Shown piece after piece: positions 1 to 64,000 of a stretch of 64,000 nt of DNA. The notes beneath the pieces are model-generated. The model was not told the DNA's origin. It worked only from the letters and a program-made list of their open reading frames with translations, and did not search any database. Source of the DNA: a phage. The stretch is taken from sequence record PX880103.1; one strand, given 5' to 3'. The first letter of the stretch is position 1. Each line of letters starts with the position of its first letter. The translations under genes and the position numbers were made by a program.

Positions 1-390
1 CATTGTATTCAAAACGATATTGGTGGGAGACTAAGAATTAATAATGGTGGAGCTATTGCAGGCGGCGGTGGCGGCGGTGGCGGCGGTAACAGGGGTAGAC
101 TATCATTTGGTGGTGGCGGTGGTCGCCCATTCGGTGCTGGCGGGTCTTCCTCTCATATGAGTTCCGGTGCAACTGCTGGCACCATTTCCGCTCCGGGTAA
201 AGGATCTGTTGGTGAGGGGTCTCTTAGTGCATATACAGGCGGTGCTGGCGGTAACGTTGGTGCTGCTGGAGGAAGATGTAATACTCAAGGTACCGGTACA
301 GAATATAACGGAGGAGCTGCTGGTTATGCCGTCATAGGGTCCGCTCCAACGTGGATAAATGTTGGAGCAATATATGGTCCAAGAGTATAA
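1..390 (+). CDS. 38: Distal tail-fibre adhesin gp38, C-terminal part (5' end outside window)
   Basis: Frame is open from nt 1 to the stop at 388-390. Translation has poly-Gly blocks (GGGGGGGGG, GGGGG, GGAGGN, GGAAG) separated by short variable segments, as in T2-type gp38 adhesins; lies directly upstream of holin t. Confidence 0.7.
   Translation, partial: HCIQNDIGGRLRINNGGAIAGGGGGGGGGNRGRLSFGGGGGRPFGAGGSSSHMSSGATAGTISAPGKGSVGEGSLSAYTGGAGGNVGAAGGRCNTQGTGTEYNGGAAGYAVIGSAPTWINVGAIYGPRV
61..87 (+). repeat. (GGC GGC GGT)x3 glycine-codon tract inside gene 38; a shorter tract follows at about 109-123
   Basis: Direct reading: ggcggcggtggcggcggtggcggcggt. Confidence 0.8.
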
Positions 391-394
391 TTTG

Positions 395-402
395 AATAAA
401 TA
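395..402 (+). promoter_or_regulatory. Late-promoter-like box AATAAATA upstream of t
   Basis: 7/8 match to T4 late consensus TATAAATA, about 19 nt before the ATG; AAAGGAGGG Shine-Dalgarno follows. Confidence 0.3.
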
Positions 403-420
403 TCCTTAAAAGGAGGGTCT

Positions 421-1077
421 ATGGCAGCACCTAGAATATCATTTTCGCCCTCTGATATTCTGTTTGGTGTTCTAGATCGCTTGTTCAAAGATAACGCTAC
501 CGGGAAAGTTCTTGCTTCCCGGGTAGCTGTCGTAATTCTTTTGTTTATAATGGCGATTGTTTGGTATAGGGGAGATAGTTTCTTTGAGTACTATAAGCAA
601 TCAAAGTATGAAACATACAGTGAAATTATTGAAAAGGAAAGAACTGCACGCTTTGAATCTGTCGCCCTGGAACAACTCCAGATAGTTCATATATCATCTG
701 AGGCAGACTTTAGTGCGGTGTATTCTTTCCGCCCTAAAAACTTAAACTATTTTGTTGATATTATAGCATACGAAGGAAAATTACCTTCAACAATAAGTGA
801 AAAATCACTTGGAGGATATCCTGTTGATAAAACTATGGATGAATATACAGTTCATTTAAATGGACGTCATTATTATTCCAACTCAAAATTTGCTTTTTTA
901 CCAACTAAAAAGCCTACTCCCGAAATAAACTACATGTACAGTTGTCCATATTTTAATTTGGATAATATCTATGCTGGAACGATAACCATGTACTGGTATA
1001 GAAATGATCATATAAGTAATGACCGCCTTGAATCAATATGTGCTCAGGCGGCCAGAATATTAGGAAGGGCTAAATAA
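421..1077 (+). CDS. t: Holin T
   Basis: 218 aa, the size of T4 holin; N-terminal TM segment (VAVVILLFIMAIVWY) then large periplasmic domain; ATG at 421 with strong SD. Confidence 0.9.
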   Translation: MAAPRISFSPSDILFGVLDRLFKDNATGKVLASRVAVVILLFIMAIVWYRGDSFFEYYKQSKYETYSEIIEKERTARFESVALEQLQIVHISSEADFSAVYSFRPKNLNYFVDIIAYEGKLPSTISEKSLGGYPVDKTMDEYTVHLNGRHYYSNSKFAFLPTKKPTPEINYMYSCPYFNLDNIYAGTITMYWYRNDHISNDRLESICAQAARILGRAK

Positions 1078-1350
1078 TTATTTGTTCGTATACATCTCTA
1101 GATATCGATATACACCCTCAAAACCCTCGTTGAATTCGTCGATGAGGGTTTTCTTATCTTCTTGGGTTAATTCAGAAACAATTTTACGGAATGAATTCTG
1201 ATTCAACTTTCTACCTTCATGCATTACTCCAATCTCATTTAGAAATGCAATAAAATTAGCACGATTCTCAACAATATCTTCTCTGGAAAATTTAATCAAA
1301 ATAGACGCAACAGTAATAATTTCACGAACTGTATCAATGTTTTTATTCAT
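1078..1350 (-). CDS. asiA: Anti-sigma70 factor AsiA
   Basis: 90 aa; sequence recognisable as AsiA (MNKNIDTVREIITVASILIKFSREDIVENRANFIAFLNEIG...); ATG confirmed at 1348-1350. Confidence 0.9.
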   Translation of the reverse strand: MNKNIDTVREIITVASILIKFSREDIVENRANFIAFLNEIGVMHEGRKLNQNSFRKIVSELTQEDKKTLIDEFNEGFEGVYRYLEMYTNK

Positions 1351-1362
1351 TAACTATACCAC

Positions 1363-1515
1363 TCAATTAGCTGACTTTGTTATAATATCATCAGACGCTT
1401 GATTTGTAAACTGGTCTGTGTTATTTTCTTCAAAAATTTTTTCTACGAATTCCTTGAACGATTCACGTTCCTGAGCTACATTATGCTCGATTACTTTTTC
1501 AAGATTATGACTCAT
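1363..1515 (-). CDS. Small hypothetical protein (50 aa, asiA.1 position)
   Basis: Below track cutoff; ATG overlaps arn stop (ATGA), ends before asiA; acidic protein MSHNLEKVIEHNVAQERESF... Confidence 0.35.
   Translation of the reverse strand: MSHNLEKVIEHNVAQERESFKEFVEKIFEENNTDQFTNQASDDIITKSAN
1382..1411 (-). promoter_or_regulatory. Early promoter (GTTTAC-N18-TATTAT) upstream of asiA
   Basis: Minus-strand GTTTAC at 1406-1411 and TATTAT at 1382-1387; approximate. Confidence 0.45.
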
Positions 1516-1790
1516 TCGAAATAATCTTCAATTTCATAATCAAGGACATAAATCATTATAGTTTTTAATACATCATCAATACTTTTTCCTGGAGCTGGAA
1601 TTACGTAAAAATATCCTGCTTTTGAGAGGTCTTTATAAGTTCCAATCAAGAAATCATTATTCTCAAGATGTAGTTCTTCAACTAATTCATTGACAATTGA
1701 ATGGTATAAATTTGGTAGAAACTTATATAGCTTTTCTAGAATATCAATTTTGATTGTGTATTGAACCACGGACTGAGAATCAATAATCAT
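1512..1790 (-). CDS. arn: Anti-restriction nuclease Arn (McrBC inhibitor)
   Basis: 92 aa, acidic, matches T4 Arn in size and position between asiA and motA; ATG with AAGGGGAAGG SD. Confidence 0.8.
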   Translation of the reverse strand: MIIDSQSVVQYTIKIDILEKLYKFLPNLYHSIVNELVEELHLENNDFLIGTYKDLSKAGYFYVIPAPGKSIDDVLKTIMIYVLDYEIEDYFE

Positions 1791-1873
1791 AGACCTTCCC
1801 CTTATGTTTCTGTTTGCGATTAGATTCTTTAAACGCTTTCTTCTTATCCTTATGAACAGAAGCTTTATTAAAA

Positions 1874-2092
1874 TTATGTTTTGCGACTAAATTGTTCATA
1901 GTGCTGAATTACCTCTCTTAAACATTTGCATGTGAATGAAAACTTTTTAGCTACACCACATTCAAATATATGTTCTCTTAAATCACGTGTATCGGTATAT
2001 CCCATCTCAACAATAAAATGCCGTATTAGATTTTTATCTTTATCATTGAGAGAATTAAAATAATCAGATTTTGAATTAATTTCCCTGGCCAA
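1874..2092 (-). CDS. Hypothetical protein (72 aa, arn.x position)
   Basis: ORF track; in the arn-motA accessory interval. Confidence 0.45.
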   Translation of the reverse strand: MAREINSKSDYFNSLNDKDKNLIRHFIVEMGYTDTRDLREHIFECGVAKKFSFTCKCLREVIQHYEQFSRKT

Positions 2093-2372
2093 ATTGAATC
2101 ACCTTCAGTTGACGTTTTAATTCTTTTATCATTTCTTCGTTCATCGCAATATAAAGATCGCGTAAAGCAGGTTTTAGCATTCCATTTACTGGAGAACTAA
2201 ATGGGCACACATAATCTTTTCCTACGAGCTTTTTAGTGAATTCCATATTACAGAACTGAAATGCCGGTTCATTGGCATAAATTCCCCATTTGGTTGACAT
2301 CATTTTATTAGCATATTCCAGCGCCTGGATTTGATTCATAATTCCATCAATTTGAAACTGTTTAATATTCAT
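2076..2372 (-). CDS. Hypothetical protein (98 aa)
   Basis: ORF track; tightly packed with neighbours. Confidence 0.5.
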   Translation of the reverse strand: MNIKQFQIDGIMNQIQALEYANKMMSTKWGIYANEPAFQFCNMEFTKKLVGKDYVCPFSSPVNGMLKPALRDLYIAMNEEMIKELKRQLKVIQFGQGN

Positions 2373-2833
2373 TAGTAAAGGTCCTCAGAGTAAAGTTCTT
2401 TTTCACTACCACCACGTTCAATACGTACTTGTCCAGCGTAAGTTGCAATAATCATTGCTTCTTCACGTGTCCAATAATTACTATATTGGTCAATAAACCC
2501 TTGGTCATCATCACAAACTTGCTGAGTAACTAATTGAGATTTAACTACATCTAAAACTTCTGCCATATCTTTAGAATAATGACGAGCACCTGGAATAATA
2601 AGAGTTCGTCCATCTTTTAATTTAAAACGGTTGGCTGCACAGACAATTCGTCGTTGATACTTTTGGTTTTCATCCCAGTACGCAGTCTGCCAACAAATTT
2701 CAGGAACTTCATCTAAAACATTTTGTTCTGTATATTCACCACCGTGAGAAGCTAATTTAGCAGCCAGACTTTCCGGAGTCTCACGCGACAAAGCTTTATC
2801 TAACAGAGCTAAACGTTCTTTAAAAGTTTTCAT
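2372..2833 (-). CDS. Hypothetical protein (153 aa)
   Basis: ORF track; stop/start overlap with flanking ORFs. Confidence 0.55.
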
Positions 2834-3159
2834 TTAAACCATCCTTTAATACGTTGCCACAAAGTTTTCTGTTGAGCTTTGTTAACACCAATTGAGCGAA
2901 TAACTGGTTGAGATTCCTGGAATTCTTTATAATCAGCAAGGTAAATTTCGTAAGCTGCATCCGTAAAGGAACTTATCGCTGCCATAAAATTATTGCGAAT
3001 ACCTACTGGAGCATCTTTACTTTCACGAATAATCATGTATTTACCAGTCTTAATCTTTACAATAGTTCCAAGATAAGCTCCATGGTACCAAATATCCCAA
3101 CCCTCTTGAGTAGGTTCTGCGCAACGACGAAGTTCATTAACAATTTCTAACTTGTTCAT
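2830..3159 (-). CDS. Hypothetical protein (109 aa, motA.1 position)
   Basis: ORF track; 4-nt overlap with upstream gene. Confidence 0.55.
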
Positions 3160-3169
3160 TATTTATTCC

Positions 3170-3805
3170 TCACAGTTCAGATGCTACAGTGATTACAGCT
3201 TCAATGTTTTCTGCCGAGCGTTTAATATCAAGATACACATTACCGTTTTTAGCGATTTTACATGACATTCCGATATCAGTAAATTTCTGAATATGATGTT
3301 CCATCATTTTGTATCCAAAAATTCGCATATTTCCATTATTGTTAATTTCAAAATTACGAATTCCGTGAGTGCGTTTTTCTAAAATAGCAAGATAGTTACT
3401 GCGATAAGTTTCAACCTTTTTAAGAACAAATCCATTTTCATCTAAAAGTTTTAACATGAGGTCTTTATCTTCTTCCATATCGGAAGTAATCTCACGAGCT
3501 TTACGAGTTGCTCGTTTTTTCAGCAGTTCCGGAGCATTTTCCTGTGCATATAAAGTTGCTGCATTTGAAATAATATCTTGAGCTTCACCAGTAATGATTA
3601 ATCCATCACCAGATTTCTCCACTAGGCCTTTTTTAATCAATACCCCAATATTACTATTAACTACCGCGTTACCTAAATCTGGATGCACCTCACGAACTTC
3701 TGCGGCTGTAATGAAATCTTTCTTAGCAATGGTAATTAAAATCGCAGCAGTTTTTTCATTCAGAACATCGTTAGAAGCTTTGATGATGTAAGTTACTTTA
3801 GACAT
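3170..3805 (-). CDS. motA: Middle-transcription activator MotA
   Basis: 211 aa, the size of T4 MotA; ATG confirmed at 3803-3805 behind a GGAG SD in the conserved leader. Confidence 0.9.
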   Translation of the reverse strand: MSKVTYIIKASNDVLNEKTAAILITIAKKDFITAAEVREVHPDLGNAVVNSNIGVLIKKGLVEKSGDGLIITGEAQDIISNAATLYAQENAPELLKKRATRKAREITSDMEEDKDLMLKLLDENGFVLKKVETYRSNYLAILEKRTHGIRNFEINNNGNMRIFGYKMMEHHIQKFTDIGMSCKIAKNGNVYLDIKRSAENIEAVITVASEL

Positions 3806-3846
3806 TTTCTAATCTCCGTAATTCTGTATCAGTAGTTGATAGTTGT

Positions 3847-3876
3847 ATAGTACCACAGTATGCTTTGGTTGTAAAC
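3847..3876 (-). promoter_or_regulatory. Early promoter for motA (GTTTAC-N18-TACTAT) with conserved leader
   Basis: Minus-strand GTTTAC at 3871-3876 and TGgTACTAT at 3847-3855, followed by leader ACAACTATCAACTACTGATACAG...GGAG. Confidence 0.7.
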
Positions 3877-3910
3877 CGTTTTGTGAAAAAAAAAATTTTA
3901 AAATAAAAAA

Positions 3911-3930
3911 GGGAGAGCCTCGGCTCTCCC
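3911..3930 (-). terminator. Hairpin plus T-run downstream of gene 52 operon
   Basis: gggagagcc..ggctctccc inverted repeat followed on the minus strand by TTTTTTATTTT. Confidence 0.65.
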
Positions 3931-3935
3931 TAAAA

Positions 3936-4085
3936 TTACTGCATGACTGTGATAACTGTCATGATAACACGTTGAATTCCAAACGCAAGAAGACCTCCTG
4001 CTACGGCTGGAACAACACCTAACCCTGCCAGTAAAATGCTACCAGATACTAATGCAGCGCTTGTAATACCAATGAATGGACTCAT
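3936..4085 (-). CDS. Small hydrophobic peptide (49 aa)
   Basis: Below track cutoff; ATG overlaps gene 52 stop; MSPFIGITSAALVSGSILLAGLGVVPAVAGGLLAFGIQRVIMTVITVMQ, one or two TM helices. Confidence 0.4.
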   Translation of the reverse strand: MSPFIGITSAALVSGSILLAGLGVVPAVAGGLLAFGIQRVIMTVITVMQ

Positions 4086-5410
4086 TTGATTTCCTCTAAA
4101 TCTTTGGTGTATTCAGTAACTACATCAGTAGTTTTCCAATATTCGTTTTCTTCTTTTTTAGCTTTAGCTTCTTCAGCAAGTTTCTTTGCTTCATCGGAAG
4201 TCATATGAAAAATATTCATTCCAACTAGTTTATCAACATAAGAAGAATACATATCGATTTTCGAAAGTTCTTCGGTCAGTTCTTTACGAGTTTTACCCTG
4301 TACAACAATTTCACCTGAAATTACTTTCTTAATGAAATGTGCCTTGGCAAAGGCTAAACGAAAAGCTGACTCAGTTTCTTTAATTTTGTTATCAATTCGT
4401 TTTTGGACATAAGTTTTACGAACTTCAACAAAGTCTTTAATTAAATCAACTACGTTATCGTAAACTTGTAGTTTTCCTTTCTCATTAATAACCGTAATAT
4501 TCTGAGAACGACGCTCAATCAACCCGAAGTCTTTCATAATTTTTGCATGGCGTTCTTCTTCGTTATCGCTCAAAGAGTATTCTTTGCGGAATTTAACTTT
4601 GAAGCCAAAACCATGCTCACCACAAGCATCATCCCATGTAATGAAGCCTTTATCTTCAAGTGGGTCTAAGATTTTACTCACATAAGTTTCACGATCATAC
4701 TTGTACGGAATCTCAGTGATATGCATTTGAGTTCGTGAAGTAAACTTATATGTTCCACGAATTTCATATTGCCCATCAATTTCAACGACTTCACCGCGAA
4801 ATTCTGGGAATTCTACCTTCGGTTTAGTTACTTTCTTTCCTTGAAGAGCTTGCAGTACAGCTTTCTTGACAGAAGAAACACTATGAGGAAGAATGTAAGT
4901 TGCATAACCAGTTGCAATACCGGAAACGCCATTAAGAAGAACAGTAGGAATAATAGGCAAATAGAAAGCAGGCGGAATGTGTTCTTTATCTTGATGTACC
5001 GGAGCATATTCAGTATCTTTATATACGTTATAGAAATTTTTACTTACACGAGCAAAAATATAACGACTTGCTGCTGCTTTTTGAACGGTACGAGAACCAA
5101 AGTTTCCTTGACCATCTAACAGAGGAAAGTTATTATTCCAGGTGTTAGCCATCAAAGCGCCCGCATCTTGTGCAGAGTTTTCGCCATGGTGATATCCAAG
5201 GTCCGCTACACCACCTGCGATAGAAGCGAGTTTGTGAAACTTATCTTTATTTCCTCGCGCCAAATCAAGAGCTCGAGCAATAACAAATCGTTGAACTGGC
5301 TTAAATCCATCAATCATATTTGGAATAGCACGATTTTCAACCGTGTACATAGCATAAGCCAATGCTTCATTATCAATGATACTTTTTAAATCGCGATTAT
5401 TCAGTTGCAT
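4082..5410 (-). CDS. 52: DNA topoisomerase II medium subunit gp52
   Basis: 442 aa as in T4 gp52; GyrA-like breakage-reunion sequence; ATG confirmed. Confidence 0.95.
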   Translation of the reverse strand: MQLNNRDLKSIIDNEALAYAMYTVENRAIPNMIDGFKPVQRFVIARALDLARGNKDKFHKLASIAGGVADLGYHHGENSAQDAGALMANTWNNNFPLLDGQGNFGSRTVQKAAASRYIFARVSKNFYNVYKDTEYAPVHQDKEHIPPAFYLPIIPTVLLNGVSGIATGYATYILPHSVSSVKKAVLQALQGKKVTKPKVEFPEFRGEVVEIDGQYEIRGTYKFTSRTQMHITEIPYKYDRETYVSKILDPLEDKGFITWDDACGEHGFGFKVKFRKEYSLSDNEEERHAKIMKDFGLIERRSQNITVINEKGKLQVYDNVVDLIKDFVEVRKTYVQKRIDNKIKETESAFRLAFAKAHFIKKVISGEIVVQGKTRKELTEELSKIDMYSSYVDKLVGMNIFHMTSDEAKKLAEEAKAKKEENEYWKTTDVVTEYTKDLEEIK

Positions 5411-5414
5411 AAAT

Positions 5415-5555
5415 TTACCATACTAGTGAATGTAGTGCCATAATAACATCAGAAATGAAAAGCACGACTTGAATTAATCCGAACATTACTCCATAATATA
5501 GTGCTACCAATAAAGTAGCAAGGGCTAATGAATAGCCCAAGATTTTCTTAATCAT
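5415..5555 (-). CDS. Small membrane peptide (46 aa, 52.1 position)
   Basis: Below track cutoff; MIKKILGYSLALATLLVALYYGVMFGLIQVVLFISDVIMALHSLVW; start overlaps upstream stop. Confidence 0.4.
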   Translation of the reverse strand: MIKKILGYSLALATLLVALYYGVMFGLIQVVLFISDVIMALHSLVW

Positions 5556-5706
5556 TAGTGGATAACAACACAAATGTTAAATATGCACACATACCCTGGG
5601 CTAAAGCTTGTGAAAACACACTGCTAGCATCGATACAGATAGTTAAAACACATGCTACTATCCAACAAATAAATGAAATAACTCCTAATAATTTTGCGAT
5701 ATTCAT
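5548..5706 (-). CDS. Small membrane protein (52 aa, ac-like by position)
   Basis: Below track cutoff; GAGGAAA SD; two hydrophobic segments; T4 ac (about 51 aa) sits between stp and 52.1. Confidence 0.45.
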   Translation of the reverse strand: MNIAKLLGVISFICWIVACVLTICIDASSVFSQALAQGMCAYLTFVLLSTND

Positions 5707-5713
5707 ATTTTCC

Positions 5714-5794
5714 TCACTGACGTCCGAATACGCCTTTGGTTTTAAGATTGTTACGATAGAACTGCATCACATGTTCGTTATGGAAATTACTCAT
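5714..5794 (-). CDS. stp: Stp peptide (26 aa; activator of host PrrC anticodon nuclease in T4)
   Basis: Translation [26 protein letters not shown]; ATG overlaps ndd stop (TAATG); matches the T4 order ndd-stp-ac. Confidence 0.6.
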
Positions 5795-6249
5795 TAATAT
5801 GCCTGTAAAACAAATTTAAAGTTATCAGCCAACATACGATTCATTTCTTCAAGTGTTTGATACTCAGAATGATGATTACGAGTAAACGCCAAAGCTAACT
5901 GACCTTTTCCAAATCCCGTCGTTAGAGGTTTCATCTTAGAAGCAGGCAAATAAAACACTGTGTATGGAACATTGTTATTTGCAATAGTACGCGCAAGTTG
6001 AGACCGGCGTTGACGAATATGACTTAAAACCGCACTGAATCCTTGCTTAGAACGCTGATTACCTACATAAAATCGTGCAGATACGCATGGATTACTAAAT
6101 GGACCACCGAGTTTACTCACTAAAAAGTAAAATCCAGGTTTAGACAAAATGTCTTTGTGCGGAGTTCCCAAAAACCACTCACCACCCTTGATTGTACCAA
6201 TAACAGTAGCGCCTGCATTATTCAGATCAATAACAGTCATATATTTCAT
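5794..6249 (-). CDS. ndd: Nucleoid disruption protein Ndd
   Basis: 151 aa from ATG at 6249 (track start at 6297 is GTG inside the upstream region); GAGGAAA SD. Confidence 0.85.
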
Positions 6250-6309
6250 ATTAATTTCCTCTAAATTATTTTCTACTCCAAGGCCGCATGAATACACACG
6301 GCCATTAAA

Positions 6310-6525
6310 TTAATCGTCGCAGTCGACGCTCAATTCCCAAAACTCTTCTACAGTATAAGTTTCAGTATCATTTTCAATACAGAAACGTTCATTACTATTG
6401 TTTGCTAAAGTAGCATTAACTGTCATTTTCTCGCTAGTGCTCTTAAGAGGTGAAATACGAATTAACTGATCACCGTTATCTAAACAGAAAATTTCACCAA
6501 CTTTTACATCTTTAAAGATTTTCAT
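6310..6525 (-). CDS. Hypothetical protein (71 aa, ndd.x position)
   Basis: ATG with GAGGTGA SD. Confidence 0.55.
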   Translation of the reverse strand: MKIFKDVKVGEIFCLDNGDQLIRISPLKSTSEKMTVNATLANNSNERFCIENDTETYTVEEFWELSVDCDD

Positions 6526-6533
6526 AATTCACC

Positions 6534-6644
6534 TCAAGGAGTATAAAATCCAAATGCAGTTGTTGACCATCCCATCCAATACGGAAAATTTGCACCGATG
6601 TAAAACACGAGAATATAAAACCAAATACCCAGTAAATTCATCAT
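6534..6644 (-). CDS. Small hydrophobic peptide (36 aa)
   Basis: Below track cutoff; MMNLLGIWFYILVFYIGANFPYWMGWSTTAFGFYTP; start overlaps upstream stop. Confidence 0.35.
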   Translation of the reverse strand: MMNLLGIWFYILVFYIGANFPYWMGWSTTAFGFYTP

Positions 6645-6838
6645 TTTACACCATTCCAAATTGTTTCAACTACTGATTTTAAACCATTTTGATGAATATC
6701 CATTCCGACTACTGCCATCAAATAGATTCCAACTACAACTGAACCTAGCGCAAAAATCAGCATGAAAATGAATAAAGCCGGAAAAATATTATCGAAAAAC
6801 CATTCCATAAATGTAAAAGCACTGCGTTTACGCTTCAT
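6641..6838 (-). CDS. Small membrane protein (65 aa)
   Basis: ATG at 6838 with GAGGAAA SD (track start at 6859 is TTG); hydrophobic core. Confidence 0.5.
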   Translation of the reverse strand: MKRKRSAFTFMEWFFDNIFPALFIFMLIFALGSVVVGIYLMAVVGMDIHQNGLKSVVETIWNGVK

Positions 6839-6845
6839 ATTTTCC

Positions 6846-6959
6846 TCACATAAATCCAAAGTAAACGTTTAACACATCAATCATTAAAACGATTGGGAAT
6901 ATACTCAAAACTATTAGTATTATAACTACATTCCATATAGCTTTAATAATCTTTTTCAT
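6846..6959 (-). CDS. Small membrane peptide (37 aa)
   Basis: True ATG follows the promoter cassette GGAGGAACAGAAA; MKKIIKAIWNVVIILIVLSIFPIVLMIDVLNVYFGFM. The track's 82-aa version is the cassette read in frame. Confidence 0.45.
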   Translation of the reverse strand: MKKIIKAIWNVVIILIVLSIFPIVLMIDVLNVYFGFM

Positions 6960-6987
6960 TTTCTGTTCCTCCGTAGTTGATAGGGTA

Positions 6988-7017
6988 ATAGTACCACGGA
7001 AGAACAGTCTTGTAAAC
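6988..7017 (-). promoter_or_regulatory. Early promoter cassette (GTTTAC-N18-TACTAT plus conserved leader)
   Basis: Minus-strand GTTTAC at 7012-7017 and TACTAT at 6988-6993. Confidence 0.6.
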
Positions 7018-7024
7018 AACTTTT

Positions 7025-7123
7025 TTAAAAATATTCGTAATAAATGTGAATACCAACTACTACCGCTGAAACCTGTGCAACCCACCACGCACAAGCAATA
7101 AGTACAGAATTCATAATTTTCAT
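7025..7123 (-). CDS. Small hydrophobic peptide (32 aa)
   Basis: Below track cutoff; SD TGAGG; MKIMNSVLIACAWWVAQVSAVVVGIHIYYEYF. Confidence 0.35.
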   Translation of the reverse strand: MKIMNSVLIACAWWVAQVSAVVVGIHIYYEYF

Positions 7124-7206
7124 AATAACCTCATTACAAAAGTAAATATTAAACAAATTACTGGAATACTAATTAACCAAACAAAACACCACCACAATGA
7201 ACTCAT
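7120..7206 (-). CDS. Small hydrophobic peptide (28 aa)
   Basis: Below track cutoff; MSSLWWCFVWLISIPVICLIFTFVMRLL; overlaps the next start. Confidence 0.3.
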   Translation of the reverse strand: MSSLWWCFVWLISIPVICLIFTFVMRLL

Positions 7207-7263
7207 AGCTCAATCTCAGCGATTTTCATTTCATTCTCCAAATCCGTATCAGTTGATAGTTGT

Positions 7264-7293
7264 ATAGTACCACGGTCCTTGTGGTATGTAAAC
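7264..7293 (-). promoter_or_regulatory. Early promoter cassette with duplicated imm.1 leader and first four codons
   Basis: Minus-strand GTTTAC at 7288-7293 and TACTAT at 7264-7269; leader ...GGAGAATGAAATGAAAATCGCT is identical to the imm.1 start region (33889-33903). Confidence 0.6.
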
Positions 7294-7308
7294 TGTTTTG
7301 TGAATTTT

Positions 7309-7866
7309 TTAAATGAAAAGATACCATCCATTGTAGTTGCTTTTTCTTACAACCTTACGAAGGTCTTCTCTGTCACCGATGAACTTCGGAGTGTACTGGA
7401 TGACACCTGGATGAATTTCTTTAGTGTTGAATATAATTATACAGTCAGCGACTTGATGATTTAGAATGGGCCCTAGATTTATTCCAGAACCGTATGGATA
7501 CTCTCCGCTGCATCCTGTTGTTACAGAAATCCAACGTGAGTCAGTTTGGTGTGTCTTAACTTCTACACGAAGCCCGCAGTATTTTGGATGTGCTAAAACA
7601 TCCCATGCATATGTGTACGGATCATCGACATCTTCTTGGCCTTTATTGACATACCCGCTTAGCCAATCTGCTACAAAAAATTCTGCGTACACAGCGATAC
7701 GGCATCTTTCGATAACTTCTGCCTTATCCTGATTTGGGTTTTGTTTTAAAGAGTATCTTGCAGTATCAGCAATTTTGGCCTTCATTTCACTAGTCAAGTC
7801 ACTGTTCGATAGGGTAAATGACGGAATCTGAAATAGTCTCTGCAAACCCGGATTCGTTTTCTGCAT
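7309..7866 (-). CDS. denB: Endonuclease IV DenB
   Basis: 185 aa as in T4 DenB, between ndd and rIIB; ATG confirmed. Confidence 0.8.
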   Translation of the reverse strand: MQKTNPGLQRLFQIPSFTLSNSDLTSEMKAKIADTARYSLKQNPNQDKAEVIERCRIAVYAEFFVADWLSGYVNKGQEDVDDPYTYAWDVLAHPKYCGLRVEVKTHQTDSRWISVTTGCSGEYPYGSGINLGPILNHQVADCIIIFNTKEIHPGVIQYTPKFIGDREDLRKVVRKSNYNGWYLFI

Positions 7867-7932
7867 TTAAACTTTCCTTTTATGTCGGAATCACTGGTAT
7901 TCATATAATAAATCATAATTTCTCTTAAAACA

Positions 7933-7950
7933 AAAGGGCCGAAGCCCTTT
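7933..7950 (-). terminator. GGGCCGAAGCCC-type hairpin
   Basis: aaagggc-cgaa-gcccttt; T-run on both strands. Confidence 0.55.
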
Positions 7951-7953
7951 ATT

Positions 7954-8148
7954 TTACTTGAATTGTGCAATTCTTTTCTCTAGACATTCAGCATAAGATT
8001 TCATTGAGATAAACTGCGAAAGCAGCAGTTCTTGCTCAACTGCACTAACTGTTAGAAACTTTGCGCTTTCTAAAAATTTACTCAGTGCATTAATTTTGAG
8101 CATTAATTGATCGTATTCTTCTTTTACTCGTGCTTGATAACCTAACAT
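7954..8148 (-). CDS. Hypothetical protein (64 aa) between rIIB and denB
   Basis: ATG with AAGGAAA SD; bracketed by two GGGCCGAAGCCC hairpins. Confidence 0.55.
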   Translation of the reverse strand: MLGYQARVKEEYDQLMLKINALSKFLESAKFLTVSAVEQELLLSQFISMKSYAECLEKRIAQFK

Positions 8149-8162
8149 AATTTTCCTTAGTT

Positions 8163-8178
8163 AAGGGCCGAAGCCCTT
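8163..8178 (-). terminator. GGGCCGAAGCCC-type hairpin overlapping rIIB stop
   Basis: aagggc-cgaa-gccctt; weak T-run, may be an RNA-stability stem rather than a terminator. Confidence 0.4.
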
Positions 8179-9115
8179 ATTTAAATTGTTCAGTAACGTC
8201 TTCAACTACTTCATATTGGCAGGTACGCATTTTAGCATCGTTGTAATCAATCGGAATTGATACTACATCGCGAGGATGAACTTTAACTTTTACAACTCGG
8301 CTGGTTGAACTACCAAAGTGACGAATATAAGATTTAGAACACACATGCAGACCACGAGAACAAGTCTGTGTATCATCGTCATTCACACGAGTACGCGGCA
8401 TTTTAACTACTTTACCCGGACTGTTATCAAAGGTATTTGAGTGACAGTCAAAGTAATTGCTACGAACTACTTTCCAAGCATAGAAGTAACCATCTTCTGT
8501 AATTTCAATATCGTTTGCTACCAAGAAATCAAAGAGTCGAGATACCGCTTTTTGGCTTGGGTTTTCCAACAGATTTTCCAAGAACGGAAAATAAAATTCA
8601 AAGTTTTCGCCTTTTTCCATCGAGTCAAGAATACGATCAACCAAACCAGACCGCAATTCAATATTTTGATAGAACAAGCTTCCACCTTCAATTCGAACAT
8701 CGCCGGAAATATATTTTTCAACAGCACGACGAACATTAATTTTTTGTGCCGCTTCTTCCAACTTATCCGCTACAAGCAGATTAAGAATTTCCTGGAAGTT
8801 TGAATGAGTATTAGGAGTTGCGTTATAAGTTACGCCATCAACAGTAATTGAAATGAATTTTTTAGATGCATTCCAAATAATGTCAGATTTAGCAACTGGA
8901 GCAATAACTGCATCGCTATTAACTTTAACTGTAATATCACCGCTAATAGTAACTTTAGGGTGTTTAGCTTCTTCAGCATTTTTCAAAACACGGCGGATTG
9001 TGTCAACCGATACACCTTGCCAATCAGCCAATTCCTGTTGGGTATAATTACCACTTGAATACAGCTTAACAATTTCAGCTTGTTCGTTTTTGGTCAGGCA
9101 TTTAATATTGTACAT
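8177..9115 (-). CDS. rIIB: rIIB protein
   Basis: 312 aa as in T4 rIIB; adjacent to rIIA; ATG confirmed. Confidence 0.9.
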   Translation of the reverse strand: MYNIKCLTKNEQAEIVKLYSSGNYTQQELADWQGVSVDTIRRVLKNAEEAKHPKVTISGDITVKVNSDAVIAPVAKSDIIWNASKKFISITVDGVTYNATPNTHSNFQEILNLLVADKLEEAAQKINVRRAVEKYISGDVRIEGGSLFYQNIELRSGLVDRILDSMEKGENFEFYFPFLENLLENPSQKAVSRLFDFLVANDIEITEDGYFYAWKVVRSNYFDCHSNTFDNSPGKVVKMPRTRVNDDDTQTCSRGLHVCSKSYIRHFGSSTSRVVKVKVHPRDVVSIPIDYNDAKMRTCQYEVVEDVTEQFK

Positions 9116-9126
9116 AATTTTCCTTA

Positions 9127-11304
9127 TTAGGCCGCAAGGGCCTTCATAGTTTTAGCGATTTGGGAAACTTCATCATCACTTAAAGAGTTGCGATAACCGA
9201 TGAAGTCGGAAACAATACGGAATTTCTTGGTAAACTCAGCAACCATTTTATCACTGTTTTTTGAAGCATTATTTGATAATACATCAAAAAGATTAGTTAC
9301 TGTCCAGATGTCATGACCGATGGTATCTTTTCCACCATTGAAATATACGCCACGTAATGAACTAACTATATTAGCGAGTCGTGTATATTCTTCAGAAACT
9401 TCATCTGTACTGAAGTACTTCATCATAAAATCTAGTTCAGGATACTTGATAATTTTATCAATATATCGTTGAGCTGAACTTGAATAACCTACATACTTAT
9501 CATAATCTACATCATCAAAAGCATCTACATATAAATCACGCAGAGTTTCAAAAATACATTGGCACTGACCGAGTTCTTTTACCTTTTTCTGTAAAAGCGG
9601 ACGAATAACATAAAATTCATTAATGCCAATAAGATTAGCCATACGAATCAAAATATTCATAGATGGATGACAAAGAGATGTAGTACCATCCATAGAGAAA
9701 ATATCAGAACGATGCATATACGCTACATAACCAGTAATTTCATCTGCTTCTGATGTGAGCGTAAATAATTCCTCTTTTTCCCAGCGCCCGTCTTTAATTT
9801 CAAACTTAAATGCTGTAGCAGCTTTAGGACGAGGAGCTTTACTTTTAACTACCTTTGGAATATAACTTTTTACTAAAGCTTCAATTTCTGACAAATAATG
9901 AATGTTAACTTCATCACTTTCAAACATCGCCATAATATCAGGAAGTAAATCAATCTGCGATTCTACTTCTGGATTAATAAACAGAAGGCGTTCGTTATGA
10001 TGAATATTCAAAGTGTTATTAAATTCACTATCATCTAACGCTCGTGCTAATCCACGAACAATATTAACACGATTTTTAATATTATCAATAACGATATTAA
10101 TTTTTGTTGTATTAATACCAAACAGACGATAACTTGATGCAACGGCTGAAGTTTCATGACTTTGCTTAATGCGCTTCAGTCGAGGGTCAAGATTTACTTC
10201 ATACACAACTCCTGCATTGCATAACTTACTGTCAGGTTCAAACATGCTCTGCATCTTTTTATATGACAGATTTTTAGTCGTGAATTTGACTGAATTACTA
10301 ATCATATAATCTCGAGCAGAATACCCCATCTTCATCAATTCACGATATGTGTGACGAGGAGATGTAGATTCTTTAAATCGTTTTACATCTTCATTAAATG
10401 CTTTCTCACTAAGTTCTTTAACTCGTTCAATAATATTTTTACGAGTACGATCATCCAGTGAAAGAGCCTCACGAGATGGAGCAATATCAAGTGAACCCAT
10501 TGGAAACTTAATGTAATTCACTTCATTGCGGATGCTTAACCAGTTACGATCTCTAATAACACCATCGATAGGATAAACAATACCGCCATAGATAGCATAT
10601 AATCCACCGCGATCAGGCCAGTATCTTTCTGGATTTACGCCGTAATAATCATCGAAATCCGGAAAATAATCAATTTCGCGGTCAAGACCATTAATGATAG
10701 CCAAATCTTTGAATGGTCGCATGATATAAGAAACTTCATAAGCAAAGTTTCTAAAGTCTTTTTCTTCAACTGGAACTACGATTTCAATACCAGTTTTATC
10801 ATCTGGACCCATTTCTTTTACGAATGTAGGTTTAATCTGTGGACCATCACCATCCATGTAAGCTACATAACCACGAATTTCACCTTTATGATACGAAGTA
10901 ATACTAAATGTATCAGTATAACTAAACGGAGATTTAGAACCTAAACCAAATCCGCCAATGAAATCGTTAGATTCAGCCTTAGATGAACTGAAGTATGAAT
11001 TATACAGTCCAGGAGAATTATCATCACCCTGAATATCAAAATCACTCATACCCGGACCAAAATCTCGACAAACAAATCGTGGATCTAAACGTCCAGGAAC
11101 TTGTATGATAAATTTTTCAGGATTTCCATTGAGAGCATGGGCATCAATCATGTTAGTAATCAATTCACGAACTACTGCGCGAATCTTGTTTGTATACAAA
11201 TCAGATGACAGAATTTTAAATACTTTAGGAGATGCTGTGATGCTAAATGCTTTTGATTTAGAACCATTACCAAGAATTGTTTCTTTTTCAGTGGTGATAA
11301 TCAT
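9127..11304 (-). CDS. rIIA: rIIA protein
   Basis: 725 aa as in T4 rIIA; ATG confirmed. Confidence 0.9.
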
Positions 11305-11314
11305 AATTTCCTCA

Positions 11315-11518
11315 TTAATTCATATTACGTTTAATAACTTCGGCAACTTCTAGTAGTTCATCTTTAGTTGCAGTGTCGGATTGAATTTTATCTCTAATAT
11401 CTTTAAAGCGGTTTTTAAATTCTTCGGCTTCTCCCATATCGAAAAAGCGTTGAATGATTCTATATTCTCGATGAACTGCTTTATCAAAAAGCTCTAAATT
11501 TACTTTATATGATTTCAT
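11315..11518 (-). CDS. rIIA.1: rIIA.1 small protein (67 aa)
   Basis: Position and size match T4 rIIA.1; ATG confirmed. Confidence 0.65.
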
Positions 11519-11543
11519 TTCAATATCCTCATTTGCCCAATTA

Positions 11544-11573
11544 ATTATACCACATCCTTGTGGTAAAGTAAAC
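11544..11573 (-). promoter_or_regulatory. Early promoter for rIIA.1/rIIA (GTTTAC-N18-TATAAT)
   Basis: Minus strand GTTTACtttaccacaaggatgtggTATAAT; -35 overlaps gene 39 stop. Confidence 0.65.
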
Positions 11574-13390
11574 TACTGGCTCATCCATTCTTTACGAAGG
11601 TCAGCATTATCTCCCATGAGCATTTCAAAAAGCTCTTTCCAGTTCTCAGGAAGTTTAACAACATCATATACTGGGTTTTGAATCATCTCACGATATTCAG
11701 ATTTTTCCAAAGAGCCAAGTCCTTTAATATAACGGATGCTATGTTTAGGTAGAGCATCTTTGGCACTCTCATATTCAGCGACTGTATAAAACCATTCTTG
11801 TTTTTTACCGACCTGAGCGATGATTACAGGAGTTTTGACAAAGCGAATTCTTCCTTGTTCAAACAGTTCTGGCCAATTACTAAAAAATCCGAGCAGAGAA
11901 GGATAAATGCTTCCTAGACCATCATGGTCAGCATCAGTCATAATAGCAATATTATGATAATTCAAGTTTTCAGCTTTTTCACCGAGAACTAATCCAGTGA
12001 TTGCGCAAATATCAAATAGTTCTTTGTTTTTAAGCATATCGGCATATGACATACCCCAGCTATTAAGAACTTTACCGCGTAATGGATAACCACCGTGAAG
12101 TTCTTTATCACGAACATCAATAAGATATCCGATAGCAGAATCACCCTCGGTTAAGAACAATGTAGTGTCAGCATCTTTACCGCAAAGATTCGCTTTAATA
12201 TGTTTATGAACCTTAGCTTTAGAAGCCTTTTTAGCTGCTTTAGTTTCTGCTGCTTTTTCTGCTGCCAATTTACGAGCTAATGCTGCTTCAATAATTGGCA
12301 TTAGAATTGCTTCATTATTTAGAATAGCGCGTGAAATCTTTTTAGCATCAAGTTGAATATGACTACGAATTTCACCAAATGGAGAAGTCAAACGCTCTTT
12401 AGTTTGAGAGTCAAATCGCATGTTTTTCATATCGCGAACAAACATAACGATAGTCAAACATTCTTTAACACGTGCTTTAGTCACATCAATTTTGAACTTA
12501 CGTTTGATTTGTGGAATAAGGTCTTCACAAATATCATCCATAACACAGTCAATGTGATGGCCACCATTCTTAGTATGAATGTTATTGACGTATGTTAATT
12601 GACGAAAACCATCCGGTGAACGACCAACCGCAATAGAACAATTTTCTTGTTCTTGAACGATAGCATGTTCATCATATTGGCGTGCGTATTTCTTAAAATT
12701 ACCCTGAACCTTTTTACCATTAAAGGTAAATTGAATATCAGGATAAACAACAGCAAGTGTTTGGAGACGATCTAGTGTAATGTCAAGATAAACTTGGGAC
12801 AGCTCATTAGTTTCAAATGACATAAAATCAGGAATGAAAGTAACACGGGTTCCTTTCCATTTTCCAGGAATATCTTCCCATGATTTATTTTCCATGCCGT
12901 TTGAACAACGAACTACAATATTATTTTGACCATCGCCAGTTTCACCAACAAACATCACAGAAAAAATGTTTGTCAAACTAGAACCAACACCATTCATACC
13001 GCCAGTGACGCGTTCTTTATCATCACCAAAGTTACCACCTGCTTTTGGAATAGTCCATGCAGCAACAGGACCAGGAATTTCTTCACCGGTAGGTGTTTTA
13101 ACCATTGCCTGCGGAATACCACGACCGTTATCTTCAACTGTTACTTGATTGTTTTTAATAGTAACATTAATTTTATTTGCGAATTTAAACTTAGTACGAA
13201 TACCTTCATCTACTGAGTTATCGATAATTTCATCAATAAGCTTAACAAGACCAGGTACATACTGAACACTTTCCCATTTACCAAACAGAAAGCGCTCATG
13301 CATTTCATTAGCAGAAGAGCCAATGTACATGCCGCTACGCTTTTTGATATGTTCAATATCGCTCAGAATTTTAATTTCATTCTTAATCAT
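11573..13390 (-). CDS. 39: DNA topoisomerase II large (ATPase) subunit, uninterrupted gene 39
   Basis: 605 aa from ATG at 13390 (track adds a GTG codon); N-terminus MIKNEIKILSDIEHIKKRSGMYIGS as in T4 gp39; continues through the region that is gene 60 in T4. Confidence 0.9.
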   Translation of the reverse strand: MIKNEIKILSDIEHIKKRSGMYIGSSANEMHERFLFGKWESVQYVPGLVKLIDEIIDNSVDEGIRTKFKFANKINVTIKNNQVTVEDNGRGIPQAMVKTPTGEEIPGPVAAWTIPKAGGNFGDDKERVTGGMNGVGSSLTNIFSVMFVGETGDGQNNIVVRCSNGMENKSWEDIPGKWKGTRVTFIPDFMSFETNELSQVYLDITLDRLQTLAVVYPDIQFTFNGKKVQGNFKKYARQYDEHAIVQEQENCSIAVGRSPDGFRQLTYVNNIHTKNGGHHIDCVMDDICEDLIPQIKRKFKIDVTKARVKECLTIVMFVRDMKNMRFDSQTKERLTSPFGEIRSHIQLDAKKISRAILNNEAILMPIIEAALARKLAAEKAAETKAAKKASKAKVHKHIKANLCGKDADTTLFLTEGDSAIGYLIDVRDKELHGGYPLRGKVLNSWGMSYADMLKNKELFDICAITGLVLGEKAENLNYHNIAIMTDADHDGLGSIYPSLLGFFSNWPELFEQGRIRFVKTPVIIAQVGKKQEWFYTVAEYESAKDALPKHSIRYIKGLGSLEKSEYREMIQNPVYDVVKLPENWKELFEMLMGDNADLRKEWMSQ

Positions 13391-13417
13391 CACTTATCCT
13401 CGTTTGGTTTCGGGAAT

Positions 13418-13443
13418 ATTATACTCCAGTAATCATAAAGCTA
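13418..13443 (-). promoter_or_regulatory. Middle-promoter-like element (MotA-box-like TAGCTTTA, 12 bp, TATAAT) upstream of gene 39
   Basis: Minus strand cctTTAGCTTTATgattactggagTATAAT directly after the 13443-13460 hairpin; one mismatch to the TGCTTtA core. Confidence 0.45.
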
Positions 13444-13460
13444 AAGGCCCGAAGGCCTTT
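13443..13460 (-). terminator. GGCCCGAAGGCC hairpin
   Basis: aaaggcc-cgaa-ggccttt; follows the stop of the lipoprotein gene. Confidence 0.5.
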
Positions 13461-13720
13461 TATTTAAAACGAATAGTCGAATCCTTGAAGAATAGTCCAG
13501 AACATACTGTTCCTTCTACTTTCTGCCCGGTAGGTCCAATAGCACGAAATCCAGTATGTTGGAAATCATTTTCAGAGCAACCGAACCAGTTATATCCAGT
13601 GATTTCAATATTAGTAAAACCACTTGAAGACAAAACTTTGGTTGCATTATCAGCATCAGTACATCCTACTAAAGACACTACTAATACTAATGCTGCGATA
13701 GAACGATTAATATATTTCAT
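13460..13720 (-). CDS. Putative lipoprotein (86 aa, 39.1 position)
   Basis: From ATG at 13720 (track start is GTG): MKYINRSIAALVLVVSLVGC, signal peptide with lipobox LVGC. Confidence 0.55.
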   Translation of the reverse strand: MKYINRSIAALVLVVSLVGCTDADNATKVLSSSGFTNIEITGYNWFGCSENDFQHTGFRAIGPTGQKVEGTVCSGLFFKDSTIRFK

Positions 13721-13725
13721 AATTT

Positions 13726-14097
13726 TCACTTAAATTTAATGGCTTGAAGAAGACTAATAACTCTCAAGCGGCTTCTTTCATCTTTAACTGTAAAGGAAAG
13801 AGGGTCACCAGATTTCATAGTGATAGTGCATCCAAAATCAAAATTTTCGGGAACTTCTTCGAAGAAGTCAAATTCTTCAGCATAAATTAGAACATTACTC
13901 TGCATACTGTGAAGAATTTTTCCATTATTTCCAGACGCTGTACTAATCATCGTAACATTATGACCTTTCATATCTTCAACGATAAATTCGCTTGTAGATA
14001 TTACAGCATTAATAGAACCATTCCTATAAATAGCAGACATTAGATATTTCTTTTCTTCGCCTTCGCGAATACGATATTTCTTACCGATTTTAAACAT
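13726..14097 (-). CDS. Hypothetical protein (123 aa, 39.2 position)
   Basis: ATG at 14097 (track start is GTG). Confidence 0.5.
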   Translation of the reverse strand: MFKIGKKYRIREGEEKKYLMSAIYRNGSINAVISTSEFIVEDMKGHNVTMISTASGNNGKILHSMQSNVLIYAEEFDFFEEVPENFDFGCTITMKSGDPLSFTVKDERSRLRVISLLQAIKFK

Positions 14098-14099
14098 AA

Positions 14100-14276
14100 T
14101 CACCCTTTAAGTAAGTCGTAAAAACCACCATTCACATGCTTAGGAGCAGAAGGCCGACGAGTAGACAAACGATGACATTTAGGGCAAACATCATTTTCTC
14201 GTTCAGAAATCTTTTTAATTTTTTCATATTCATGCCCGCAATCTTCGGATTGGCATTTATAATCATACATTGGCAT
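14100..14276 (-). CDS. Small zinc-ribbon protein (58 aa)
   Basis: Below track cutoff; MPMYDYKCQSEDCGHEYEKIKKISERENDVCPKCHRL..., CxxxxC...CxxC; fits exactly between flanking genes. Confidence 0.5.
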   Translation of the reverse strand: MPMYDYKCQSEDCGHEYEKIKKISERENDVCPKCHRLSTRRPSAPKHVNGGFYDLLKG

Positions 14277-14278
14277 AA

Positions 14279-14698
14279 TTATTCCTTAAAGTGAGCTTTC
14301 AACATCTGATACAAGGACCATGCTTGTTCATTATTTTCAATAGTAACTTTCATTACCGGGAATTCTGTGAAATCTTCTATTTGTTCTTGCTCTTCCTGCT
14401 CTTGTTCTTCAGCAGCCTGATATGGATTTTCAACTTCATCAAAGAACCCAGCTTCGTTAGTAGAGAGCCAGATAAAGTTTTCGTCAAGGATATCACCGCC
14501 GGCACAGCGTTTGAGTACACCTATGGATGTCATAATTTTAGTAGGACGCCCAAGATAATCAGCATCTAAAATTTTAAAAGGCTCCATACCTAAACGTCGT
14601 GCATAGATTCCGTTATCAGTATGGTCTTTAATAAAATTTTCTTGAGCTTGTTTATTTTTAAATTGATACCATTTATTAACTTCAAATTTAATAGCCAT
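14279..14698 (-). CDS. Hypothetical protein (139 aa; goF position)
   Basis: Size and position match T4 goF (about 141 aa) from memory only; acidic C-terminal tail. Confidence 0.5.
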
Positions 14699-14913
14699 TA
14701 ATAAATTTCCTTCCAGTAAGTTGTGCCGTCTTCAGTAATTTCACGAAATACACCGTAAATTGGCTGTTTATCACCGACTTTCTCATACACATAAACAGAA
14801 GTCAAGTGAGTAAACTTGCTAGTATGTTCCTTTTGAACTACTACCAAGTCTGGATCGAATAATACATCTTCAAATTCGTCATTAGTGCAGTTTTGAACAA
14901 TTTTACGTTTCAT
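14698..14913 (-). CDS. Hypothetical protein (71 aa; cef position)
   Basis: Size and position match T4 cef; GAGGAAA SD. Confidence 0.5.
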
Positions 14914-15012
14914 TACAATTTCCTCATTAATTGAACATTGGAGCGATGCGTTTCAGAAGAGTATCAACACCTTTAGCGAATTTTCCATTTTATTCTCCGA
15001 GTTGTTTTCTGT

Positions 15013-15055
15013 ATCAGTAGTTGATATTGATATAGTACCATAATCAACTACTGAT
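15013..15055 (-). promoter_or_regulatory. Atypical promoter inside a perfect 13-bp inverted repeat (atcagtagttgat / atcaactactgat)
   Basis: The loop carries TGGTACTAT (-10-like); followed by the conserved leader and GGAG; no canonical GTTTAC. Confidence 0.4.
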
Positions 15056-15085
15056 GTATATAGTTTTATGAAAAAATTTTAAACT

Positions 15086-15574
15086 TTATGCATAGAGAGC
15101 ATTGCTATAGTGTTTAATCCAACTTTCAGGAATGACTTTGTATGTTCCTAAAAATACCACGTTGTACAACTTAACGCCATCTTCTACCCATTGATCGGTA
15201 ATGTATCCACACATAGCGCGAGTATAAGCAGCCTTTCCATCATCTTTGATAAATTTAAATTCGCAAGGAGCAATGAACTTAATAGCTTGACCGAGTTTCC
15301 ACTTAAAGTCTACACCTACATGCGAAGTATCAATCGTTTCAATTCCTTTAGCGGGAACAGCTTTCAAAAACGCAGATTCAAGAAATTTCGCGCGAACATA
15401 ACCAAACTGGGGTTTAGACTTTCCATCTTTAGGAATGATACGAACTTTTACTTCAGAATCTTCATCTTTAACGCCATGCTTAAGCTGAATGCTTACAATT
15501 TCGACCAATTTTCCTGCTGCTTTAGAACGGGATTTATCAGATACACGAGCAATTTCACCAATATTAATAATCAT
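15086..15574 (-). CDS. motB: MotB-like DNA-binding protein (162 aa)
   Basis: Size and position (next after cef) match T4 motB; lysine-rich; ATG confirmed. Confidence 0.55.
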   Translation of the reverse strand: MIINIGEIARVSDKSRSKAAGKLVEIVSIQLKHGVKDEDSEVKVRIIPKDGKSKPQFGYVRAKFLESAFLKAVPAKGIETIDTSHVGVDFKWKLGQAIKFIAPCEFKFIKDDGKAAYTRAMCGYITDQWVEDGVKLYNVVFLGTYKVIPESWIKHYSNALYA

Positions 15575-15618
15575 AGTTATCTCTCACTTGTTAAAAAGAT
15601 TTTATACTCCACAGGACC

Positions 15619-15648
15619 ATTATACTCTGGTCCCAAGAGTTTGTAAAC
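15619..15648 (-). promoter_or_regulatory. Early promoter (GTTTAC-N18-TATAAT) for motB
   Basis: Minus-strand GTTTAC at 15643-15648 and TATAAT at 15619-15624; the -10 sits inside inverted repeat ggacca/tggtcc (15614-15633). Confidence 0.6.
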
Positions 15649-15650
15649 TA

Positions 15651-16190
15651 TTAATTCAAAATAGCTACCACTGCACTACGAGGTACTACGCTAAAATCAC
15701 CCGCATGAACAACGTTCAGAAGTTCAACACCATCTTCAATCCATTGGTCTGTTACCCAACCACAGACCGAAATAAATGGAGTCTTGATAGCTACCGCATG
15801 AGTTAGAAGGTCAGTAGGATCAACTTCTTTGAAGAGGATAAGCTCTGCTTCAAAGACTATAGTTTTAATTACTTCATCATTATCTAAGCGATGTACTCGA
15901 ATCACGTAAGCTTTATTCTTATCATGCCAGTTACTTTTTGAAAAACTTTTAACCACAAACTCGCCTTCACCAAAAGCATTAGTCAATGCTTTATAACCCA
16001 AATTTAGTTCAGTAGTTTTAATTTCAGTTTCAACCAGTTTGTAGGTTTTGCCGATTTCAATAGCGGTAGCCATAGTAGGTTCCTTAATTTCCAGTGGTTT
16101 AACAGGGCATACATAAGTGCTTACAACATCAAAATCAATCAGTTTAGCTACCGGATTTGGTATGTATTCAGGATTATAATTAAATTTCAT
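15651..16190 (-). CDS. Hypothetical protein (179 aa), MotB paralogue by C-terminal motif
   Basis: C-terminus CGWVTDQWIEDGVELLNVV parallels MCGYITDQWVEDGVKLYNVV in the 162-aa neighbour. Confidence 0.55.
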   Translation of the reverse strand: MKFNYNPEYIPNPVAKLIDFDVVSTYVCPVKPLEIKEPTMATAIEIGKTYKLVETEIKTTELNLGYKALTNAFGEGEFVVKSFSKSNWHDKNKAYVIRVHRLDNDEVIKTIVFEAELILFKEVDPTDLLTHAVAIKTPFISVCGWVTDQWIEDGVELLNVVHAGDFSVVPRSAVVAILN

Positions 16191-16192
16191 AA

Positions 16193-16693
16193 TTATCTCA
16201 TTTCAATAAAATCTACGAGTTCAGCATGCGATTTGCGGAACATTACTTGATGCCCACCAATGATAACTTCATCTTCAGGAACTTCGTATACAGCGAGATA
16301 AAATCCTTTAGAAGATAATTCTTCCCGCTCTTCTCGTGTGAACCATCTCATCATATCATATTCGCTAGCGAAAGCAAAATGATAAAGAGCTATAAACCAT
16401 CCTGGAATATGATATTCTACTCCAACATAATCTTTCTTGAACTTAGTATTAATTACTATATTAGCGTTTTTAACTAATAGTTTATCTTCGTGTGGTAAAG
16501 GAATTCTTTTATTATTATCGCTATGATGCATAAAATTAGGTCTGTCATAACCTACGTGTAATAGCCACTCTTCGCTCCATGAATCTATTATACTCCTGTA
16601 TGGCGTTATTTGAACACAAAGATTTCGACGTATTGTTATAGCATCTTCACAATTAAGAATACTAAACGATGATTCAACACGATAAATTTTCAT
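16193..16693 (-). CDS. Hypothetical protein (166 aa)
   Basis: ATG at 16693 with GAGGA SD, downstream of the 16721-16750 promoter (track start at 16732 is TTG inside the promoter). Confidence 0.55.
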   Translation of the reverse strand: MKIYRVESSFSILNCEDAITIRRNLCVQITPYRSIIDSWSEEWLLHVGYDRPNFMHHSDNNKRIPLPHEDKLLVKNANIVINTKFKKDYVGVEYHIPGWFIALYHFAFASEYDMMRWFTREEREELSSKGFYLAVYEVPEDEVIIGGHQVMFRKSHAELVDFIEMR

Positions 16694-16720
16694 TTTATTA
16701 TCCTCAGTAGCTATGGTGTT

Positions 16721-16750
16721 ATAATACCACAACTAACCGAGGAAGTAAAC
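16721..16750 (-). promoter_or_regulatory. Early promoter (GTTTAC-N18-TATTAT)
   Basis: Minus-strand GTTTACttcctcggttagttgtggTATTAT, just downstream of dexA. Confidence 0.6.
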
Positions 16751-16756
16751 AACTTT

Positions 16757-17440
16757 TTATCGTTTTGTTGGAAGAGATAGAGGATCGCATTCTTCCTCTG
16801 ATGGAGCATCTTCGAGACCCATAGCATATCGCAAAGCATACTTCATCATCAGAATATCTTTCGCACAGTCATGAATAGAATCATGCGCAACAAATCCATC
16901 TAAGGTTCCTTTTGGAAGAGGGCACGTGGTCATATCACGAACAAGCAGAAGTGCTTCAATTCTGGTACGAATATCACGCTGATTCCAGAATTTACATGGT
17001 TCTAACTTAAATGTGTCAAGCTCATTCTCAGAAACGCCGTTAAGACGTTGAATATCGCGAATGAGATCGACTAAAATTGGAAAATCAAACGACATTCCAC
17101 GGCACCAACCTTGAGATTTCCAAGGATCGATATTATGCGCATTGATGTAATCATTAAATTTTGCAATACCATCGATAGTACTTACATCTTCATCGGATGG
17201 TGCAATATTTTTTCGAGCTTCAGGAGATTGATTTTTCCACCATTCGATAGTGCTTTTAGTAAAAAGACGATGTCCTTTTTGGCTTTTTAAATCAAATTTG
17301 ATTTTAATGCCACGTGAAACTAATTCATCGAATGTTTCAACGACTTCTGGATTAGGGTCAAAAGCAATTACAGCCAAATCAATAACAGCTGCTTTTTCAC
17401 CACTTCCCATTGTTTCAAAATCTATAATAAAATCAAACAT
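16757..17440 (-). CDS. dexA: Exonuclease A (DnaQ-like 3'-5' exonuclease)
   Basis: 227 aa as in T4 DexA; N-terminal DxE motif (DFETMG); ATG confirmed. Confidence 0.85.
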   Translation of the reverse strand: MFDFIIDFETMGSGEKAAVIDLAVIAFDPNPEVVETFDELVSRGIKIKFDLKSQKGHRLFTKSTIEWWKNQSPEARKNIAPSDEDVSTIDGIAKFNDYINAHNIDPWKSQGWCRGMSFDFPILVDLIRDIQRLNGVSENELDTFKLEPCKFWNQRDIRTRIEALLLVRDMTTCPLPKGTLDGFVAHDSIHDCAKDILMMKYALRYAMGLEDAPSEEECDPLSLPTKR

Positions 17441-17682
17441 TAAACTTTCCTCGCTAAATCGCGAATTTGACCTACAGTATAGTCTTGAATATAAACTTTA
17501 TTAATAGGTTCATCAATAAATTTTGCCATAGATTCAATATCTTTTTGCATCTCTTCAAGACTGTATATTATCTTTAAAGCTTTTTCGCGAATAGTAATAT
17601 TTTCAGGACCAGAATTTTTCTCAATGACAGCTTTAACATTTGTCATAAGAGATTTAAACTGACACCAACTTAATTCAATCAT
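17440..17682 (-). CDS. Hypothetical small protein (about 80 aa), member of a tandem trio
   Basis: ATG at 17682 chosen (track start at 17715 overlaps upstream gene by 41 nt); C-terminus IQDYTVGQIRDLARKV resembles the neighbour. Confidence 0.45.
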   Translation of the reverse strand: MIELSWCQFKSLMTNVKAVIEKNSGPENITIREKALKIIYSLEEMQKDIESMAKFIDEPINKVYIQDYTVGQIRDLARKV

Positions 17683-17920
17683 TAATAACCGCCTTATAAA
17701 GATGGCTAATTTCACCTAAAACATAATCACTGATTGTAACAGTTTTTACTTCACCACAAAAGAATTCTAACGCAATTAAATCTCGTTCAATTTCTTCTAA
17801 TTGAAGCATTAACTTGCCTGATTCAGTTTTCACGTTTTTGCGATTTTTACTATAAGCTAATTCATAAATTTCATTTACTTTATCTTGAAGAAGATAAAAC
17901 TGATCTTTAGTTATTTCCAC
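17675..17920 (-). CDS. Hypothetical small protein (about 81 aa), member of a tandem trio
   Basis: GTG at 17920 with GAGGAAG SD (track start is TTG); C-terminus TISDYVLGEISHLYKAVIND. Confidence 0.45.
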   Translation of the reverse strand: MEITKDQFYLLQDKVNEIYELAYSKNRKNVKTESGKLMLQLEEIERDLIALEFFCGEVKTVTISDYVLGEISHLYKAVIND

Positions 17921-18167
17921 GAATAGCTTCCTCAAATTTAATTAGTAATTTACAGACACTTTCATCTAGTGTAATTACCGTATCTGTATTACTGTGATAT
18001 GATTGTTTTTCAATTCGTTTAATTGCTAATATAGTATCACTTATAAGATAAAGCTTATGAAGGAGCTCAGCTCCTGTTACCATAACATCGAGATTATCTT
18101 GCTTATTAGTATGCTTCCTTATACCATCTATTAGACGATTTAAATATTTTGAATTGATGTTAATCAT
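17907..18167 (-). CDS. Hypothetical small protein (86 aa), member of a tandem trio
   Basis: ORF track; similar length and charge pattern to the two downstream ORFs. Confidence 0.5.
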   Translation of the reverse strand: MININSKYLNRLIDGIRKHTNKQDNLDVMVTGAELLHKLYLISDTILAIKRIEKQSYHSNTDTVITLDESVCKLLIKFEEAIRGNN

Positions 18168-18173
18168 ATAGCC

Positions 18174-19493
18174 TCACACATAAAACACATCATAACGACC
18201 ACGGGTAACACCAACATAAAGAAGTTGTTGAGCTAATTCAGCATCTGCATAATGAATACAAGGCGTATAAATGAAAGCACGGTCTACAGACATACCCTGA
18301 GCTTTATGGAATGTTGATGCAGGAAGTGCTTTCACTTTACTAAACTGTGATTTAGCATCCCAAAAATCACTCCACGGAGCTTTTCCGCCTTTGTTCCAAT
18401 TTTTATAAGTTTCTGCCGTTTTACCTAAAAATAAGTTAAACTTATACAGCTCTTCATCAGATGAAATTATTTTAATCTTTTCACGATAATATTCATCATC
18501 GCCGTAAGTTTCTACTGTTAAATCCCAATGACGAATTAAGTATTCTCCAGAAACACCACGAGCTTTAACAAAGGTTGATGTATACTCTGCTTCTATAATA
18601 CGAACTAATTGTCCGTTATTAAAAATAATTTCTGACACAGGCTTTCCATCAATTTTATATGTTTTAATTAATGGTTCCTGCATTACAATAATTTCACCGA
18701 CAATAAAATCTTTATCAGTTTCAAAAATCTTTTTACGAATAATGCTATTTAACTTATCAACAGATTTATTCGTAAATGCCATTACACGATTTTCAAACAA
18801 ATCATCTAGTGATTTTACGATTGAAAAATAATTTACCATAAAATCACGTAAAGCGGTATCACCAGTAAATCCACGTACTCCATGCCCGTCAACAACTTTA
18901 TCATAAATCCACTTACCGTTGCGAACATCAGTAGCTACATCAATAATAGGAGCATTACTGCGTTTAACTTCAGTGAGTTCACACTGATAAAAATCTTTAT
19001 GTGTAAAGAATGGACTGATATAAGCAGTGTTTTCTCCTGGGTCAACAGGTCTGATTTGCTTATTATCACCTATTCCAATTATAGTACACCACGGCGGGAT
19101 AGTTGAAAGCAGAATTTTAAATAGCTTTCTATCATACATTGACACTTCATCGCAGATTAATACCCTGCATTTAGCTAAATCTGGTACTTCCTTCTGCTCA
19201 AAGAGGACATTTTCTTCATATGTTACCGGGTTAATTTTAAGAATACTATGAATAGTACTTGCTTCTTTCCCTGATAGTTTTGAAAGAATCTTTTTAGCCG
19301 CATGAGTAGGAGCTGCTAAAATAATACCAGTTTCACCCGTAGATATTAAAGCTTCAATGATGAACTTAGTAAGAGTAGTCTTACCAGTACCAGCAGGTCC
19401 ATTAATAGTTACATGATGTTTCTTTTCTTTAATAGCCTTCATAACAATGTTAAAGGCATTTTTCTGGCCTTCGGTCAAATCATCAAATGTCAT
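18174..19493 (-). CDS. dda: Dda DNA helicase (SF1B)
   Basis: 439 aa as in T4 Dda; Walker A GPAGTGKTT near N-terminus; ATG confirmed. Confidence 0.9.
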   Translation of the reverse strand: MTFDDLTEGQKNAFNIVMKAIKEKKHHVTINGPAGTGKTTLTKFIIEALISTGETGIILAAPTHAAKKILSKLSGKEASTIHSILKINPVTYEENVLFEQKEVPDLAKCRVLICDEVSMYDRKLFKILLSTIPPWCTIIGIGDNKQIRPVDPGENTAYISPFFTHKDFYQCELTEVKRSNAPIIDVATDVRNGKWIYDKVVDGHGVRGFTGDTALRDFMVNYFSIVKSLDDLFENRVMAFTNKSVDKLNSIIRKKIFETDKDFIVGEIIVMQEPLIKTYKIDGKPVSEIIFNNGQLVRIIEAEYTSTFVKARGVSGEYLIRHWDLTVETYGDDEYYREKIKIISSDEELYKFNLFLGKTAETYKNWNKGGKAPWSDFWDAKSQFSKVKALPASTFHKAQGMSVDRAFIYTPCIHYADAELAQQLLYVGVTRGRYDVFYV

Positions 19494-19801
19494 CGTAAAT
19501 TCCCTGCAATTGGTATACTAACAATACGCCCAGTATCTAAAATTCGCTGATATAATCTTTGTGTGTCTACGTCAGGCTTAACATGTTTAACTTCTATTTT
19601 ATTAAACCAAAACTTGCGTGGAGTCTCAACTAATCTTGGAATTCCCTTACCTAAAGCTAATTGATACTGCTCTTTAAGAGTGGTAAATACTTTATCAGCA
19701 ATCTTCCATTCAAAAAATACAGCAGGACGATGTTCATCAAGCGGAACTGGCGCTGTAAATCCGTCTTTGTCTCGGTAAACTATCGCATATACATAAACCA
19801 T
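19490..19801 (-). CDS. Hypothetical protein (103 aa, dda.1 position)
   Basis: ORF track; ATG confirmed; overlaps dda start by 4 nt. Confidence 0.55.
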   Translation of the reverse strand: MVYVYAIVYRDKDGFTAPVPLDEHRPAVFFEWKIADKVFTTLKEQYQLALGKGIPRLVETPRKFWFNKIEVKHVKPDVDTQRLYQRILDTGRIVSIPIAGNLR

Positions 19802-19802
19802 A

Positions 19803-20549
19803 TTATCCTCGGATAAGTTTAAAAATTGAACAATTTAGCGGGTATCCTCTTTTCAGTTTAAGTTTATCAATAAAAGACAAATTTTGATACCGCTCTACAC
19901 CTTGAATAATTTTATCACACATATCATATTGCATTTCTGCTTCTGACAACTTTTTCACAATTTTCCAATCCGAGCCTTTAAGAAGAACGTTCAATTTAAC
20001 AACTTCAGCACCTTCAGCTATGCGAGAACCATCAATACGTGCTTTAAGTGCTATAATTCTTAGCTTAATGTCAGAGGTCTGTTTTGATTTAGAAAGCTGA
20101 GAAATGTGCTCAATTCGGTTTTCACGTTTTTTCTGTATAGCTTTAATTTGATTATAAGTCTTTTTGATTTTAGCCCATTTCTTTTCATCTAAATTTAGTT
20201 TATGAACTTTTTTCGCAGATGAACGACCAATTCGCAAAGCAAACAAATCACGCTTTTCGATCAACTCTTCTAAAGTATAATCAGAACGAAATGTATTATA
20301 CTTTTTCTTTACTGCAATAACATTCCCTTTAATGTATCCAACGTTATTATCAAAACGTTCTAATGATAATTTCTCTCCTTCAATACGATTATCAAAAGGT
20401 TCTCCTGAATAGGCACAAACTTTTTGATCTAAAATGTTCTTAATGTAATTGAAGTCTAAGTTAAAATCTTTAGAACGTCTTTTTGCAGATGCCTGAGTAT
20501 GCTCTAAACGACGTTTAATTTTACGAATTTGATTATTAGACAGCTTCAT
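19803..20549 (-). CDS. srd: Srd-like basic protein (248 aa)
   Basis: Position between dda.1 and modA and size fit T4 srd (from memory, unverified); very lysine/arginine rich. Confidence 0.45.
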   Translation of the reverse strand: MKLSNNQIRKIKRRLEHTQASAKRRSKDFNLDFNYIKNILDQKVCAYSGEPFDNRIEGEKLSLERFDNNVGYIKGNVIAVKKKYNTFRSDYTLEELIEKRDLFALRIGRSSAKKVHKLNLDEKKWAKIKKTYNQIKAIQKKRENRIEHISQLSKSKQTSDIKLRIIALKARIDGSRIAEGAEVVKLNVLLKGSDWKIVKKLSEAEMQYDMCDKIIQGVERYQNLSFIDKLKLKRGYPLNCSIFKLIRG

Positions 20550-20585
20550 ATTTTTCTCACATCTTACGGACGGTTAACTACTTAT

Positions 20586-20615
20586 ACTATAACATTTTTA
20601 CTTTAACTTGTAAAC
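20586..20615 (-). promoter_or_regulatory. Early promoter (GTTTAC-N18-TATAGT) for srd
   Basis: Minus-strand GTTTAC at 20610-20615 and TATAGT at 20586-20591. Confidence 0.6.
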
Positions 20616-20629
20616 AACTTTATGAAAAA

Positions 20630-20654
20630 TGCTTTAAAACTTTCATGGTATAAT
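20630..20654 (+). promoter_or_regulatory. Plus-strand middle-promoter-like element (TGCTTTA, 12 bp, TATAAT), antisense to modA
   Basis: aTGCTTTAaaactttcatggTATAAT read on the plus strand; points into the 3' end of modA. Confidence 0.35.
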
Positions 20655-20671
20655 GAATCTAAGTCCTTCCA

Positions 20672-21274
20672 TTATAGATTAAATCCTTCAAAATCAAGAG
20701 TATAGATAGTGTATGTTGAATACTTTTTGTACTCATATCTGTCTGCAATTCTAAATACACTTCCAGCTGGTATCATTACTTCTTGTTCATCTGAAACTAA
20801 TTCCATATTACGATAACGATGGCTATCCGGAAACTTAAAGTTTGGATTGTATTCTTTACAGCGTAGAGCTTTTATAGCATACTCCTGGAAATTGAATACC
20901 ATAGGAGCTTTGAATTCAAAAATAACTTGTGTGTTATACTCTAAACCGGAAGCAAAATGTAGAGCTATATTTTTATCATATGAAGCTGATACTACTTTAT
21001 CAAATGTAATAATATCAATTCCTTGATTTAATACTTGTTTAGTCTCAGCTGGAACACCTCTCCAAAGAGGTTTATCGTTTGGAACCAAACGAGATTTGAT
21101 TATTTCATTTAACCAAGAATGATCGTCTGGTTTATTAGTAATACAATGAATTAAAAGTTCAATTTCAGATAAATTAAACCCTTCAGAAAGTAATTCTTCA
21201 CGAATAGAAGCACGCACCGATGCATCCATTGATTTTATTTTAAAATCTTTTAGTTGCATTACTGAGTATTTCAT
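20672..21274 (-). CDS. modA: ADP-ribosyltransferase ModA
   Basis: 200 aa as in T4 ModA; adjacent paralogue modB; ATG confirmed. Confidence 0.8.
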   Translation of the reverse strand: MKYSVMQLKDFKIKSMDASVRASIREELLSEGFNLSEIELLIHCITNKPDDHSWLNEIIKSRLVPNDKPLWRGVPAETKQVLNQGIDIITFDKVVSASYDKNIALHFASGLEYNTQVIFEFKAPMVFNFQEYAIKALRCKEYNPNFKFPDSHRYRNMELVSDEQEVMIPAGSVFRIADRYEYKKYSTYTIYTLDFEGFNL

Positions 21275-21894
21275 TCAACTACCTCAATATCATAAACTTT
21301 AAATGTTCCAAATGAATCGTGTAATTTTTCTTTTGAAATAGAAGTTATTCTATACTTTCCAATTGGAATCATCCATTCTTGTTCACGCACAATCATCATT
21401 AAGTTATCAGTACGCTCTGAATCTAGCCCATCAGTATCTTCATATGTGTACTTAAACTCAGTATTAGGAGAAGAAAGTATAATATCGCTGATATGGTCAG
21501 AATAATTAAAAGCTTTATTAGTTTTTAAGCGAAGTATTATTTTAGTAAAATATTCAGCATAAGAAAAAGAACATGCTGTGAGCAAACTAGTAGTAAATGA
21601 ATCTACTCTATTCGTTGAAAACACTTCTCCAACTTGTAAATCTTTAATAAGTTCTTCTGTTGATTTTGATATACCACGATATAACTGATAAGGCGATTTA
21701 GTTAAATGCTTTTTAATGATTTTATTCAACTGCCTATGAAGAGCTTCATTCTTTTTGGCTTCCATACATTGCCAAAGAATGGATTGTTCAAAGTCGGTAA
21801 ATTTTTCACAGACCTTTTTATACATATCATATTGAAAATCGACGCTTTCAGCTTTTATAGATAACTGTTCAACATCTGTAAGATTAATAATCAT
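21271..21894 (-). CDS. modB: ADP-ribosyltransferase ModB
   Basis: 207 aa as in T4 ModB; GGAGG SD; ATG confirmed. Confidence 0.8.
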   Translation of the reverse strand: MIINLTDVEQLSIKAESVDFQYDMYKKVCEKFTDFEQSILWQCMEAKKNEALHRQLNKIIKKHLTKSPYQLYRGISKSTEELIKDLQVGEVFSTNRVDSFTTSLLTACSFSYAEYFTKIILRLKTNKAFNYSDHISDIILSSPNTEFKYTYEDTDGLDSERTDNLMMIVREQEWMIPIGKYRITSISKEKLHDSFGTFKVYDIEVVE

Positions 21895-21920
21895 GATAGC
21901 CTCCGTATACTTCAGAAGCT

Positions 21921-21950
21921 ATCATATCATCGTTAGAAAGGAAAGTAAAC
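21921..21950 (-). promoter_or_regulatory. Early promoter (GTTTAC-N18-TATGAT) for modB
   Basis: Minus-strand GTTTAC at 21945-21950 and TATGAT at 21921-21926. Confidence 0.55.
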
Positions 21951-21961
21951 AACTTTTTGAA

Positions 21962-22144
21962 TTATTTTGCCCAGGGAGCCCAGGGCGGAGGGTCAAGATG
22001 GTATGAAGCTAGTTCTTCTAGAAGAGCATCTGGGGCTTCAATTCCATAATTCTGTAATACTATACGGTACTCTTTCTTATAATCACTAGAATCATTCTGG
22101 ATATTCGTAGTATGATTATCTTCTAACATCTCAAATAAATCCAT
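21962..22144 (-). CDS. Hypothetical protein (60 aa)
   Basis: ORF track; ATG confirmed; proline/tryptophan-rich C-terminus (PPPWAPWAK). Confidence 0.45.
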   Translation of the reverse strand: MDLFEMLEDNHTTNIQNDSSDYKKEYRIVLQNYGIEAPDALLEELASYHLDPPPWAPWAK

Positions 22145-22152
22145 ATTAATTC

Positions 22153-22623
22153 CTAGCGATAAAAACCAAAATGACGATTAGCTTCAATAATCTTTCTTTC
22201 TTCTTCGGACATTCTCCAGCGTAGTCCAACATCAAAATGAGCCCAGACCATCTTAACAAATGCGTGTATGTCTTTAATATCTTCAATAATGAATGTTTTA
22301 CTTTTCGAAGGTTGACTCGCTAATTTAACTTTATCATCTTCAAACAGGTCAAAAAGACCATATTCATGAGCTCTTTTATAGCCTTTAATAATTAAAGCTT
22401 CAGAAGAAGAAAACGGTGAATCAGTATTCTGCAAAATATCTTCAGTATGCTTTATAATTAGAATAACATTTTCTGGATATTTTCTTTCTTTTATATCTTT
22501 AATTAAAATATCCGGATTTTCTGCTAAAGGAATAATTAATGAACAATTTTTATCAAGCGTATTTACTGATTTACCTTCTTTAGACATAAATTCTATTGAA
22601 TAATGTTTTGCTACTTCAATCAT
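22153..22623 (-). CDS. Hypothetical protein (156 aa)
   Basis: ORF track; ATG confirmed. Confidence 0.5.
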
Positions 22624-22768
22624 GTGATTTCCTTTTGCCTACTAATGGACCGTCAGGAATTTTGTTTTCCTGGATATATTTCTCATTTTCTTCCATCATT
22701 TTACTGCCAATTTTAAGAAGCAAATCCATTGCTTCATTTGCTTTAGCTTTAGCCTCTTCTAACGTCAT
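22616..22768 (-). CDS. Hypothetical small protein (50 aa)
   Basis: Below track cutoff; [33 protein letters not shown]...; overlaps next start by 8 nt; weak SD. Confidence 0.3.
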
Positions 22769-22776
22769 ATCTCTGT

Positions 22777-22980
22777 TCACGATTTATCCCCATAGATGTC
22801 TCTCATTAATTTAAGCGCTGAGCGTTCTAATTTCTTTTCTTTCTCAGCACTAATCATTGATTTCATCCATTCTTCTGATTCGTTCTGCATTTCTTTATTT
22901 GCTTGTTCAATCCAACCATCATCAATATACATTGAGTTTGGTCTATTGAACCATTCAAGAATCTTCTTGAGAGCTTTCAT
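22777..22980 (-). CDS. Hypothetical protein (67 aa)
   Basis: ORF track; ATG confirmed. Confidence 0.5.
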
Positions 22981-23440
22981 TTGTTTTACCTAAAACGATA
23001 GTATGGACACCGTCAAATTCATGAATTTTTAGCAAATTTGGATTTAAATTATTCCATAAAGAGGTAATAAAATATGATAGCGCACTTTCGTCCGTAATTA
23101 TAAATTTATTTCCTTTATCTATTTTCCAATCATATATTGAATCGTATGAATAGAAGGATAACGGTTTATTATTATAGTATGCTTCAGCAACATCAATATA
23201 GTTAGATTTAGTAAATGCTTGAATTGCCATAAATGGAGAATTTTGTACAGTTTCAATAATTCCGATCTTTTTAAGTTTTATTTCAACATCTTCTGGAACT
23301 GGCATTGAAATAAAATCTTCTACTAGATACATGTCATTGTCATATCTTTTATCAATCATTACTGCTACTGTAATTGGAACATCCTTGACAAACGCCATAC
23401 TAATACTATTGATAGACATTTCAAACAAAATCGCTTCCAT
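22955..23440 (-). CDS. Hypothetical protein (161 aa)
   Basis: ATG at 23440 with GAGGAAA SD (track start at 23473 overlaps upstream ORF). Confidence 0.5.
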
Positions 23441-23448
23441 AATTTTCC

Positions 23449-23787
23449 TCAATCGCAAGATGTAGATGAACAACTAGAATCACAAGAACTTCCACATGAA
23501 TCGCCCGTCCATACATGAACAGGAACATTAGTATCATATGAATCAGAACTAGACTGTGTATTCTGCGTATTAGATGATGTAGGTGTTGACCAGCGCCAAG
23601 GATTTTTATAATATTCTTGGGCTTCTTCATAAGTCATAGTAACTGCTTCTACTGTTCCATCTCCCATATAAACATATTCAACTACAGTTAAAGGAAGATA
23701 GTCATTTGAAATAGGAACTACACCTTCCCCAGGAGTCGTAGAGAAAAAATCCGTAAAGAAACTTTTAAACCAATTAAAGATAAACAT
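23449..23787 (-). CDS. Hypothetical protein (112 aa) with Ser/Cys-rich C-terminus
   Basis: C-terminus ...[20 protein letters not shown] preceded by a Ser/Thr/Gln-rich linker; ATG confirmed. Confidence 0.5.
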
Positions 23788-23993
23788 TACAAAAAGCCTC
23801 TTTTGAATTCGACTTGCTTCTCACCATAATCATACCGAATCTCTGCATTAAACTCAACAGAACCATCTGCGTACATCATAAATGAATGCACGACAACTTC
23901 TGTAGACCATGGTTGCAATTCATATTTCTTCATTACATGCCGTGAAATGATAATATCTAAATCTTCATTTGGTTTAATCCAACGATTTAACAT
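23787..23993 (-). CDS. Hypothetical protein (68 aa)
   Basis: ATG with GAGGAGAG SD, downstream of the 24020-24049 promoter. Confidence 0.5.
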   Translation of the reverse strand: MLNRWIKPNEDLDIIISRHVMKKYELQPWSTEVVVHSFMMYADGSVEFNAEIRYDYGEKQVEFKRGFL

Positions 23994-24019
23994 AGTGCTC
24001 TCCTCTATAAGATAATTCT

Positions 24020-24049
24020 ATTATACCATACTCATTTTGGAAAGTAAAC
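24020..24049 (-). promoter_or_regulatory. Early promoter (GTTTAC-N18-TATAAT)
   Basis: Minus strand GTTTACtttccaaaatgagtatggTATAAT. Confidence 0.65.
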
Positions 24050-24065
24050 CAGTAAAATGAAAAAA

Positions 24066-24083
24066 GGACTCCCGAAGGAGTCC
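24066..24083 (-). terminator. Hairpin plus T-run after soc
   Basis: ggactcc-cgaa-ggagtcc followed on the minus strand by TTTTTTCATTTT. Confidence 0.65.
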
Positions 24084-24091
24084 TTAAATTA

Positions 24092-24328
24092 TTAACCACC
24101 TATTTCTGTAGGGGTAAACATTGCAGCATTCTTAGTTTTCCAATCAGCTGCATCAGAAACTACGGTAGAATATGCTGCCTTTTCAGAAGGAAAGATCTGA
24201 TAATGAGAATCTGCGATACGATGCTCGTTAGAATAAATTTCAAACGGAACAGAAACTTCCATACCTTTAACTTCTTTGCCTTCACCTGCTGGATGAGTAA
24301 AGGTCTTGATGTTAACGAAACCACCCAT
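24092..24328 (-). CDS. soc: Small outer capsid protein Soc
   Basis: 78 aa; resembles T4 Soc (GFVNIKTF...EGKE..AHYQIFPSEKAAYSTV). Confidence 0.8.
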   Translation of the reverse strand: MGGFVNIKTFTHPAGEGKEVKGMEVSVPFEIYSNEHRIADSHYQIFPSEKAAYSTVVSDAADWKTKNAAMFTPTEIGG

Positions 24329-24370
24329 AATAAACTCCTTTATTGTTTAATTACAGGTGTATTTATATCA

Positions 24371-24889
24371 TCAATAACCTCGGTCTTGACGAGCGAAGTT
24401 TTCAGCATTTTTCAGATAATAAAGTTTAAAGATTTCTTCAGCCGTAAGACCGAGACCTTGGAACATGTTCAGAACGAAATGAAGAATATCAATCATTTCG
24501 AATTTAATTTCCAACTGGTCTTGTGGAGATAAGTCAGTAATCAGAGTTTCACGACGTTCACCGTGTTGCGACTTCCAAGGCTTCCATACAGCAGATGCAT
24601 CTTTTTCGCCATTGCTCATACCACCAAGAGAAGTCAGAAGTTCGCGGAATTCATCATCAATATAATCTTTCTGATTACGCAGCCAATCAACAACTTCACC
24701 TGCAGTAGCCAAATCATCAGGATGACGGTTATATTCAGGTTTATCTTTAGCTAAACGAACCTGCAGAGATTTCTGCATATCAAGCATAACTTGCAACGGA
24801 TCTTTTTCATCACCGAGAATATCCCAGTATTCATTTTGAGCTTTATCAGCGCCTTCGATCAGTTGACTACATTCGTTGAAATGTGGCAT
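24371..24889 (-). CDS. 56: dCTP pyrophosphatase (dCTPase/dUTPase) gp56
   Basis: 172 aa as in T4 gp56; MazG-like acidic motifs; ATG confirmed. Confidence 0.85.
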   Translation of the reverse strand: MPHFNECSQLIEGADKAQNEYWDILGDEKDPLQVMLDMQKSLQVRLAKDKPEYNRHPDDLATAGEVVDWLRNQKDYIDDEFRELLTSLGGMSNGEKDASAVWKPWKSQHGERRETLITDLSPQDQLEIKFEMIDILHFVLNMFQGLGLTAEEIFKLYYLKNAENFARQDRGY

Positions 24890-24890
24890 G

Positions 24891-25541
24891 TTATTTTTCC
24901 TTTCTTATGAAGTTTTCTATCATATGTCTATAGCAGATATTAGGATAACCTGCCTTGACAGCTATTTTATTAAATTTTGTGCGCTTAGGTCTATTATTAT
25001 AAACCCATAATTCATAAAGCGCATCATAACTATTCCATATTTCTCCTCGCCTAGGATTTGGTAAACCATATCGAGGTGAATTTTTACCGCTAAATCTTCC
25101 TTTTCGGGCTTTACTCATATTAGCCTTGGCTTCATCGGATATAATTTTACCTTTATGAGCTAGACGCATTTTGGCTTTAGTTTCTTCTGGGGTCTTTTTG
25201 CCTTTAATCCATGACGGCTTGCCATATCTAGGATTATTTTCACCCGAGAAAAGAACAGAGTTTTGGATTTTAAGGGTTTCTATTAATCTACTTGTTAATT
25301 TAACACCTTTATTATATCGCATTAAATTTACAGCATAATGCAATCCTCTCACATCTGGATATATTTTAGTTAATAATCTATGAGCTATAAAATGCTCACG
25401 CGCAGTTAACTCAACAAGATTGTTTTTGTCATCTGCTCCTCCTATACATCTAGGAATTATATGATGGCGTTCTTTATATCCGCCAAGATGCCGGCATTTA
25501 GCTTTTGTAATTAAAGCCGAGTAAATTTTTTGGTAATTCAC
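24891..25541 (-). CDS. Free-standing HNH homing endonuclease with NUMOD-like repeats
   Basis: GTG start with AAAGGA SD; HNH core GGYKERHHIIPRCIGGADDKNNLVELTAREHFIAH; repeated GxNxPxYGK / K(A/G)K motifs; C-terminus paralogous to 41877..42731. Confidence 0.75.
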   Translation of the reverse strand: MNYQKIYSALITKAKCRHLGGYKERHHIIPRCIGGADDKNNLVELTAREHFIAHRLLTKIYPDVRGLHYAVNLMRYNKGVKLTSRLIETLKIQNSVLFSGENNPRYGKPSWIKGKKTPEETKAKMRLAHKGKIISDEAKANMSKARKGRFSGKNSPRYGLPNPRRGEIWNSYDALYELWVYNNRPKRTKFNKIAVKAGYPNICYRHMIENFIRKEK

Positions 25542-25574
25542 ATATATCCTTTCAATTCATGGGTTAGTAGATTA

Positions 25575-25598
25575 ATTATACAATAAATATATAAAGCA
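25575..25598 (-). promoter_or_regulatory. Middle-promoter-like element (TGCTTTA, 11 bp, TATAAT) upstream of the HNH gene
   Basis: Minus strand tTGCTTTAtatatttattgTATAAT; overlaps the plus-strand AATAAATA box of the divergent small ORF. Confidence 0.45.
25582..25589 (+). promoter_or_regulatory. Late-promoter-like AATAAATA box upstream of plus-strand ORF 25612..25812
   Basis: 7/8 match to TATAAATA, about 22 nt before the ATG; strong AAGGAGGA SD follows. Confidence 0.3.
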
Positions 25599-25611
25599 AT
25601 AAGGAGGACAT

Positions 25612-25812
25612 ATGGTACAAAAATTAATGGCACTTGTTAATGCCATCAAAGGTAATAAGAAACGTATAGCTTTTACTATTTCTGCTATGGTAGGAATTTT
25701 ACTCTGGAATTTTGTTTTATCGCCAATTGCTATTGCTCATGGCGTTAATATTCCAGTAATTACTCTTGATACATTCGTAGATTTAGCATTTGCTTTAGTT
25801 GGGTTAATTTAA
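25612..25812 (+). CDS. Small membrane protein (66 aa), plus-strand
   Basis: Strong SD AAGGAGGA 6 nt before ATG; two hydrophobic segments; the only plus-strand ORF inside the minus-strand early block. Confidence 0.5.
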   Translation: MVQKLMALVNAIKGNKKRIAFTISAMVGILLWNFVLSPIAIAHGVNIPVITLDTFVDLAFALVGLI

Positions 25813-26837
25813 ATCTTAGCATATTTAGATAGCCGCATTTTAGCCATCAACCCTTGAGCAATATTATTTTTCATATATTCCATAATTTGTTCAGGGGTTG
25901 CACCTTCCTTTCTAATCATATCATTAACATCTTTTGATTTCCAGGGAGATTTGTCCCAAAACATAACCCTTTCTCCTGCATCAACTAATTTAGTCATTCG
26001 TTTAATAGTGTCAGGGTGACGAGGTTCATTATCTAAAACCCATACACGTCTATCTTTAAATGGAACAATTTCTAGGTCTAATTGACCACCCGTAATAGCT
26101 ATACCATTTTCAATAAAAAGTGAATCTATAGGTCCTTCTAGAACATATACATCACCATCTTTAACTCGTTCGACTCCATATATTTTTGTTGCCTCAGGAT
26201 AAGCTTTAATGGTGATATATTTTTGGGGAGCATCTTTCTTTAATGCACGTCCTTGAAAAGACTCAGCTTTTCCATTAGCATTATAAATTGGAATAACAAG
26301 ACGAGGCTCAGAAATTTCCTTTTTATATGTTCCCGGTGCTATGCTATTAACCAATTTAGGCCATTCGGTTGTAAACCAAAGATATTTCCATTTATCCTTT
26401 GGAATACAACGAGCTTTTACATATTTTATAATTGGATGGTCTTCCGTCAGTTTATCTAATCTAACACATGACGGAAGAGATTTAATTATTTTCTTCTCAG
26501 GTTGTTTAGGAAGTTCTTTAGGTTTTTCTACTGGACGACTTTTACCTTTTTCTTTTCTTATTTCAAAGATATACTCACGATATAAATCAGGTTCAAACTC
26601 CTTTAAATATATTCCGATTGGTGCATGATAGTTGCAGTTATAACAATGAATATTTCCTTCATTATTATCACCATAATACCATCCACGAGCTTTATTCTGG
26701 TCGGTTTTTGAATCTCCACAAACAGGGCATCTAAACCGTAATTTAAAAGTTGAACTATTATTTACTTGTGTGAATTTAGGTAAATGAGCTAATGCACGAT
26801 ACGCAAACTCATTATCAATCCAAGGTATTGATGACAT
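25809..26837 (-). CDS. 61: DNA primase gp61
   Basis: 342 aa as in T4 gp61; N-terminal zinc ribbon CPVCGDSK...CYNCNYH; ATG confirmed. Confidence 0.9.
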   Translation of the reverse strand: MSSIPWIDNEFAYRALAHLPKFTQVNNSSTFKLRFRCPVCGDSKTDQNKARGWYYGDNNEGNIHCYNCNYHAPIGIYLKEFEPDLYREYIFEIRKEKGKSRPVEKPKELPKQPEKKIIKSLPSCVRLDKLTEDHPIIKYVKARCIPKDKWKYLWFTTEWPKLVNSIAPGTYKKEISEPRLVIPIYNANGKAESFQGRALKKDAPQKYITIKAYPEATKIYGVERVKDGDVYVLEGPIDSLFIENGIAITGGQLDLEIVPFKDRRVWVLDNEPRHPDTIKRMTKLVDAGERVMFWDKSPWKSKDVNDMIRKEGATPEQIMEYMKNNIAQGLMAKMRLSKYAKI

Positions 26838-26839
26838 TT

Positions 26840-27004
26840 TTACTCTTCTTTTTCTTTAGATTCCTCTTTTTTCTTTTTAGGAATCTGTTCAGGACCTTTA
26901 TTTACTACAGCGCCTGATGTTGTTCCAGTAGAGATATTTTCAGGATTACCACCTGAATCTCCAGCGACCATATCTTCTTTGATAAATTCTTTATATGTTT
27001 TCAT
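26840..27004 (-). CDS. Small protein (54 aa, 61.1 position)
   Basis: Below track cutoff; SD AGAGG; fits exactly between 61.2 stop and primase start; lysine/glutamate-rich tail. Confidence 0.45.
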   Translation of the reverse strand: MKTYKEFIKEDMVAGDSGGNPENISTGTTSGAVVNKGPEQIPKKKKEESKEKEE

Positions 27005-27005
27005 A

Positions 27006-27632
27006 TTAACCTCTATTCATAAAAGCATTAAAAATTTGGTCATCAATAGAAACATTTACTTTAGACTGTTTTTCTGATGGTAATTCATATCCACATATTA
27101 CAATTTTGTGATCAATATCAAAATACACAGAAGCAATATGATTAATGATGTTTTCAGTAAAGTCTAAATCAACATCAATATCTTTTTGACCACAGCCCAA
27201 AGGATAAATAATGCGAGTAATTCGATTATCTTTAACAAAGATTCCACCGACATACTCTGTGCTGCGTTTAAAGTCTACACGCCGACGAAATGAAAAATAT
27301 TCAGGCTCTTTATGAGCTCGGCTCATAGGGCACAACGAATAACTAGAATAAGAGATGTCAAATCCTACGCCTTCAATATGAACTAAATTGTCATGATTAA
27401 ACCAATTATAATCATATGCCAAGTCCATTAGATTGTCATATGTGAAAGGCACCGGATTAACATCATTGGTCACAAGCATATAATTAGCAACTGCTATAAT
27501 TTCATTATTTTTAACGAATACAAACCGTGATTGATGCGAATGACCTGGACCTGCGTTTTCACGATTAATGATATAACACTGGGCACCTTTATATTTGTAC
27601 GTGTCTTTACACTTGTGCATTTGATAAAGCAT
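27006..27632 (-). CDS. Hypothetical protein (208 aa, 61.2 position)
   Basis: ORF track; ATG confirmed. Confidence 0.6.
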   Translation of the reverse strand: MLYQMHKCKDTYKYKGAQCYIINRENAGPGHSHQSRFVFVKNNEIIAVANYMLVTNDVNPVPFTYDNLMDLAYDYNWFNHDNLVHIEGVGFDISYSSYSLCPMSRAHKEPEYFSFRRRVDFKRSTEYVGGIFVKDNRITRIIYPLGCGQKDIDVDLDFTENIINHIASVYFDIDHKIVICGYELPSEKQSKVNVSIDDQIFNAFMNRG

Positions 27633-27925
27633 TATTCACCTACCACTTCAGCGATGATATTTTTATTATTAAAGTTTTTATCGCAATACAGAACATAATT
27701 ATACTGCATTACACCACCAGACTTAAGCTGTTTTTGCACTTCAGCTTTCATTTCAGGACGATCGCGCTCAACGATATTCATAATATCTGCTTCAATTTGG
27801 GTTTCAACTTCAATCTGATCTGCAGACATAGACCATTCACACAAATCTTTATCATAACCTGCCATAGCAGGCTGAGCAGCACAAGAAGCTAAAGCAAAAA
27901 TTGTAGCAAAGATAAATTTTTTCAT
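27632..27925 (-). CDS. sp: Spackle periplasmic protein (superinfection exclusion/lysozyme inhibitor in T4)
   Basis: 97 aa with signal peptide MKKFIFATIFALASCAAQPAMA; size and position match T4 sp (61.3). Confidence 0.7.
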   Translation of the reverse strand: MKKFIFATIFALASCAAQPAMAGYDKDLCEWSMSADQIEVETQIEADIMNIVERDRPEMKAEVQKQLKSGGVMQYNYVLYCDKNFNNKNIIAEVVGE

Positions 27926-27985
27926 GATAATCTCCTCAGTAGTTTATGTTTATATAGTATCTCAATTTCCAACAAAAGTAAACAG

Positions 27986-28243
27986 TTATTTTAAAACTTC
28001 TGCGTAATCACATGTTACAAACTGTTTCTCTAGCTTGACGATTTTACGAAAGTATCTTTTGCATTGACGAATCTGTCGCTTCGTAGGGCGAACAGCAAAC
28101 TTAATAAATTCCACTCGACCAAATGGAGGACTTTCTTCTGCTGGAATATCTAGCACCAATTCCCACGTATCTGCAATAAGTGCTTTGAATTGCGTATTTT
28201 TCCTGACGTTATACGGAGTAGGTTTAAATAAAACAATATGCAT
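27986..28243 (-). CDS. Hypothetical protein (85 aa, 61.4 position)
   Basis: ATG at 28243 with GAGGA SD, one nt after dmd stop (track start is TTG and overlaps dmd). Confidence 0.5.
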   Translation of the reverse strand: MHIVLFKPTPYNVRKNTQFKALIADTWELVLDIPAEESPPFGRVEFIKFAVRPTKRQIRQCKRYFRKIVKLEKQFVTCDYAEVLK

Positions 28244-28244
28244 A

Positions 28245-28427
28245 TTATCCTCGGCAATCCACTTCACACACTTTCTTGTCATCAATGAAAGCTTTAACTA
28301 ATGCTTTATTAACTTCAGCATATTGAGTAGTAGCCCATTGAACGTCATCTTTCATCATTGTGGTTTCTTTAGTAAACATACTTTCATTCTTAAACCACCC
28401 CATAAAAACTACCTTTACCAATTCCAT
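28245..28427 (-). CDS. dmd: Dmd antitoxin (inhibitor of host RnlA/LsoA RNase toxins)
   Basis: 60 aa; sequence MELVKVVFMGWFKNESMFTKE...KKVCEVDCRG recognisable as T4 Dmd; GAGGAG SD. Confidence 0.8.
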   Translation of the reverse strand: MELVKVVFMGWFKNESMFTKETTMMKDDVQWATTQYAEVNKALVKAFIDDKKVCEVDCRG

Positions 28428-28456
28428 AACAATCTCCTCATTTAACCAACAAGACT

Positions 28457-28486
28457 ACTATACCATAGTCTTGTCAGCTTGTAAAC
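28457..28486 (-). promoter_or_regulatory. Early promoter (GTTTAC-N18-TATAGT) for dmd
   Basis: Minus-strand GTTTAC at 28481-28486; the -10 lies in the loop of inverted repeat acaagact/agtcttgt (28449-28474). Confidence 0.6.
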
Positions 28487-29913
28487 TAAAATTTTAATTC
28501 ATTTGCCAAAGCATCTAACTGAGCTCGAGCTGATTCGTTTCTTTGATAGCGATTCTGCTCAGCCTGAATCTGCTGTGAACCTGCTACCTCACTCACTTCA
28601 GTTGGAGTAGAATCTTGTTCAATTTCTACCCATTTCTGATTTCCTTTTTGAACACCCATCAAAAACTTATTCCATTTGTTCTTATCGCCATATCGTGATT
28701 TGATTTGCTTAATGAGTTGTTGCTCAGCAGCTGCCAACTCCTCGGTTTCAATGACCGCAAGCATAAAATCGGCTGTTGCTGGAAGACCGGCAGATTCTGC
28801 AATATCGCTCATGTTAACATCAGAAGAGTCCCAAGCTTGCTTACCAACCTGTGCTGCAGTCCAAAGAACAGTTTCGGTTTCAACAGCAAGAGCACGCAAT
28901 TCCTCTGCAATAGCTTTAACAGTTGTGTAACTATTTTCTGAATAAACTCTGATGCGGCAAGATTTACAAATACCTAGATAGTCGACAATAATGATTGTTG
29001 GAACAAAATTCTTTTTGAGCTTCAATTCGTTTAAAAGTGATCGAAATGTATTAGCATCTGCTCCGCCAGTAGGATACTGTTTAACGATTAAACGACCGAG
29101 AGTAGATTTCTCACGCCATTTTTCCATTTTTCCTTTATACTCAGCGTAAGAAATATGCCCATCATCAATGTCATCAAGAGAAACATCAAGCATATTAGCA
29201 TCAATACGTTTAGCACAGACTTCTTCTGCCATTTCCATGGAAATGTAAAGAACATTATGTCCGAGCTGCAAATAATCTGCTGCCAATGAACACAGACCTA
29301 ATGACTTACCAACGTTAACGCCAGCCATTAAAACGTTCAGTGTTCCAGTCTCAGCTCCGCCTTTAGTAATTTTGTTTAGAATTCTGAGTTTAAATGGAAC
29401 CTTACGAGCTTTATTCATATAAGATAGCCAACGTGCTTCGTAGTCATCCATCCAATCATGACCAACGTAGCTATCAAATGAAATAGATAATGCTTGGCGC
29501 ATGATGTCAGGAATAGCACCAACGTCCGGCATTTTCTTATTTCGTTTTTCCGGAGGAAGCTCAGCATTAGTTTGAATTTCGATTATTTTAGACGTAGCAT
29601 TAAACATCGCCCTTTGCTGAACATATTTTTCTGTTTCTTTTATTAACCAGCTGTGGTCTTCCGGAGAATCAGCTAGTTTTGAAATAAGTGTTTTTACACC
29701 AGAATATTCTGTTTCAGTAAATGAACTATTTTCTAATGCAACATTTAACGCATTAATAGATGGAACGCTATGATACTCATTGACATGAGATTTAATTAAT
29801 TTGAATGTATTTTTAGCTGGACCACTTTCAAAATATTCTGAATCCATATATGGCCAAACTTTTGAAAAATAAGCTTGATCAAATATGAGATGAGAAAGAA
29901 TAATTTCTACCAC
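28486..29913 (-). CDS. 41: Replicative DNA helicase gp41 (DnaB-like)
   Basis: 475 aa as in T4 gp41; Walker A GVNVGKS; GTG start per track. Confidence 0.9.
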   Translation of the reverse strand: MVEIILSHLIFDQAYFSKVWPYMDSEYFESGPAKNTFKLIKSHVNEYHSVPSINALNVALENSSFTETEYSGVKTLISKLADSPEDHSWLIKETEKYVQQRAMFNATSKIIEIQTNAELPPEKRNKKMPDVGAIPDIMRQALSISFDSYVGHDWMDDYEARWLSYMNKARKVPFKLRILNKITKGGAETGTLNVLMAGVNVGKSLGLCSLAADYLQLGHNVLYISMEMAEEVCAKRIDANMLDVSLDDIDDGHISYAEYKGKMEKWREKSTLGRLIVKQYPTGGADANTFRSLLNELKLKKNFVPTIIIVDYLGICKSCRIRVYSENSYTTVKAIAEELRALAVETETVLWTAAQVGKQAWDSSDVNMSDIAESAGLPATADFMLAVIETEELAAAEQQLIKQIKSRYGDKNKWNKFLMGVQKGNQKWVEIEQDSTPTEVSEVAGSQQIQAEQNRYQRNESARAQLDALANELKF

Positions 29914-29922
29914 ACTTACTCC

Positions 29923-30267
29923 TTAAAAGAATTTAAATTTTTTCTTTGACCTTTTATTAAATGCATCTTGCAGTTGCATTGTAATACATTTTTCTACATG
30001 AGGAGCTAACTCAGCTTTTCTTTCTTGGTCAAGAACAGCAAAGTCCATTACAACCTTTCCATCAACCCAATCCAGTTTAGTTACATACACTATATGTGTA
30101 GAACCATCTTCTAGTTTAATGACAATCTCCTGGATAACATTTTCCATAGCGGATTTAATTATCTTAAGAGACTCATTAAAAAGACGTTCTTTTCTTTCTT
30201 CTTCCCCCTCCGAAGAGGGGGATTCATCGATAATTTCTAGATCTAAATCTAAATCATCTTTATTCAT
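29923..30267 (-). CDS. 40: gp40-like head vertex assembly protein (114 aa from ATG)
   Basis: Position between 41 and uvsX; ATG at 30267 preferred over the GTG track start at 30285; acidic N-terminus. Confidence 0.5.
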   Translation of the reverse strand: MNKDDLDLDLEIIDESPSSEGEEERKERLFNESLKIIKSAMENVIQEIVIKLEDGSTHIVYVTKLDWVDGKVVMDFAVLDQERKAELAPHVEKCITMQLQDAFNKRSKKKFKFF

Positions 30268-31441
30268 TAAATTCTTCCATATCACTTAACTGTTCGAGGT
30301 CAGTTTCTAAATCAGCTGCTGATTTACTTTTACTTTCTGGAGATTTAAATTTTTCAACCTTTGAGTTAATCAATTCATCAACTTCAGCTTCAACAATTTC
30401 ATTACTATCAATAGCACCTAACTGATAAGCACGTTTAATAGCATCTCGGAATGGTTGATGTTTAAATAAAGGACCCCAGAATGTAGTGCAGTTGGTATCT
30501 TTTGCACGCCAAGATTTTTCTTCACGAATCATCTCGCCGGTTTCTTCATCAAGAAATTCACGAGCATACCAACCGTTCTTAGGTTTTACCACAAATCCTA
30601 ATTCTAGAGCCATATCTAACAATCCAGAATAAGGATCGATACCACCGTCAAATTTAACATCAATAAAGAATTTACTTTTTTCTTTAACGGTACGAGATTT
30701 TTCTACATTTAGAACAAATTGATACCCTTGAAGATCGGAACCATCTTTAATCTGGCGCTTACCGATAATGAATACAGTATCAGCCGAATACATTACGCCT
30801 GTACCACCTGTCATCACGGTTTTACTAAACATTTCAATTGTTTCAATTGTATGGTTAACCGCAACACATGGAATATTTTTAATGCTAAAATAAGGAGTAA
30901 CAATACGGAATAATGACTTCAGTGATTTAGCACGAGTCATATCTGCCACAGATTTTTCATTCAAGGCATCTTCCGTTTCTTTCTTAGAAGCCATATTACC
31001 GATTGAGTCGATGAATACAATAACCTTTTCACCACGCTCAATAGCTTCAAGCTGGTTCACCATATCAATTTTCAGCTGTTCAACTGACTGGATTGGCGTA
31101 TGAATTACTCGTTCCGGGTCAACTCCCATGGATCGCAAATAAGCTGGAGTAATACCAAATTCGCTATCATAGAATAGACAAACCGCGTCAGGATATTTGT
31201 TCAAATATGCCGCAACCATAGTCAAAGACATATTTGATTTAAAGTGTTTAGAAGGTCCTGCGAAAATAGTTAAACCAGACTGCATACCGCCATCAATCGC
31301 GCCAGAAATAGCGATATTAAGCATTGGGATTTTTGTACGGATTACATCCTTTTCATTAAAGAATTTAGACGTAGTCAGTTCAGCAGTCATTTTAGAAGTG
31401 GAAGCTTTAATCAAACGGGATTTTAAATCTGCAATAGACAT
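30260..31441 (-). CDS. uvsX: RecA-like recombinase UvsX
   Basis: 393 aa; RecA fold with Walker A GPSKHFKS; size as T4 UvsX; ATG confirmed. Confidence 0.9.
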   Translation of the reverse strand: MSIADLKSRLIKASTSKMTAELTTSKFFNEKDVIRTKIPMLNIAISGAIDGGMQSGLTIFAGPSKHFKSNMSLTMVAAYLNKYPDAVCLFYDSEFGITPAYLRSMGVDPERVIHTPIQSVEQLKIDMVNQLEAIERGEKVIVFIDSIGNMASKKETEDALNEKSVADMTRAKSLKSLFRIVTPYFSIKNIPCVAVNHTIETIEMFSKTVMTGGTGVMYSADTVFIIGKRQIKDGSDLQGYQFVLNVEKSRTVKEKSKFFIDVKFDGGIDPYSGLLDMALELGFVVKPKNGWYAREFLDEETGEMIREEKSWRAKDTNCTTFWGPLFKHQPFRDAIKRAYQLGAIDSNEIVEAEVDELINSKVEKFKSPESKSKSAADLETDLEQLSDMEEFNE

Positions 31442-31518
31442 TCATTTTTTCCATAGGCATCATTATATTTTCCTCACTGGTTAAAGATAGAGTAATTATA
31501 ACACAATAAATTTAGGCA

Positions 31519-32361
31519 TTAATCAACTGCTATTGGATGAATAGCATTAAACTTATGAAATGCTTCTGATTTTTCTTTACGCGAAACACACATGCGAAGA
31601 ACCTTTAGTGGTTCATCTTCTTCACCCAACGATTTTCGTTTTTCAATATTCGATGTTTTCCAACGAGCTTGCTCTGGAAACTCTCTATTGATTTGCTCAA
31701 GCGCTCTATTATGTTTAGAATTACTACGAATTGAACTGCACCCGCCAGGAGCTTGTGCTTTTCCAGATACAACCAGATATTTGAACAAGGCCAAATGCGG
31801 ATAACCTTGATTAATTAAATTGAGAAATGCATACATATCTTCGCATAAATCAATTTTTCCATACCCAATTTGTTCTGTCGTAAGTTTTCCGAGGTCATAC
31901 CATGTATTCGTGAATCCATATGAATTTTCACGATAATTACCCCAAGATGAAGTAATTTTAAAAATTGGTAAACGAGCATGACCATGATAATACCCGCAAT
32001 CCATGGCATCTTCAACGTATTGAATCAATTCATAGAACTGTTCACGAGTTAATTGATTAACTTTATCCACACAACGACGATCATCTCGTTTTCGCATTGA
32101 ACTCATACGAATAGTAGTATCATCGTCAATCATCCAGATTCGTTGACCTGCATACATATCAGTAATTGCTTTACGAGTACCGGCAATTCCGTTTACATCA
32201 TCAGGAATAGTTATAATTTTAGCTCTAGACCCATAGGCATCATAATAAGCTTTTTCTTCATGTTCACGCACTACAATATGCGGTTCATAATCAGTCGGAA
32301 ACATATCAAGGGCAGAAACTGCCCCTACGCGCTGATAACTTGGAATTACAAATTGAATCAT
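31519..32361 (-). CDS. Putative DNA glycosyltransferase, GT-A fold (DxD), in the beta-gt position
   Basis: About 280 aa from ATG at 32361 (overlaps gene 42 stop); N-terminal VIPSYQR and WMIDDDTTI motifs typical of family-2 glycosyltransferases; does not resemble T4 beta-gt. Confidence 0.5.
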   Translation of the reverse strand: MIQFVIPSYQRVGAVSALDMFPTDYEPHIVVREHEEKAYYDAYGSRAKIITIPDDVNGIAGTRKAITDMYAGQRIWMIDDDTTIRMSSMRKRDDRRCVDKVNQLTREQFYELIQYVEDAMDCGYYHGHARLPIFKITSSWGNYRENSYGFTNTWYDLGKLTTEQIGYGKIDLCEDMYAFLNLINQGYPHLALFKYLVVSGKAQAPGGCSSIRSNSKHNRALEQINREFPEQARWKTSNIEKRKSLGEEDEPLKVLRMCVSRKEKSEAFHKFNAIHPIAVD

Positions 32362-33098
32362 TTCCACTCACCGTTATAATCTTTTTTCACAATATGAGTT
32401 TCGCCAGTATTCCACCAATGATCAACCAAGTAAAAATGACGAGAATATACATGAAGACTTCCAACATTCCATATAATAGAACCTGCTTTATACTGACGAG
32501 TTGAATCGCCTGCATTCAAATCAGATACTAATTTATCTAATACGTATTTTTGCCATGCATAATCATTACGGAATCCGAAGACTACGTCATTTGAACGCAT
32601 GCTTACTACTGCATTGACTTTCTTATCACGAATCAGGTACTGTACTGTATTCGTACACATGAAATCTGACATACCATCTTTATTGTAGTCAAACTGCATG
32701 GATGGACGAGTATAAATCATGATACCGCGTCGAGAATCAGGATTTTGACCAAGTTCAGCTAAACACATATCATACTGGGCATAGTTATCTTCTGACCAGA
32801 TAGCCCAACCATAATTCGAGTTAATTTCACCTTTAGAAGATGCTACTTGTTGCCAAATCTTCGGTGTTTCACCCGGAATATCTTTAACGAACAAGCTCTT
32901 AGATTTATACCATTCAAGTTCACGCTGAATGTATTCATCATTAAGAGCGCCAAAAATAAACGGTTCATCTGCTATAAATGATGCGCCAATAATTTCAATA
33001 GTTTTAACACCAGTTTTATCAACTACGAAATCTTTTTCTTTTAATGCAAGCCCCAAATGAAGACGGATTTCTTCAACTGTCATAGAGTCACTAATCAT
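32358..33098 (-). CDS. 42: dCMP hydroxymethylase gp42
   Basis: 246 aa as in T4 gp42; thymidylate-synthase-like; ATG confirmed. Confidence 0.9.
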   Translation of the reverse strand: MISDSMTVEEIRLHLGLALKEKDFVVDKTGVKTIEIIGASFIADEPFIFGALNDEYIQRELEWYKSKSLFVKDIPGETPKIWQQVASSKGEINSNYGWAIWSEDNYAQYDMCLAELGQNPDSRRGIMIYTRPSMQFDYNKDGMSDFMCTNTVQYLIRDKKVNAVVSMRSNDVVFGFRNDYAWQKYVLDKLVSDLNAGDSTRQYKAGSIIWNVGSLHVYSRHFYLVDHWWNTGETHIVKKDYNGEWK

Positions 33099-33251
33099 TT
33101 AAACCTCAATTGATACATTCATATTTAACTTGTAACAGTAATAAACTCCAACCTAAAATAATAGTTGGAATCATAAGAGGAACCGTTACACTATAGTATA
33201 TACTTATTATAACCATCAAGATTAAAAGCAACACTGCTATAATTTTGCTTT

Positions 33252-33503
33252 TCATTCCTTCTCTCTGATGATAATTACTTGATTTGGCTGTGCAGACTTT
33301 TTAGTTTCACCCGCAATTGACCAAATAAATGTAATAAACCAACCAATAATTGACCAGTTAAACAGTAAAGACGTGAAAAAGATTCCTACTGTCGATTTTG
33401 ACCCACGCATCAAGGCGATAAACCACGGAAGCATGTATATAATAATAGCCAACACACCTGAAACTAAAACCATAAAAATTGAACCTGCTATTAAAGTTTC
33501 CAT
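33252..33503 (-). CDS. imm: Immunity protein Imm (superinfection exclusion)
   Basis: 83 aa, two TM helices; size as T4 Imm; ATG confirmed. Confidence 0.8.
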   Translation of the reverse strand: METLIAGSIFMVLVSGVLAIIIYMLPWFIALMRGSKSTVGIFFTSLLFNWSIIGWFITFIWSIAGETKKSAQPNQVIIIREKE

Positions 33504-33510
33504 GTTTTCC

Positions 33511-33891
33511 TCACTTAATCAAATTTTTTACACATGAATTATAAGAATTCACTACATACTCCATCGGAGCATTTTTACCAGTACGCCACTGGTAATTATT
33601 AGCCCAATTTGCCCAAAGTTCTGCGCAGTAGTTTTCAATTTTTTCTTCGCGTGTAATTACATCAGAATTACGATATGCTTGAGCAGATTCATCTGGACGA
33701 ATAGCTTCGTCAAAATTCGCCTGCATTTGTTCTACTGTCTGTTTTGGAGCTTCTTTATAACACTTGACATTAGGATTATAAAATTTGCTTGAACAGTTTA
33801 CAATTTTTCCTACATCAGACTGATTTATTACCGGTCCTTGAGCTACACAACCAGTAAGACCTAATGCAATAACCAAAATAGCGATTTTCAT
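33511..33891 (-). CDS. Putative lipoprotein (126 aa, imm.1 position)
   Basis: ATG at 33891 after leader GGAG (track start at 33903 is TTG in the leader); signal peptide MKIAILVIALGLTGC with lipobox. Confidence 0.6.
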   Translation of the reverse strand: MKIAILVIALGLTGCVAQGPVINQSDVGKIVNCSSKFYNPNVKCYKEAPKQTVEQMQANFDEAIRPDESAQAYRNSDVITREEKIENYCAELWANWANNYQWRTGKNAPMEYVVNSYNSCVKNLIK

Positions 33892-33925
33892 TTCATTCTC
33901 CAAATCCGTATCAGTTGATAGTTAT

Positions 33926-33955
33926 ATAGTACCATAGAAGAACAGTCTTGTAAAC
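33926..33955 (-). promoter_or_regulatory. Early promoter cassette (GTTTAC-N18-TACTAT plus conserved leader) for imm.1
   Basis: Minus-strand GTTTAC at 33950-33955 and TACTAT at 33926-33931. Confidence 0.65.
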
Positions 33956-34044
33956 AGTTTTGTGAAAAAATTTTTTAGGGAATTCTAAAGGTCCAGAATC
34001 ATCTGTTTTTCATAAGTATAGATTTATATTACTTGTATGAAAAA

Positions 34045-34060
34045 GGGACCCGGAGGTCCC
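34045..34060 (-). terminator. Hairpin plus T-run after gene 43
   Basis: gggacc-cgga-ggtccc followed on the minus strand by TTTTTCAT. Confidence 0.65.
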
Positions 34061-34073
34061 TAGATTTATTCTA

Positions 34074-36770
34074 TCAGCCAAACAGGAAGTCTAACGAAGC
34101 TTTTTCCTCATAGTCCATACCCGCCGATTCACACATACCCGCAAGCGGTTTAACAAACGATTTTTGGAACAAAGTTGAGTAGTCAATCCAAGACAGTACG
34201 TCAGAACGAATTTCCTTTGGAAGTTCTGTACCCGACGGCCAAGCAATACACTTGTCACCAAATGGATTTCCTTCACGTAATGGAAGAACCATTACTTTAT
34301 TTCCATCCAAAATTGGAGCTACACCTAAACCACTAACAGCTCGACGATAAGTTAGCACACCACGAATATGGAACGGGCATTTAAATCCTGGCCAACCTTT
34401 ATCATCATATTTCGCTATATCGTTCGCAGTTTTTACTTCAGCAATAACTTTATAGTCAAGTTGACGATATTCTTTCTCGAAGTTCTTGTAATATTCTTGG
34501 ACAGACTCTTCACCTTCCTGAAGAATACGACGAATACTTTCTTCGAGAGCTTCTTGCACTGCCTTTGGTGTTGAACTCTGCTGAGTTTCCATACCCATGA
34601 TTTTTAGATGCGGTTCAGCAAATCGCTTATCTTCCATATCATAAACGTTCAGAGCATAACGCTTTTTCGCTTTCCAAAATCCACCAACACCCTTTGAACC
34701 AAGTGGAGGGCAAGAAATAGCTTCACGGTCCATATGCATCAGATGCTCGCGGTTATTCATATAATCACATAACTCACGATATGCAACATCAATCATAGGT
34801 TCCATCTTTTTCTTACCGAACTGATTCATGAATTCAACCAAATCGTTCTGCTCTTTGAATCGGTCAAGACCTACTTTTTCAATAACTTTATCTACGCAAA
34901 CATATACCGAATCAGTATCACCTGCTGCAATGAAATCTTCACCATTAGTTCCGCATACTTTATTCAGATATTCATTAATTTTACGAGCAATCCACTGAAT
35001 ACCAACTTGGCCGAAAATTGTGATAGCAGTAGCATTTCGCAAATCATAGTAACGGAAATGAATATTACCAAGAGCACCATAAAGACTGTTAATAAGAATT
35101 TTACGGTTCAGCTGATTTGTGTTAGCAAGTGTAGCTGCTTTTTCACATTCCTCAATCAGACTATTGAGAACAGATTCAGTATAATTCGATAGCTCATTTA
35201 AGAAATCATCACTGAACTTAACATATCGTTCAACTTCTGGTTTAGTTGAACAGGACCCTGCGCCTTTCATAATAATCTTTTTAATAGCTTCGGCATTCAT
35301 TTCTTCAGCGAACATTTTCTTTTTCCAATCTTTACGCTGGAAAAATACTTTAGCAATTTCCTTTGGAATGATACCTTCTTGATGCTTATCATACATCCAT
35401 CCATTCGGAGAACAAGAATATTCATCACTCGGTTTAGGAGCTGTTCCTGCGATATATTCATGAATTGGATGAACTTTAAACTGCCCACGAATAGTCTCAG
35501 GACTAATGTTAACCTGACGAATAATGCTCGGATACAGAGACGTCAAGTCAAAACTCATAATATATCGACGAGCAATTGGTTTAGGTTCAAATACAAATGC
35601 ACCCGGAAAACTTTGTTTAACGTGCGAACCTTGTTGAGGAATAACCTTATGTTCACCTTTCAATGAGTTAAAAATAATAGCATCCCAAGTTTTAATAGGA
35701 CTCATTACACCAGAAAAAGGCATTTTAGCATAATAAGACATACTTAAAACTAGATCGATAAACCCGCGAATTTTATCAATTGCTTGAACTGATTCTACGT
35801 CAATGATGTTATAACTAATGTATCGTTGATGATTAGTCTCACGAAGTTTATTAATAGGGCCATCATATGGTAATTTACCTTTTTTGGTTTCATGTTGAGC
35901 AACTGATTCCAAAGAGAATGACGGCAAATTAGTAAAAGCGAATTTCTTGTATAAATCTAAATAATCAAGAATAGATACGCCATCAATAGAATAAATTTCT
36001 TTGCTACCGTACATATTTTGAATTAGTTTAGATTTTACTCGACCGATTGGAGAGAAGCGTTTCATACTGCGTTCACCTAGAATCATTTTAACACGATTCA
36101 TGATATATGGAACGTCAAATCCCTCAATATTCCAACCAGTAAAAATAGCAGGTCGTTTCTGTTCCCAGAGATTGATATATTCCATGAGCATATCACGCTC
36201 ATTATCGAATGGCATATAAATTACTCGGTCAAGAATTTCTTGAGGAACTTCATCACCACCTTCACAGTCAAGCTTAGCAGCTAACTTTGCATCCCATTTT
36301 GATACTGAGCCGTACATTGAATTCAAAAGGTCGAAAACATAAAAACGGTCGTCAATTGAATCATAATGAGTGATAGCATCAATTTCATATTCTGCTTTCA
36401 TTGGGTCAGGAAATTTATCACCAGTAACCTCAATGTCACAGTTAGCTACACGAACAAATTTTCGGTCATAAACAATTTCTGAACCATATGTATCACTGAT
36501 ATAAGCGAGTTTAAAATCGTTCATACCGAGAGCTTCGAGACCGATGTCTTCCATTCGCTTCATCCAATCTCGAGCATCTTTCATTGATGGAAATTTTTGA
36601 GGAGCGCAGTTTTTACCATAGATGTCTTTGTATTTTGACTCTTCCTTACAATGCCTAAACATAGTTGGAAGATATTCTACTTCACGAGTACGTTCCTTTC
36701 CATTTTCATCAATATAGCGTTCAACAATATTATTTCCGACTGTTTCGATAGAGATATAAAATTCTTTCAT
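34074..36770 (-). CDS. 43: DNA polymerase gp43 (family B)
   Basis: 898 aa as in T4 gp43; exonuclease and polymerase motifs (e.g. YGDTDS); ATG confirmed. Confidence 0.95.
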   Translation of the reverse strand: MKEFYISIETVGNNIVERYIDENGKERTREVEYLPTMFRHCKEESKYKDIYGKNCAPQKFPSMKDARDWMKRMEDIGLEALGMNDFKLAYISDTYGSEIVYDRKFVRVANCDIEVTGDKFPDPMKAEYEIDAITHYDSIDDRFYVFDLLNSMYGSVSKWDAKLAAKLDCEGGDEVPQEILDRVIYMPFDNERDMLMEYINLWEQKRPAIFTGWNIEGFDVPYIMNRVKMILGERSMKRFSPIGRVKSKLIQNMYGSKEIYSIDGVSILDYLDLYKKFAFTNLPSFSLESVAQHETKKGKLPYDGPINKLRETNHQRYISYNIIDVESVQAIDKIRGFIDLVLSMSYYAKMPFSGVMSPIKTWDAIIFNSLKGEHKVIPQQGSHVKQSFPGAFVFEPKPIARRYIMSFDLTSLYPSIIRQVNISPETIRGQFKVHPIHEYIAGTAPKPSDEYSCSPNGWMYDKHQEGIIPKEIAKVFFQRKDWKKKMFAEEMNAEAIKKIIMKGAGSCSTKPEVERYVKFSDDFLNELSNYTESVLNSLIEECEKAATLANTNQLNRKILINSLYGALGNIHFRYYDLRNATAITIFGQVGIQWIARKINEYLNKVCGTNGEDFIAAGDTDSVYVCVDKVIEKVGLDRFKEQNDLVEFMNQFGKKKMEPMIDVAYRELCDYMNNREHLMHMDREAISCPPLGSKGVGGFWKAKKRYALNVYDMEDKRFAEPHLKIMGMETQQSSTPKAVQEALEESIRRILQEGEESVQEYYKNFEKEYRQLDYKVIAEVKTANDIAKYDDKGWPGFKCPFHIRGVLTYRRAVSGLGVAPILDGNKVMVLPLREGNPFGDKCIAWPSGTELPKEIRSDVLSWIDYSTLFQKSFVKPLAGMCESAGMDYEEKASLDFLFG

Positions 36771-36788
36771 AGATATTCCTTAGTTTAT

Positions 36789-36806
36789 AGCCCGAGTTAT
36801 TAGGCT
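36789..36806 (-). promoter_or_regulatory. Gene 43 translational operator hairpin (autogenous repression site)
   Basis: Minus strand AGCC-UAAUAACUC-GGCU hairpin just 5' of the AAGGAA SD, matching the T4 gp43 operator arrangement. Confidence 0.5.
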
Positions 36807-36829
36807 TTGATATATTATACTCCAAATAA

Positions 36830-36843
36830 GGGGCCGAAGCCCC
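36830..36843 (-). terminator. GGGGCCGAAGCCCC hairpin between regA and gene 43
   Basis: ggggc-cgaa-gcccc. Confidence 0.5.
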
Positions 36844-36847
36844 TTGC

Positions 36848-37216
36848 TTAATTACCAATCGTATATTTAGGAACAAGTTTCCATTCATGTTTTTGTTTAA
36901 AAGAAATAACTCGGAAGTTATTAGTTAAATCTTTCATAAAAGTTCTTTGACCAGGAACGATTTCAATCAGTCCCCAATCTTCTAATAGCCATGCAATCGA
37001 ATCACGACGAACTTCATCTTCTTCTGTCATTTCAACTTGGCGACCATCCATACGAAGCATTTCTTTAAAATGAACGATATAGTATAGTCCTTTTTTCTGA
37101 AGAATATGACAGGACTGATACAGAACTTTATCTTTATTATTAGCAATTCCCATACGAGTCAAAGTTTCTTTTACTTTCAGAAAATCTTCAGGTTTTTTAA
37201 GAGTAATTTCAATCAT
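36848..37216 (-). CDS. regA: Translational repressor RegA
   Basis: 122 aa as in T4 RegA; ATG confirmed. Confidence 0.85.
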   Translation of the reverse strand: MIEITLKKPEDFLKVKETLTRMGIANNKDKVLYQSCHILQKKGLYYIVHFKEMLRMDGRQVEMTEEDEVRRDSIAWLLEDWGLIEIVPGQRTFMKDLTNNFRVISFKQKHEWKLVPKYTIGN

Positions 37217-37217
37217 T

Positions 37218-37781
37218 TTACCATTCCAATGCTAGTTTTTTGAGTTGTTTCTGTTCTTTTACGTTCTTAGTCACTTCTTTCAAAAAATCATCCGTGACTA
37301 AACCTTTTAGTTCTTTTAATACTAAAGGTAGTTTTCCGTTTTTAGTAAGAATTGATTTATAGTTAATTGCATCATTTGTATTAACTTGATACCGCTTAGC
37401 AAGTAACTTAATAATCAATACTTCGGTGGAATCTTCAACCAGTTTTGCCCATTTACCATATCTTTTACCACGAGGAACTGCAGCCATTAGATAATTAAAA
37501 TGAGCTTCATCACTTAAGCCTGATCCAATTAAATTCATAGCATATACAGCTGGCATGCACTCTGGAAATTGTGATAATGCATTTTCAACCATGAATTTTG
37601 AATAATCCTTTTGAGCAATAGAGCATTTAGTTTTATTATTGATAGCTCCAATTATTTCAAAAAATTCATTTTCAGCTTTTTCTTTAAAAGAATCAGCAGC
37701 GGATTGGACAGCTGTCCAATCTTTTGAATACCAAGCAACTTGATGCTCGTTTAATTGAATATCATCTTCAAATAAGCTCAT
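37218..37781 (-). CDS. 62: Clamp-loader subunit gp62
   Basis: 187 aa from ATG at 37781 ([14 protein letters not shown]...), one nt after gene 44 stop; track start is further upstream. Confidence 0.85.
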
Positions 37782-37782
37782 A

Positions 37783-38742
37783 TCACTTCCACTGCATTTC
37801 ACATGCTAATTGAATGAAAAGATAAACTAAATGCAATTCAGTATTAGCTGCAATACCATGATACTGATTATTTTCGCCAACAATTTCGTACATACGAATA
37901 ATACTCTGTGGAGTTACACGTGAATAGATTTCTTCGGCAAGTTTACCCACGAACCACGAATAATCAGCCGCATATTTTGGTGCTAAAGCTCTGAGTTGTT
38001 TAACATCTTTATTTTTGAGAGACTCAAGAACATCATCAATAGCACCACGATCGTTAGTAACCAGTGATAAAATACCAGCATCCAAAACACCTTTAGATGA
38101 ATAACTATCGAGCTCGCCAATAGTTTTACGAAAATCAGGAAAATTCTTTTTAACCAAAGCTGCTACAACTTTCATATCAGCTATAGCAATTCCTTCATGC
38201 TTACAGATTTCAGTCAATCGACGAATCATCTGCTTCATCATTTCAATTTTATCTTCATCGGTCGGTTGACCGAATGTAATAACTCGACAGCGTGACTGAA
38301 GTGGTTTAATAATACCATCAATATTGTTAGCAGTAATAATAATACTACAGTTTGAACTATAAGCTTCCATAAAGGAACGAAGATGTCGCTGAGACTCTGC
38401 TAACCCTGAGCGGTCAAATTCATCAATAACGATTACTTTTTGACGACCATCAAATGAAGCGGCGCTGGCAAAATTAGTCAAAGGACCACGAACGAAATCA
38501 ATTTTACAATCTGATCCATTCACAAACATCATATCAGCATTTACATCATGACACAATGCTTTTGCTACAGTTGTTTTACCTGTTCCTGGAGAAGGAGAAT
38601 GAAGAATAATATGTGGAATCTTACCTTTACTTGTAATAGATTTAAAGGTTTCTTTATCAAAGGCGGGAAGAATACATTCATCGATAGTAGATGGACGATA
38701 TTTCTGTTCAAGAATGTGTTCTTTTTCATTTACGGTAATCAT
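37783..38742 (-). CDS. 44: Clamp-loader ATPase gp44
   Basis: 319 aa from ATG at 38742 with GAGGAAA SD ([13 protein letters not shown]...); Walker A GTGKTT. Confidence 0.9.
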
Positions 38743-38774
38743 AATTTCCTCATTCAAGTTTTAGTGTAAATTAT

Positions 38775-38792
38775 AAAGGGCCGAAGCCCTTT
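38775..38792 (-). terminator. GGGCCGAAGCCC hairpin between genes 45 and 44
   Basis: aaagggc-cgaa-gcccttt. Confidence 0.5.
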
Positions 38793-38793
38793 A

Positions 38794-39480
38794 TTAAAAA
38801 TCGTGGGTAGAATCAGCTTCAAGAGCTACTACATAATTCGCGTGTTCACCTTCAAATTTAGCAGCACCTTGTTTACCTTTTGCCCAGAGCAGAAGTTTAT
38901 AATTTCCTGGTTGCATTTTCATATTTGCCATATTGATAATGAAATTAAATGTATTTTCACCATCATAATCACCAAGAGTCAAAGAATATTTAACACGGGT
39001 CAGAGCAGAATCTTCTACTTTATTAAAACCGTTAATTACGATTTTACCTTCTTTTACCGTGATAGCAATTGTATCAATTTGCAGACCACGAGATACACGC
39101 AACAGTTGTTGAAGGTCTTCAGCTTTAATTTCAGTAACAACAGATGCTACTGGGAATGGAATTGGTTTATTAGGAGCAACTACTGTACTCGGATCGGCTG
39201 CTGGCCAAAAAATTGTTGAGCGGGCATCAGCAATTTTAATATTTCCATCTTCTGACTGGGAAATTTCTGCATCATCATTAACTAGAGACAGAATACCGAG
39301 AAAACCGTTCAAATCGTAAATTGCTACATCAAAATCAATAACGTCAGAAATATTTGCTTCCGCGTAAGTTGTACCATTAACTGCGCGAGTCATAATAAAT
39401 TGACCGGATTTAAGCATAATGCCAGAGTTAATAGTAGCGAAATTTTTAAGCAGAGCAGTAGTATCTTTAGACAGTTTCAT
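38794..39480 (-). CDS. 45: Sliding clamp gp45
   Basis: 228 aa as in T4 gp45; ATG confirmed. Confidence 0.9.
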   Translation of the reverse strand: MKLSKDTTALLKNFATINSGIMLKSGQFIMTRAVNGTTYAEANISDVIDFDVAIYDLNGFLGILSLVNDDAEISQSEDGNIKIADARSTIFWPAADPSTVVAPNKPIPFPVASVVTEIKAEDLQQLLRVSRGLQIDTIAITVKEGKIVINGFNKVEDSALTRVKYSLTLGDYDGENTFNFIINMANMKMQPGNYKLLLWAKGKQGAAKFEGEHANYVVALEADSTHDF

Positions 39481-39535
39481 GTAATTTCCTTCAATTCAAA
39501 TGAGATTTAATTTTATAACTAATTTAATAAAGCAA

Positions 39536-39925
39536 TTAACGATTAAAATCAGCCGCAATTGTTTCCGCAACAATTTGAGCAGCAACAATTAGACGTTCAT
39601 CTGCATTACCGCAATAATCATCTTCAAGGCGTTCACCACATGAAGTCATAATAAATTTAGCACCGGCGTTTAGGGATTCTGCAGTATGTTTGCGCATTAG
39701 TTCAATCCATTTATTACTTACTTCACGATCGATAGCTTCATAATACGCATGACGAGCAGGTGCAGATTTAATTTTGTTCTGAATAACTTCCATCGCGTTA
39801 TCAGAAAGAGACAAAACCCACGCTCGACGAATTTTATTTTGGTTTTGTGGATTTGATTCAGAACGCACGTGTTTTGGCTGAATATCTTTTACATCAACAG
39901 TATAATTCACAGTAATTTTAGTCAT
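39536..39925 (-). CDS. rpbA: RNA polymerase-binding protein RpbA
   Basis: 129 aa; position between 45 and 46 as T4 rpbA; ATG confirmed. Confidence 0.65.
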
Positions 39926-39934
39926 AATACACCT

Positions 39935-40123
39935 TTAGTCATAATAATCAGTAACAGTCCAAGCTTCATTTCTATTGGACATTATTTTTGTATATTCTGC
40001 TTTAAATGCATTCCTAAGCATAGATTCAGTAACTATATGCTCTTCATTAGAAAAATTATTTCTCAGAATATATCGTTTTATTTCAGGAATAGTTAATAGA
40101 TGCTGTCCAGTTGAATATTCCAT
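39935..40123 (-). CDS. Hypothetical protein (62 aa, 45.2 position)
   Basis: ORF track; ATG confirmed. Confidence 0.5.
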   Translation of the reverse strand: MEYSTGQHLLTIPEIKRYILRNNFSNEEHIVTESMLRNAFKAEYTKIMSNRNEAWTVTDYYD

Positions 40124-40178
40124 GTTTTTCCTCCATAGAGATTATACTCTAATAAATTAAAGCATAATCTCTTATAAA

Positions 40179-41861
40179 TTAAACCATTACAGTAAATCGA
40201 CCAACTTTCTTCATTTGAAGATGCTGACCGTATGCTTGCGGGTCATGGTCTCTATGCGAAATAACAAAAACGTTAGTATTTTTTAAACTATCTAAAATAG
40301 TTGAAATAGCTTTTACACCTTCAACGTCGGTCGCTGAATCAAAAACTTCGTCAAGAATTAGCGTGTTTATTTTAACACCTGAAACTTTTTCAGCAATATC
40401 ACGCCAAGTAAATAAAAGAGCAATATCAATTCGTGCTTTTTCACCTTGACTGAATGAAGCATAACTAAAATCTTCACGACCACGGGATTTAATTGTCTCA
40501 TTAAATTCTTCATCTAATGTAAACACATAATCCGCTTCCATTATTTTAAGATAATGGTTAATCTGCTTATTAAATAATGGAATGTACTTTTTAATAATAG
40601 CACCTTTAATACCAGAATCTTTGAGCATATCAGTCAAAATTCCTCGGTGGTATTTTTCCATTACTAAATTAGTTTTTGTCTTAACAATTTTATCAAGTTC
40701 TTCTTGAAGCAGTGCTATTTCATCAGCATGGTCAATAAACTCAGAAGATGCTTTTTCTATAGCCGCTTTAACTTTTTTAGCTTTATCTACCGTCGTGATT
40801 AGAGATTGCTTTTTATTGCGAATATCATTTGCCAACGACTGTTGGGTTTTAATATTATCTCGGTATTCATCAACAAGAACTTTTAAATTATCACGGTGTG
40901 TTGAAAGCTGTTCAAACGAATACGTACATTCAGAAACTTTATCTTTAATTTTGGAAACAACTTTATCACCGGAACTCAATTGCGACAAACAGGTTGGACA
41001 TAATCCACCTTCGTGATACATATTAATGACTTTATTATACGAGTCAATTTTTGATTTAATTAAAACTGCTTCTTGACCGATTTTATTAAATGCATCAGTC
41101 GGGTCTTCATCTAAAACAATATTAACTAATCTTTCATTAGCTTCTTCTATTTCCGATTTTAGCGTTCTAGCTTCTTTTGCCAAATCATCATACATATTTT
41201 GCAGACGAGTAAGGTTGTCACCAGTTAATTTTTTCTGGCGTTCAACATTATCATTATATATTTTAATTTGTTGGATAATACTATCTTTTTTAACATCAAG
41301 CACTTGGTTCTGTGAATTTAATTCACGTATTAGTGCTTTGTTAAGCTTATCCATTTCAGCTAATGTTCCTACCTCAAGCAGGTCTTCCACAAGCTTTCTT
41401 CGCACAGGGGTCGACAAACCCATGAAAGGGGTATACCCTGCTGTACCAAGGACAACAATCTGCTTGAAACTGGCATATGACATTCCGATAAGCTGTTCAA
41501 ATTCTGCTTGGAAATCTTTACTGCTGGCAGATTCATTAAGACGTGTACCGTTAACGGTGATTTCGAAAACGTTTGGTTTTTGTCCTCTTTTGATATAGTA
41601 CTTTTTCTCATCATATTCCATCCACAGTTCAACTAAAAGTTCTTTCTTATTTGTGCTGTTTATTAATTGACCTTTCTTTACATCACGAAATGGCTTGCCA
41701 AAAAGCCCAAATGTGATGGCTTCTAACATAGTAGACTTACCACCGCCATTTCGTCCAGTAATAAGAGTTTTTTGAACCTTATCTAATTGAATGTCAACTC
41801 CATTTTGACCAACTGACATTATATTTTTATATTTTACTCTATTAAGTTTAAATGATTTCAT
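40179..41861 (-). CDS. 46: Recombination nuclease subunit gp46 (SbcC/Rad50-like)
   Basis: 560 aa as in T4 gp46; Walker A GRNGGGKST, coiled-coil middle, CPTC zinc hook; ATG confirmed. Confidence 0.9.
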   Translation of the reverse strand: MKSFKLNRVKYKNIMSVGQNGVDIQLDKVQKTLITGRNGGGKSTMLEAITFGLFGKPFRDVKKGQLINSTNKKELLVELWMEYDEKKYYIKRGQKPNVFEITVNGTRLNESASSKDFQAEFEQLIGMSYASFKQIVVLGTAGYTPFMGLSTPVRRKLVEDLLEVGTLAEMDKLNKALIRELNSQNQVLDVKKDSIIQQIKIYNDNVERQKKLTGDNLTRLQNMYDDLAKEARTLKSEIEEANERLVNIVLDEDPTDAFNKIGQEAVLIKSKIDSYNKVINMYHEGGLCPTCLSQLSSGDKVVSKIKDKVSECTYSFEQLSTHRDNLKVLVDEYRDNIKTQQSLANDIRNKKQSLITTVDKAKKVKAAIEKASSEFIDHADEIALLQEELDKIVKTKTNLVMEKYHRGILTDMLKDSGIKGAIIKKYIPLFNKQINHYLKIMEADYVFTLDEEFNETIKSRGREDFSYASFSQGEKARIDIALLFTWRDIAEKVSGVKINTLILDEVFDSATDVEGVKAISTILDSLKNTNVFVISHRDHDPQAYGQHLQMKKVGRFTVMV

Positions 41862-41876
41862 TTTGTATCCAATTGT

Positions 41877-42731
41877 TCACAATGAAGAAAATTCTTTAAC
41901 TAAAGCCTGTAATGAAGCCTCTATTGGATATCCATTCTTAACTAACATTTTTCTAAACATCACATGTTTAGGACGATTATATGATATCCACAATTCATAC
42001 AATTTATCTTTATTATCCCAATGATAGCCTTTTCGTCGAGACGCTATATGAGCTTTTCTAATCTCCGGATTTTTCCAACTAGCAGCTACTGAATTTGATA
42101 TAGCTATTTTATATTCAGGTTTTGATAAAGCAGCACGAACAGCCTTTTGGTGTTTAATTTTATTTTCTTCGTTATTAAACCATTCCCTTGAAGCCATTGA
42201 AATTTTTTGTTTTGTTTTAAAATTATTTAATCTTTCTTTGTTATCTTTCCTATTTTTTGCTACTGAAAAATATTTTAATGCCCTTTCTCTAGCAGCATTT
42301 CTATTTTGTGGATTTGAATAATACTGTTGAAGCCTTTTTGATATTGTGTCACTTACATCCTGTCTTATAAAACTATATTCAGCAGCTATTAAATCAACTT
42401 CGGCTAAAGATAAATTTTTATATGTTTTTCCTGACATCATTCTATTTAAAGCATTTAGCATTTTTCCATTTTTACCTTTTGCTAATAAGAAATGTGCTTT
42501 GAAATGATTAAAATGACTTAAATTAACTAAATTCCATGTAGATTTTAAATATTCAGGAAATATTGATTTAGGAAGCACGTGGTGTGCTTCCGTTTTACCT
42601 GGAGTTTTAACAGTTGAATTCATAGAAATAAAATTAATGTAAGACTTGGCGTCTTCTTCACTCAACGCTAATTTTTCAACTAATTCCTTTATTAAAAATT
42701 CATCATTAATATCAAGTTTAAAATTCTTCAC
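41877..42731 (-). CDS. Free-standing HNH homing endonuclease (second copy)
   Basis: 284 aa, GTG start with AAAGGA SD; HHVLPKS...HFNHFKAH core; C-terminus KDKLYELWISYNRPKHVMFRKMLVKNGYP parallels the 24891..25541 protein. Confidence 0.7.
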   Translation of the reverse strand: MKNFKLDINDEFLIKELVEKLALSEEDAKSYINFISMNSTVKTPGKTEAHHVLPKSIFPEYLKSTWNLVNLSHFNHFKAHFLLAKGKNGKMLNALNRMMSGKTYKNLSLAEVDLIAAEYSFIRQDVSDTISKRLQQYYSNPQNRNAARERALKYFSVAKNRKDNKERLNNFKTKQKISMASREWFNNEENKIKHQKAVRAALSKPEYKIAISNSVAASWKNPEIRKAHIASRRKGYHWDNKDKLYELWISYNRPKHVMFRKMLVKNGYPIEASLQALVKEFSSL

Positions 42732-42943
42732 AAAAGATTCCTTTTAATGTATCTTTTAGACCATTCTATCATATCATCATAATCTAAAAAGTATTCATCA
42801 AATTCAGCCATGCAAACAACGCCTTGTGCTGTTTTTGATGTAATATAAATTATTCCAACATATCTAGAATCTTCTTCGGTATAATCAATGTTTGCTATGA
42901 ATTCATCATTAATGTCAAATGTCGAAAACTTCACAGTATGCAT
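42728..42943 (-). CDS. Hypothetical protein (about 71 aa, 46.1 position)
   Basis: ATG at 42943 chosen to reduce overlap with the upstream ORF (track start at 42991); start uncertain. Confidence 0.4.
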   Translation of the reverse strand: MHTVKFSTFDINDEFIANIDYTEEDSRYVGIIYITSKTAQGVVCMAEFDEYFLDYDDMIEWSKRYIKRNLL

Positions 42944-43178
42944 CCTTAATACAAGATACAGCCATATCTCGCAATGATTTAGGTGTGTCATTATCTAAAA
43001 TGTTGAAGTTAAAGGATACAGCCCAGTCAGTGCAGACCGTAACTTTTTTAATACAATTATCTTCAACTTCTAGTGGTTCAAACCAGTATTCAATAATTTC
43101 TTTATGACCAATATCATCTTTTACTTCACATTCAAAATGCTGACTCATCATAACATTTTTAAATTCATCAAAAGTCAT
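42915..43178 (-). CDS. Hypothetical protein (87 aa, 46.2 position)
   Basis: ORF track; overlaps gene 47 stop by 4 nt. Confidence 0.5.
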   Translation of the reverse strand: MTFDEFKNVMMSQHFECEVKDDIGHKEIIEYWFEPLEVEDNCIKKVTVCTDWAVSFNFNILDNDTPKSLRDMAVSCIKDAYCEVFDI

Positions 43179-44194
43179 TGTGTTGCCTCTACATATAACT
43201 GATTTGCATATTGAATAAGTGCTTCACGGTCAGAATCAGTGATGTCTGGAATTGCATTAATGTATTCTTCCATCAATGTCTGAAGCGATTGAACTTCAAC
43301 TTCTTCACTGTCATCTGACTCGACAGAGTTATCAATCTTTGACACAACTCGTAATGAATGCACAACTTTCTCTAGTTCAGATTCGAACTTCGTCAGATTT
43401 TTGTCTACTTCAGTTACTATAACACGTACTGATAGATTTGTAAAATCTTTATAGTCAATTTTTCCTTTAAATGGATAATGAATTCTACGATGCCAAGTAG
43501 TATTGTTTGGAATAAATTCCATTCGTTCTGTTTCTGTATCAAACATCCAGAACCCGCGGGGGTCATTCTCGTCACCTGCAGTTAGTGTCCATGGTGTCCC
43601 AATATATCTGACGTTAGCAGCCTCAGAGATAGTATGGAAGTGACCAGACCACACTTCTTTGTAAGTCTTAAGGAAATCAGGTTCAAGACCGTGAGATTTC
43701 ATTCCTTTATAAAAATAAAATCCATTCAGTTCCCAGTGACCGACACAATAAGAAGCAGATGAAGTTTTGATATGCTCAAGAATTTCACCAGTATTTTCTT
43801 CGCACATCCAAGGAATCAAATCAATCAAACATCCGTCAAAATCTACTGTAGTAGGCTTATCATATACTTTAACATTAGGATATTTAGCCAAAAGCTCAGT
43901 AGAGGCATTTGGAGTTAAAGTATTTTTAAAGTGCATATCATGGTTTCCTACAACAGTATGTAGGGTAATACCAGCATCATCAAGCATTTGAACTATTTCA
44001 CGGGCGAACTCCATAGTTTTATGCGTGATTGCTTTTCGCACATCAAAAATATCGCCGTATTGAATCCAGGTAGTAATTCCATTTTTCTTAGAATATTCTA
44101 TCGCTTGCTTAATTCCATCCAACTGAATGGATTGAACCCACTCGTCATCGGCTTTAACGCCTAAATGCCAATCACCTAAATTTAAAATTTTCAT
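43175..44194 (-). CDS. 47: Recombination nuclease subunit gp47 (SbcD/Mre11-like)
   Basis: 339 aa as in T4 gp47; phosphoesterase motifs (GDWH, GNHD); ATG confirmed. Confidence 0.9.
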   Translation of the reverse strand: MKILNLGDWHLGVKADDEWVQSIQLDGIKQAIEYSKKNGITTWIQYGDIFDVRKAITHKTMEFAREIVQMLDDAGITLHTVVGNHDMHFKNTLTPNASTELLAKYPNVKVYDKPTTVDFDGCLIDLIPWMCEENTGEILEHIKTSSASYCVGHWELNGFYFYKGMKSHGLEPDFLKTYKEVWSGHFHTISEAANVRYIGTPWTLTAGDENDPRGFWMFDTETERMEFIPNNTTWHRRIHYPFKGKIDYKDFTNLSVRVIVTEVDKNLTKFESELEKVVHSLRVVSKIDNSVESDDSEEVEVQSLQTLMEEYINAIPDITDSDREALIQYANQLYVEATQ

Positions 44195-44329
44195 ATATCA
44201 AGAACCGTCATTGAAATGCAAAATAAAATTATTGAAATAAATCCATCTGGAGTGCTAAAGAACCCAATCCAACATGCTCTAGTGAATAGATAAAATGCAA
44301 GAAAAAGTATCACATATCCAAGAAATATC

Positions 44330-44355
44330 ATTATATCAAACTCTGTATAAAGCTA
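44330..44355 (-). promoter_or_regulatory. Middle-promoter-like element (TAGCTTTA, 12 bp, TATAAT) upstream of gene 47
   Basis: Minus strand cccTTTAGCTTTATacagagtttgaTATAAT directly after the 44355-44372 hairpin; same arrangement as 13418-13460. Confidence 0.45.
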
Positions 44356-44372
44356 AAGGGCCGAAGCCCTTT
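44355..44372 (-). terminator. GGGCCGAAGCCC hairpin overlapping alpha-gt stop
   Basis: aaagggc-cgaa-gcccttt. Confidence 0.5.
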
Positions 44373-45573
44373 ATTTTGTAATAATGTCAAACTGTTCTTT
44401 AAAGCAGAAGCTTGAATCTTGATGCTGATACAAAAATTCATATGCTTTTTCTCGCTCACGGTCATAAAGAGCTCGGTCAGATGACAGTTCTTTAATACGT
44501 TCAAATGTTGATTCCATATCATTTTCATCAAACCAAATGATACCGCTATCATGCGAGGTCAAAGGAGTATTATCAACACGGAATTTTAAATTTTCGCCAG
44601 TAGATTTCCAAAATACTGGAATTGTTCCACATGCACCAAGCTCGAGGTGAGTATATTCTAAAGAACGTTGTAGATATTTTTTATCCAACTTACTCAACTG
44701 ATAACCAAATCCGGATTTACTCATGCGTTCAAGCATTTCGCTATTTACATAGCGATCGAGAATTTGCGTTGGCAAATTAGGAGCAATTTTAATTTGGTCT
44801 ACTTGATGAAGACGATAATACTCGTATGGAATTCCTTTTTCTTTAATAGGAATGAACGCTGGAGAACGTTCCAGACCTTCCATAATAGTACTTAGTCCTG
44901 CAGGTTTAAGATGTTTTTCGTGAAAATCAAACATCTGATAAAAACCTTTCCATGTAGTCGTACGACCAATCCAACGGTTGACATTCATGTTAATTTCAGA
45001 AACATCTTTCCAGTAGGTTGACCGAACCTTCGCAATATCCATAGGAGGCTGAAAGTTATATACTGTCGGCGCTTCTTCAATATCATCAAACAAAGAAACT
45101 GTTTCAGGATACCATTCTTTCATCAGAACTTTATTAAAATCACCATTATCAGAATGGCTAAAAATAACATCAGCTCGACGAACAGTTTCTTCTAATCCCA
45201 AATTTCGGCGCAAAGAAAGAGAAGAATGGTCATGCTGATAAACTACAACACGAACAGAAGGTTTAATGTTATCAATAATTTTTTTATAGTTATTAATAGT
45301 GTCTTCTTCAACTGAAGTAGCAGGAACTGAATTGATAATTAGAATATCACAATCATTTACCAGCTTAAGTGTTTTATCGTATTCTTTTGCCAATAAAACC
45401 GGAATTGAAAATGATTTATAATCATGCGCACAGTTACGAGTAAATGATTTATCTTTGGCATAAACCAAAGTTACTTCATGACCATTTTTAATAAACCAAT
45501 CACGTTGCTCAAGAGAAAATTTAGTTACACCACAACCTTCAAGACCTCGAGCCATAAAAATACATACTTTCAT
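44371..45573 (-). CDS. a-gt: DNA alpha-glucosyltransferase
   Basis: 400 aa; long stretches match T4 alpha-gt (CIFMARGLEGCGVTKFSLEQRDWFIKNGHEVTLVYAKDKSF...); ATG confirmed. Confidence 0.9.
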   Translation of the reverse strand: MKVCIFMARGLEGCGVTKFSLEQRDWFIKNGHEVTLVYAKDKSFTRNCAHDYKSFSIPVLLAKEYDKTLKLVNDCDILIINSVPATSVEEDTINNYKKIIDNIKPSVRVVVYQHDHSSLSLRRNLGLEETVRRADVIFSHSDNGDFNKVLMKEWYPETVSLFDDIEEAPTVYNFQPPMDIAKVRSTYWKDVSEINMNVNRWIGRTTTWKGFYQMFDFHEKHLKPAGLSTIMEGLERSPAFIPIKEKGIPYEYYRLHQVDQIKIAPNLPTQILDRYVNSEMLERMSKSGFGYQLSKLDKKYLQRSLEYTHLELGACGTIPVFWKSTGENLKFRVDNTPLTSHDSGIIWFDENDMESTFERIKELSSDRALYDREREKAYEFLYQHQDSSFCFKEQFDIITK

Positions 45574-45626
45574 TTAATATCCTCATTGTTTTGGTTTATT
45601 TTACCAAAAATTTATAAAGCAATATA

Positions 45627-45640
45627 GGAGCCGAAGCTCC
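45627..45640 (-). terminator. GGAGCCGAAGCTCC hairpin
   Basis: ggagc-cgaa-gctcc; no clear T-run, possibly an RNA-stability stem. Confidence 0.35.
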
Positions 45641-45816
45641 TATCCGCATAATACGCCATACAAAGGCTCATTAGAGCTTCTAAATTTTATGCGCTTATAT
45701 GTTATAGTTCCTTCTGCTTTAGCTTTATCATGAGACTCTTTAAAGCGTCTCATCATTTCCTCTTTAGAGGAACGAATTTTATTATAATCTATTTCAGAAG
45801 TCTGGGTGTTCATCTT

Positions 45817-46020
45817 TCATAACTGCCACCATTTTTTAACTTGATAAGAATCAACCCACACTTTCATATTAGGGTCTGCTCTTACAATAGGAGGATTAAC
45901 TTCTTTAATTGAACTATCATGGTATTCTTTTTCAGAAATTTTCACACAAAGATGACCATTCAAAGATTCAGTAAATCCTGCATTAATTTTAAGACGCTTG
46001 AATTTTACGTGTGTAAGCAT
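45817..46020 (-). CDS. Hypothetical protein (67 aa)
   Basis: ATG at 46020 (track start is TTG); overlaps upstream ORF; doubtful. Confidence 0.35.
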   Translation of the reverse strand: MLTHVKFKRLKINAGFTESLNGHLCVKISEKEYHDSSIKEVNPPIVRADPNMKVWVDSYQVKKWWQL

Positions 46021-46306
46021 CAATCATATCCTCAATCTGCGATCTAGTAGTCTTCCAAAGAATACTGATGAGTTCATCGTTATATGGCTGTTTTAGAATA
46101 TCCCGACTTTTCTTGATAGCATATTCGTATTGAGCAAAATTATTGTTTTCAGCTGCAATCTGAGCGTGCTTATAAAGACGGTTCAGTTCGCGTTTGTTTT
46201 TAGATAATAACTTATTTGCTTTTCTTTCTGCTTCAAGACGGTTCTTTTCTTCAATAGAAGAAATAAGCTTTTCCACTTCATCATTAATTTCGGGTTTATC
46301 AGTCAT
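45989..46306 (-). CDS. Hypothetical protein (105 aa)
   Basis: ORF track; helical, charged. Confidence 0.5.
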   Translation of the reverse strand: MTDKPEINDEVEKLISSIEEKNRLEAERKANKLLSKNKRELNRLYKHAQIAAENNNFAQYEYAIKKSRDILKQPYNDELISILWKTTRSQIEDMIDAYTRKIQAS

Positions 46307-46307
46307 A

Positions 46308-46526
46308 TTATTTCTCTAATATAAAATAAAAATCATCATCTGTTAAATGATACCGATAGTTTAATTCTACACCATTAGATTTAAAAGCGGTATCATACGG
46401 ATTTTCTGGATCAATATCAATGTCAAGAGCTAAAACTTCCCTGAGATACATTTTAAGTAAATAGGGAATAGCTTCAACTTCAGGTATTTCTTCCAAGAAT
46501 CCGGAGAGGTTAATCGTTAGCCTCAT
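46308..46526 (-). CDS. Hypothetical protein (72 aa)
   Basis: ORF track; ATG confirmed. Confidence 0.5.
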
Positions 46527-47067
46527 ATAAAAAATCCAAACTAGGAGAATCGTCTACAACACTTTTCTTTTCAGCCCCCGGTGTTCTATAGGTTGATTCT
46601 TCGTAATGCGTCATTTTATCGTAGATGTCTTGAATAAAAGTTTCATCTACTAACGCAACCATATCGTCGTCACGGCTGTCATAGACATTGTGAACGAAGT
46701 AACTATATTTCTTTGCAACTTCCTTACGTTCTTTTTTAATACGTTGGACGAATGCATTAAAACAAGCTTGAGTTATATACGCATGTGGGTTTTTATATTT
46801 CGTTTCATCAAAATTGTGAAGCCCCTTAATAGAAGCTTCTATACCATCTGCAATCATTTCTTGTTTCCAAGACTGGGTGTATCCTGAAAAGTTGAAACGT
46901 TTAGATAAGCCTTCTGCAATAAGCATAATGGCTAATCCGATAGTATCATTCTGACGAACTACTTTATTTGGGTCTTTATTATTTGCTAATTCTGTTTTCC
47001 AATCAATAATAGCTTGTAAAAGCTCTTTATTGTTTACGTAATTATATTTAGGCTTAGTTTCTGACAT
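46510..47067 (-). CDS. 55: Late-transcription sigma factor gp55
   Basis: 185 aa from ATG at 47067 ([23 protein letters not shown]...), as T4 gp55; track start is GTG two codons upstream. Confidence 0.9.
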
Positions 47068-47149
47068 TTTCACCTCTTAGCTCAATTCATAGATCTATTA
47101 TATCATAATATTTGAAGATCTATCTTAAAGCACAGAGGATGAATCAATT

Positions 47150-47365
47150 TCAAGCATTCATCAGCTTAGCTGCTCCAAGAGCTGCATCTAGTGAATCAAA
47201 TTGGTCAACATATTCAATCAATTCGCCGTAATTAGCATATAACCACCATTGGCTAAATTCATACTCAAGGATGAATCCGTTTCCTTCAATTTGAGTTAAA
47301 CCAATGCCATTTGTATTTACTTCATATCCAGCAAGACGTAAATCGTTAATAAGAGCTTCGTTCAT
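47150..47365 (-). CDS. Hypothetical protein (71 aa, 55.x position)
   Basis: ORF track. Confidence 0.5.
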   Translation of the reverse strand: MNEALINDLRLAGYEVNTNGIGLTQIEGNGFILEYEFSQWWLYANYGELIEYVDQFDSLDAALGAAKLMNA

Positions 47366-47367
47366 AA

Positions 47368-47694
47368 TTATACCTTAGTAATTTTCAGGTCTGCAAATTT
47401 TTTCTTGCGTTGATTTTTCATGCGACGAATAGTTTTATCGGAAATTTCATGCTTTTGATAAGCTTTAGATTCTACACCAAAAGCTTTAACATCAAATTCT
47501 GACAAGATATATTGAACCAGCAATTCACGGACAGTATTGCGTCCAATCTTCTGATCATTCTGTTTCATCATCTGATGAAGCTCTTTTTCCCATTTATCCA
47601 AAATTTGAGGAGTTACAATATCGCCTTTTTCTAACAAAGAAACTACTTTATCATATGCGTAAGAATTGATGGCGTTTTTAATTTGAATAGTCAT
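47368..47694 (-). CDS. Hypothetical protein (108 aa)
   Basis: ORF track; GAGGA SD; basic C-terminus. Confidence 0.5.
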   Translation of the reverse strand: MTIQIKNAINSYAYDKVVSLLEKGDIVTPQILDKWEKELHQMMKQNDQKIGRNTVRELLVQYILSEFDVKAFGVESKAYQKHEISDKTIRRMKNQRKKKFADLKITKV

Positions 47695-47732
47695 ACATTA
47701 TCCTCAATTACGTTAAAATTTTATTATCCAAA

Positions 47733-47748
47733 AAGGGCCGAAGCCCTT
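47733..47748 (-). terminator. GGGCCGAAGCCC hairpin plus T-run
   Basis: aagggc-cgaa-gccctt followed on the minus strand by TTTTTGGATAAT. Confidence 0.55.
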
Positions 47749-47947
47749 AGCTAAACTTTTTGGCACCCTTCCAGCCTTCATACATCATTGCGGCTGATAT
47801 TAATATTGCTCCTGAGCAACTTGAATATTTGTGATTCCAAAACCAGTTCAGAAAAACTTCGTCATCAATACCTTGGGCTATCATATTTTCAAAGAACTGA
47901 CGACGAGCTTCAGCAATTCGCTGCGATAATTTAGATTCAGGATTCAT
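47747..47947 (-). CDS. Hypothetical protein (66 aa)
   Basis: ORF track. Confidence 0.45.
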   Translation of the reverse strand: MNPESKLSQRIAEARRQFFENMIAQGIDDEVFLNWFWNHKYSSCSGAILISAAMMYEGWKGAKKFS

Positions 47948-48082
47948 TTAAATTTCCCACCAATTGCCATTTTCATCAATAAATTTAATCCAGTCATTTA
48001 CTGACCACTTAGTTGTATCGCCTTTTGGAGTAACATTTAAAGTGTATAACCCTTGTTTAAAAAGCATTCGTTTAATATTCAT
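47948..48082 (-). CDS. Hypothetical small protein (44 aa)
   Basis: ATG at 48082 with GAGGAAA SD; the track's longer version overlaps the upstream ORF. Confidence 0.35.
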   Translation of the reverse strand: MNIKRMLFKQGLYTLNVTPKGDTTKWSVNDWIKFIDENGNWWEI

Positions 48083-48089
48083 ATTTTCC

Positions 48090-48383
48090 TCAGCTGTAAC
48101 GATAACACTCGTTTGATTTACGTTTAGCAACTCGTTGAGAAGTATTATAATCAAAATCATCGTCAATGTAAACTGATTTTTTCAACTTTCTTACTTCACC
48201 GCGTAATTGACGATTTAGCTCATCTTTAACTTCTGAATCAATGCCTTTCATTCTACGCCATTTATCTGAGCGAAAAATGTTTTCAACCATATCTTTATGA
48301 CTTACCCCATCAGGAGCTTTACGCTTTCCGAAATAGTCATAATCACGCACTTTTAAGTCTTTACGACGATACGTTTTACCCAT
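48090..48383 (-). CDS. Highly basic hypothetical protein (97 aa)
   Basis: ATG at 48383 (MGKTYRRKDLKVRDYDYFGKRK...); the track N-terminus is upstream read-through. Confidence 0.45.
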   Translation of the reverse strand: MGKTYRRKDLKVRDYDYFGKRKAPDGVSHKDMVENIFRSDKWRRMKGIDSEVKDELNRQLRGEVRKLKKSVYIDDDFDYNTSQRVAKRKSNECYRYS

Positions 48384-48552
48384 GGAGTTTAATTTCCTTA
48401 GCAACTGAACTAAATACAGCACGATCACAAATCATACGTTTGTTCCATTTAATCACAGTATAATGAACATCTAGATCATCGACTGCTGTAACAATAACGA
48501 TATGTCCGTTAACACGATAATACTGGTCAATTTTAATCTCTTTATCAACCAT
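48376..48552 (-). CDS. Hypothetical small protein (58 aa)
   Basis: Below track cutoff; first ORF after the 48583-48612 promoter; SD GAGGAA. Confidence 0.4.
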   Translation of the reverse strand: MVDKEIKIDQYYRVNGHIVIVTAVDDLDVHYTVIKWNKRMICDRAVFSSVAKEIKLHG

Positions 48553-48582
48553 ATCAATTCCTCAAAGGTAATTCATATGTTA

Positions 48583-48612
48583 ATAATACCATAGTTTGAA
48601 CTTGTTGTAAAC
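48583..48612 (-). promoter_or_regulatory. Early promoter (GTTTAC-N18-TATTAT)
   Basis: Minus strand GTTTACaacaagttcaaactatggTATTAT. Confidence 0.6.
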
Positions 48613-48693
48613 AACTTTGTGAAAAATATTTTAGGGAATGATAAGAAAGGAACGATAGCTTAGAATGGTAATATACAGAATGCGAGAAAGAAA

Positions 48694-48706
48694 GGCCCAG
48701 AGGGCC
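48694..48706 (-). terminator. GGCCC/GGGCC hairpin plus T-rich tail after nrdH
   Basis: ggccc-aga-gggcc followed on the minus strand by TTTCTTTCTC. Confidence 0.5.
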
Positions 48707-48710
48707 CGTC

Positions 48711-49019
48711 TTAATCTTCTATGATATCTCTATCATATCCAAGTGAAATGAGAGTTTCTTTGAAGTGTTTAATGTTCTTTTGTCTAGAATCATTAATGAA
48801 AATGACTGGATAACGAATGTTAAGAGATGTGAATCCAGCGCGTTTAGCAAGAGATACAATCAGCGGACGATCATACTCAATCTTACCATTATTTGTAAGA
48901 ACTTTATAGAAAGTAAAAGGAGCATTGAGCTCCTTTAGAAGTTTTGTAACTGATTGACATCCAGGACAACGACCTACTTCATCTGGAATTCCATAGACTT
49001 CAATCTTATTTTGTTTCAC
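48711..49019 (-). CDS. nrdH: Glutaredoxin-like protein NrdH
   Basis: 102 aa; redox motif CPGC near N-terminus; position upstream of nrdG/nrdD. Confidence 0.75.
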   Translation of the reverse strand: MKQNKIEVYGIPDEVGRCPGCQSVTKLLKELNAPFTFYKVLTNNGKIEYDRPLIVSLAKRAGFTSLNIRYPVIFINDSRQKNIKHFKETLISLGYDRDIIED

Positions 49020-49021
49020 AA

Positions 49022-49234
49022 CTATTCCTTACTAAGAGCAGCATTCAACTTGTTAGTAATTTTATCCAGACGCTCATTGAACTCGCTAGAAGATAAACCC
49101 TTTTCTGGAGAAATCAAACTAATCACGAAAAATATAGCAATAAAAGGAATAAGGAAAATAGCTCCAACTGCCATAAACAGAAAGAATGTTACAGTTGTAA
49201 GAAAATCAGCTAAACCTTTACGAAATTTATACAT
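49022..49234 (-). CDS. Small membrane protein (70 aa)
   Basis: ORF track; long hydrophobic stretch. Confidence 0.5.
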   Translation of the reverse strand: MYKFRKGLADFLTTVTFFLFMAVGAIFLIPFIAIFFVISLISPEKGLSSSEFNERLDKITNKLNAALSKE

Positions 49235-49352
49235 TTACATTTACCCTTAATTGATTAACCAAGCATTGATAAGCACTAAACTATACTGTGAATAAAATTC
49301 TGGACCAAAATGAAAAATCATATCATTTATAGTATCCATAATATAATTCAAT

Positions 49353-49823
49353 TTAATCATGTTTCCACACCCCATCGGTATTTGACCAAAGTCGCTGATT
49401 ATCTGATCCTCGCCACAGCTTTTTAGTCGGAAGATTTTTCTCATACTTCCCATCAATAATAACATCAACATATTTAAGCATTTCTAGTTGTTTAATATCT
49501 TCAAACTTATATCCTGTCCACAACCAAATGCTTTTATTGGGATAAAGATTTTTTACTGTTTGAACAATGCAATGAATAACATCTCGGTTATCAGGATAGA
49601 GAGGGTCTCCTCCAGTTATAGTTAATCCTTCTATATAATCATTATCCAAACATTCAATTAATTGTTCTAGTGTTTCACCGGTGAATGGAATACCATTTCT
49701 AGCATTCCATGTTGATTTATTATAACACCCTTCGCATTTATGCAAACAACCTGTAACGAAAAGAACGACCCTGCAACCAGGGCCATTCACAAAATCGCAA
49801 GGATAAAATCTATCATAATTCAT
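49353..49823 (-). CDS. nrdG: Anaerobic ribonucleotide reductase activase NrdG (radical SAM)
   Basis: 156 aa as in T4 NrdG; CLHKCEGC cluster motif. Confidence 0.9.
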   Translation of the reverse strand: MNYDRFYPCDFVNGPGCRVVLFVTGCLHKCEGCYNKSTWNARNGIPFTGETLEQLIECLDNDYIEGLTITGGDPLYPDNRDVIHCIVQTVKNLYPNKSIWLWTGYKFEDIKQLEMLKYVDVIIDGKYEKNLPTKKLWRGSDNQRLWSNTDGVWKHD

Positions 49824-51637
49824 TGGTGTTTAACCCTATGCATGATTTCTTTATTTTTACCGAGATTAAATCCGCGCTCGTTCGGATTTCCCAAATAACC
49901 ACATGTTCTTCTTATGGTATTCATCTTTTTAGGATCAGTTTCTCCACAAATAGAACAAACAAATCCATTTTCAGTAGGAGTCATTTCATGGGTACTTCCA
50001 CATGTAAAACATTTATCTACTGGCATATTAACACCAAAATAATCTAAATGTTGTGCAGCATAATCCCATACGGCCTCAAGACCTTTTAAGTTATTTTTCA
50101 TATCAGGAAGTTCAACATAAGAAATGTGACCACCTGTCGCAATGAAATGATACGGCGCTTCACGAGAAATCTTTTCAAACGGAGTAATATTTTCTTCTAC
50201 TGAAACATGGAAACTGTTAGTGTACCAGCCTTTATCGGTAACATCTTTTACACTTCCATATTTTTCTGTATCAAGTTTACAGAAGCGATAACAAAGGTTT
50301 TCAGCAGGAGTCGAATATAAACTAAAAGCAAATCCGGTTCTTTCAGTCCACTGTTTAAGATGAGCATTCATTTTAGTTAAAATTTCTCGTCCAATATCAC
50401 GACCGACAAGAATATTCAATTCGTGAATACCAATGTATCCTAAAGACACTGAACTTCTACCGTTTTTAAATAACTCAATTATGTCGTCATCAGGTTTAAG
50501 ACGAACCCCGAATGCACCTTCTTGGTAAAGAATAGGAGCAACAGTTGCTTTAACTCCTTTTAAGGAACTAATTCTACACATCAAAGCTTCAAAACACAAA
50601 TCCATTCGTTCATTGAATAATTCAACAAATTTCTGTTCATTGAACTGTGTTCCAATATAAGAATCTAACGCAATGCGAGGAAGATTCAGTGTTACAACAC
50701 CAAGATTATTACGTCCATCAAGAATTTCATTGCCAGTCGAATCTTTCCATACGCTCAAAAAACTACGGCAACCCATTGGAGAAACAGGAACAGATGAACC
50801 AGTGATAGCTTTATTGTTCTTAGCTGAAATAATATCAGGATACATCCTTTTGCTTGCACACTCTAGAGCAAGCTGCTTAATATCATAGTTCGGATCGTCT
50901 TTATAAAGATTAACACCTTCTTCAACGAACATAACAAGCTTAGGGAAAATAGGAGTTATTCCATCACGACCAAGACCTTTAATACGATTTTTCAGAATTG
51001 CTTTCTGAATCATTCGTTCAGTCCAGTCAGTTCCCGTACCAAATGTAATTGTTACAAAAGGAGTCTGTCCGTTTGAACTAAAGAGAGTATTTACTTCATA
51101 TTCATAAGCTTGGAATGCATCGTATACGTCTTTTTCTGTTTTAGATTGAGCATAATTCAACGCATCAGCGATTTGCCATTTTTCTGCATCCTCAATATGT
51201 TTTGCATAGGTGCGTTTAACATAAGGAGAAAGTACTTTATCTACATTCGCAAAAGTCGTTCCGCCATATTGGTGAGAAGCAACTTGTGCAGTAATTTGTG
51301 CCATAATTGCAGTAGCAACGCCAATTGATTTAGGAGTTTCAATCTGTGCATTACCTAGCTTAAATCCGTTCTCAAGCATTCCTTTTAAATCTACTAAACA
51401 GCAATTAGTAAATGGAAGAGCAGGGGAATAATCAATATCATGGAAATGAATAATTCCGCTTTCATGCGCTTTCATAATAAAAGACGGGACCATATTTTTG
51501 GCAATGTGTTTAGACACAATACCAGCCATAAGGTCCCGTTGAGTTGGAAAAACACGAGAATCTTTATTAGCATTCTCGTTTAAAAGGTCTTTATTAGTTT
51601 TATGAATCAATCCTTCAATTTCTTTTTCAATTGTCAT
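49820..51637 (-). CDS. nrdD: Anaerobic ribonucleotide reductase NrdD, uninterrupted
   Basis: 605 aa; C-terminal glycyl-radical motif RRTCGYLG and zinc ribbon CFTCGS...CSICG; no intron interruption. Confidence 0.95.
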   Translation of the reverse strand: MTIEKEIEGLIHKTNKDLLNENANKDSRVFPTQRDLMAGIVSKHIAKNMVPSFIMKAHESGIIHFHDIDYSPALPFTNCCLVDLKGMLENGFKLGNAQIETPKSIGVATAIMAQITAQVASHQYGGTTFANVDKVLSPYVKRTYAKHIEDAEKWQIADALNYAQSKTEKDVYDAFQAYEYEVNTLFSSNGQTPFVTITFGTGTDWTERMIQKAILKNRIKGLGRDGITPIFPKLVMFVEEGVNLYKDDPNYDIKQLALECASKRMYPDIISAKNNKAITGSSVPVSPMGCRSFLSVWKDSTGNEILDGRNNLGVVTLNLPRIALDSYIGTQFNEQKFVELFNERMDLCFEALMCRISSLKGVKATVAPILYQEGAFGVRLKPDDDIIELFKNGRSSVSLGYIGIHELNILVGRDIGREILTKMNAHLKQWTERTGFAFSLYSTPAENLCYRFCKLDTEKYGSVKDVTDKGWYTNSFHVSVEENITPFEKISREAPYHFIATGGHISYVELPDMKNNLKGLEAVWDYAAQHLDYFGVNMPVDKCFTCGSTHEMTPTENGFVCSICGETDPKKMNTIRRTCGYLGNPNERGFNLGKNKEIMHRVKHQ

Positions 51638-52107
51638 TTTAAACTCTTTCTAAGCTGCTTCTTAAATGAAGCTATTAACTGTGTTTTGGTGTCAGATTCA
51701 TTATATTCAAATCCTCTTTGAAGCATCTCGGCCATCATTTCCTCTTTTCCTAAACGAGAAAATTCCTTTGATTTATCTCCAACAAAGTTAGGGTGAATAT
51801 TATTTTGGGTGTAATCGGATTTTAAATAAGTAAGTAAATTTTCTAACCATTCAAGATAATCAACACCTTGTCCCTTTAAGCCAGAACGATTAAATTTGTG
51901 CTTCATTTGACCTTCTGCAGCATTGCAGAGATTACAAAGCAATCCACGCACCTTTCCTGCTTTTGGTCCATTTAATTCATGGTCATGGTCGAGGTGATTA
52001 GCTTGAACATCAGGATTTAGTTCTCGTTGGCAAATTAAGCATTTACCGTTTTGTGCATCATAAAATTTCTGTTTTTCTTCTTTATATAATTTGCCAGTCA
52101 ATAACAT
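51634..52107 (-). CDS. 49: Endonuclease VII (Holliday junction resolvase) gp49
   Basis: 157 aa as in T4 endo VII; zinc/His-Cys region CLICQRELNPDVQANHLDHDHELNGPK...CNLCN. Confidence 0.85.
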   Translation of the reverse strand: MLLTGKLYKEEKQKFYDAQNGKCLICQRELNPDVQANHLDHDHELNGPKAGKVRGLLCNLCNAAEGQMKHKFNRSGLKGQGVDYLEWLENLLTYLKSDYTQNNIHPNFVGDKSKEFSRLGKEEMMAEMLQRGFEYNESDTKTQLIASFKKQLRKSLK

Positions 52108-52148
52108 AATAAACCCTTACCTTAAATAGATAAGGGTATTTATTATTT

Positions 52149-52634
52149 TCAAGTATTGTAAAACATTTGATGCAATCGCTTATATTGCCGAATCTTTTGG
52201 TCAGAAAAAGAAATTTGAGTTTCAAGCCATTCAATGTACTCTGCGGCAGCTTGCATCAGGTTACCTTCATAGCCATCGTTATTTTCTTGTGCAGCTAATT
52301 TAGCTAATGCGTATGAAATGCGTTCACCTTGAAAATCGGCTTTAGGCTTCTGAACAACTTGATTAGTTCGCTCTACAACTTCTTCAATTTCGCCATTTTC
52401 GACTGATTCAGTATTCCACAAACACCAGTACGTAATTGGCTTATCGTAGATGTTAATAATCTTTCCGTCGGAAAGTTCAATTTCAATAATTCCAGTGTCA
52501 GGCTCTATATCATCTTCGCATTCTTTTGCAAGTTCACGAACTTTAAAGACAGTACCTGCACTAAGTTCTGGCCAGTAATTACACAGCCCTGTATCAACAC
52601 GATTAATTCTAAACCACTTATCTACTGTAATCAT
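52149..52634 (-). CDS. pin: Pin-like protein (inhibitor of host Lon protease in T4)
   Basis: 161 aa from ATG at 52634, the size and position of T4 pin; identity rests on synteny and size only. Confidence 0.55.
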   Translation of the reverse strand: MITVDKWFRINRVDTGLCNYWPELSAGTVFKVRELAKECEDDIEPDTGIIEIELSDGKIINIYDKPITYWCLWNTESVENGEIEEVVERTNQVVQKPKADFQGERISYALAKLAAQENNDGYEGNLMQAAAEYIEWLETQISFSDQKIRQYKRLHQMFYNT

Positions 52635-52757
52635 GTCCCATCTCCATATCAATTAAGTCATTTATCGTTGGTTCATTATATACTGTTTCTTCATCAGTGT
52701 AAACCGGTTCTTCCGGCTCTGGCTCTACAGTTTCCCATCTAGCCGCCCACCAAGGTT

Positions 52758-53078
52758 TTATAGCGTAATCCATTCTCGTACTGTCTGAGTTACTACACGT
52801 TCTCGAAGCTCAACCAGTTCAACGGTAGGAACTGCATAATACCAGTCAGAATGATAAGAACCTGAGCGAGATTCATTTACAGCCACATGTACATTATGTT
52901 TTGGACTAAAATAAACACACTGACGATATTGGCATTTACCATCTTGCACCCAGTCTTCTATTTCGATAGGTTTAAGATAATCGGAAAAATCGAAATCATA
53001 GTTTTCTGAAAATGCATCGTGGTCTTCGATGATTTCGCTCAGAACTGCATCAACATCTAATTTATTTTCAATAGTCAT
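52758..53078 (-). CDS. Hypothetical protein (106 aa)
   Basis: ORF track; acidic. Confidence 0.5.
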   Translation of the reverse strand: MTIENKLDVDAVLSEIIEDHDAFSENYDFDFSDYLKPIEIEDWVQDGKCQYRQCVYFSPKHNVHVAVNESRSGSYHSDWYYAVPTVELVELRERVVTQTVREWITL

Positions 53079-53089
53079 TTTTTCACCAA

Positions 53090-53299
53090 TTAATTTCGCA
53101 ATTTATTAAGTTCTTCATAATCAATCCAGGATTCTAATCCTGATGGCAAATCAGATTCAATTTCCCAAAGAAGTTCTTCAATTTTATGAAGACGATCTAG
53201 TTCTTCAGCTGGAATAGTAACCATTGATGGAGTTCTTGATACACTAATATCGTAAATCATATTTACCCCAGTTTGACCATACAATCGCCGTATTTCCAC
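53090..53299 (-). CDS. Hypothetical protein (69 aa)
   Basis: ORF track. Confidence 0.45.
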   Translation of the reverse strand: MEIRRLYGQTGVNMIYDISVSRTPSMVTIPAEELDRLHKIEELLWEIESDLPSGLESWIDYEELNKLRN

Positions 53300-53478
53300 T
53301 TAGAAATAGACTTTTCGCCATTAGAATAATAAACTTCAAGTTTAGCACGGTTATTTTTAATTTGAATAACCTTTGCTGTCATCAAAGTTCCATACCCATA
53401 ATAAACTGCAACTTCATCACCTACATATACCGCGCTTCCGCGGTAGTCATGGATATAATCAGTTCCTTCGAGCATCAT
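53263..53478 (-). CDS. Hypothetical protein (71 aa)
   Basis: ORF track; overlaps neighbours. Confidence 0.45.
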   Translation of the reverse strand: MMLEGTDYIHDYRGSAVYVGDEVAVYYGYGTLMTAKVIQIKNNRAKLEVYYSNGEKSISKWKYGDCMVKLG

Positions 53479-53738
53479 TTAAAGTATTCCCGCAATTGGT
53501 CAAATCCACCAATATGACTTCCATCAGGAGCAAATACCTGAGGCATTGTCAAGCCGATTTGAGTATCACGACCTAGTTTAGTCAGAAGCTCAGCGATTTT
53601 TTCATCATCAAAAACACCTTTTTCCGGCATAATGTTGATAAATTCAAACGGCTGTTTCTTCACGGTCAAAAGACGTTTTGCATTATCACAATACACACAT
53701 TTATGGATGTTGCTATCATAACCATATACTTTAAACAT
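53475..53738 (-). CDS. nrdC: Thioredoxin/glutaredoxin NrdC
   Basis: 87 aa as in T4 NrdC; active site CVYC. Confidence 0.85.
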   Translation of the reverse strand: MFKVYGYDSNIHKCVYCDNAKRLLTVKKQPFEFINIMPEKGVFDDEKIAELLTKLGRDTQIGLTMPQVFAPDGSHIGGFDQLREYFK

Positions 53739-53739
53739 A

Positions 53740-53982
53740 TTATTCCTTAATTCCTAGTACTTGTTTAAAAGTCTCATCGTAATCAAGACTTTGGCCCGTC
53801 TGTTCTTTATGTTTGTATATAATATCACTTACTTCTGATAGCATATTTTTATATGAACGAGTTAAAGCAGATTTAAGCACGCTGTATCTATCAGGAAATT
53901 TACCATGTTCATTATAATACGCTATTGCTAATTCACGGACTGCCTTTTCAGCAGTCTCCATATATTCTTTACGCTTTGTCAT
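53740..53982 (-). CDS. Hypothetical protein (about 80 aa, nrdC.1 position)
   Basis: Internal ATG at 53982 preferred; the track's 127-aa version overlaps the upstream zinc-ribbon ORF; start uncertain (alternative ATG at 53961). Confidence 0.4.
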
Positions 53983-54283
53983 TTTCTTCTCGGTCAAATC
54001 GGTGTTTACAATGGCGGCATTTATAACGAAGATTACTAGTCTGCCAATGGACCAATTGCACCTGTTCAGTTCCACATTCAGGGCAATTAGGAACGTTTTT
54101 AGAAGCACGTTCGCGACGTTCAACCATAACCATTACAGAATCCCAATTAACAGGAGGGCTATAATCATCACAACCATGAATCTTTCCACGCATTTCCAGA
54201 TCGTCTTCTTCACCAGCCATAATAATTTTAATTAGACTAGAATTACTTGAAGCTGCAATGTCTTCTAATAAACGCTTTTTCAT
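53969..54283 (-). CDS. Zinc-ribbon protein (104 aa)
   Basis: CPECGTEQ...17 aa...CRHCKH, TFIIS-like C4 ribbon; ATG confirmed. Confidence 0.55.
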
Positions 54284-55206
54284 TTCAATACCTCAATAGC
54301 ATTACGTAAACCATTTGCTTTGGCGGTTAAAGCCTTGAGAACTTTAGTATGCTCTTCAATTTGTTTTTCAACTTCAACCAAACGAGCATTGAGATATTCG
54401 CGTTCTTCTTTCATAGTATCATTCCCATGATTGGATTTTGGCGTAGGTTTAAATTCACTAGGGTCCTTTAACTTAATAACAAATTTAGTTTCAAACAGTG
54501 AAAGACCATAATTCGTATTATCATCAAAGGATTTGACTACATCCATATCAGATAATAACACGCGCAAATTATAAGCCAAAGAACTAATAGTTTCATTGTG
54601 TTTATTAGCTTCGCGGGGTTTCATATACGGAAGATTTTTATATATCTCGTGCGGAGCGCAAATTATAATTGACAATTCAAATTGCCCATTCTGGGACGAT
54701 GGAGTGAATTTAGCTGTAACCCAGTCTTTTACATTCACATTAATAGTACGGTTATCACCATGACAAAACAGTCTACGAGAATGCTTAAAAAGCATATTCA
54801 CGTTATTATTGAATTCGTGTGAAAATTCACTAGCAAATTTTTCTTTACTATCTTTAGAAAACCATTCTTCTAAATAAGTTCTTTTCACGTCGTTAATAAT
54901 ATTAAATGTAACAACACTAGCATTTGATACATTAGTCTCAATGTAGCTTGGATACATAAATTTTTTAACATTATTAACAGCTATCACAGAAGATAGTAAT
55001 CGGGAACGTTTGAACCACTCGAGCAAAGAACCAAGAGAATGTGAATACGCATTTTGTGTATCTTTACAAATATGGTTTTCCCATCCAATATAGTCTAAAA
55101 AATCACGAAGAATATTATTGATTACTGCTCTGTGTCCTATCTGATAATTACGATGTTTAGTAATAAGACTGTCAAAATAATCAATATAATGTTTACGAGT
55201 TTTCAT
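54280..55206 (-). CDS. Paralogue family member A (308 aa), C-terminal coiled coil
   Basis: N-terminus MKTRKHY...; C-terminus [41 protein letters not shown]; see finding. Confidence 0.6.
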   Translation of the reverse strand: MKTRKHYIDYFDSLITKHRNYQIGHRAVINNILRDFLDYIGWENHICKDTQNAYSHSLGSLLEWFKRSRLLSSVIAVNNVKKFMYPSYIETNVSNASVVTFNIINDVKRTYLEEWFSKDSKEKFASEFSHEFNNNVNMLFKHSRRLFCHGDNRTINVNVKDWVTAKFTPSSQNGQFELSIIICAPHEIYKNLPYMKPREANKHNETISSLAYNLRVLLSDMDVVKSFDDNTNYGLSLFETKFVIKLKDPSEFKPTPKSNHGNDTMKEEREYLNARLVEVEKQIEEHTKVLKALTAKANGLRNAIEVLK

Positions 55207-55257
55207 GTTCTTCTCACTTGTTAATGATTTATACTCCGAGCCATCCTTGGCTTTAAA

Positions 55258-56259
55258 TTACTTAATTAACTGTAAAGCTTGTTCAAGACGATCCAAGCGA
55301 TTAACAGATTCTTCCCAAATCCTTTTAGCCTGCTCATATTCTTTCTGCGCTTTATTAGAAATTTCTAGAACTTCTTTATAAGCTTTTTCTAGTGCAATAA
55401 CTTCTGGACGAATTTCTACCGATTCAGGTGAATCGTCAAGACATTCCATTAGTTCCTCAAGGGTAGTTTCTTCTTTAGGAGTATTCACAATTTCATCACA
55501 TTTTTGTTGATAAATTTCTTTATCAGTAGGTGAGTACGCGCACTTTACTTCACGAAGACTAATTACAATTTTATATCCTTCCCAACCGCATATATTCTTA
55601 AAAGGATATGTATGAATATTTTCTACTGTTTCCATACAAAGTAATGCGGTCTCTAATTGACGAGTTATAGTGCTAGCAATTGAGAAAAATTTATTAATAT
55701 TCTTTTGGTTAGTTTCTGGTGTAAAAAATCCATAATTCACAAAAATAGCTACTTTATTTTTATCAAGCTCATATTCTTTTATGATAATCATATCAGAAGC
55801 CAAAGGATGAATTTGACGATAATCGCCATAACATAATTTAGAAGCTGATTTTAGAATTTGCTTCTTAAAAAGTCTGAAATTACTAATCCAACGACGAGTA
55901 AAAATATTCTCAGGGTCTTCTTTGACATTAAGATGATAAGAATTAACATCACCGAACCAATTATATCCTACTACATCTTTGGTTCGTTTAATTTCTTTCC
56001 CAAAATTACCAAGAATATCCCGATTAACCAAATATGAAAGAAGACGAGACTCTTTAAAGGTTTTCTTGATATTATCTTTATCTACACGGCTAGAAATTTT
56101 ACGAATTTCATGAATAAATTTAGCAGAAGAAACAATACCTGCATCAACACTATTGAGCCATTGATTGATAATAGAAAGAACGCTATTTTGGCCAAACATC
56201 GGTATAGCTTTATCATCAATAACGCTATTGAATGATTTGATATATTCGTTACGAGTCAT
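55258..56259 (-). CDS. Paralogue family member B (333 aa), C-terminal coiled coil
   Basis: ATG at 56259 with GAGGAG SD after the 56288-56317 promoter (track N-terminus is the promoter translated); contains FRLFKKQILKSASKL. Confidence 0.6.
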   Translation of the reverse strand: MTRNEYIKSFNSVIDDKAIPMFGQNSVLSIINQWLNSVDAGIVSSAKFIHEIRKISSRVDKDNIKKTFKESRLLSYLVNRDILGNFGKEIKRTKDVVGYNWFGDVNSYHLNVKEDPENIFTRRWISNFRLFKKQILKSASKLCYGDYRQIHPLASDMIIIKEYELDKNKVAIFVNYGFFTPETNQKNINKFFSIASTITRQLETALLCMETVENIHTYPFKNICGWEGYKIVISLREVKCAYSPTDKEIYQQKCDEIVNTPKEETTLEELMECLDDSPESVEIRPEVIALEKAYKEVLEISNKAQKEYEQAKRIWEESVNRLDRLEQALQLIK

Positions 56260-56287
56260 AATAATCTCCTCAGTAGAAAGTAAGAAC

Positions 56288-56317
56288 ATTATACCACATC
56301 CTTGTGGCAAAGTAAAC
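56288..56317 (-). promoter_or_regulatory. Early promoter (GTTTAC-N18-TATAAT) for paralogue B
   Basis: Minus strand GTTTACtttgccacaaggatgtggTATAAT; nearly identical to the rIIA.1 promoter. Confidence 0.65.
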
Positions 56318-57336
56318 TAGTTCAGTGCATTTAGTGCATTGTTCAGTTTAGAACGTTGCTTTGTCAGATTTTGAACCCTTGACTGAGCTTGTTCTAACAC
56401 CTTTTCAGCTTCTAGCACTTCATTGGTCGCTTTAATGAGTTCAGCATCTACTGCCTTAAGAGACTTCTCAATCGCGTCAGCGTGCCATTTTTCTACAGGT
56501 TTAAAATTTGAATTTTCAGTAGGAAGAAAACTCACTTTATTAAGTTTACATGCATCTATATTGCTTGAGCTATACATCCAAAATTTAGGATCGTTTGATG
56601 AGTAATTGGATAAATTTAAGATATCTTGCACTTCCTGCTTTTTCTCTCGCGGGACTTCGTCCTTTCTCAAAAAATCGTATTTAAATGAAACGATCATATC
56701 AAGTTCATATGTTGTTGTGTCTAATTTAAATCGCTCAAAACGAGGTAAAATCTTAGACTGAACAGCGGCAACAACATCCATATACTTAAATGCTTCTGTC
56801 AACTGCGATTTAAGGCATTCGCAAATTGAAAGAGAATTTTTTGTATTAGGTTTAAAGCTAATTCGTGCAGTTCTGTTATTTTCTTTTAATGGTCTTACTT
56901 CCATCTGAAGAGTATAACCATCAAATTTCAGATTCTTTAAGTTAATATCAGAACCTTTTAATCGACTAGCCGTCGACAAAATTTGCTTTAATTGTTTACG
57001 GAATAGAGCAATAAATCTCCATTCAATACGATAATGATTTGGATTGAAAAATCCAGATGATAAATCGACCTTACTCTGACCAACACCTTGAACAAATAGA
57101 GGATTTTTATAATCAATAGTTTTACAGAAATCAACGAGCTGCTCACGAGCCGTCATTTGTGTAATATACCCTGCTTCGTTAAAATGACGTAACCATTCAC
57201 TGCTATTCATATACTTAAAGTGAATGGAACTATTAACTCTATCAGGGTCTAAATTATTTTCACACAAAAATGTCATAACATCACGAGTATAACTGGCATT
57301 ACGAACCATATCTTCAATTTGAGAACGAGTTTTCAT
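56317..57336 (-). CDS. Paralogue family member C (339 aa), C-terminal coiled coil
   Basis: N-terminus MKTRSQ...; contains FRKQLKQILSTASRLKG; C-terminus LEAEKVLEQAQSRVQNLTKQRSKLNNALNALN. Confidence 0.6.
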   Translation of the reverse strand: MKTRSQIEDMVRNASYTRDVMTFLCENNLDPDRVNSSIHFKYMNSSEWLRHFNEAGYITQMTAREQLVDFCKTIDYKNPLFVQGVGQSKVDLSSGFFNPNHYRIEWRFIALFRKQLKQILSTASRLKGSDINLKNLKFDGYTLQMEVRPLKENNRTARISFKPNTKNSLSICECLKSQLTEAFKYMDVVAAVQSKILPRFERFKLDTTTYELDMIVSFKYDFLRKDEVPREKKQEVQDILNLSNYSSNDPKFWMYSSSNIDACKLNKVSFLPTENSNFKPVEKWHADAIEKSLKAVDAELIKATNEVLEAEKVLEQAQSRVQNLTKQRSKLNNALNALN

Positions 57337-57344
57337 GGTGTTCC

Positions 57345-58259
57345 TTAAGATTTAAGTAAATCAACAATTTTAATTAACTTTTCACGCTCAGATTTAGCTT
57401 TACTACTCAGTCCAGATAGTCTGAAAATTTCATCATCATATTGCTGAATAGAAATATTCAGCTCTTCAATCTGCTTATTAAAATAATCAATTTGTTCAGA
57501 ATGTTTTTCGTTACTACGAAATGGTACAGGTTTTGTAGGCAATTTAGTTAAACTGGATTCATCCGGGCGATAAATTAAAATACAATTTGAACCAATCGGG
57601 CATTTTGCCCCAGATGAATATTCTAATGTTCCAGCTTCTTTTAAAATTTCAAAAGCTAAACAGAGATGATGCCCCATATTAACATAATCTGTAGAGTGAG
57701 CTCTGACGTAATAATCATCTCCACGAGTGCTAAATTTAAAGCATTTAAGGTCTTCTGTATTATTGGTCTTAAAAATCATTTGTTTATCTAGACCTTTAGC
57801 TAATCGAGCGCCTAATGCTAATAATCGTCGTTGATTTTCCCACAAATCCGCAATCATTTGATCGAATGATAATTTCGGCATTAGTCGACCATAAAGGTCA
57901 TATCCTTTATTATAATTGCGAAGGATTTCACTCGCATTAATACGAGACAACGCTCCAATTTTATTAAGGGCTTTCATGATGCGATTAGATAAACTCATTC
58001 CAGACCCATTTGTTCGCTGTAAATGTTTTTCTAATCCAAATCCAATATCAACTTTAAATTTATCTAAAATTTTGGCATGAACATCTCTGTCAATAACATT
58101 CAAATCCAAAGTTGGGTTAAATCTATGAAAAAATTTATCTGGCTCTCCACGACGAAGTACAGTCCATTCATTCATCATTTTTTTATTAACTAAGGATTTA
58201 ATTACTGCATTGACATTATTAATTACTACTGACATATTTTCCTCACTCAATTTTACCAA
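57345..58259 (-). CDS. Paralogue family member D (304 aa), C-terminal coiled coil
   Basis: Contains LALGARLAKGLDKQ; C-terminus QIEELNISIQQYDDEIFRLSGLSSKAKSEREKLIKIVDLLKS. Confidence 0.6.
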   Translation of the reverse strand: MVKLSEENMSVVINNVNAVIKSLVNKKMMNEWTVLRRGEPDKFFHRFNPTLDLNVIDRDVHAKILDKFKVDIGFGLEKHLQRTNGSGMSLSNRIMKALNKIGALSRINASEILRNYNKGYDLYGRLMPKLSFDQMIADLWENQRRLLALGARLAKGLDKQMIFKTNNTEDLKCFKFSTRGDDYYVRAHSTDYVNMGHHLCLAFEILKEAGTLEYSSGAKCPIGSNCILIYRPDESSLTKLPTKPVPFRSNEKHSEQIDYFNKQIEELNISIQQYDDEIFRLSGLSSKAKSEREKLIKIVDLLKS

Positions 58260-58644
58260 TTACGCGGAATAAGATTGAACAAACTATATAAGTACCACAT
58301 ATAGATTGAACTAATGCCATTCCAAAGAACCAAACAATATTATCAAACCATGTCTGTTTTACGTCGAAAGGACGTAAACTTACAGTAATATTATCGCCTT
58401 TTTCTATTGAAGAATACATCTCCGGTGAAATATATTCGCTAAATCTATAACCGTCTTTGAGTTCATATACAGCAATAAACGATAAACTAGACCCCTTTCC
58501 TTGAGTTCCTGTAAGGGTATTAACTACAGTAACATCATAATCTTTATAATGCATATAATCATTAATAGCATAATAACCATATGCAACTACTATACATAAA
58601 CAACATATCAATAAATTCAATCTTTTAATTATCAACTGTTTCAT
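58243..58644 (-). CDS. Membrane protein (133 aa)
   Basis: N-terminal TM LLICCLCIVVAYGYYAI and C-terminal TM VWFFGMALVQSICGTYIVCSILF. Confidence 0.5.
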   Translation of the reverse strand: MKQLIIKRLNLLICCLCIVVAYGYYAINDYMHYKDYDVTVVNTLTGTQGKGSSLSFIAVYELKDGYRFSEYISPEMYSSIEKGDNITVSLRPFDVKQTWFDNIVWFFGMALVQSICGTYIVCSILFRVIGKIE

Positions 58645-58699
58645 AATAATCTCAATTAAAAGGGCTTAGAACCATTATACCATCCTTGGTATAAAGCGG

Positions 58700-59227
58700 T
58701 TATGCGAGTACCGTCTTTAACCGTTCTTCAAACTTCCGAAGAGTATTCTGGCGTTCAGCTCTTTGCTTTTTGTAAGTTTCAATACGCTCTGAAATGAGAG
58801 TGTATCGTTCATTTACTGATTCTTTCATAAAATCAGGAATTTCACGAGAAGCTTTAATCTCATCAAATTTATCAATAACAGCTTGCTCTTCAGCAATTAA
58901 GTTATCATACATCAAAATATCTTTCTTGATGAACTCAATATCTTCTTGAGTTACACGAGATAATTTAGATGCTTTATCCTTTTTGTACTGTTCGTTAGTA
59001 TCACGAGACCAGTGTAATGTACGATTTTTATTCGTATTCTTGTAAATTTCTACAATACCAATCTCATCAATAATAACGATCCAATTCCAACGGGATTTGT
59101 AAATTTGTCCTCCATCAACCGTGATTTCACCTCCGATTGAGATGTCATTAAAGAACTTGCTTTGTGCTTCTGATTTAAATTTACCATCGTTGTAATTTAC
59201 CAGGTTGAAAATATCTTTAGCGTTCAT
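58700..59227 (-). CDS. Hypothetical protein (175 aa)
   Basis: ATG at 59227 after leader GGAGGAACACAAA (MNAKDIFNLV...); the track N-terminus is the translated cassette. Confidence 0.55.
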   Translation of the reverse strand: MNAKDIFNLVNYNDGKFKSEAQSKFFNDISIGGEITVDGGQIYKSRWNWIVIIDEIGIVEIYKNTNKNRTLHWSRDTNEQYKKDKASKLSRVTQEDIEFIKKDILMYDNLIAEEQAVIDKFDEIKASREIPDFMKESVNERYTLISERIETYKKQRAERQNTLRKFEERLKTVLA

Positions 59228-59255
59228 TTTGTGTTCCTCCGTAGTTGATAGTTGT

Positions 59256-59285
59256 ATAGTACCACAGAGGAACGGTCTTGTAAAC
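59256..59285 (-). promoter_or_regulatory. Early promoter cassette (GTTTAC-N18-TACTAT plus conserved leader)
   Basis: Minus-strand GTTTAC at 59280-59285 and TACTAT at 59256-59261. Confidence 0.65.
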
Positions 59286-59287
59286 AA

Positions 59288-59602
59288 CTAAAAGAAACTT
59301 CTTTCACAATTTTTTCCACTGAACCACGCGCTCACTGCTTTCTTAGTCTCAGGAGCAGTGTTATCCATAAACCATTCAAAAGCAGCCTTTTTATGATTCT
59401 GGAGGGCTTCTCGGGCTTTAATCTGCTCACGGTCTATTAACACTAACATATGAGCCTTTCTTGTCACCAGGGGCTTCTTATGATTTTTTGAATACTCCCA
59501 ATCATTTGTCCATCGCATCGTTGTTGCGAATTGAAGTACAGCTTCTTTAATCTTAGTTTCGTAAATTTCACGAGCCTTTGAGTATAACATCATTACCTCC
59601 AT
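59288..59602 (-). CDS. Hypothetical protein (104 aa)
   Basis: ORF track; its 3' end runs into the promoter cassette. Confidence 0.45.
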   Translation of the reverse strand: MEVMMLYSKAREIYETKIKEAVLQFATTMRWTNDWEYSKNHKKPLVTRKAHMLVLIDREQIKAREALQNHKKAAFEWFMDNTAPETKKAVSAWFSGKNCERSFF

Positions 59603-59691
59603 TTACCAGTTTAATTTTAGTCATCTTTTTGATGGCAGTCCATATAATCTATTTCTGAACTGCCTTTTTGTCATAGAAGTCCTCTTATGAA

Positions 59692-60660
59692 TTATTTCAG
59701 AAGAGTAACCTCAGCAATTTCTTCCCAACCGTTTTTGTCGGTCATAATAAAGTCAGCAAGATAAAGAGCGGTACGCAGTGAAACATTGCGTAAACGGTTA
59801 ACATTGACTTTCATCCATGATAATGCTTTATAAGTTTCTTCATCAGAAAGACCGCGCTTTTGCATCATGTCGGTTGAAAGAATAACATCTTCAACCCTGA
59901 CCATAATTTCTTCATTAGTGTGAACACCCAAATCTAAATAAACTGAGCGGGACACTAATGCTTGTAAATGTGGAGCAAGTTTAGTACCACGGTCTAATTC
60001 GCGGTCAATATCAACGTTTGTGATAAAAACAATTGTTCCTTTAAATTCAAACTCACGATCAATGCCTTTTTCTTCTAAGTAAGAAGATGCAGTGCTCCAG
60101 CAGACTTTACGGGTCTCTCCAGTGTCCAGAGCAGCTTTCAGAAGATTAAGAATGTCCATATCAGAAAAAACATCCACATCATCAATCAAAAGGACAGAAT
60201 TCTCTTCACGATTATTCCAAAGCTGCTCATAAAGACCGATACCAGAGATTTTACCATTAATGCTTTTATACTCAATGTATCCAATATCATTTGCTTTATT
60301 CAAAGCTTTATCTAAAGAATACGTTTTACCAATACCCGCCGCACCAGAGATAATTAATGAACGAATATTTCCGTTAATAATACCATTCGTCATCATTCCC
60401 ATAACATTAAATCTTTTATTAATGCGGGTTTTCATATCTTCATATGATTCTTTAACTTCTTCAACTTTTACACCATCATATGAAATGTCTGATTTATAAA
60501 CCCAAACACCGCGACGTTTACCATCAATTTCAACAAAAACTTTACCGTCTCCTTGTGCATCTACCGGAGCATTATCTGGGAACCATTCGCCTAAGAGTTC
60601 AAAGGTTCCAGAGATTTCTTTACCGAAGTAGATACCCTTATTGATAGTTACAGTTTTCAT
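59692..60660 (-). CDS. P-loop ATPase (322 aa; Walker A GAAGIGKT, Walker B LLIDDVD)
   Basis: ATG at 60660 after leader GGAGAATAAA (MKTVTINKG...); the track N-terminus is the translated cassette. Confidence 0.6.
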   Translation of the reverse strand: MKTVTINKGIYFGKEISGTFELLGEWFPDNAPVDAQGDGKVFVEIDGKRRGVWVYKSDISYDGVKVEEVKESYEDMKTRINKRFNVMGMMTNGIINGNIRSLIISGAAGIGKTYSLDKALNKANDIGYIEYKSINGKISGIGLYEQLWNNREENSVLLIDDVDVFSDMDILNLLKAALDTGETRKVCWSTASSYLEEKGIDREFEFKGTIVFITNVDIDRELDRGTKLAPHLQALVSRSVYLDLGVHTNEEIMVRVEDVILSTDMMQKRGLSDEETYKALSWMKVNVNRLRNVSLRTALYLADFIMTDKNGWEEIAEVTLLK

Positions 60661-60694
60661 TTTATTCTCCAAATCCGTATCAGTTGATAGTTGT

Positions 60695-60724
60695 ATAGTA
60701 CCATAAAGCTTTATGCTTGTAAAC
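60695..60724 (-). promoter_or_regulatory. Early promoter cassette (GTTTAC-N18-TACTAT plus conserved leader) for the ATPase gene
   Basis: Minus-strand GTTTAC at 60719-60724 and TACTAT at 60695-60700. Confidence 0.65.
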
Positions 60725-60754
60725 AACTTTGTGAAAAATTTTTGAAATAAAAAA

Positions 60755-60772
60755 GGGAGCCCGAAGGCTCCC
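60755..60772 (-). terminator. Hairpin plus T-run after the nucleotidyltransferase gene
   Basis: gggagcc-cgaa-ggctccc followed on the minus strand by TTTTTTATTT. Confidence 0.65.
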
Positions 60773-60774
60773 TA

Positions 60775-61788
60775 TCATTTATAATAACTTCGATGGTTTT
60801 CAAGATAGACCTTCTCAAGGAAGTCATCCCAGAAACTCATGTCTACTTTTTGCTGCATACCGTTCTTAGAAGCTTCAGTAGATGCTGCTTCTACTTGATC
60901 GACCACATCTTCCAAAAACTCTTGAACCGTTTTAAATGGATGTTTACCCAACTTCACGTCGAGAATAAATGGAGCATCTTGGAGTGGATAAATCAAGTCG
61001 CCAGTTTTGTAAATTTCCAATAGTTGGAGTCCACCACGACAAGCATGGCTCAGAGCTTTCCAGTCAATACCTTCGTTGGCTTCGGCCTTACGAGCACGTT
61101 CACCATATTCAGCATCTAATTTGTTCAGTGACTGCTTAAGCTCAATAAGAGAAAGCGTTGTCTGATATTTACGACCCAACACAGTGTAGAACGTTTGTGG
61201 GCCTGTTTTCTCATGATTATGGAACACCCATTCACAGAATTCGTTTTCTGGAAGACGATGCTTAATATCTTCAACTTTAGTGCGACGCTGCTTAATAGAA
61301 CCATCTTCTTGGTAATCAACCCATTGCTCAGGGATTTGATTAACTACTTTCAATACATCACGTAATGCAGCCAAACGAGAACCCTTGACACCGTATTTAG
61401 AAGCTTGCTTGCGGACATATCCTAAATATGATTTCATGTTAGTCGTATAAAAACGAGAACGGTTGTCTTGAATAAACTTCCACACATCAGGCAAATCAGA
61501 TTTAACCACTAGTTCAGGTGGAGTGTGAAGCATATCTAATGCTACGGTTTCACCATCTGCTGCTAATTTAAAGAAATATTTAAGACTGTATAGTTCATGG
61601 TCAATATCATCTTTAGTGTTTTTAGATGATGTGTTGTTAGTGTTTTTACTCATGTGCTCTTTGACATTTCCGATAAGAATATCACGAGCAGGAGGAACAA
61701 AAATTTCTTTAAAATCTACATCAGATTCTGGGGTAGAAGTTCCATAAAGATGACTACCAAAATAGCTTTTCATTACTGTTTTCATCAT
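60775..61788 (-). CDS. Nucleotidyltransferase-fold protein (337 aa)
   Basis: N-terminal FGSHLYGTSTPESDVDF fits the GS-x(9-13)-DxD signature of the Pol-beta nucleotidyltransferase superfamily. Confidence 0.55.
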   Translation of the reverse strand: MMKTVMKSYFGSHLYGTSTPESDVDFKEIFVPPARDILIGNVKEHMSKNTNNTSSKNTKDDIDHELYSLKYFFKLAADGETVALDMLHTPPELVVKSDLPDVWKFIQDNRSRFYTTNMKSYLGYVRKQASKYGVKGSRLAALRDVLKVVNQIPEQWVDYQEDGSIKQRRTKVEDIKHRLPENEFCEWVFHNHEKTGPQTFYTVLGRKYQTTLSLIELKQSLNKLDAEYGERARKAEANEGIDWKALSHACRGGLQLLEIYKTGDLIYPLQDAPFILDVKLGKHPFKTVQEFLEDVVDQVEAASTEASKNGMQQKVDMSFWDDFLEKVYLENHRSYYK

Positions 61789-62246
61789 TCAGCCTTATAT
61801 TCAATAACAGGACATACTTTAGCTTTACGAGCTTTTAAAAATTCGACGATAATCGATTTCTTGGGTTGAATAGGAGGTAAACCTTTATACGCTCTATCAA
61901 TATTTTCTACGTGTAAAGCATAATCCTTTTTCCATTTATAATCTTTATATTTTTCATGCAAATGTGCAGGAATAACAAATGAACCGATAATAAGTAAAAC
62001 AACCAAAAGCGCAAGTATAAATGCCGATGGAAGAAGAGTCCATAAACTACCGAAAATAAGCCAACGTTGTAGGCTTTCTGCACAAATAATTGTTAGCCCT
62101 ACGAGTATAGCACATCCAAAAATAGAAACGAAAAATGTAGGAATGGCAATAGACCAAAAATATGCGCATAGTGTCTTAGGTCGTTGCCATTCATCGTTAA
62201 ACAATTTGAATAATTTATAATGCCAAGAGTTTTCATTAATAATCAT
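61785..62246 (-). CDS. Membrane protein (153 aa)
   Basis: At least three hydrophobic helices. Confidence 0.5.
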   Translation of the reverse strand: MIINENSWHYKLFKLFNDEWQRPKTLCAYFWSIAIPTFFVSIFGCAILVGLTIICAESLQRWLIFGSLWTLLPSAFILALLVVLLIIGSFVIPAHLHEKYKDYKWKKDYALHVENIDRAYKGLPPIQPKKSIIVEFLKARKAKVCPVIEYKAE

Positions 62247-62248
62247 AA

Positions 62249-62770
62249 TTATCCTTTCATTGAAGGCGTAACGGTTGTTAAATACTTAATCATAGCTTCA
62301 GCTTCTGATTTTGATAATGAAATTTCTCCATTGTTTTGACGAATAGAAATAAAATCCGGATGACGGTCACCACCAGCTTTTAAAACACACATATAAGTAT
62401 CAGTTTCACCTTCAATATTTGAAATGATTGAAGCAGTTCCACATGAATGCGGTTTTTGATAAATCAATGCAGCTTTTCTTCCGCCATTTGACTGCTCATA
62501 GGCTTTTAATACATCAAGCAAATCAGTTCTTTTATCAATAGCTAAAATGTTATTTTCATCTTCAATGTTAAATCCTTCGGATACTTCATAAAGTGTTACC
62601 CATAAATCACTAATGTCAATAACAGCATTTACTTTTCCACGGCTTTCAAGAGTATGACAAATTTTCTTGATTTCGTCATAACTCATTTTAATAATATCAT
62701 CTCCTTGACTAAGGAAGATGTCATTTTTAAATTCAACACGAATTAAACCGCTTCCACTTGAAATAAACAT
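62249..62770 (-). CDS. Hypothetical protein (173 aa), paralogue of 62777..63322
   Basis: Shared motifs EGFNIEDE / PGFNIESE and C-terminus EAEAMIKYLTTVTPSMKG / DEAIALKTYLDSVIPTMISK. Confidence 0.5.
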   Translation of the reverse strand: MFISSGSGLIRVEFKNDIFLSQGDDIIKMSYDEIKKICHTLESRGKVNAVIDISDLWVTLYEVSEGFNIEDENNILAIDKRTDLLDVLKAYEQSNGGRKAALIYQKPHSCGTASIISNIEGETDTYMCVLKAGGDRHPDFISIRQNNGEISLSKSEAEAMIKYLTTVTPSMKG

Positions 62771-62776
62771 ATTTCC

Positions 62777-63322
62777 TCACTTTGAAATCATAGTTGGAAT
62801 AACAGAATCAAGATAAGTTTTTAGTGCAATAGCTTCGTCTTTGGTAAATGTGACAATATGTGCTCGAAAATCGTCAATTTGACGAATAGTTAAGACATCT
62901 CCATCTTCATAACATTTTGATACGTTTAAAACAGTTTCATCATTCTGATTGCAAGCGTTAGTAATAATAGCATTGCAATTTTTAAACCATTTTAAACTAT
63001 GTTTTCTTTCATTAGAATAATAAAAATATTTAATCTTATCTATAAAACTATCCCAATGGATAACTGATAAGCATATTGACTCGCTTTCAATATTAAATCC
63101 TGGGCATGAAGAATAAAAATGAATTTTATGCTCATCATTAATGCTTACAATTTTATCAGTATAAGGATTTTCAATTTTGGTTAAATGAATGATTTCACTA
63201 GGCGTAAAATACAGCATATCGTCTTCTTGTGTCAAACGATACATATTATTTACTTTTTCTATAGCCAATTCACCAAAAAGTGAACTAACTTCTAATACTA
63301 ATCGTTTCGCCGCTACCGTCAT
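62777..63322 (-). CDS. Hypothetical protein (181 aa), paralogue of 62249..62770
   Basis: See neighbour; ATG with GAGGAG SD. Confidence 0.5.
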   Translation of the reverse strand: MTVAAKRLVLEVSSLFGELAIEKVNNMYRLTQEDDMLYFTPSEIIHLTKIENPYTDKIVSINDEHKIHFYSSCPGFNIESESICLSVIHWDSFIDKIKYFYYSNERKHSLKWFKNCNAIITNACNQNDETVLNVSKCYEDGDVLTIRQIDDFRAHIVTFTKDEAIALKTYLDSVIPTMISK

Positions 63323-63426
63323 TACATACTCCTCTGAATCATATCAATAATGTTGTTCACCAAATTATAAGTAAACATTGGGTAATTATATTGAATCATC
63401 ACATACACAACAAACAAAACTTTCAT
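63322..63426 (-). CDS. Small peptide (34 aa)
   Basis: Below track cutoff; first ORF after the 63455-63484 promoter, GGAG SD; may be a leader peptide. Confidence 0.3.
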   Translation of the reverse strand: MKVLFVVYVMIQYNYPMFTYNLVNNIIDMIQRSM

Positions 63427-63454
63427 TCTCTTCTCCTTGGCAGTTGACAAGATT

Positions 63455-63484
63455 ACTATATCATAACCTTGCCAACTTGTAAAC
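63455..63484 (-). promoter_or_regulatory. Early promoter (GTTTAC-N18-TATAGT)
   Basis: Minus strand GTTTACaagttggcaaggttatgaTATAGT. Confidence 0.6.
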
Positions 63485-63649
63485 CATTAAATGACGTTTT
63501 CAATAAAATTCTGAAGCTTTGTGTGAGCATCAACCATGATTTTCATTTCTTCTTTGGCGAAAGCTGTACCTCTTTCCCGAGAAGAACATTCATAGTCAGA
63601 AACTGCGTTAGCATATTCTTCAATTAGTTTCATTAAAAACATCTGCTTT

Positions 63650-63844
63650 TCAGTTTTCATTATTCCACCTAATCATTTCAAGATATTGAACTAACTTAGC
63701 TTTAGATTTATCCAAATCCTTTTTAGCTGCTTCTATACCGTCGTATGAATATCCTTCACAATGCTCAACTGCTAATTGATATGAATCTATTTCAATATCA
63801 CGTGCTAATTTAATGATTTTTTCAAACTGTTCGCGTGTTAGCAT
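63650..63844 (-). CDS. Hypothetical protein (64 aa)
   Basis: ORF track; ATG confirmed. Confidence 0.4.
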   Translation of the reverse strand: MLTREQFEKIIKLARDIEIDSYQLAVEHCEGYSYDGIEAAKKDLDKSKAKLVQYLEMIRWNNEN

Positions 63845-63846
63845 AC

Positions 63847-64000
63847 TTAAACTCTCGTATTATGATCGATAATTTCATCAAGAAACATATCTAACGCTTC
63901 TAAAGCATTATCAACTTTAGCTTCAAATTCTTCAATACCTGATAAGGCAAAGTTAATGCGCTCCTCATCTGCTTTACGAATTAAAGCTACCAATTCCTTA
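63847..64000 (-). CDS. Hypothetical protein, C-terminal part (5' end outside window)
   Basis: Minus-strand frame open from the window edge to TAA at 63847-63849 (...ALEALDMFLDEIIDHNTRV). Confidence 0.4.
   Translation of the reverse strand, partial: KELVALIRKADEERINFALSGIEEFEAKVDNALEALDMFLDEIIDHNTRV

Follow-up and report, generated by a model that had tools for sequence, protein, structure and literature searches.

The T2-type gp38 adhesins, their polyglycine-II structure, their GRM/HVS architecture and a model for their recombination have reportedly been set out by Riede, Montag and Henning (1987), Tetart (1998), Trojet (2011), Dunne (2018) and Lutz (2025), and the structure of S16 gp38 (PDB 6F45) is said to be that of Dunne et al. 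2018. In most T-even phages gp38 is the main host-range determinant and its subtype predicts the receptor; such prediction helps in the selection or engineering of phages for therapy. The S16 and PP01 proteins serve as the structural model, with an N-terminal three-helix attachment domain, a beta-helix and a polyglycine-II sandwich. In the S16 crystal structure the Gly motifs are polyglycine type II helices arranged as a three-layer sandwich, the variable segments are distal loops proposed as receptor-binding, and the three-helix domain at the N terminus, which bears three tryptophans, inserts into the trimer of gp37; the receptor-binding site or sites of S16 gp38 are called 'yet unknown' (PMC6851490). 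PP01 gp38 (PDB 9v85) binds OmpC (PMC12892980). T4 gp38 is absent from the virion and acts in fibre assembly (PMC6851490), and the T2/T6-type adhesin arrangement is the commoner one (PMC3157838, PMC6851490).

The window analyzed here is a stretch of 64,000 nucleotides of phage DNA (PX880103.1), and its backbone, that of a Tequatrovirus, shares about 96% identity with several coliphages. Frame 1 of the + strand is open from base 1 to a TAA stop at nt 388–390 and encodes 129 amino acids (HCIQNDIGGRLRINNGGAIAGGGGGGGGGNRGRLSFGGGGGRPFGAGGSSSHMSSGATAGTISAPGKGSVGEGSLSAYTGGAGGNVGAAGGRCNTQGTGTEYNGGAAGYAVIGSAPTWINVGAIYGPRV). Alignment to 259-residue relatives places nt 1 at the first base of codon 131, with the orf continuing past the window start; nt 1–390 (+ strand) thus correspond to codons ~131–259 of a gene of ~259 aa plus the TAA, and the three-tryptophan attachment domain, GRM1 and gene 37 would be found in the sequence preceding the window. 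The best match over this length is the BF15 'long-tail fiber adhesin' (92.6% nucleotide identity), a PF05268 protein. Residues 1–129 of the fragment match positions 88–218 of the 218-position Pfam profile PF05268 (GP38, Phage tail fibre adhesin) with E=3e-31 and 109 bits (cut-off 25), and sequence matches are found to the structures of PP01 gp38 (9v85_A; E=5e-20, query 2–129) and S16 gp38 (6f45_D; E=1e-18, query 2–126), with the Gly motifs all in register in both alignments. Together with the 38-t-asiA synteny described below and the 88–93% nucleotide identity to annotated adhesins, these matches bear out the initial annotation of a T2-type, receptor-recognising gp38; by sequence, nt 1–390 are the 3′ part of gene 38 of a Tequatrovirus, encoding a T2/S16-type adhesin. 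More fully, we put at about 93% the probability that the fragment is the C-terminal specificity domain of a Tequatrovirus gp38 adhesin, that it is a type 2 OmpA-binding allele (the receptor being predicted from its relatives), and that it is a natural recombinant. It is a new, recombinant allele of a thoroughly characterised adhesin family and introduces no new principle.

Glycine accounts for 43 of the 129 residues, which is why the fragment has a G+C content of 52% compared with 34.5% for the whole window. Two further orfs, at nt 103–288 (− strand) and 167–337 (+ strand), were considered as genes and taken instead as by-products of this G+C-rich stretch of Gly codons, because the family match is in the gp38 frame.

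Downstream, the setting of the gene is that of T4. A spacer at nt 391–420 (+) contains an AAGGAGG ribosome-binding site as well as AATAAATA, which agrees with the late-promoter box of T4 (TATAAATA) at 7/8 positions; this spacer is followed by gene t (nt 421–1077, +), whose 218-residue holin product matches Pfam Phage_holin_T (E=1.5e-118) and is identical in amino acid sequence to the T4 holin; asiA, motA and gene 52 follow on the other strand. The holin protein of the window is indexed in 230 blocks of a public collection, and none of the loci found through the identical holin carries this gene 38 allele. With blastn, homology to T4 sets in again 6 nt beyond the stop of gene 38, with 99.1% identity over nt 396–1400, and since T4 identity restarts at nt 396, the right edge of the swapped 37–38 cassette is the late-promoter box of gene t. 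T4 gp38 shares with the window gene its name, its position upstream of holin t, its flank (99.1% identity) and probably the whole slot between gene 37 and holin t, but it is an unrelated protein of 183 aa. That T4 gp38 is a chaperone, as stated at first reading, accords with the lack of a GP38-adhesin Pfam match and with the assembly role reported for it; because T4 gp38 lacks that match, the window phage carries a T2/T6-type adhesin cassette on a T4-like backbone. A scan of nt 1–1500 for sigma-70 promoters and terminators gave promoter counts at chance level and nothing relevant to gene 38. ARAGORN found no tRNA genes in the 64-kb window, Rfam no family at gathering score, and this part of the T4-like genome showed no group I intron.

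The domain was divided according to the five-GRM/four-HVS scheme (PMC3157838, PMC12032242), with segment boundaries drawn in the present analysis. The Gly blocks noted at first reading (G9, G5, GGAGGN and GGAAG) are all found in the translation, with variable segments between them, and GRM2–GRM5 and the C-terminal tail WINVGAIYGPRV are present in order and aligned with 11 other gp38 proteins. Nucleotides 1–42 (+) encode the end of HVS1 and the central beta-helix strand HCIQNDIGGRLRIN, running into the polyglycine sandwich by homology to S16 gp38; all 14 residues are shared with BF15, FL18, FL12, kvi and RB14, compared with 8/14 for Bas45 and 6/14 for T2, so that by sequence this segment is of the BF15/FL18/PP01 type and not of the T2/Bas45 type. 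GRM2 (NGGAIAGGGGGGGGG, NGGAIAG9; nt 43–87, +), whose G9 run is reported by TRF, aligns to S16 GGGGGGGG, which is helix 3 of that structure (PMC6851490), and to the G8 run of PP01. The variable segment NRGRLSF (nt 88–108, +), which is HVS2 in the numbering of Trojet and Lutz, lies between GRM2 and GRM3 and is identical in 7/7 positions to NBG2, 6/7 to BF15, 5/7 to FL18 and 1/12 to T2 and PP01. GRM3 (GGGGGRPFGAGG, G5RPFGAGG; nt 109–144, +) contains the G5 run at nt 109–123 and holds the 5′ mosaic breakpoint described below. The long variable loop region HVS3 (SSSHMSSGATAGTISAPGKGSVGEGSLSAYT; nt 145–237, +; fragment residues 49–79) matches FL18 and Bas45 at 31/31 residues and BF15 at 28/31, and PP01 and T2 at only 6–8 of 31–33. 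GRM4 (GGAGGNVGAAGG; nt 238–273, +) is identical to FL18, Bas45, kvi and FL20 (12/12) and shares 9/12 residues with BF15. HVS4 (RCNTQGTGTEYN; nt 274–309, +) shares 11/12 residues with FL18 and Bas45 and includes an E-Y pair that corresponds by sequence context to E230 and Y231 of RB49, the sites of the host-range mutations E230K and Y231S (PMC9569957). GRM5 (GGAAG; nt 310–324, +) adjoins the 3′ mosaic breakpoint, which lies between nt 293 and 315, and the conserved C-terminal tail YAVIGSAPTWINVGAIYGPRV (nt 325–387, +), which leads back into the beta-helix, matches BF15 at 21/21 residues and FL18 and Bas45 at 14/21.

A polyglycine-II sandwich fold would be expected for the window gp38 from its alignment with S16 and PP01 gp38. 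Since the Gly motifs are polyglycine-II helices, the Gly blocks would form the structural core of the domain and not linkers: G9, G5-RPFGAGG, GGAGGNVGAAGG and GGAAG would fold into such helices, with one more motif upstream of the window, and pack as a three-layer 'sandwich' from which the intervening variable segments would project as distal loops touching the host outer-membrane receptor. Each long tail fibre would end in a single gp38 monomer capping its gp37 trimer. AlphaFold2 was run on the fragment, which is without GRM1 and the beta-helix, and gave a pLDDT of 39.0 alone and 39.6 with an eight-row alignment, too low for a usable model; these low values are probably due to the absent GRM1 and beta-helix, the rare fold and the shallow alignment.

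Several phages carry a gene 38 matching at the nucleotide level over the full length: after BF15 come G2133, vB_Eco-B1.1, FL18 (90.5%), FL12 (90.0%) and Ac3 (89.8%); Bas45 (PaulHMueller) is 89.5% identical, and kvi and FL20 are 92.7% and 91.8% identical, both over nt 1–354. Amino acid identity of the fragment is 87–93% to the closest relatives (BF15, FL18, FL12, kvi, FL20 and Bas45), with 91% each for FL12, FL18 and FL20, as against 49–54% to T2 and PP01. BF15 gp38 (MW822007.1; 93% amino acid identity) has the same perfect (GGCGGCGGT)x3 array, the same first 90 nt and the same C-terminal tail, but it diverges at nt ~126–292, where the window follows FL18 and Bas45. FL12, FL18, FL20 and Bas45 share with the window the order of the Gly motifs, the G9 and G5 runs, 87–91% amino acid identity and a gene 38 locus upstream of holin t. 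The window departs from these four in its C-terminal 21 residues and its 5′ part, which follow BF15/Ac3, and by one or two substitutions in the short variable segments; relative to FL18 and Bas45 together, the window differs at 2/7 positions of the GRM2–GRM3 segment, 1/12 of HVS4 and 7/21 of the C-terminal tail. Homology to the S16 and PP01 proteins extends over the entire fragment and every glycine-rich motif aligns, but PP01 is identical at only 1/12, 6/31 and 3/12 positions of three variable segments and has a Gly run of 8, not 9. A protein homologue search with the fragment returned 12 matches, none identical and several truncated or internally deleted, using a word index that performs poorly on poly-Gly.

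Gene 38 segments with 90–97% nucleotide identity occur in three genera: kvi and FL20 are Krischvirus, FL18 is a Mosigvirus and the window is from a Tequatrovirus. In the Krischvirus genes of kvi and FL20 the identity stops at nt 354, ahead of the end of the C-terminal tail. The adhesin module is exchanged across genera.

The fragment was aligned with nine relatives and is a significant mosaic, with exchange points in or next to GRM3 and GRM5. Nucleotides 1–111 are near-identical to BF15, FL12 and FL18 (over nt 1–60 there are 0–2 mismatches to BF15, FL18, FL12, Ac3, NBG2, kvi and RB14). At the 52 sites informative between BF15 and FL18, nt 126–292 run FL18-like and nt 293–379 are wholly BF15-like; nt 315–390 follow BF15 and Ac3, with no informative site favouring FL18. 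Mismatches in successive 30-nt bins across nt 151–300 number 1, 2, 0, 1 and 1 to FL18/Bas45, and 3, 4, 0, 9 and 3 to BF15. Separate searches agree, the middle piece (nt 124–300) matching FL18 best (96.6%), then JSE and Bas45 (95.5%) and RB49 (94–95%), and the 3′ piece (nt 296–420) matching BF15 and G2133 (96.8%). A two-breakpoint maximum chi-square of 34.3 was obtained for BF15 and FL18, and of 52.3 with Bas45 as the second parent; none of 2000 permutations reached the value in either case.

The 5′ breakpoint falls at nt 111/114–126, inside GRM3 at the G5 tract, and the 3′ breakpoint at nt 293–315, at the HVS4/GRM5 junction. The former is less clean than the latter, with BF15-type sites at nt 180, 183, 195 and 246 within the FL18-like block, and the real donors would therefore be relatives of BF15, FL18 and Bas45 and not those phages exactly. 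The middle from GRM3 through HVS4 comes from an FL18/Bas45-like gene and the 5′ part and C-terminal tail from a BF15/Ac3-like gene, with the exchange points in or adjoining conserved Gly-motif DNA. This is the position expected from the published model of exchange in or near conserved Gly motifs (Tetart 1996/1998, cited in PMC3157838), and the locus clearly illustrates, in a natural phage, how recombination takes place at glycine-motif DNA. Among the 14 laboratory chimeras of Trojet et al., none has exchange points inside the GRM1–GRM5 block (PMC3157838).

The receptor can be predicted from the relatives. FL12 (Tequatrovirus), FL18 (Mosigvirus) and FL20 (Krischvirus) have type 2, OmpA-dependent Gp38 (Lutz et al. 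2025, PMC12032242), the ompA dependence of Bas45 has been complemented (Maffei et al. 2021, PMC8594841), and RB49 is ompA-dependent on K-12 (PMC9569957). The specificity domain of the window clusters with FL12, FL18 and FL20, the type 2 OmpA-binding subgroup, and at the positions of the type-2 contact residues R172, A189 and A253 (PMC12032242) the window has R, A and A when the 259-aa numbering is applied. Aligned with gp38 proteins of known receptor, the variable segments are near those of FL18 and Bas45 (OmpA) and far from those of PP01 (OmpC); no receptor data were found for BF15. Because its closest relatives FL12, FL18, FL20 and Bas45 are experimentally OmpA-dependent, OmpA is most likely the receptor of this gp38, and as a member of the subgroup that also includes RB49-like adhesins, it would most likely direct adsorption of the phage through OmpA.

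Exchange at the Gly tracts was proposed at first reading to swap the variable segments and so to change receptor specificity. The swapping is upheld by the breakpoints, whereas a change of receptor is not indicated here: all of the parts of the mosaic derive from OmpA-type adhesins, and no receptor switch is implied. We regard as rather unlikely the further idea that this natural chimera within GRM1–GRM5, joining FL18-type loops to a BF15-type tail, has an OmpA-variant range or a secondary receptor new to both parents, which if true would provide a ready-made natural example of loop re-assortment altering host range. Use of a receptor other than OmpA, such as Tsx or O antigen, through the new combination of segments appears improbable to us. 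No phage in the collection joins an FL18-type middle to a BF15-type tail, the best full-length match being only 92.6%; gp38 can acquire another receptor or a wider choice of receptors through small loop changes, as seen in PST versus T6 (PMC3157838), one exchanged residue in these loops can be enough to shift specificity (PMC3157838; RB49 E230K, PMC9569957), and RB49-like gp38 uses O antigens as well (PMC9569957). However, every segment of the window gene comes from the same type-2 OmpA subgroup, its longest loop has the same sequence as in FL18 and Bas45, both OmpA-dependent, and gp38 phylogeny was a reliable predictor of the receptor in one study (PMC12032242).

The Gly-codon tracts themselves were examined for length and sequence variation. 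The G9 run occupies codons 21–29 (nt 61–87) as a perfect (GGCGGCGGT)x3 array, which TRF reports with a period of 9, 3.0 copies, 100% match and the consensus GGCGGCGGT. The G5 run occupies codons 37–41 (nt 109–123; GGTGGTGGCGGTGGT) and is a run of GGY codons but not of the same 9-mer, departing from the GGCGGCGGT register at 2/15 bases; the description of both as near-perfect (GGCGGCGGT)n tracts in the initial annotation thus holds exactly for nt 61–87 and is slightly generous for nt 109–123. GGAGGN falls at codons 80–85 and GGAAG at codons 104–108. The pattern GGYGGYGGYGGYGGY, a run of five GGY codons, occurs in the 64-kb window only at nt 61–87 and 109–123, and in none of 100 shuffles.

All 12 alleles with a G9 run have exactly 9 Gly, with up to five synonymous third positions differing, and the 9-mer array is perfect in the window and BF15 alone. 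Across 27 alleles, a range that spans more distant subtypes, the GRM2 run varies from 5 to 9 Gly; the GRM3 run is of length 5 in 26 of the 27, and one allele lacks such a run. Because Gly length is fixed while third positions vary, selection works at the level of the protein, to which the perfect DNA repeat is incidental: that repeat is a by-product of coding for Gly blocks, and other G9 alleles do so with different synonymous codons. Recombination at the Gly tracts, the one half of the proposed mechanism, is thus upheld by the breakpoints in or next to GRM3 and GRM5, whereas slippage, the other half, finds weak support, because tract length is invariant in the subgroup. Slippage is possible, and a role for it as a regular source of variation is putative.

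That the GGC/GGT tracts act as a DNA-level mutator, or contingency locus, with (GGCGGCGGT)n slippage often altering the Gly-run length, or duplicating and deleting what lies between the tracts, as the main route to new specificity, we consider quite improbable. The perfect 27-nt tandem array at nt 61–87, the difference in GRM2 run length between subtypes (5 to 9 Gly), a tandem duplication in a Yersinia phage and several database proteins without the stretch between the two Gly tracts would all be in keeping with such a locus. But 12 of 12 G9 alleles keep 9 Gly despite synonymous changes, the GRM3 run is always 5 where present, Trojet et al. recovered no viable GRM or HVS deletions in T6 (PMC3157838), and the deletion variants, most of which stem from read assemblies, may reflect assembly collapse.

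The duplication is found in Yersinia phage vB_YepM_ZN18 (MN716856.1, positions 1662–1778 of locus L033), where a perfect 51-nt tandem repeat of 2.3 copies (100% match) starts where the G9 tract ends and reaches the G5 tract, repeats YYSPFSQMRLTFGGGGG, and is contained in a gp38 of 277 aa. Relatives of the ZN18 gene at 97.6% identity are without the 51-nt duplication, which looks like the product of a natural unequal exchange between two Gly-codon tracts and shows that events of this kind happen. Six other gp38 proteins (P0004, P0005, P0006, P0010, P0011 and P0012), mostly from read-assembly sources, are without the stretch between the two Gly tracts, P0005 reading AIA----GGGGRPFG; such losses could be genuine deletions from one GRM to another, or the assembler may have collapsed the GGY repeats.

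The weakest alternative, that the 129 codons are left over from a gene 38 that is defective or cut short (a pseudogene, or a protein with a chaperone role only), is very improbable: the C-terminal half alone is visible in the window and broken copies exist in databases (GCA_021469345.1 has a split gene of 70 aa and 190 aa), but the 129 codons are open, all of the conserved Gly motifs and the WxNVGxIYGxRV tail are intact, the Gly-tract differences from relatives are all synonymous, as expected under purifying selection, and all of the examined relatives that share nt 1–60 almost exactly have an intact gene of 257–260 aa, with Gp38_N plus GP38 in BF15, FL18, kvi and NBG2. An intact gene of this size is also present in the more divergent FL20. 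The check for Gp38_N (PF21721) covered BF15, FL18, kvi, Bas45 and NBG2; the domain was found in the first four by Pfam scan and in NBG2 among precomputed Pfam hits. Gene 37 of NBG2 has a C-terminal intramolecular-chaperone (Peptidase_S74) domain. W9, W22 and W37 are invariant in an eight-sequence alignment of the relatives, and an N-terminal gp37-attachment domain is accordingly inferred for the window gp38. In GCA_021469345.1 (positions 5163–5969 of the locus), gene 38 is called as a 70-aa Gp38_N protein and a 190-aa GP38 protein, which suggests a frameshift or a sequencing error.

Follow-up and report, generated by a model that had tools for sequence, protein, structure and literature searches.

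In T4-like phages, minutes after injection the early transcription units are already being expressed, and their small products each bind, modify or sequester one host target: σ70, McrBC, 3'cADPR, DarT, ToxN or RnlA. Several of the corresponding genes sit close together. In 2022 the surroundings of dmd were proposed to form an 'anti-TA island' (PMC9391042), and 61.4 within it is TifA, which inhibits ToxN (PMC9391042, PMC10853763). The structure of the arn operon is known from T2 (bioRxiv 10.64898/2026.06.19.733364), and T4 itself has been screened by Tn-seq (HIDEN-SEQ, 2025). Here we compare with these systems a 64,000-nucleotide window of phage DNA (record PX880103.1), specifically the interval 1078–28427, and show that it is the ordinary conserved early/middle region of a T4-like E. 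coli phage, transcribed leftwards. The interval very probably combines clustered early host-takeover and counter-defence genes with a mixed set of accessory small open reading frames (ORFs).

The window is from a Tequatrovirus (around 96% DNA identity over 19 kb with many isolate genomes; megablast), and the source phage is T4-like with T2/T6-type DNA glucosylation. Searches with T4 proteins (NC_000866; tblastn) recovered every gene named in the first-pass annotation at full length on the minus strand, with identities of 95–100% (lowest 94.7%, modB) and E values from 1e-16 (the 26-aa Stp) down to 0, therefore excluding chance. The assignments, including pin further right, thus withstand the comparison with T4 that had been set beforehand as their refutation test. 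All lie where they had been placed except imm, which had been counted within the 28 kb and is found beyond the right end of the interval, 4.8 kb away; RB69, unlike the source phage, carries imm between sp and 61.4, which may explain the misplacement.

The interval is exactly bounded by the asiA stop (1078) and the dmd start (28427). Its 27.3 kb hold about 60 genes on a single strand (around 94% coding), 33 of them encoding fewer than 100 aa, tightly packed behind σ70-type early promoters (Table 1). Takeover orthologues of T4 (asiA, motA, motB, ndd, denB, modA, modB and srd) stand alongside genes with a proven role in counter-defence or exclusion (arn, stp, denB.1/Sequestin, rIIA/B, adfA, sp, tifA and dmd), a density that is a property of T4-type genome organization and not a statistical anomaly. 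Early-type promoters, called solely by consensus, occupy the gaps that precede dmd, mrh.2, modB, srd, motB.2, motB, rIIA.1, ndd.4 and asiA, the last immediately upstream of the gene and within asiA.1; the dmd–tifA promoter agrees with the published operon (PMC9391042). MotA-box matches are enriched (18 versus 5 expected).

Table 1 Features of the interval and of related genes elsewhere in the window
Position	Strand	Feature	Description	Identity to T4; other measures
1078–1350	−	asiA	anti-σ70 factor, middle-transcription co-activator	98.9% (90/90 aa)
1363–1515	−	asiA.1	50 aa, acidic, pI 4.6	96%
1512–1790	−	arn	acidic, pI 4.4	96.7%
1874–2005	−	arn.1	43 aa	100% over 42 aa; phrog_6212
2017–2021	−	GCATT motif	11 nt upstream of arn.1 start codon, read off sequence	
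2076–2372	−	arn.2	98 aa	94.9%; dN/dS 0.11; phrog_1844
2079–2088	−	predicted ArcZ pairing site	arn.2 +285 to +294, CCAGGGAAAT	
2372–2833	−	arn.3	153 aa; variable helical N terminus, widespread core domain (~95 aa)	
2830–3159	−	arn.4	109 aa	C-terminal 68 aa 100%; full-length phrog_1594
3170–3805	−	motA	middle-promoter activator	98.1%
3936–4085	−	motA.1	49-aa hydrophobic peptide, predicted membrane segment	100%
4082–5410	−	gene 52	topoisomerase II medium subunit	99.8%
5415–5706	−	52.1, ac	small hydrophobic membrane proteins	97.8%, 96.1%
5714–5794	−	stp	26-aa PrrC-activating peptide	100%
5794–6249	−	ndd	nucleoid disruption protein	98.7%
6310–6525	−	ndd.1	71 aa, acidic, pI 4.3	97.2%; dN/dS 0.10
6534–7206	−	ndd.2 to ndd.6	row of tiny hydrophobic ORFs	
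7309–7866	−	denB	endonuclease IV	97.8%
7954–8148	−	denB.1	T4 Y16O; Sequestin-family anti-Thoeris sponge for 3'cADPR	98.4%
8177–9115	−	rIIB	RexAB counter	99.7%
9127–11304	−	rIIA	RexAB counter	98.6%
11315–11518	−	rIIA.1	67 aa	98.5%; Pfam T4_RIIA1
11544–11573		early promoter	at rIIA.1	
11573–13393	−	gene 39	topoisomerase large subunit, unsplit, 606 aa	
13460–13720	−	39.1	86 aa, lipoprotein-type signal peptide, LVGC lipobox	phrog_902
13726–14103	−	extra ORF	125 aa, GoF/LSm-like family relative	phrog_622, E = 2e-29
14100–14913	−	39.2, goF, cef	39.2, zinc ribbon	
15086–15574	−	motB	DNA-binding early protein	96.3%
15619–15648		early promoter	at motB	
15651–16190	−	motB.1-position variant	179 aa	full-length phrog_2333
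16193–16693	−	motB.2	166 aa	90.9%; dN/dS 0.14; Pfam PF26820
16757–17440	−	dexA	exonuclease A	100%
17440–17682	−	dexA.1	80 aa	88.8%; second half of phrog_1700
17675–17920	−	dexA.2	81 aa	87.7%
17907–18167	−	86-aa ORF	RB14ncORF015c type	not in T4; phrog_4967
18174–19493	−	dda	helicase	98.4%
19490–19801	−	dda.1	103 aa	99%; Pfam Phage_Y01A PF25693
19803–20549	−	srd		100%
20672–21274	−	modA	ADP-ribosyltransferase	99.5%
21271–21894	−	modB	ADP-ribosyltransferase	94.7%
21962–23993	−	modA.2, modA.3, modA.4, srh, mrh, mrh.1, mrh.2		94–98.5%
24092–25541	−	soc, gene 56, HNH homing endonuclease	divergent soc	soc 46%, gene 56 73%
25809–26837	−	gene 61	primase	98.8%
26840–27004	−	61.1	54 aa, low-complexity Lys/Glu-rich tail	96.3%; phrog_1823
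27006–27632	−	61.2 (adfA)	anti-DarT factor A	98.6%
27632–27925	−	sp (spackle)	periplasmic superinfection-exclusion protein	96.9%
27986–28243	−	61.4 (tifA)	ToxN toxin inhibitor	98.8%; Pfam DUF7279
28245–28427	−	dmd	antitoxin-like RnlA/LsoA inhibitor	98.3%
28457–28486	−	early-type promoter, dmd–tifA	GTTTAC, 18-nt spacer, TATAGT; ends 30 nt upstream of dmd	
33252–33503	−	imm	superinfection immunity	97.6%
52149–52634	−	pin	Lon protease inhibitor	96.9% (PinA)
53740–53982	−	nrdC.1		100%

The first-pass annotation proposed that the uncharacterized small ORFs interleaved with the named genes are candidates for counter-defence functions. Two of its three example groups are partly outdated in this description; 61.2 (AdfA) and 61.4 (TifA) have already been characterized. 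The proposal itself holds for these two and for denB.1/Sequestin, and is reasonable and partly proven; given the anti-TA island of 2022, it is not new. What we add is the demonstration by dN/dS that the ORFs are real, the apparent paralogy of the dexA.x genes, a model of DexA.2 and the distribution of the Arn.3 domain.

A third characterized small ORF of the interval, denB.1, had gone unnamed. It matches Pfam PF21825 (E = 4e-19) and retains R7, E11, Q45 and R59, and the cloning primer published for T4-Y16O aligns to 8121–8148 with one mismatch. The 61.2 product matches Pfam AdfA PF23813 (E = 1.5e-136). Its His165 aligns with R164 of RB69 AdfA, the position that determines DarT1 neutralization, and histidine is the residue type of the neutralizing allele. 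T4 AdfA is without phenotype on the tested DarTG1 system; even 'known' assignments therefore depend on allele and host.

Where substitutions are numerous enough for a judgement, the small ORFs have dN/dS values of 0–0.3 relative to T4, and by this measure the small ORFs of the interval are real genes under purifying selection. Profile searches gave no match for arn.2 (Pfam and NCBIfam) or 61.1 (Pfam), and no significant one for asiA.1 (Pfam). All 89 homologues of motB.2 are T4-like, and the protein has no PDB match.

The clustering may arise because products needed before host immunity fires must be early genes, and the stretches between essential replication genes would tolerate gain, loss and duplication. 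Such changes in the source phage would include the extra GoF-like ORF, the swapped motB.1, a third dexA.x paralogue and exchanged homing endonucleases. The approximately 29 unassigned small ORFs are dispensable accessory genes, real and under purifying selection, and would be mixed in function: perhaps a third (a guessed fraction) defence-specific inhibitors, others modulators of host RNA or transcription, and others small membrane peptides for exclusion or lysis control.

A possible, if somewhat doubtful, alternative is that the small ORFs mainly modulate host and phage gene expression and physiology (RNA stability, transcription, nucleoid and membrane), raising fitness in certain states of growth instead of countering dedicated immune systems. 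GoF, MotB.1 and Frd.2 belong to the GoF/LSm-like family tied to mRNA stability (PMC12152347). The source phage has an extra LSm-like member, the 125-aa ORF, which matches the goF profile weakly and for which tblastn of T4 proteins found no T4 counterpart. Its motB.1-position variant resembles T4 MotB.1 only at 50% identity over 46 aa and carries a MotB DNA-binding-type C-terminal domain (Pfam motB PF17613, residues 141–174). Pfam T4_MRH is matched by both modA.3 and mrh, which are paralogous, mrh.1 matches DUF7206, and 39.2 is a zinc ribbon. Envelope functions are suggested by eight tiny hydrophobic ORFs and by the lipoprotein 39.1, the lipobox of which (LVGC) is replaced by LINS in T4. In the ndd.2 to ndd.6 row, ndd.3 and ndd.2a, split in T4, form one 65-aa ORF (6641–6838) owing to a 1-nt insertion relative to T4, with a full-length match to Pfam DUF7248. 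T4 Tn-seq also yields condition-specific genes unrelated to immunity, such as vs in minimal medium. Against this account, comparable small early ORFs have repeatedly turned out to be immune inhibitors once the right host was used.

It is unlikely that most of arn.1–4, 61.1 and the dexA trio inhibit specific defence systems, as their anti-defence surroundings might suggest. Three small neighbours (TifA, AdfA and Sequestin) did prove to be such inhibitors, arn.1–4 are co-transcribed with arn, and the T2 authors suggest likewise (bioRxiv 10.64898/2026.06.19.733364). The dda–dexA trio exists, comprising dexA.1, dexA.2 and an 86-aa ORF that T4 lacks. The first two share 27% identity (E = 8e-9); the third has phrog_5263 in common with dexA.2, occurs in 309 phage records and is probably, on sequence grounds, another member of the family, so that the three appear to be tandem paralogues. 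T4 DexA.2 is conjugated by Cap2 to CBASS cGAS at Lys5, conjugation to cGAS having been found for just one other phage protein (PMC10097602), and Lys5 is conserved in the source phage. AF2 models DexA.2 as a three-helix bundle (pLDDT 91.9), for which fold searches returned generic bundle matches only. In T4, dda.1 heads a transcript that reaches dexA.1, around 35% of which is NAD-capped.

Arn.3 is the best lead left; no other single ORF is as strong a candidate for a new activity directed at nucleotides or nucleic acids. Its core domain occurs in 3,045 clusters and 1,623 phage genomes, with invariant Arg, His, Asp and Gln residues that form an enzyme-like or pocket-like polar set, and fold comparison matched the domain to no solved fold.

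The screen proposed in the first-pass annotation has largely been done on T4 by Tn-seq (HIDEN-SEQ, 2025). On K-12, arn.1–4, 61.1, 61.2, 61.4, dexA.1/2, dda.1 and motB.1/2 are non-essential, as is asiA.1 in T4 Tn-seq; arn.1–4, 61.1 and dexA.1/2 are nevertheless conserved by purifying selection. rIIA and rIIB are conditionally essential on RexAB, and dmd is essential on RnlAB-expressing hosts. Challenges with six defence systems (RexAB, RnlAB, CBASS, DarTG1 and DarTG2 among them) and several clinical isolates picked out tk.4, 30.3, 57B, alt and nrdC.1; the text of the study names none of arn.1–4, dexA.1/2, 61.1 and dda.1 as a hit. Nor do arn.1–4, 61.1 and the dexA trio match known anti-defence families by sequence or fold, and the neighbouring ORFs with some data, GoF and MotB.1, suggest RNA biology (PMC12152347). 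The proven T4 anti-defence genes 57B, vs.4, 30.3, tk.4, alt, nrdC.1 (a reported inhibitor of Septu; bioRxiv 10.1101/2025.11.20.689424) and ipI are spread across the early half of the genome; a 28-kb neighbourhood therefore discriminates poorly and is weak evidence. Association inside the 1.4-kb adfA–sp–tifA–dmd cluster is stronger evidence.

It is highly improbable that artefacts of annotation, or decaying filler between the real genes, account for the small ORFs: many are shorter than 60 aa, starts vary among phages (as in arn.4), ndd.3/ndd.2a is split in T4 and 61.1 is of low complexity, but dN/dS is far below 1, most have full-length matches to Pfam or PHROG families, Shine–Dalgarno sequences precede start codons, stop and start codons overlap, coding density is 94% and homologues number in the hundreds to thousands. 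Ribosome profiling or proteomics provides evidence of translation in T4 for several small ORFs.

The mixed early region that we favour differs from its described relatives in detail. Relative to T4, its plasticity lies in the two extra ORFs and the replaced motB.1; at gene 39 it lacks gene 60, 60.1 and mobA, and an HNH homing endonuclease occupies the place of T4 segF and dam. RB69 has other insertions between genes 61 and 41, imm included. The arn.4 ORF, annotated at 68 aa in T4, has ATA there in place of the ATG start of the source phage, the upstream 41 codons being otherwise identical. As in T2, the arn operon retains the GCAUU motif, inside the 70-nt arn.2–arn.1 spacer, at the position reported as an RNase E site (bioRxiv 10.64898/2026.06.19.733364), and the ArcZ site in arn.2, a perfect 10-nt complement to AUUUCCCUGG of E. 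coli K-12 ArcZ, at a position equal to that reported for T2 (bioRxiv 10.64898/2026.06.19.733364).

The first-pass annotation had read a dense set of host-takeover and anti-defence genes in the interval 1078-28427, from the asiA stop to the dmd start, and sequence comparison with T4, the check that it had itself proposed, bears out its gene assignments. All T4 proteins of the corresponding regions (NC_000866, rIIA to gene 41 and gene t to rIIB, 160.9-168.9 kb plus 0-20.6 kb) were compared with the window by tblastn, and the named genes are T4 orthologs at 94.7-100% identity, with full coverage and conserved order. T4 gene order and strand are kept from gene t through rIIB/rIIA to mobD.4, with 95-100% protein identity for almost all genes, and the early promoters and regulatory motifs of the arn operon are likewise common to both phages. 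The named set lies within the interval with the exception of imm, which is located outside it; pin had been correctly placed outside. The interval holds about 60 genes at approximately 94% coding density, 33 of them shorter than 100 amino acids, and every gene from 1078 to the window end is carried on the minus strand. By megablast, 984 phage records match 1078-20000, all of them T4-like phages of Escherichia and Shigella, the best being about 96% identical across the entire query. No Rfam family and no tRNA was detected anywhere in the window.

Coordinates of the genes and sites discussed, with protein identity to T4
Feature	Coordinates	Strand	Identity to T4	Description
asiA	1078-1350	-	98.9%	full-length ortholog
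arn	1512-1790	-	96.7%	full-length ortholog
GCATT (GCAUU)	2017-2021	-		11 nt before arn.1
ArcZ complement	2079-2088	-		arn.2 +285..+294 (3' end)
arn.3	2372-2833	-		153 aa
arn.4	2830-3159	-		109 aa
motA	3170-3805	-	98.1%	full-length ortholog
stp	5714-5794	-	100%	full-length ortholog
ndd	5794-6249	-	98.7%	full-length ortholog
ndd.3/ndd.2a	6641-6838	-		fused 65-aa membrane ORF
denB	7309-7866	-	97.8%	full-length ortholog
denB.1	7954-8148	-	98.4%	ortholog of Y16O
Y16O forward primer	8121-8148			1 mismatch
rIIB	8177-9115	-	99.7%	full-length ortholog
rIIA	9127-11304	-	98.6%	full-length ortholog
gene 39	11573-13393	-		606 aa, unsplit
39.1	13460-13720	-		lipoprotein-type signal peptide
GoF-like ORF	13726-14103	-		extra relative to T4
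dexA.1	17440-17682	-		
dexA.2	17675-17920	-		
ORF 17907-18167	17907-18167	-		86 aa, extra relative to T4
modA	20672-21274	-	99.5%	full-length ortholog
modB	21271-21894	-	94.7%	full-length ortholog
HNH endonuclease	24891-25541	-		phrog_655
sp	27632-27925	-	96.9%	full-length ortholog
tifA (61.4)	27986-28243	-		
dmd	28245-28427	-	98.3%	full-length ortholog
promoter-like site	28457-28486			
glucosyltransferase	31519-32367	-		phrog_842
imm	33252-33503	-		outside the interval
HNH endonuclease	41877-42731	-		phrog_655, between genes 46 and 46.1
nrdD	49820-51637	-		605 aa, uninterrupted
pin	52149-52634	-	96.9%	full-length ortholog
ORF 53090-53260	53090-53260	-		56 aa, T4 49.3 position
nrdC.1	53740-53982	-	100%	anti-defence gene outside the interval
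mobD-position ORFs	61785-62770	-		two ORFs

The proposal built on this set, that the small ORFs among the named genes are counter-defence candidates by association, is sensible and already in the literature, having been published as a hypothesis in 2022 and since partly validated. It holds for 61.2, 61.4 and denB.1, and no positive signal has emerged so far for arn.1-4, 61.1 or the dexA trio (dexA.1, dexA.2 and ORF 17907-18167). Two of the ORFs that had been called uncharacterised are published genes. The gene 61.4 is tifA; its product inhibits the ToxN toxin, and it shares with dmd an operon headed by an early promoter (PMC9391042; mechanism in PMC10853763). The other, 61.2, is adfA, anti-DarT factor A (PMC9391042). 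The same study proposed an 'anti-TA island' and named its other genes as candidates (Srikant et al. 2022, eLife, PMC9391042). The window has this arrangement without substantive difference: tifA adjoins dmd on one strand, the pair lying behind a promoter-like site, adfA follows 350 bp further on with sp between, and the three proteins are 98-99% identical to those of T4. The 61.2 protein matches the Pfam AdfA family (PF23813, E = 1.5e-136), and its His165 aligns with R164 of RB69, a position at which His permits DarT1 neutralisation, such that the window carries the His allele. Deletion of adfA in T4 gave no phenotype on the one DarTG1 system tested, and evidence that these factors act in vivo on ToxN, DarT and RnlA comes from the T4 and RB69 orthologs only. 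In RB69 (17.3-20.9 kb; 5318-8900 of the extracted locus L006), the adfA-sp-tifA-dmd locus also holds imm and imm.1, situated between sp and 61.4, together with four ORFs specific to RB69; the island that separates genes 61 and 41 is therefore plastic, with small genes gained and lost between related phages.

The third case, denB.1, was not among the genes named in the first pass. T4 Y16O, a homodimer of the Sequestin family, acts as a sponge for 3'cADPR and abolishes type I Thoeris defence (bioRxiv 10.1101/2025.07.12.664507), and we identify it as denB.1 because the published Y16O cloning primers encode both ends of this gene. The window protein differs from the experimentally tested T4 protein by one substitution (G3 for A3), matches Pfam PF21825 well above its gathering cut-off (E = 4e-19; 68.7 bits against 24.8) and keeps all four pocket residues, R7, E11, Q45 and R59 in SequestinB numbering, at those positions. 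By orthology with Y16O, denB.1 is here a predicted anti-Thoeris 3'cADPR sponge.

The small ORFs still lacking an assignment are real genes. At the codon level, dN/dS against T4 is 0-0.3 in those with enough substitutions to judge (arn.2 0.11, ndd.1 0.10, motB.2 0.14, dexA.1 0.28, dexA.2 0.19, modA.3 0.27 and mrh.2 0.03), and most match phage-only families end to end. Positive selection as a marker of an arms race was not detected, with no gene near a dN/dS of 1 in what is a two-sequence comparison of little power. For arn.1-4, 61.1, dexA.1, dexA.2, ORF 17907-18167, motB.2 and dda.1, searches of Pfam, NCBIfam and PHROG gave no significant family with an assigned function, and there was no match to a solved structure; motB.2, which had no informative match, has homologs restricted to T4-like phages. 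GoF groups with MotB.1 and Frd.2 in an LSm-like family (PMC12152347).

The experiment proposed in the first pass, deletion or expression of these ORFs and plating on defence-bearing strains, has largely been run in T4 by HIDEN-SEQ transposon sequencing (bioRxiv 10.1101/2025.11.20.689424). The screen recovered rIIA/B on RexAB, dmd on RnlAB, acb1 on CBASS and adfN on DarTG1, and found tk.4/adfM on DarTG2, alt on Mokosh and nrdC.1 on Septu. Its supplementary table gives arn.1-4, 61.1, 61.2, 61.4, dexA.1/2, dda.1 and motB.1/2 as non-essential in T4 on K-12, and the still-unassigned ORFs of the interval are not among the hits named in its main text. The nrdC.1 protein of the window is identical to that of T4, reported in 2025 to inhibit Septu. 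ORF 53090-53260 matches phrog_3402, labelled 'antitoxin from a toxin-antitoxin system' (E = 3e-39), is present in 830 phage records and has no Pfam or NCBIfam family.

Two members of the dexA trio, dexA.1 and dexA.2, are paralogous to each other (27% identity, E = 8e-9); a single family, phrog_1700, spans both, and in some phages, ime09 among them, they occur as a fused 159-aa protein. ORF 17907-18167, absent from T4 and found in 309 phage records, shares phrog_5263 with dexA.2 (E = 1.8e-5), a weaker link than that between dexA.1 and dexA.2. In T4, dda.1-dda-dexA.2-dexA.1 form a single transcript, about 35% of which is NAD-capped. T4 DexA.2 was found to be one of two phage proteins that Cap2 conjugates to the CBASS cGAS, at Lys5 (PMC10097602), a residue conserved in the window protein. 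AF2 predicts DexA.2 with confidence (pLDDT 91.9) to be a three-helix bundle, and the matches of this model are generic bundles in the PDB and, in BFVD, many uncharacterised T4-like phage proteins of 75-90 aa, from neither of which could a function be deduced. That the trio might consist of Sequestin-like sponges was rejected: none of the three matches PF21825, the predicted fold of DexA.2, three bundled helices, is a generic one, and the similarity of dexA.2 to denB.1 reaches E = 0.03 only, in a five-sequence database, leaving the Sequestin link unsupported.

The most interesting ORF still without an assignment, and the residual lead of this analysis, is arn.3. In T2, arn.4-arn.3-arn.2-arn.1-arn form one middle operon that the host sRNA ArcZ stabilises against RNase E (bioRxiv 10.64898/2026.06.19.733364). 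The window keeps the T2-type order with a 70-nt arn.2-arn.1 spacer, the GCATT motif as in T2 and, within arn.2, a perfect 10-nt complement to E. coli K-12 ArcZ. The neighbouring arn.4, which matches phrog_1594 end to end, starts at an ATG where T4 has ATA and is longer here; the 41 upstream codons give the same peptide in T4, so that the 68-aa T4 annotation may be a truncated form.

Arn.3 has 158 close homologs, and a profile search of 1.84 billion representatives returned 3045 clusters at E ≤ 1e-3, of which 1326 remain at E ≤ 1e-10. The matched domain measures about 95 aa, and in most cases it makes up a stand-alone protein of 90-110 aa equivalent to the C-terminal two-thirds of Arn.3. The domain is found almost exclusively in phages: tblastn places it in 1623 phage records, apparently including Vi1-like, rV5-like and phiKZ-like types besides T4-like ones, and a scan of 185,579 species genomes gave two loci only, both on phage-like contigs and too few to build on as a contextual clue to function. 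One of them (locus L004, 14-1069 and 3923-4282) belongs to a phage-like contig in the bin of an Aureispira MAG; there, a phage gene for nicotinamide phosphoribosyltransferase (NAMPT) stands some 3 kb upstream of the one with the Arn.3 domain, a single case. Arn.3 matched nothing in a local Pfam copy, NCBIfam or PDB sequences, its confident structure model resembles no solved fold, and the N-terminal parts of ten longer family members, considered as fusion partners, had no Pfam match. R84, H85, Q111, G112, F113, D115 and R123 are invariant, as is a C-terminal LFSEDLY, and the pattern of conserved basic and polar residues hints at a site, for binding or for catalysis, that would accept a phosphate-bearing molecule. 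We regard as possible, if rather unlikely, that the domain represents a new, widespread type of counter-defence protein, an enzyme or a sponge, whose target is modified nucleic acid or an immune signal derived from a nucleotide and which is co-expressed with the McrBC inhibitor Arn. Were it an immune antagonist, the family would span well over a thousand sequenced phages.

Compared with T4 the region proves plastic, and further changes lie to its right. Gene 39 is undivided, and mobA, 60.1 and the translational-bypass element of T4 gene 60 are missing; further right, nrdD lacks the T4 group I intron with I-TevII, as well as mobC. The GoF-like ORF and ORF 17907-18167 are additional, a 179-aa variant with a MotB-type C-terminal domain replaces motB.1, and soc is only 46% identical to its T4 counterpart. 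An HNH endonuclease stands in place of segF and dam, with no dam homolog found within the 64-kb window; a second, related HNH homing endonuclease lies further right. Two ORFs occupy the position of mobD, encoding a 153-aa membrane protein (phrog_944) and a 173-aa protein with y05I-like N- and C-terminal Pfam domains, perhaps paralogous to mobD.1 next to it. The genes ndd.3 and ndd.2a are fused by one extra nucleotide compared with T4, and since the resulting ORF aligns with Pfam DUF7248 over its whole length, the split form of the T4 reference may well be the exception. The product of 39.1 starts with a lipoprotein-type signal peptide (MKYINRSIAALVLVVSLVGC) bearing an LVGC lipobox where T4 has LINS; as an early-expressed phage lipoprotein it is a candidate superinfection-exclusion factor. 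A beta-glucosyl-HMC-alpha-glucosyltransferase replaces beta-gt and segA, and the phage therefore has T2/T6-type DNA glucosylation; the Bas37 ortholog of this enzyme has reportedly been tied to evasion of Mokosh type I.

As first stated, the finding amounts to textbook T4 early-region organisation and the 2022 hypothesis, and would leave the view of specialists unchanged. Its practical value is a shortlist of real, conserved, dispensable accessory genes, of which Arn.3, the dexA trio, motB.2 and ORF 53090-53260 are worth testing specifically, given that new immune inhibitors continue to emerge from T-even phages.

The clustering in the interval is the standard T4 arrangement and not a statistical anomaly: host-takeover and immune-evasion functions are needed first and presumably lie in early units for that reason. 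Early-type promoters (GTTTAC, an 18-nt spacer and a TATAAT-like element) occupy the gaps directly upstream of dmd, mrh.2, modB, srd, motB.2, motB, rIIA.1, ndd.4 and asiA, and MotA-box-like sites are enriched (18 against 5 expected), the strict patterns for both recovering part of the expected promoters and a relaxed scan serving for the rest. Proven T4 anti-defence genes also lie far outside the interval (57B/acb1, vs.4/acb2, 30.3/adfN, tk.4/adfM, alt and nrdC.1). Unlike the anti-defence islands of other phages and mobile elements, the genes of the window form no discrete cassette, are interleaved with essential replication and transcription genes across tens of kilobases and are accompanied by no marker gene such as aca; like those islands, they set small, early, non-essential genes of differing specificities side by side.

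Follow-up and report, generated by a model that had tools for sequence, protein, structure and literature searches.

A repeated early promoter–leader cassette in a T4-like phage and its relation to PeSL-type gene exchange

Early-promoter repeats of ~70 bp flank internal-protein genes, as Repoila et al. are said to have described in 1994. Arbiol et al. (2010, PMC2839356) summarise ~70-bp early-promoter repeats at internal-protein genes, show mini-circles between promoter-early-stem-loops (PeSLs) in RB49 and phi1, and consider that a helper protein may take part; T4 recombination reportedly needs just short homology. For T4 and PST, Comeau, Arbiol & Krisch (2014, PMC4122927) describe PeSLs as an AT-rich tract, TTTACW-N17-TAYWAT, a Shine-Dalgarno sequence (SD) and ATG, and show an exchange of ndd.4/.5 at the T4/PST ndd locus. 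Published work already covers the promoters as well as their part in the recombination that swaps small genes. The early promoters of T4 (the Pe class) have been reviewed (Hinton 2010, PMC2988021; see also Liebig & Ruger 1989; Miller et al. 2003), and a strong RegB/S1 cleavage consensus, GG*AGRAYARAA (Durand et al. 2006), is given in a further review (PMC3014915).

The repeat family and its promoter anatomy

The window analysed here is a 64,000-nt stretch of a T4-like phage (Tequatrovirus) that spans the early region from t/asiA to mobD, with ~95–98% identity to T4, PST and ECO4. A repeat search of the window yielded an eight-copy family of direct repeats on the minus strand, in blocks of 70–100 nt: at motA (3822–3891), at an ndd.4-type gene (6963–7032), directly downstream of denB (7239–7308), and upstream of cef (15007–15076), imm.1 (33901–33970), nrdH (48558–48627), nrdC.8 (59231–59300) and nrdC.10 (60670–60739). 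The original prediction had named seven minus-strand sites and proposed a self-alignment; all seven were recovered as repeats where it had placed them, and the search added the weaker nrdH copy. Six matches to the 22-mer TGGTACTATACAACTATCAACT were found at ≤3 mismatches (0 in 100 shuffles), and the 28-nt leader ACAACTATCAACTGATACGGATTTGGAG has three matches at ≤1 mismatch (0 expected). The observation is real, and we take the blocks to be strong T4-type early promoters with a common short mRNA leader.

The elements of each copy follow one order: an A/T-rich UP region, a −35 box GTTTAC, 15 nt, TGGTACTAT, the predicted start, the leader, GGAG and ATG. This is the full anatomy of a T4 early promoter, oriented with the early genes in every case, and it bears out the proposed reading as early promoter plus leader. 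The predicted spacing of GTTTAC-N18 is right for the distance to TACTAT (18 nt; the normal 17-bp hexamer spacing) but not for that to TGGTACTAT, which is 15 nt. GTTTAC-N15-TGGTA(C/T)TAT is present in six of the seven named copies and in the weaker eighth; the cef-upstream copy has ATATAC at −35. An UP-like AAAA(A/T)TTTTTCACAAAAC-like tract lies upstream of −35 in 6/8 copies and is weaker in the ndd.4-type and nrdC.8 copies, and the sequence of the −35/−10 spacer differs locus by locus. A strict early-promoter pattern (GTTTAC with ≤1 mismatch, N12–15, TGnTAnnnT) gave 19 minus-strand matches in the window versus 0 on the plus strand, in agreement with early-gene direction; ~17 of the 19 look like genuine promoters, and the ACAACTATCAACT start is carried only by their TGGTACTAT subset.

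Every copy stands at the locus of a same-sequence promoter-like site in T4, and PST has copies of the same sequence at these loci as well. The −10 positions of the T4 orthologs are 163652 (motA), 166786, 167065, 6609, 27059, 41685, 53922 and 55363. The T4 copy upstream of imm.1 corresponds to a named promoter, Pe26.4; the map unit quoted for the region downstream of it, 27,044, is exactly the 7th nucleotide after TACTAT in T4. As predicted features, phage Lutter has a promoter annotated at the ortholog of the nrdC.8 cassette, and a promoter plus terminator at that of the nrdC.10 cassette. From T4 we infer the start sites in the window: an A seven nucleotides downstream of −10, which predicts leaders of 22–37 nt. 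Judging from the sequence and what is known of T4, host sigma-70 RNA polymerase would bind the A/T-rich UP tract, −35 GTTTAC and the extended −10 TGGTACTAT; transcription would begin at the A of ACAACT-A-TCAAC, 7 nt beyond the −10 box, and the product would be an unstructured leader ending in the GGAG SD.

Leaders and the individual copies

Three leader subtypes can be distinguished. The copies had been described as near-identical through the leader, which is true of type A (the denB-downstream, imm.1 and nrdC.10 copies) but not of the others: the whole leader is common to these three copies only. They do align well beyond the promoter hexamers, with a 28-nt identical leader stretch at the three loci. 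The type-B leader ACTACGGAGGAAC is common to the ndd.4-type and nrdC.8 copies, and the type-C leader CTACTGATACAGAA to the motA and cef-upstream copies. When two family copies were folded, the leaders proved weak or unfolded (dG 0 to −2 kcal/mol). In the best copies, the 3′ end of the leader is a predicted RegB/S1 target site: GGAGAATAAAA matches the consensus exactly, a pattern with just two occurrences in 64 kb, each in a cassette leader (11/11 in the cef-upstream and nrdC.10 copies). The match is 10/11 in the denB-downstream, imm.1 and motA leaders, and poor in type-B leaders (GGAGGAAC); motA, the leader of which carries GGAGATTAGAA, is a classic RegB target. At such an 11-nt site, T4 RegB with ribosomal protein S1 would cut early mRNAs and shut them off.

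All copies are described here on the minus strand. The motA cassette (3803–3931) comprises a terminator hairpin (3931–3910), an A/T-rich UP tract, −35 GTTTAC (3876–3871), TGGTACTAT (3855–3847), a predicted start at ~3840, a type-C leader, GGAG (3817–3814) and the ATG (3805–3803) of motA (211 aa). In the ndd.4-type cassette (6957–7040), the −35 box (7017–7012) and TGGTACTAT (6996–6988) precede a predicted start at ~6981, a type-B leader, GGAG (6972–6969) and an ATG (6959–6957) that opens a 37-aa ORF ending at 6846. The cassette directly downstream of denB (7227–7315; −35, 7293–7288; TGGTACTAT, 7272–7264; predicted start, ~7257) has a type-A leader, GGAG (7239–7236) and ATG (7229–7227), followed only by an 8-codon remnant ORF, MKIAEIEL* (7229–7203), the stop of which overlaps the ndd.6 ATG. 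Similarly, the variant cassette upstream of cef (14986–15085; −35-like ATATAC, 15061–15056; TGGTACTAT, 15040–15032; predicted start, ~15025), with its type-C leader, GGAGAATAAAA (14998–14988) and ATG (14988–14986), leads into an 11-codon remnant ORF, MENSLKVLILF*, that ends at 14953. In our view, both mini-ORFs are what is left of genes that relatives still carry whole.

The imm.1 cassette (33889–33978; −35, 33955–33950; TGGTACTAT, 33934–33926; predicted start, ~33919; GGAG, 33901–33898; ATG, 33891–33889) combines a type-A leader with a spacer of the inverted-repeat kind associated with type B, and is thus a chimeric copy. The weak eighth member at the nrdH promoter (48550–48635; −35, 48612–48607; TGGTATTAT, 48591–48583; ATG, 48552–48550) has an unrelated leader and shares only the UP and −35 part of the promoter with the family. 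The nrdC.8 cassette (59225–59308) has −35 at 59285–59280, TGGTACTAT at 59264–59256, a predicted start at ~59249, a type-B leader, GGAG at 59240–59237 and an ATG (59227–59225) for a 175-aa product. Finally, the nrdC.10 cassette (60658–60772) begins with a terminator hairpin, GGGAGCCTTCGGGCTCCC (60772–60755), and its T-run, and continues with −35 (60724–60719), TGGTACTAT (60703–60695), a predicted start at ~60688, a type-A leader, GGAGAATAAAA (60670–60660) and the ATG (60660–60658) of a 322-aa product.

In three of the copies the block is open in one frame, and the ORF track extends the proteins through it. The original prediction called these N-terminal extensions spurious, and we agree: the three exist exactly as quoted, and each begins at a TTG that overlaps the −35 box. 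That the repeat codes for a genuine common N-terminal peptide (...GTIQLSTTEE...) of several proteins has virtually no chance of being right, given that the TTG lacks an SD of its own, a GGAG-N7-ATG start sits at the end of the extension, the short forms are annotated in T4, ECO4 and PST, and the predicted transcript start falls within the supposed coding block. The frames differ among copies because of ACT and leader indels. Annotators should mark the blocks as early promoters with 5′ leaders and trim the TTG-started extensions.

The upstream stem-loop that gives PeSLs their name is present at 2–4 of the 8 copies: a G+C hairpin with T-run lies immediately upstream only at motA and nrdC.10, and more distant terminator-like hairpins stand 70–100 nt upstream of the imm.1 copy (34060–34045) and the nrdH copy (48707–48694). 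A hairpin search returned no upstream stem-loop for the ndd.4-type, denB-downstream, cef-upstream and nrdC.8 copies, all four of which adjoin the gene before them or overlap its end.

About one-third of the early promoters, including three family members, have an inverted repeat across the −10 box. In the ndd.4-type copy, CTGTTCTTCCG in the spacer can pair with ACGGAGGAACAG in the leader, which places the −10 box within the inverted repeat (dG −22.7, z −5.8); the cef-upstream copy has a 13-nt perfect inverted repeat there (z −6.4), and in the nrdC.8 copy the 3′ arm takes in the SD (dG −20.9, z −4.4). Repoila et al. reportedly noted the symmetry in 1994. The arms vary between promoters yet remain complementary. 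It is conceivable, though rather doubtful, that this repeat is a selected hairpin in its own right. If so, at the RNA level the hairpin would mask the SD of the next gene in read-through transcripts, so that translation of each module would depend on its own promoter; in single-stranded DNA the hairpin would be open to attack by the palindrome- or junction-cutting nucleases gp46/47 and gp49, making the cassettes break-induced recombination hotspots rather than mere patches of homology.

Gene exchange among relatives and the origin of the copies

The cassettes had been proposed to bound candidate mobile gene modules, and a comparison of cassette-flanked ORFs among relatives upholds this in part. 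Junctions of gene insertions, deletions and swaps fall inside the cassette at 4/8 sites (motA, denB–ndd, cef and nrdC.10), a count from targeted inspection of cassette loci that is biased towards seeing variation there; the ndd.4-type, imm.1, nrdH and nrdC.8 copies showed none in the genomes sampled. On a broader view, cassettes account for only 2 of ~21 distinct variant sites in five relatives, modestly more than expected (Poisson P ~0.025), and 19/21 lie elsewhere; none of the 13 structural differences between the window and T4 touches a cassette, every copy being at its T4-orthologous place. Most of the variants are homing endonuclease genes or introns that some genomes have and others lack: gene-content change in this lineage has come mostly from homing endonucleases, not from cassettes.

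Behind the denB-proximal promoter, at least four leader/gene arrangements occur across phages. The T4/window junction ATGAAAATCGCT is identical to the imm.1 start. Between nrdC.11 and nrdC.10, T2, phiD1, Ptacy1496 and slur14 have 1–3 extra small genes; in the latter three, every inserted module comes with a separate promoter and the junctions fall at CTATCAA and GGAGAATAAAATG, and a pattern search of the T2 insert found no separate promoter. In OE5505, a further cassette with its gene lies ahead of motA, between the copies of a 23-nt direct repeat. Where the window has the 11-codon remnant behind the cef-upstream cassette, ECO4 carries a complete gene; that indel has only 4-nt microhomology, and a second cassette is not needed. 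Candidate pairs for mini-circle excision between neighbouring copies are the denB-downstream and ndd.4-type copies (276 bp apart) and the nrdC.10 and nrdC.8 copies (1439 bp apart). Among the window, T4 and PST, copies group by locus and not by genome, from which it follows that exchange is rare and not a continual homogenisation.

We consider it highly probable that the copies are a paralogous Tequatrovirus early-gene expression cassette with exchange at the cassette, inherited here at T4 positions. Their similarity would stem partly from functional constraint on the promoter, start region and RegB/SD site, and partly from common descent and exchange, with spacer, core and leader segments combined as a mosaic in the copies. 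Sufficient homology for the T4 recombination machinery may be provided by the 22-nt core TGGTACTATACAACTATCAACT and the GGAGAATAAAATG end. The comparison shows small early genes gained, lost or swapped along with their leaders while the promoter is retained, and recombination at these stretches would be the mechanism.

Might selection towards one optimum have produced the block by convergence, in copies that lack a common ancestry and play no part in recombination? Most of it consists of elements of known function (UP tract, −35, TGn/−10, start region, RegB/SD site), copies at orthologous loci have stayed stable across three genomes, and the bulk of structural variation lies elsewhere. We nevertheless judge convergence improbable: a leader segment of ~13–15 nt, (ACT)GATACGGATTT, to which no role is known to attach, is identical at three loci; other early promoters in the window function with unrelated leaders; nrdC.10 and a 264-nt ndd-region gene each bear three different leaders in different phages; and indel junctions fall exactly at cassette edges. 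The 28-nt identity at three loci and the chimeric imm.1 copy likewise favour shared ancestry. Still less probable is a dedicated mobile element, whether as an integron-like attachment site for a site-specific recombinase or as one terminus of a small transposable element. Gene-sized modules do appear at the same junction in different phages, and Arbiol et al. allow for a helper protein. Yet there is no fixed core, with junctions after CTATCAA, at ATG, at GGAGAATAAAATG and some at unrelated 4–8-nt microhomology; terminal inverted repeats and target duplications are absent; the annotation tables of T4, ECO4 and PST list no integrase or transposase; and short homology reportedly satisfies T4 recombination. 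With variable microhomology junctions and no cognate enzyme annotated in these genomes, the cassettes do not fit a site-specific cassette system or small transposable element.

Comparison with known systems

Relative to T4 early promoters we see no essential difference: the UP tract, GTTTAC, the −10 with its TGn extension and further conserved positions around the start are all there, and the sites precede early genes on that strand, the early one. The −10 box is TACTAT, versus TATAAT-like boxes in the window's other early promoters, and the cassette subset additionally has a common start region and parts of the leader. The leaders resemble RegB/S1 sites of T4 early mRNAs in that GGAG serves as early-gene SD and is followed by an A-rich tract. 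None of this changes the specialist view of T4 early transcription.

In the T4 genes e, soc, 49 and I-TevI, a hairpin hides the SD in read-through transcripts, and a promoter within the hairpin gives translatable mRNA. The likeness is that the spacer pairs with the SD region in the ndd.4-type copy, the nrdC.8 copy and the motB.2 promoter, where the predicted hairpin could form only in transcripts begun upstream; late or middle promoters are at work in the T4 cases, in contrast to early promoters in the window.

The PeSL link that had been suggested matches the literature. The copies show the composite motif, which runs from an AT-rich tract through an early promoter to an SD and a start codon; we regard the promoter–leader/PeSL interpretation as supported with caveats. 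A hairpin is directly upstream at only two copies and 70–100 nt off at two more, four copies adjoin the preceding gene, and mini-circles have been shown for RB49/phi1 only, not for T4-type cassettes. Shared with PeSLs are the many copies in plastic early regions and adjoining small ORFs that vary between close relatives, with the T4/PST ndd locus as the published example. Exchange of genes with their leaders at a kept promoter is published PeSL behaviour, and the window is one more genome that fits this picture, with clean leader swapping at a fixed promoter.

The repeated cassette and its anatomy

Over its first 20 kb, the window gives ~95% full-length matches to more than 200 Tequatrovirus genomes, and the whole window aligns with T4 in collinear blocks of 93–98% identity. 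The T4-matched gene span runs from t/asiA through motA, 52, ndd, denB, rIIB, rIIA, 39, dda, 41, 43, 46, 55, nrdD and nrdC to mobD, and all of its early and middle genes lie on the minus strand. A repeat search recovered a family of eight direct repeats: 3822 (motA), 6963 (ndd.4-type), 7239 (denB-ndd), 15007 (upstream of cef), 33901 (imm.1), 48558 (nrdH), 59231 (nrdC.8) and 60670 (nrdC.10). Each site at which the original prediction had placed a recurring block is among them, together with one weaker copy (48558). Six occurrences of the 22-nt core TGGTACTATACAACTATCAACT (at most three mismatches) and three of a 28-nt leader (at most one) compare with a chance expectation of zero for both; the copies align well beyond the promoter hexamers. 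The observation of a repeated cassette is therefore confirmed, and all three N-terminal ORF extensions quoted as spurious are indeed present as artefacts, with a TTG start that overlaps the -35 box. Two details are revised: the gap from GTTTAC to TGGTACTAT, given as 18 nt, is actually 15 nt, and the near-identity of the leaders holds for 7239, 33901 and 60670 (type A) but not for the other copies. A type-B leader, ACTACGGAGGAAC, is common to 6963 and 59231, and a type-C leader, CTACTGATACAGAA, to the motA copy and 15007.

Each cassette consists of an A/T-rich upstream tract (AAAAATTTTTCACAAAAC), the -35 hexamer GTTTAC, a locus-specific 15-nt spacer, a TGG-TACTAT -10 element followed by ACAACT, a predicted start at the A of ATCAAC, and a 22–37-nt leader with GGAG, 7–9 nt and ATG. 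Early promoters of T4 combine UP, -35, TGn and -10 elements with additional conserved regions (Hinton review, PMC2988021). The predicted start has a basis: in a T4 paper, the region downstream of Pe26.4 begins at map unit 27,044, which our T4 scan identifies as the seventh nucleotide past TACTAT of the imm.1 cassette, and the same seventh-nucleotide rule yields 35,662 for Pe35.3. At its 3' end the leader reads GGAGAATAAAA, a predicted RegB/S1 cleavage site that equals the strong consensus GG*AGRAYARAA, as given in a review (PMC3014915). This pattern occurs twice in the window, both times inside cassette leaders, and is matched at 10 of 11 positions in the type-A copies with G and in the motA copy. 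Since these elements are individually of known function, the cassette is mostly their concatenation; the leader portion without a known role amounts to ~13–15 nt, (ACT)GATACGGATTT. Two family leaders folded from the predicted start are essentially unstructured. No Rfam model reached its gathering threshold anywhere in the window, so the leaders are covered by no curated RNA family. One variant of the type-A leader, GGAGAATGAAATG, carries an out-of-frame ATG-AAA-TGA mini-frame that lies 1–2 nt past the Shine-Dalgarno (SD) sequence and overlaps the real start codon; the window has this variant at its ndd and imm.1 copies (7232–7234 and 33894–33896, minus strand), T4 at imm.1 only.

All 19 sites in the window that fit a strict early-promoter pattern are on the minus strand. 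Some 17 of them look like real promoters, and those with a TACTAT -10 box make up the repeat family. A generic sigma-70 scan was uninformative (76 matches, 79 expected); the cassette sites appear in it with a TG-extended -10. Another early-promoter subfamily, GTTTAC-TTT(A/G)CCACAAGGATG-TGGTATAAT, is found at 11544–11575, 24020–24051 and 56288–56319 (minus strand); its spacer, to which that of the 7239 cassette is related, holds a small CCACA/TGTGG palindrome.

Symmetry around the -10 box and a second repeat family

Six of the window's 19 promoter-like sites have a spacer complementary to the initial 10–20 transcribed nucleotides (z <= -4), creating a minus-strand inverted repeat that spans the -10 box (63463, 59264, 28465, 16729, 15040 and 6996). 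The 6963, 59231 and 15007 cassettes are included; the complement of the spacer falls within +1 to +20. Of the 31 GTTTAC promoters in T4, 11 have a spacer that is perfectly complementary, over at least 7 nt, to the region downstream of the same promoter; when spacers and downstream regions are mismatched, 2.3% of pairs reach this. As the arms differ between promoters yet stay complementary, it is the symmetry itself that is conserved. The 3' arm contains the SD at 6963, 59231 and the motB.2 promoter. A hairpin spanning the -10 box could be formed by read-through transcripts only. Repoila and colleagues reportedly noted symmetry around the early-promoter -10 box in 1994.

A second repeat family comprises a terminator-like hairpin, (A)AGGGCC-GAAG-GCCCTT, at 7926–7955, 8163–8190, 13436–13465, 36821–36850, 38768–38797, 44348–44377 and 47725–47754. 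A 219-bp insertion in PST (ORF046) adjoins the 36821–36850 copy, and a 204-bp insertion in SHFML-26 lies ~50 nt from the 7926–7955 copy; these recall the deletion endpoints at GGGC/GCCC in Mosig et al. 1998, which Arbiol et al. 2010 (PMC2839356) cite.

Inherited cassettes with exchanged genes and leaders

T4 shares both the blocks and their loci: our scan places their -10 boxes at 163652 (motA), 166786 (ndd.4), 167065 (upstream of ndd.6), 6609 (upstream of cef), 27059 (imm.1), 41685 (nrdH), 53922 (nrdC.8) and 55363 (nrdC.10). Beyond the window region, T4 has family members at e.8, frd.3, mobD.5 and motB.2, and a TGATACTAT/TACCCTATCAA subtype at ipI, trna.4, frd.1 and denV. Promoter features are absent from the annotation of the T4 RefSeq and GenBank records; in the phage Lutter record, the orthologs of 59231 and 60670 have annotated promoters and a terminator. 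Over the window, T4 and PST, copies group by locus and spacers are locus-specific and conserved, which argues that the cassettes were inherited and are not recent insertions. The ACT/ACTACT count does covary between the ndd and imm.1 copies (three genomes), but we do not claim ongoing homogenisation (concerted evolution), because slippage explains the covariation equally well and the copies otherwise group by locus.

What lies behind an inherited promoter can differ. At the denB-ndd site, the promoter (spacer ATACCACAAGGACCG) is constant as far as ACAACTATCA and variable after. In T4 and the window, a type-A leader precedes an 8-codon remnant; PST, slur13 and ECP2301 have a type-A leader with 207-nt and 264-nt genes; ECO4 and teqdroes a GCTACGGAGGAG leader, OE5505 a type-B leader, and several IMG/VR genomes a type-A leader, each with the 264-nt gene. 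The IMG/VR pattern scan (21 loci on ~7 contigs) is useful for mosaics and too small for statistics. The sequence at the T4/window junction, ATGAAAATCGCT, matches the imm.1 start exactly, and this identity suggests that the junction is a patch copied from the imm.1 cassette. Such a patch, for which 12 nt are the basis, reproduces the junction at 7229; a junction made by simply deleting from a PST-like arrangement would be one A short.

At the nrdC.11/nrdC.10 junction, the extra genes are one of 201 nt in phiD1, two of 150 and 264 nt in Ptacy1496, all three of these in slur14, and one of 486 nt in T2; the modules of phiD1, Ptacy1496 and slur14 each have their own promoter. The first promoter past the terminator is unchanged, and the junctions fall after CTATCAA and before GGAGAATAAAATG. 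Upstream of motA in OE5505, a 23-nt direct repeat flanks an extra cassette and a 228-nt gene. The cassette upstream of cef is followed in ECO4 by an 89-aa gene; T4 and the window retain ATGGAAAA alone, in an out-of-frame fusion to the gene tail. The imm.1 copy is itself a chimera, since its type-A leader is joined to a spacer of the kind paired with type-B leaders. Crossovers between neighbouring copies (7239 with 6963; 60670 with 59231) would map to TGGTACTATACAACTATCAAC.

At two cassettes, a remnant mini-ORF is the sole ORF driven: MKIAEIEL* (7203–7229, minus strand), with a TGA that overlaps the ndd.6 ATG, and MENSLKVLILF* (14953–14988, minus strand). Both are also in T4, and ECO4, PST and others have intact 87–89-aa genes there.

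Possible mobile modules and the published PeSL system

Evidence that the cassettes mark the boundaries of mobile modules, as originally predicted, is mixed. The denB-ndd, nrdC.11/nrdC.10, motA, cef and imm.1 loci favour it; against it, all 13 structural differences between the window and T4 lie outside the cassettes, and only two of ~21 distinct variant sites (counted over T4, PST, ECO4, SHFML-26 and B1.1) lie in cassettes, which make up 1.1% of the window (Poisson P ~0.025). The remaining sites are mostly presence or absence of seg/mob endonuclease genes and of the I-TevII intron, along with the gene 60/39 split and glucosyltransferase and dam swaps. Relative to T4, the window is without the mobA/gene 60 split, segF, segA, mobB, mobC and the I-TevII intron (window positions: 11908–11973, 24372–24408, 31429–32376, 45564–45589, 49803–49823 and 51099–51102), the absence of segA being accompanied by a different glucosyltransferase region. 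Compared with T4 and PST, the window has an 857-bp insertion between genes 46 and 46.1 (41852–42710), which encodes a homing endonuclease of 284 aa (ORF 41877–42731, minus strand; PHROG 655, E = 3.5e-45); a Pfam search of this ORF gave no match. The gene-content difference from T4 is here mostly endonuclease and intron presence or absence, which is not cassette-linked.

Promoter-early stem-loop (PeSL) cassettes were defined in RB49 and phi1, in which promoter and terminator activity was shown, as were mini-circles whose crossover points fall in the stretch from the -10 box to the ATG (Arbiol et al. 2010, PMC2839356). That paper, citing Repoila 1994, also describes analogous repeats based on T4 early promoters at internal-protein loci. 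For T4 and PST, Comeau et al. 2014 (PMC4122927) give PeSLs as TTTACW-N17-TAYWAT with an SD/ATG 3' end and illustrate an ndd.4/.5 exchange. As this literature covers T4/PST and the ndd locus, the recombinational shuffling originally proposed is the published reading (Arbiol 2010, Comeau 2014), and we find it supported, with caveats. The feature belongs to the already known family of T4 early promoter/leader cassettes: those in the window are PeSL-like, another instance of the published system.
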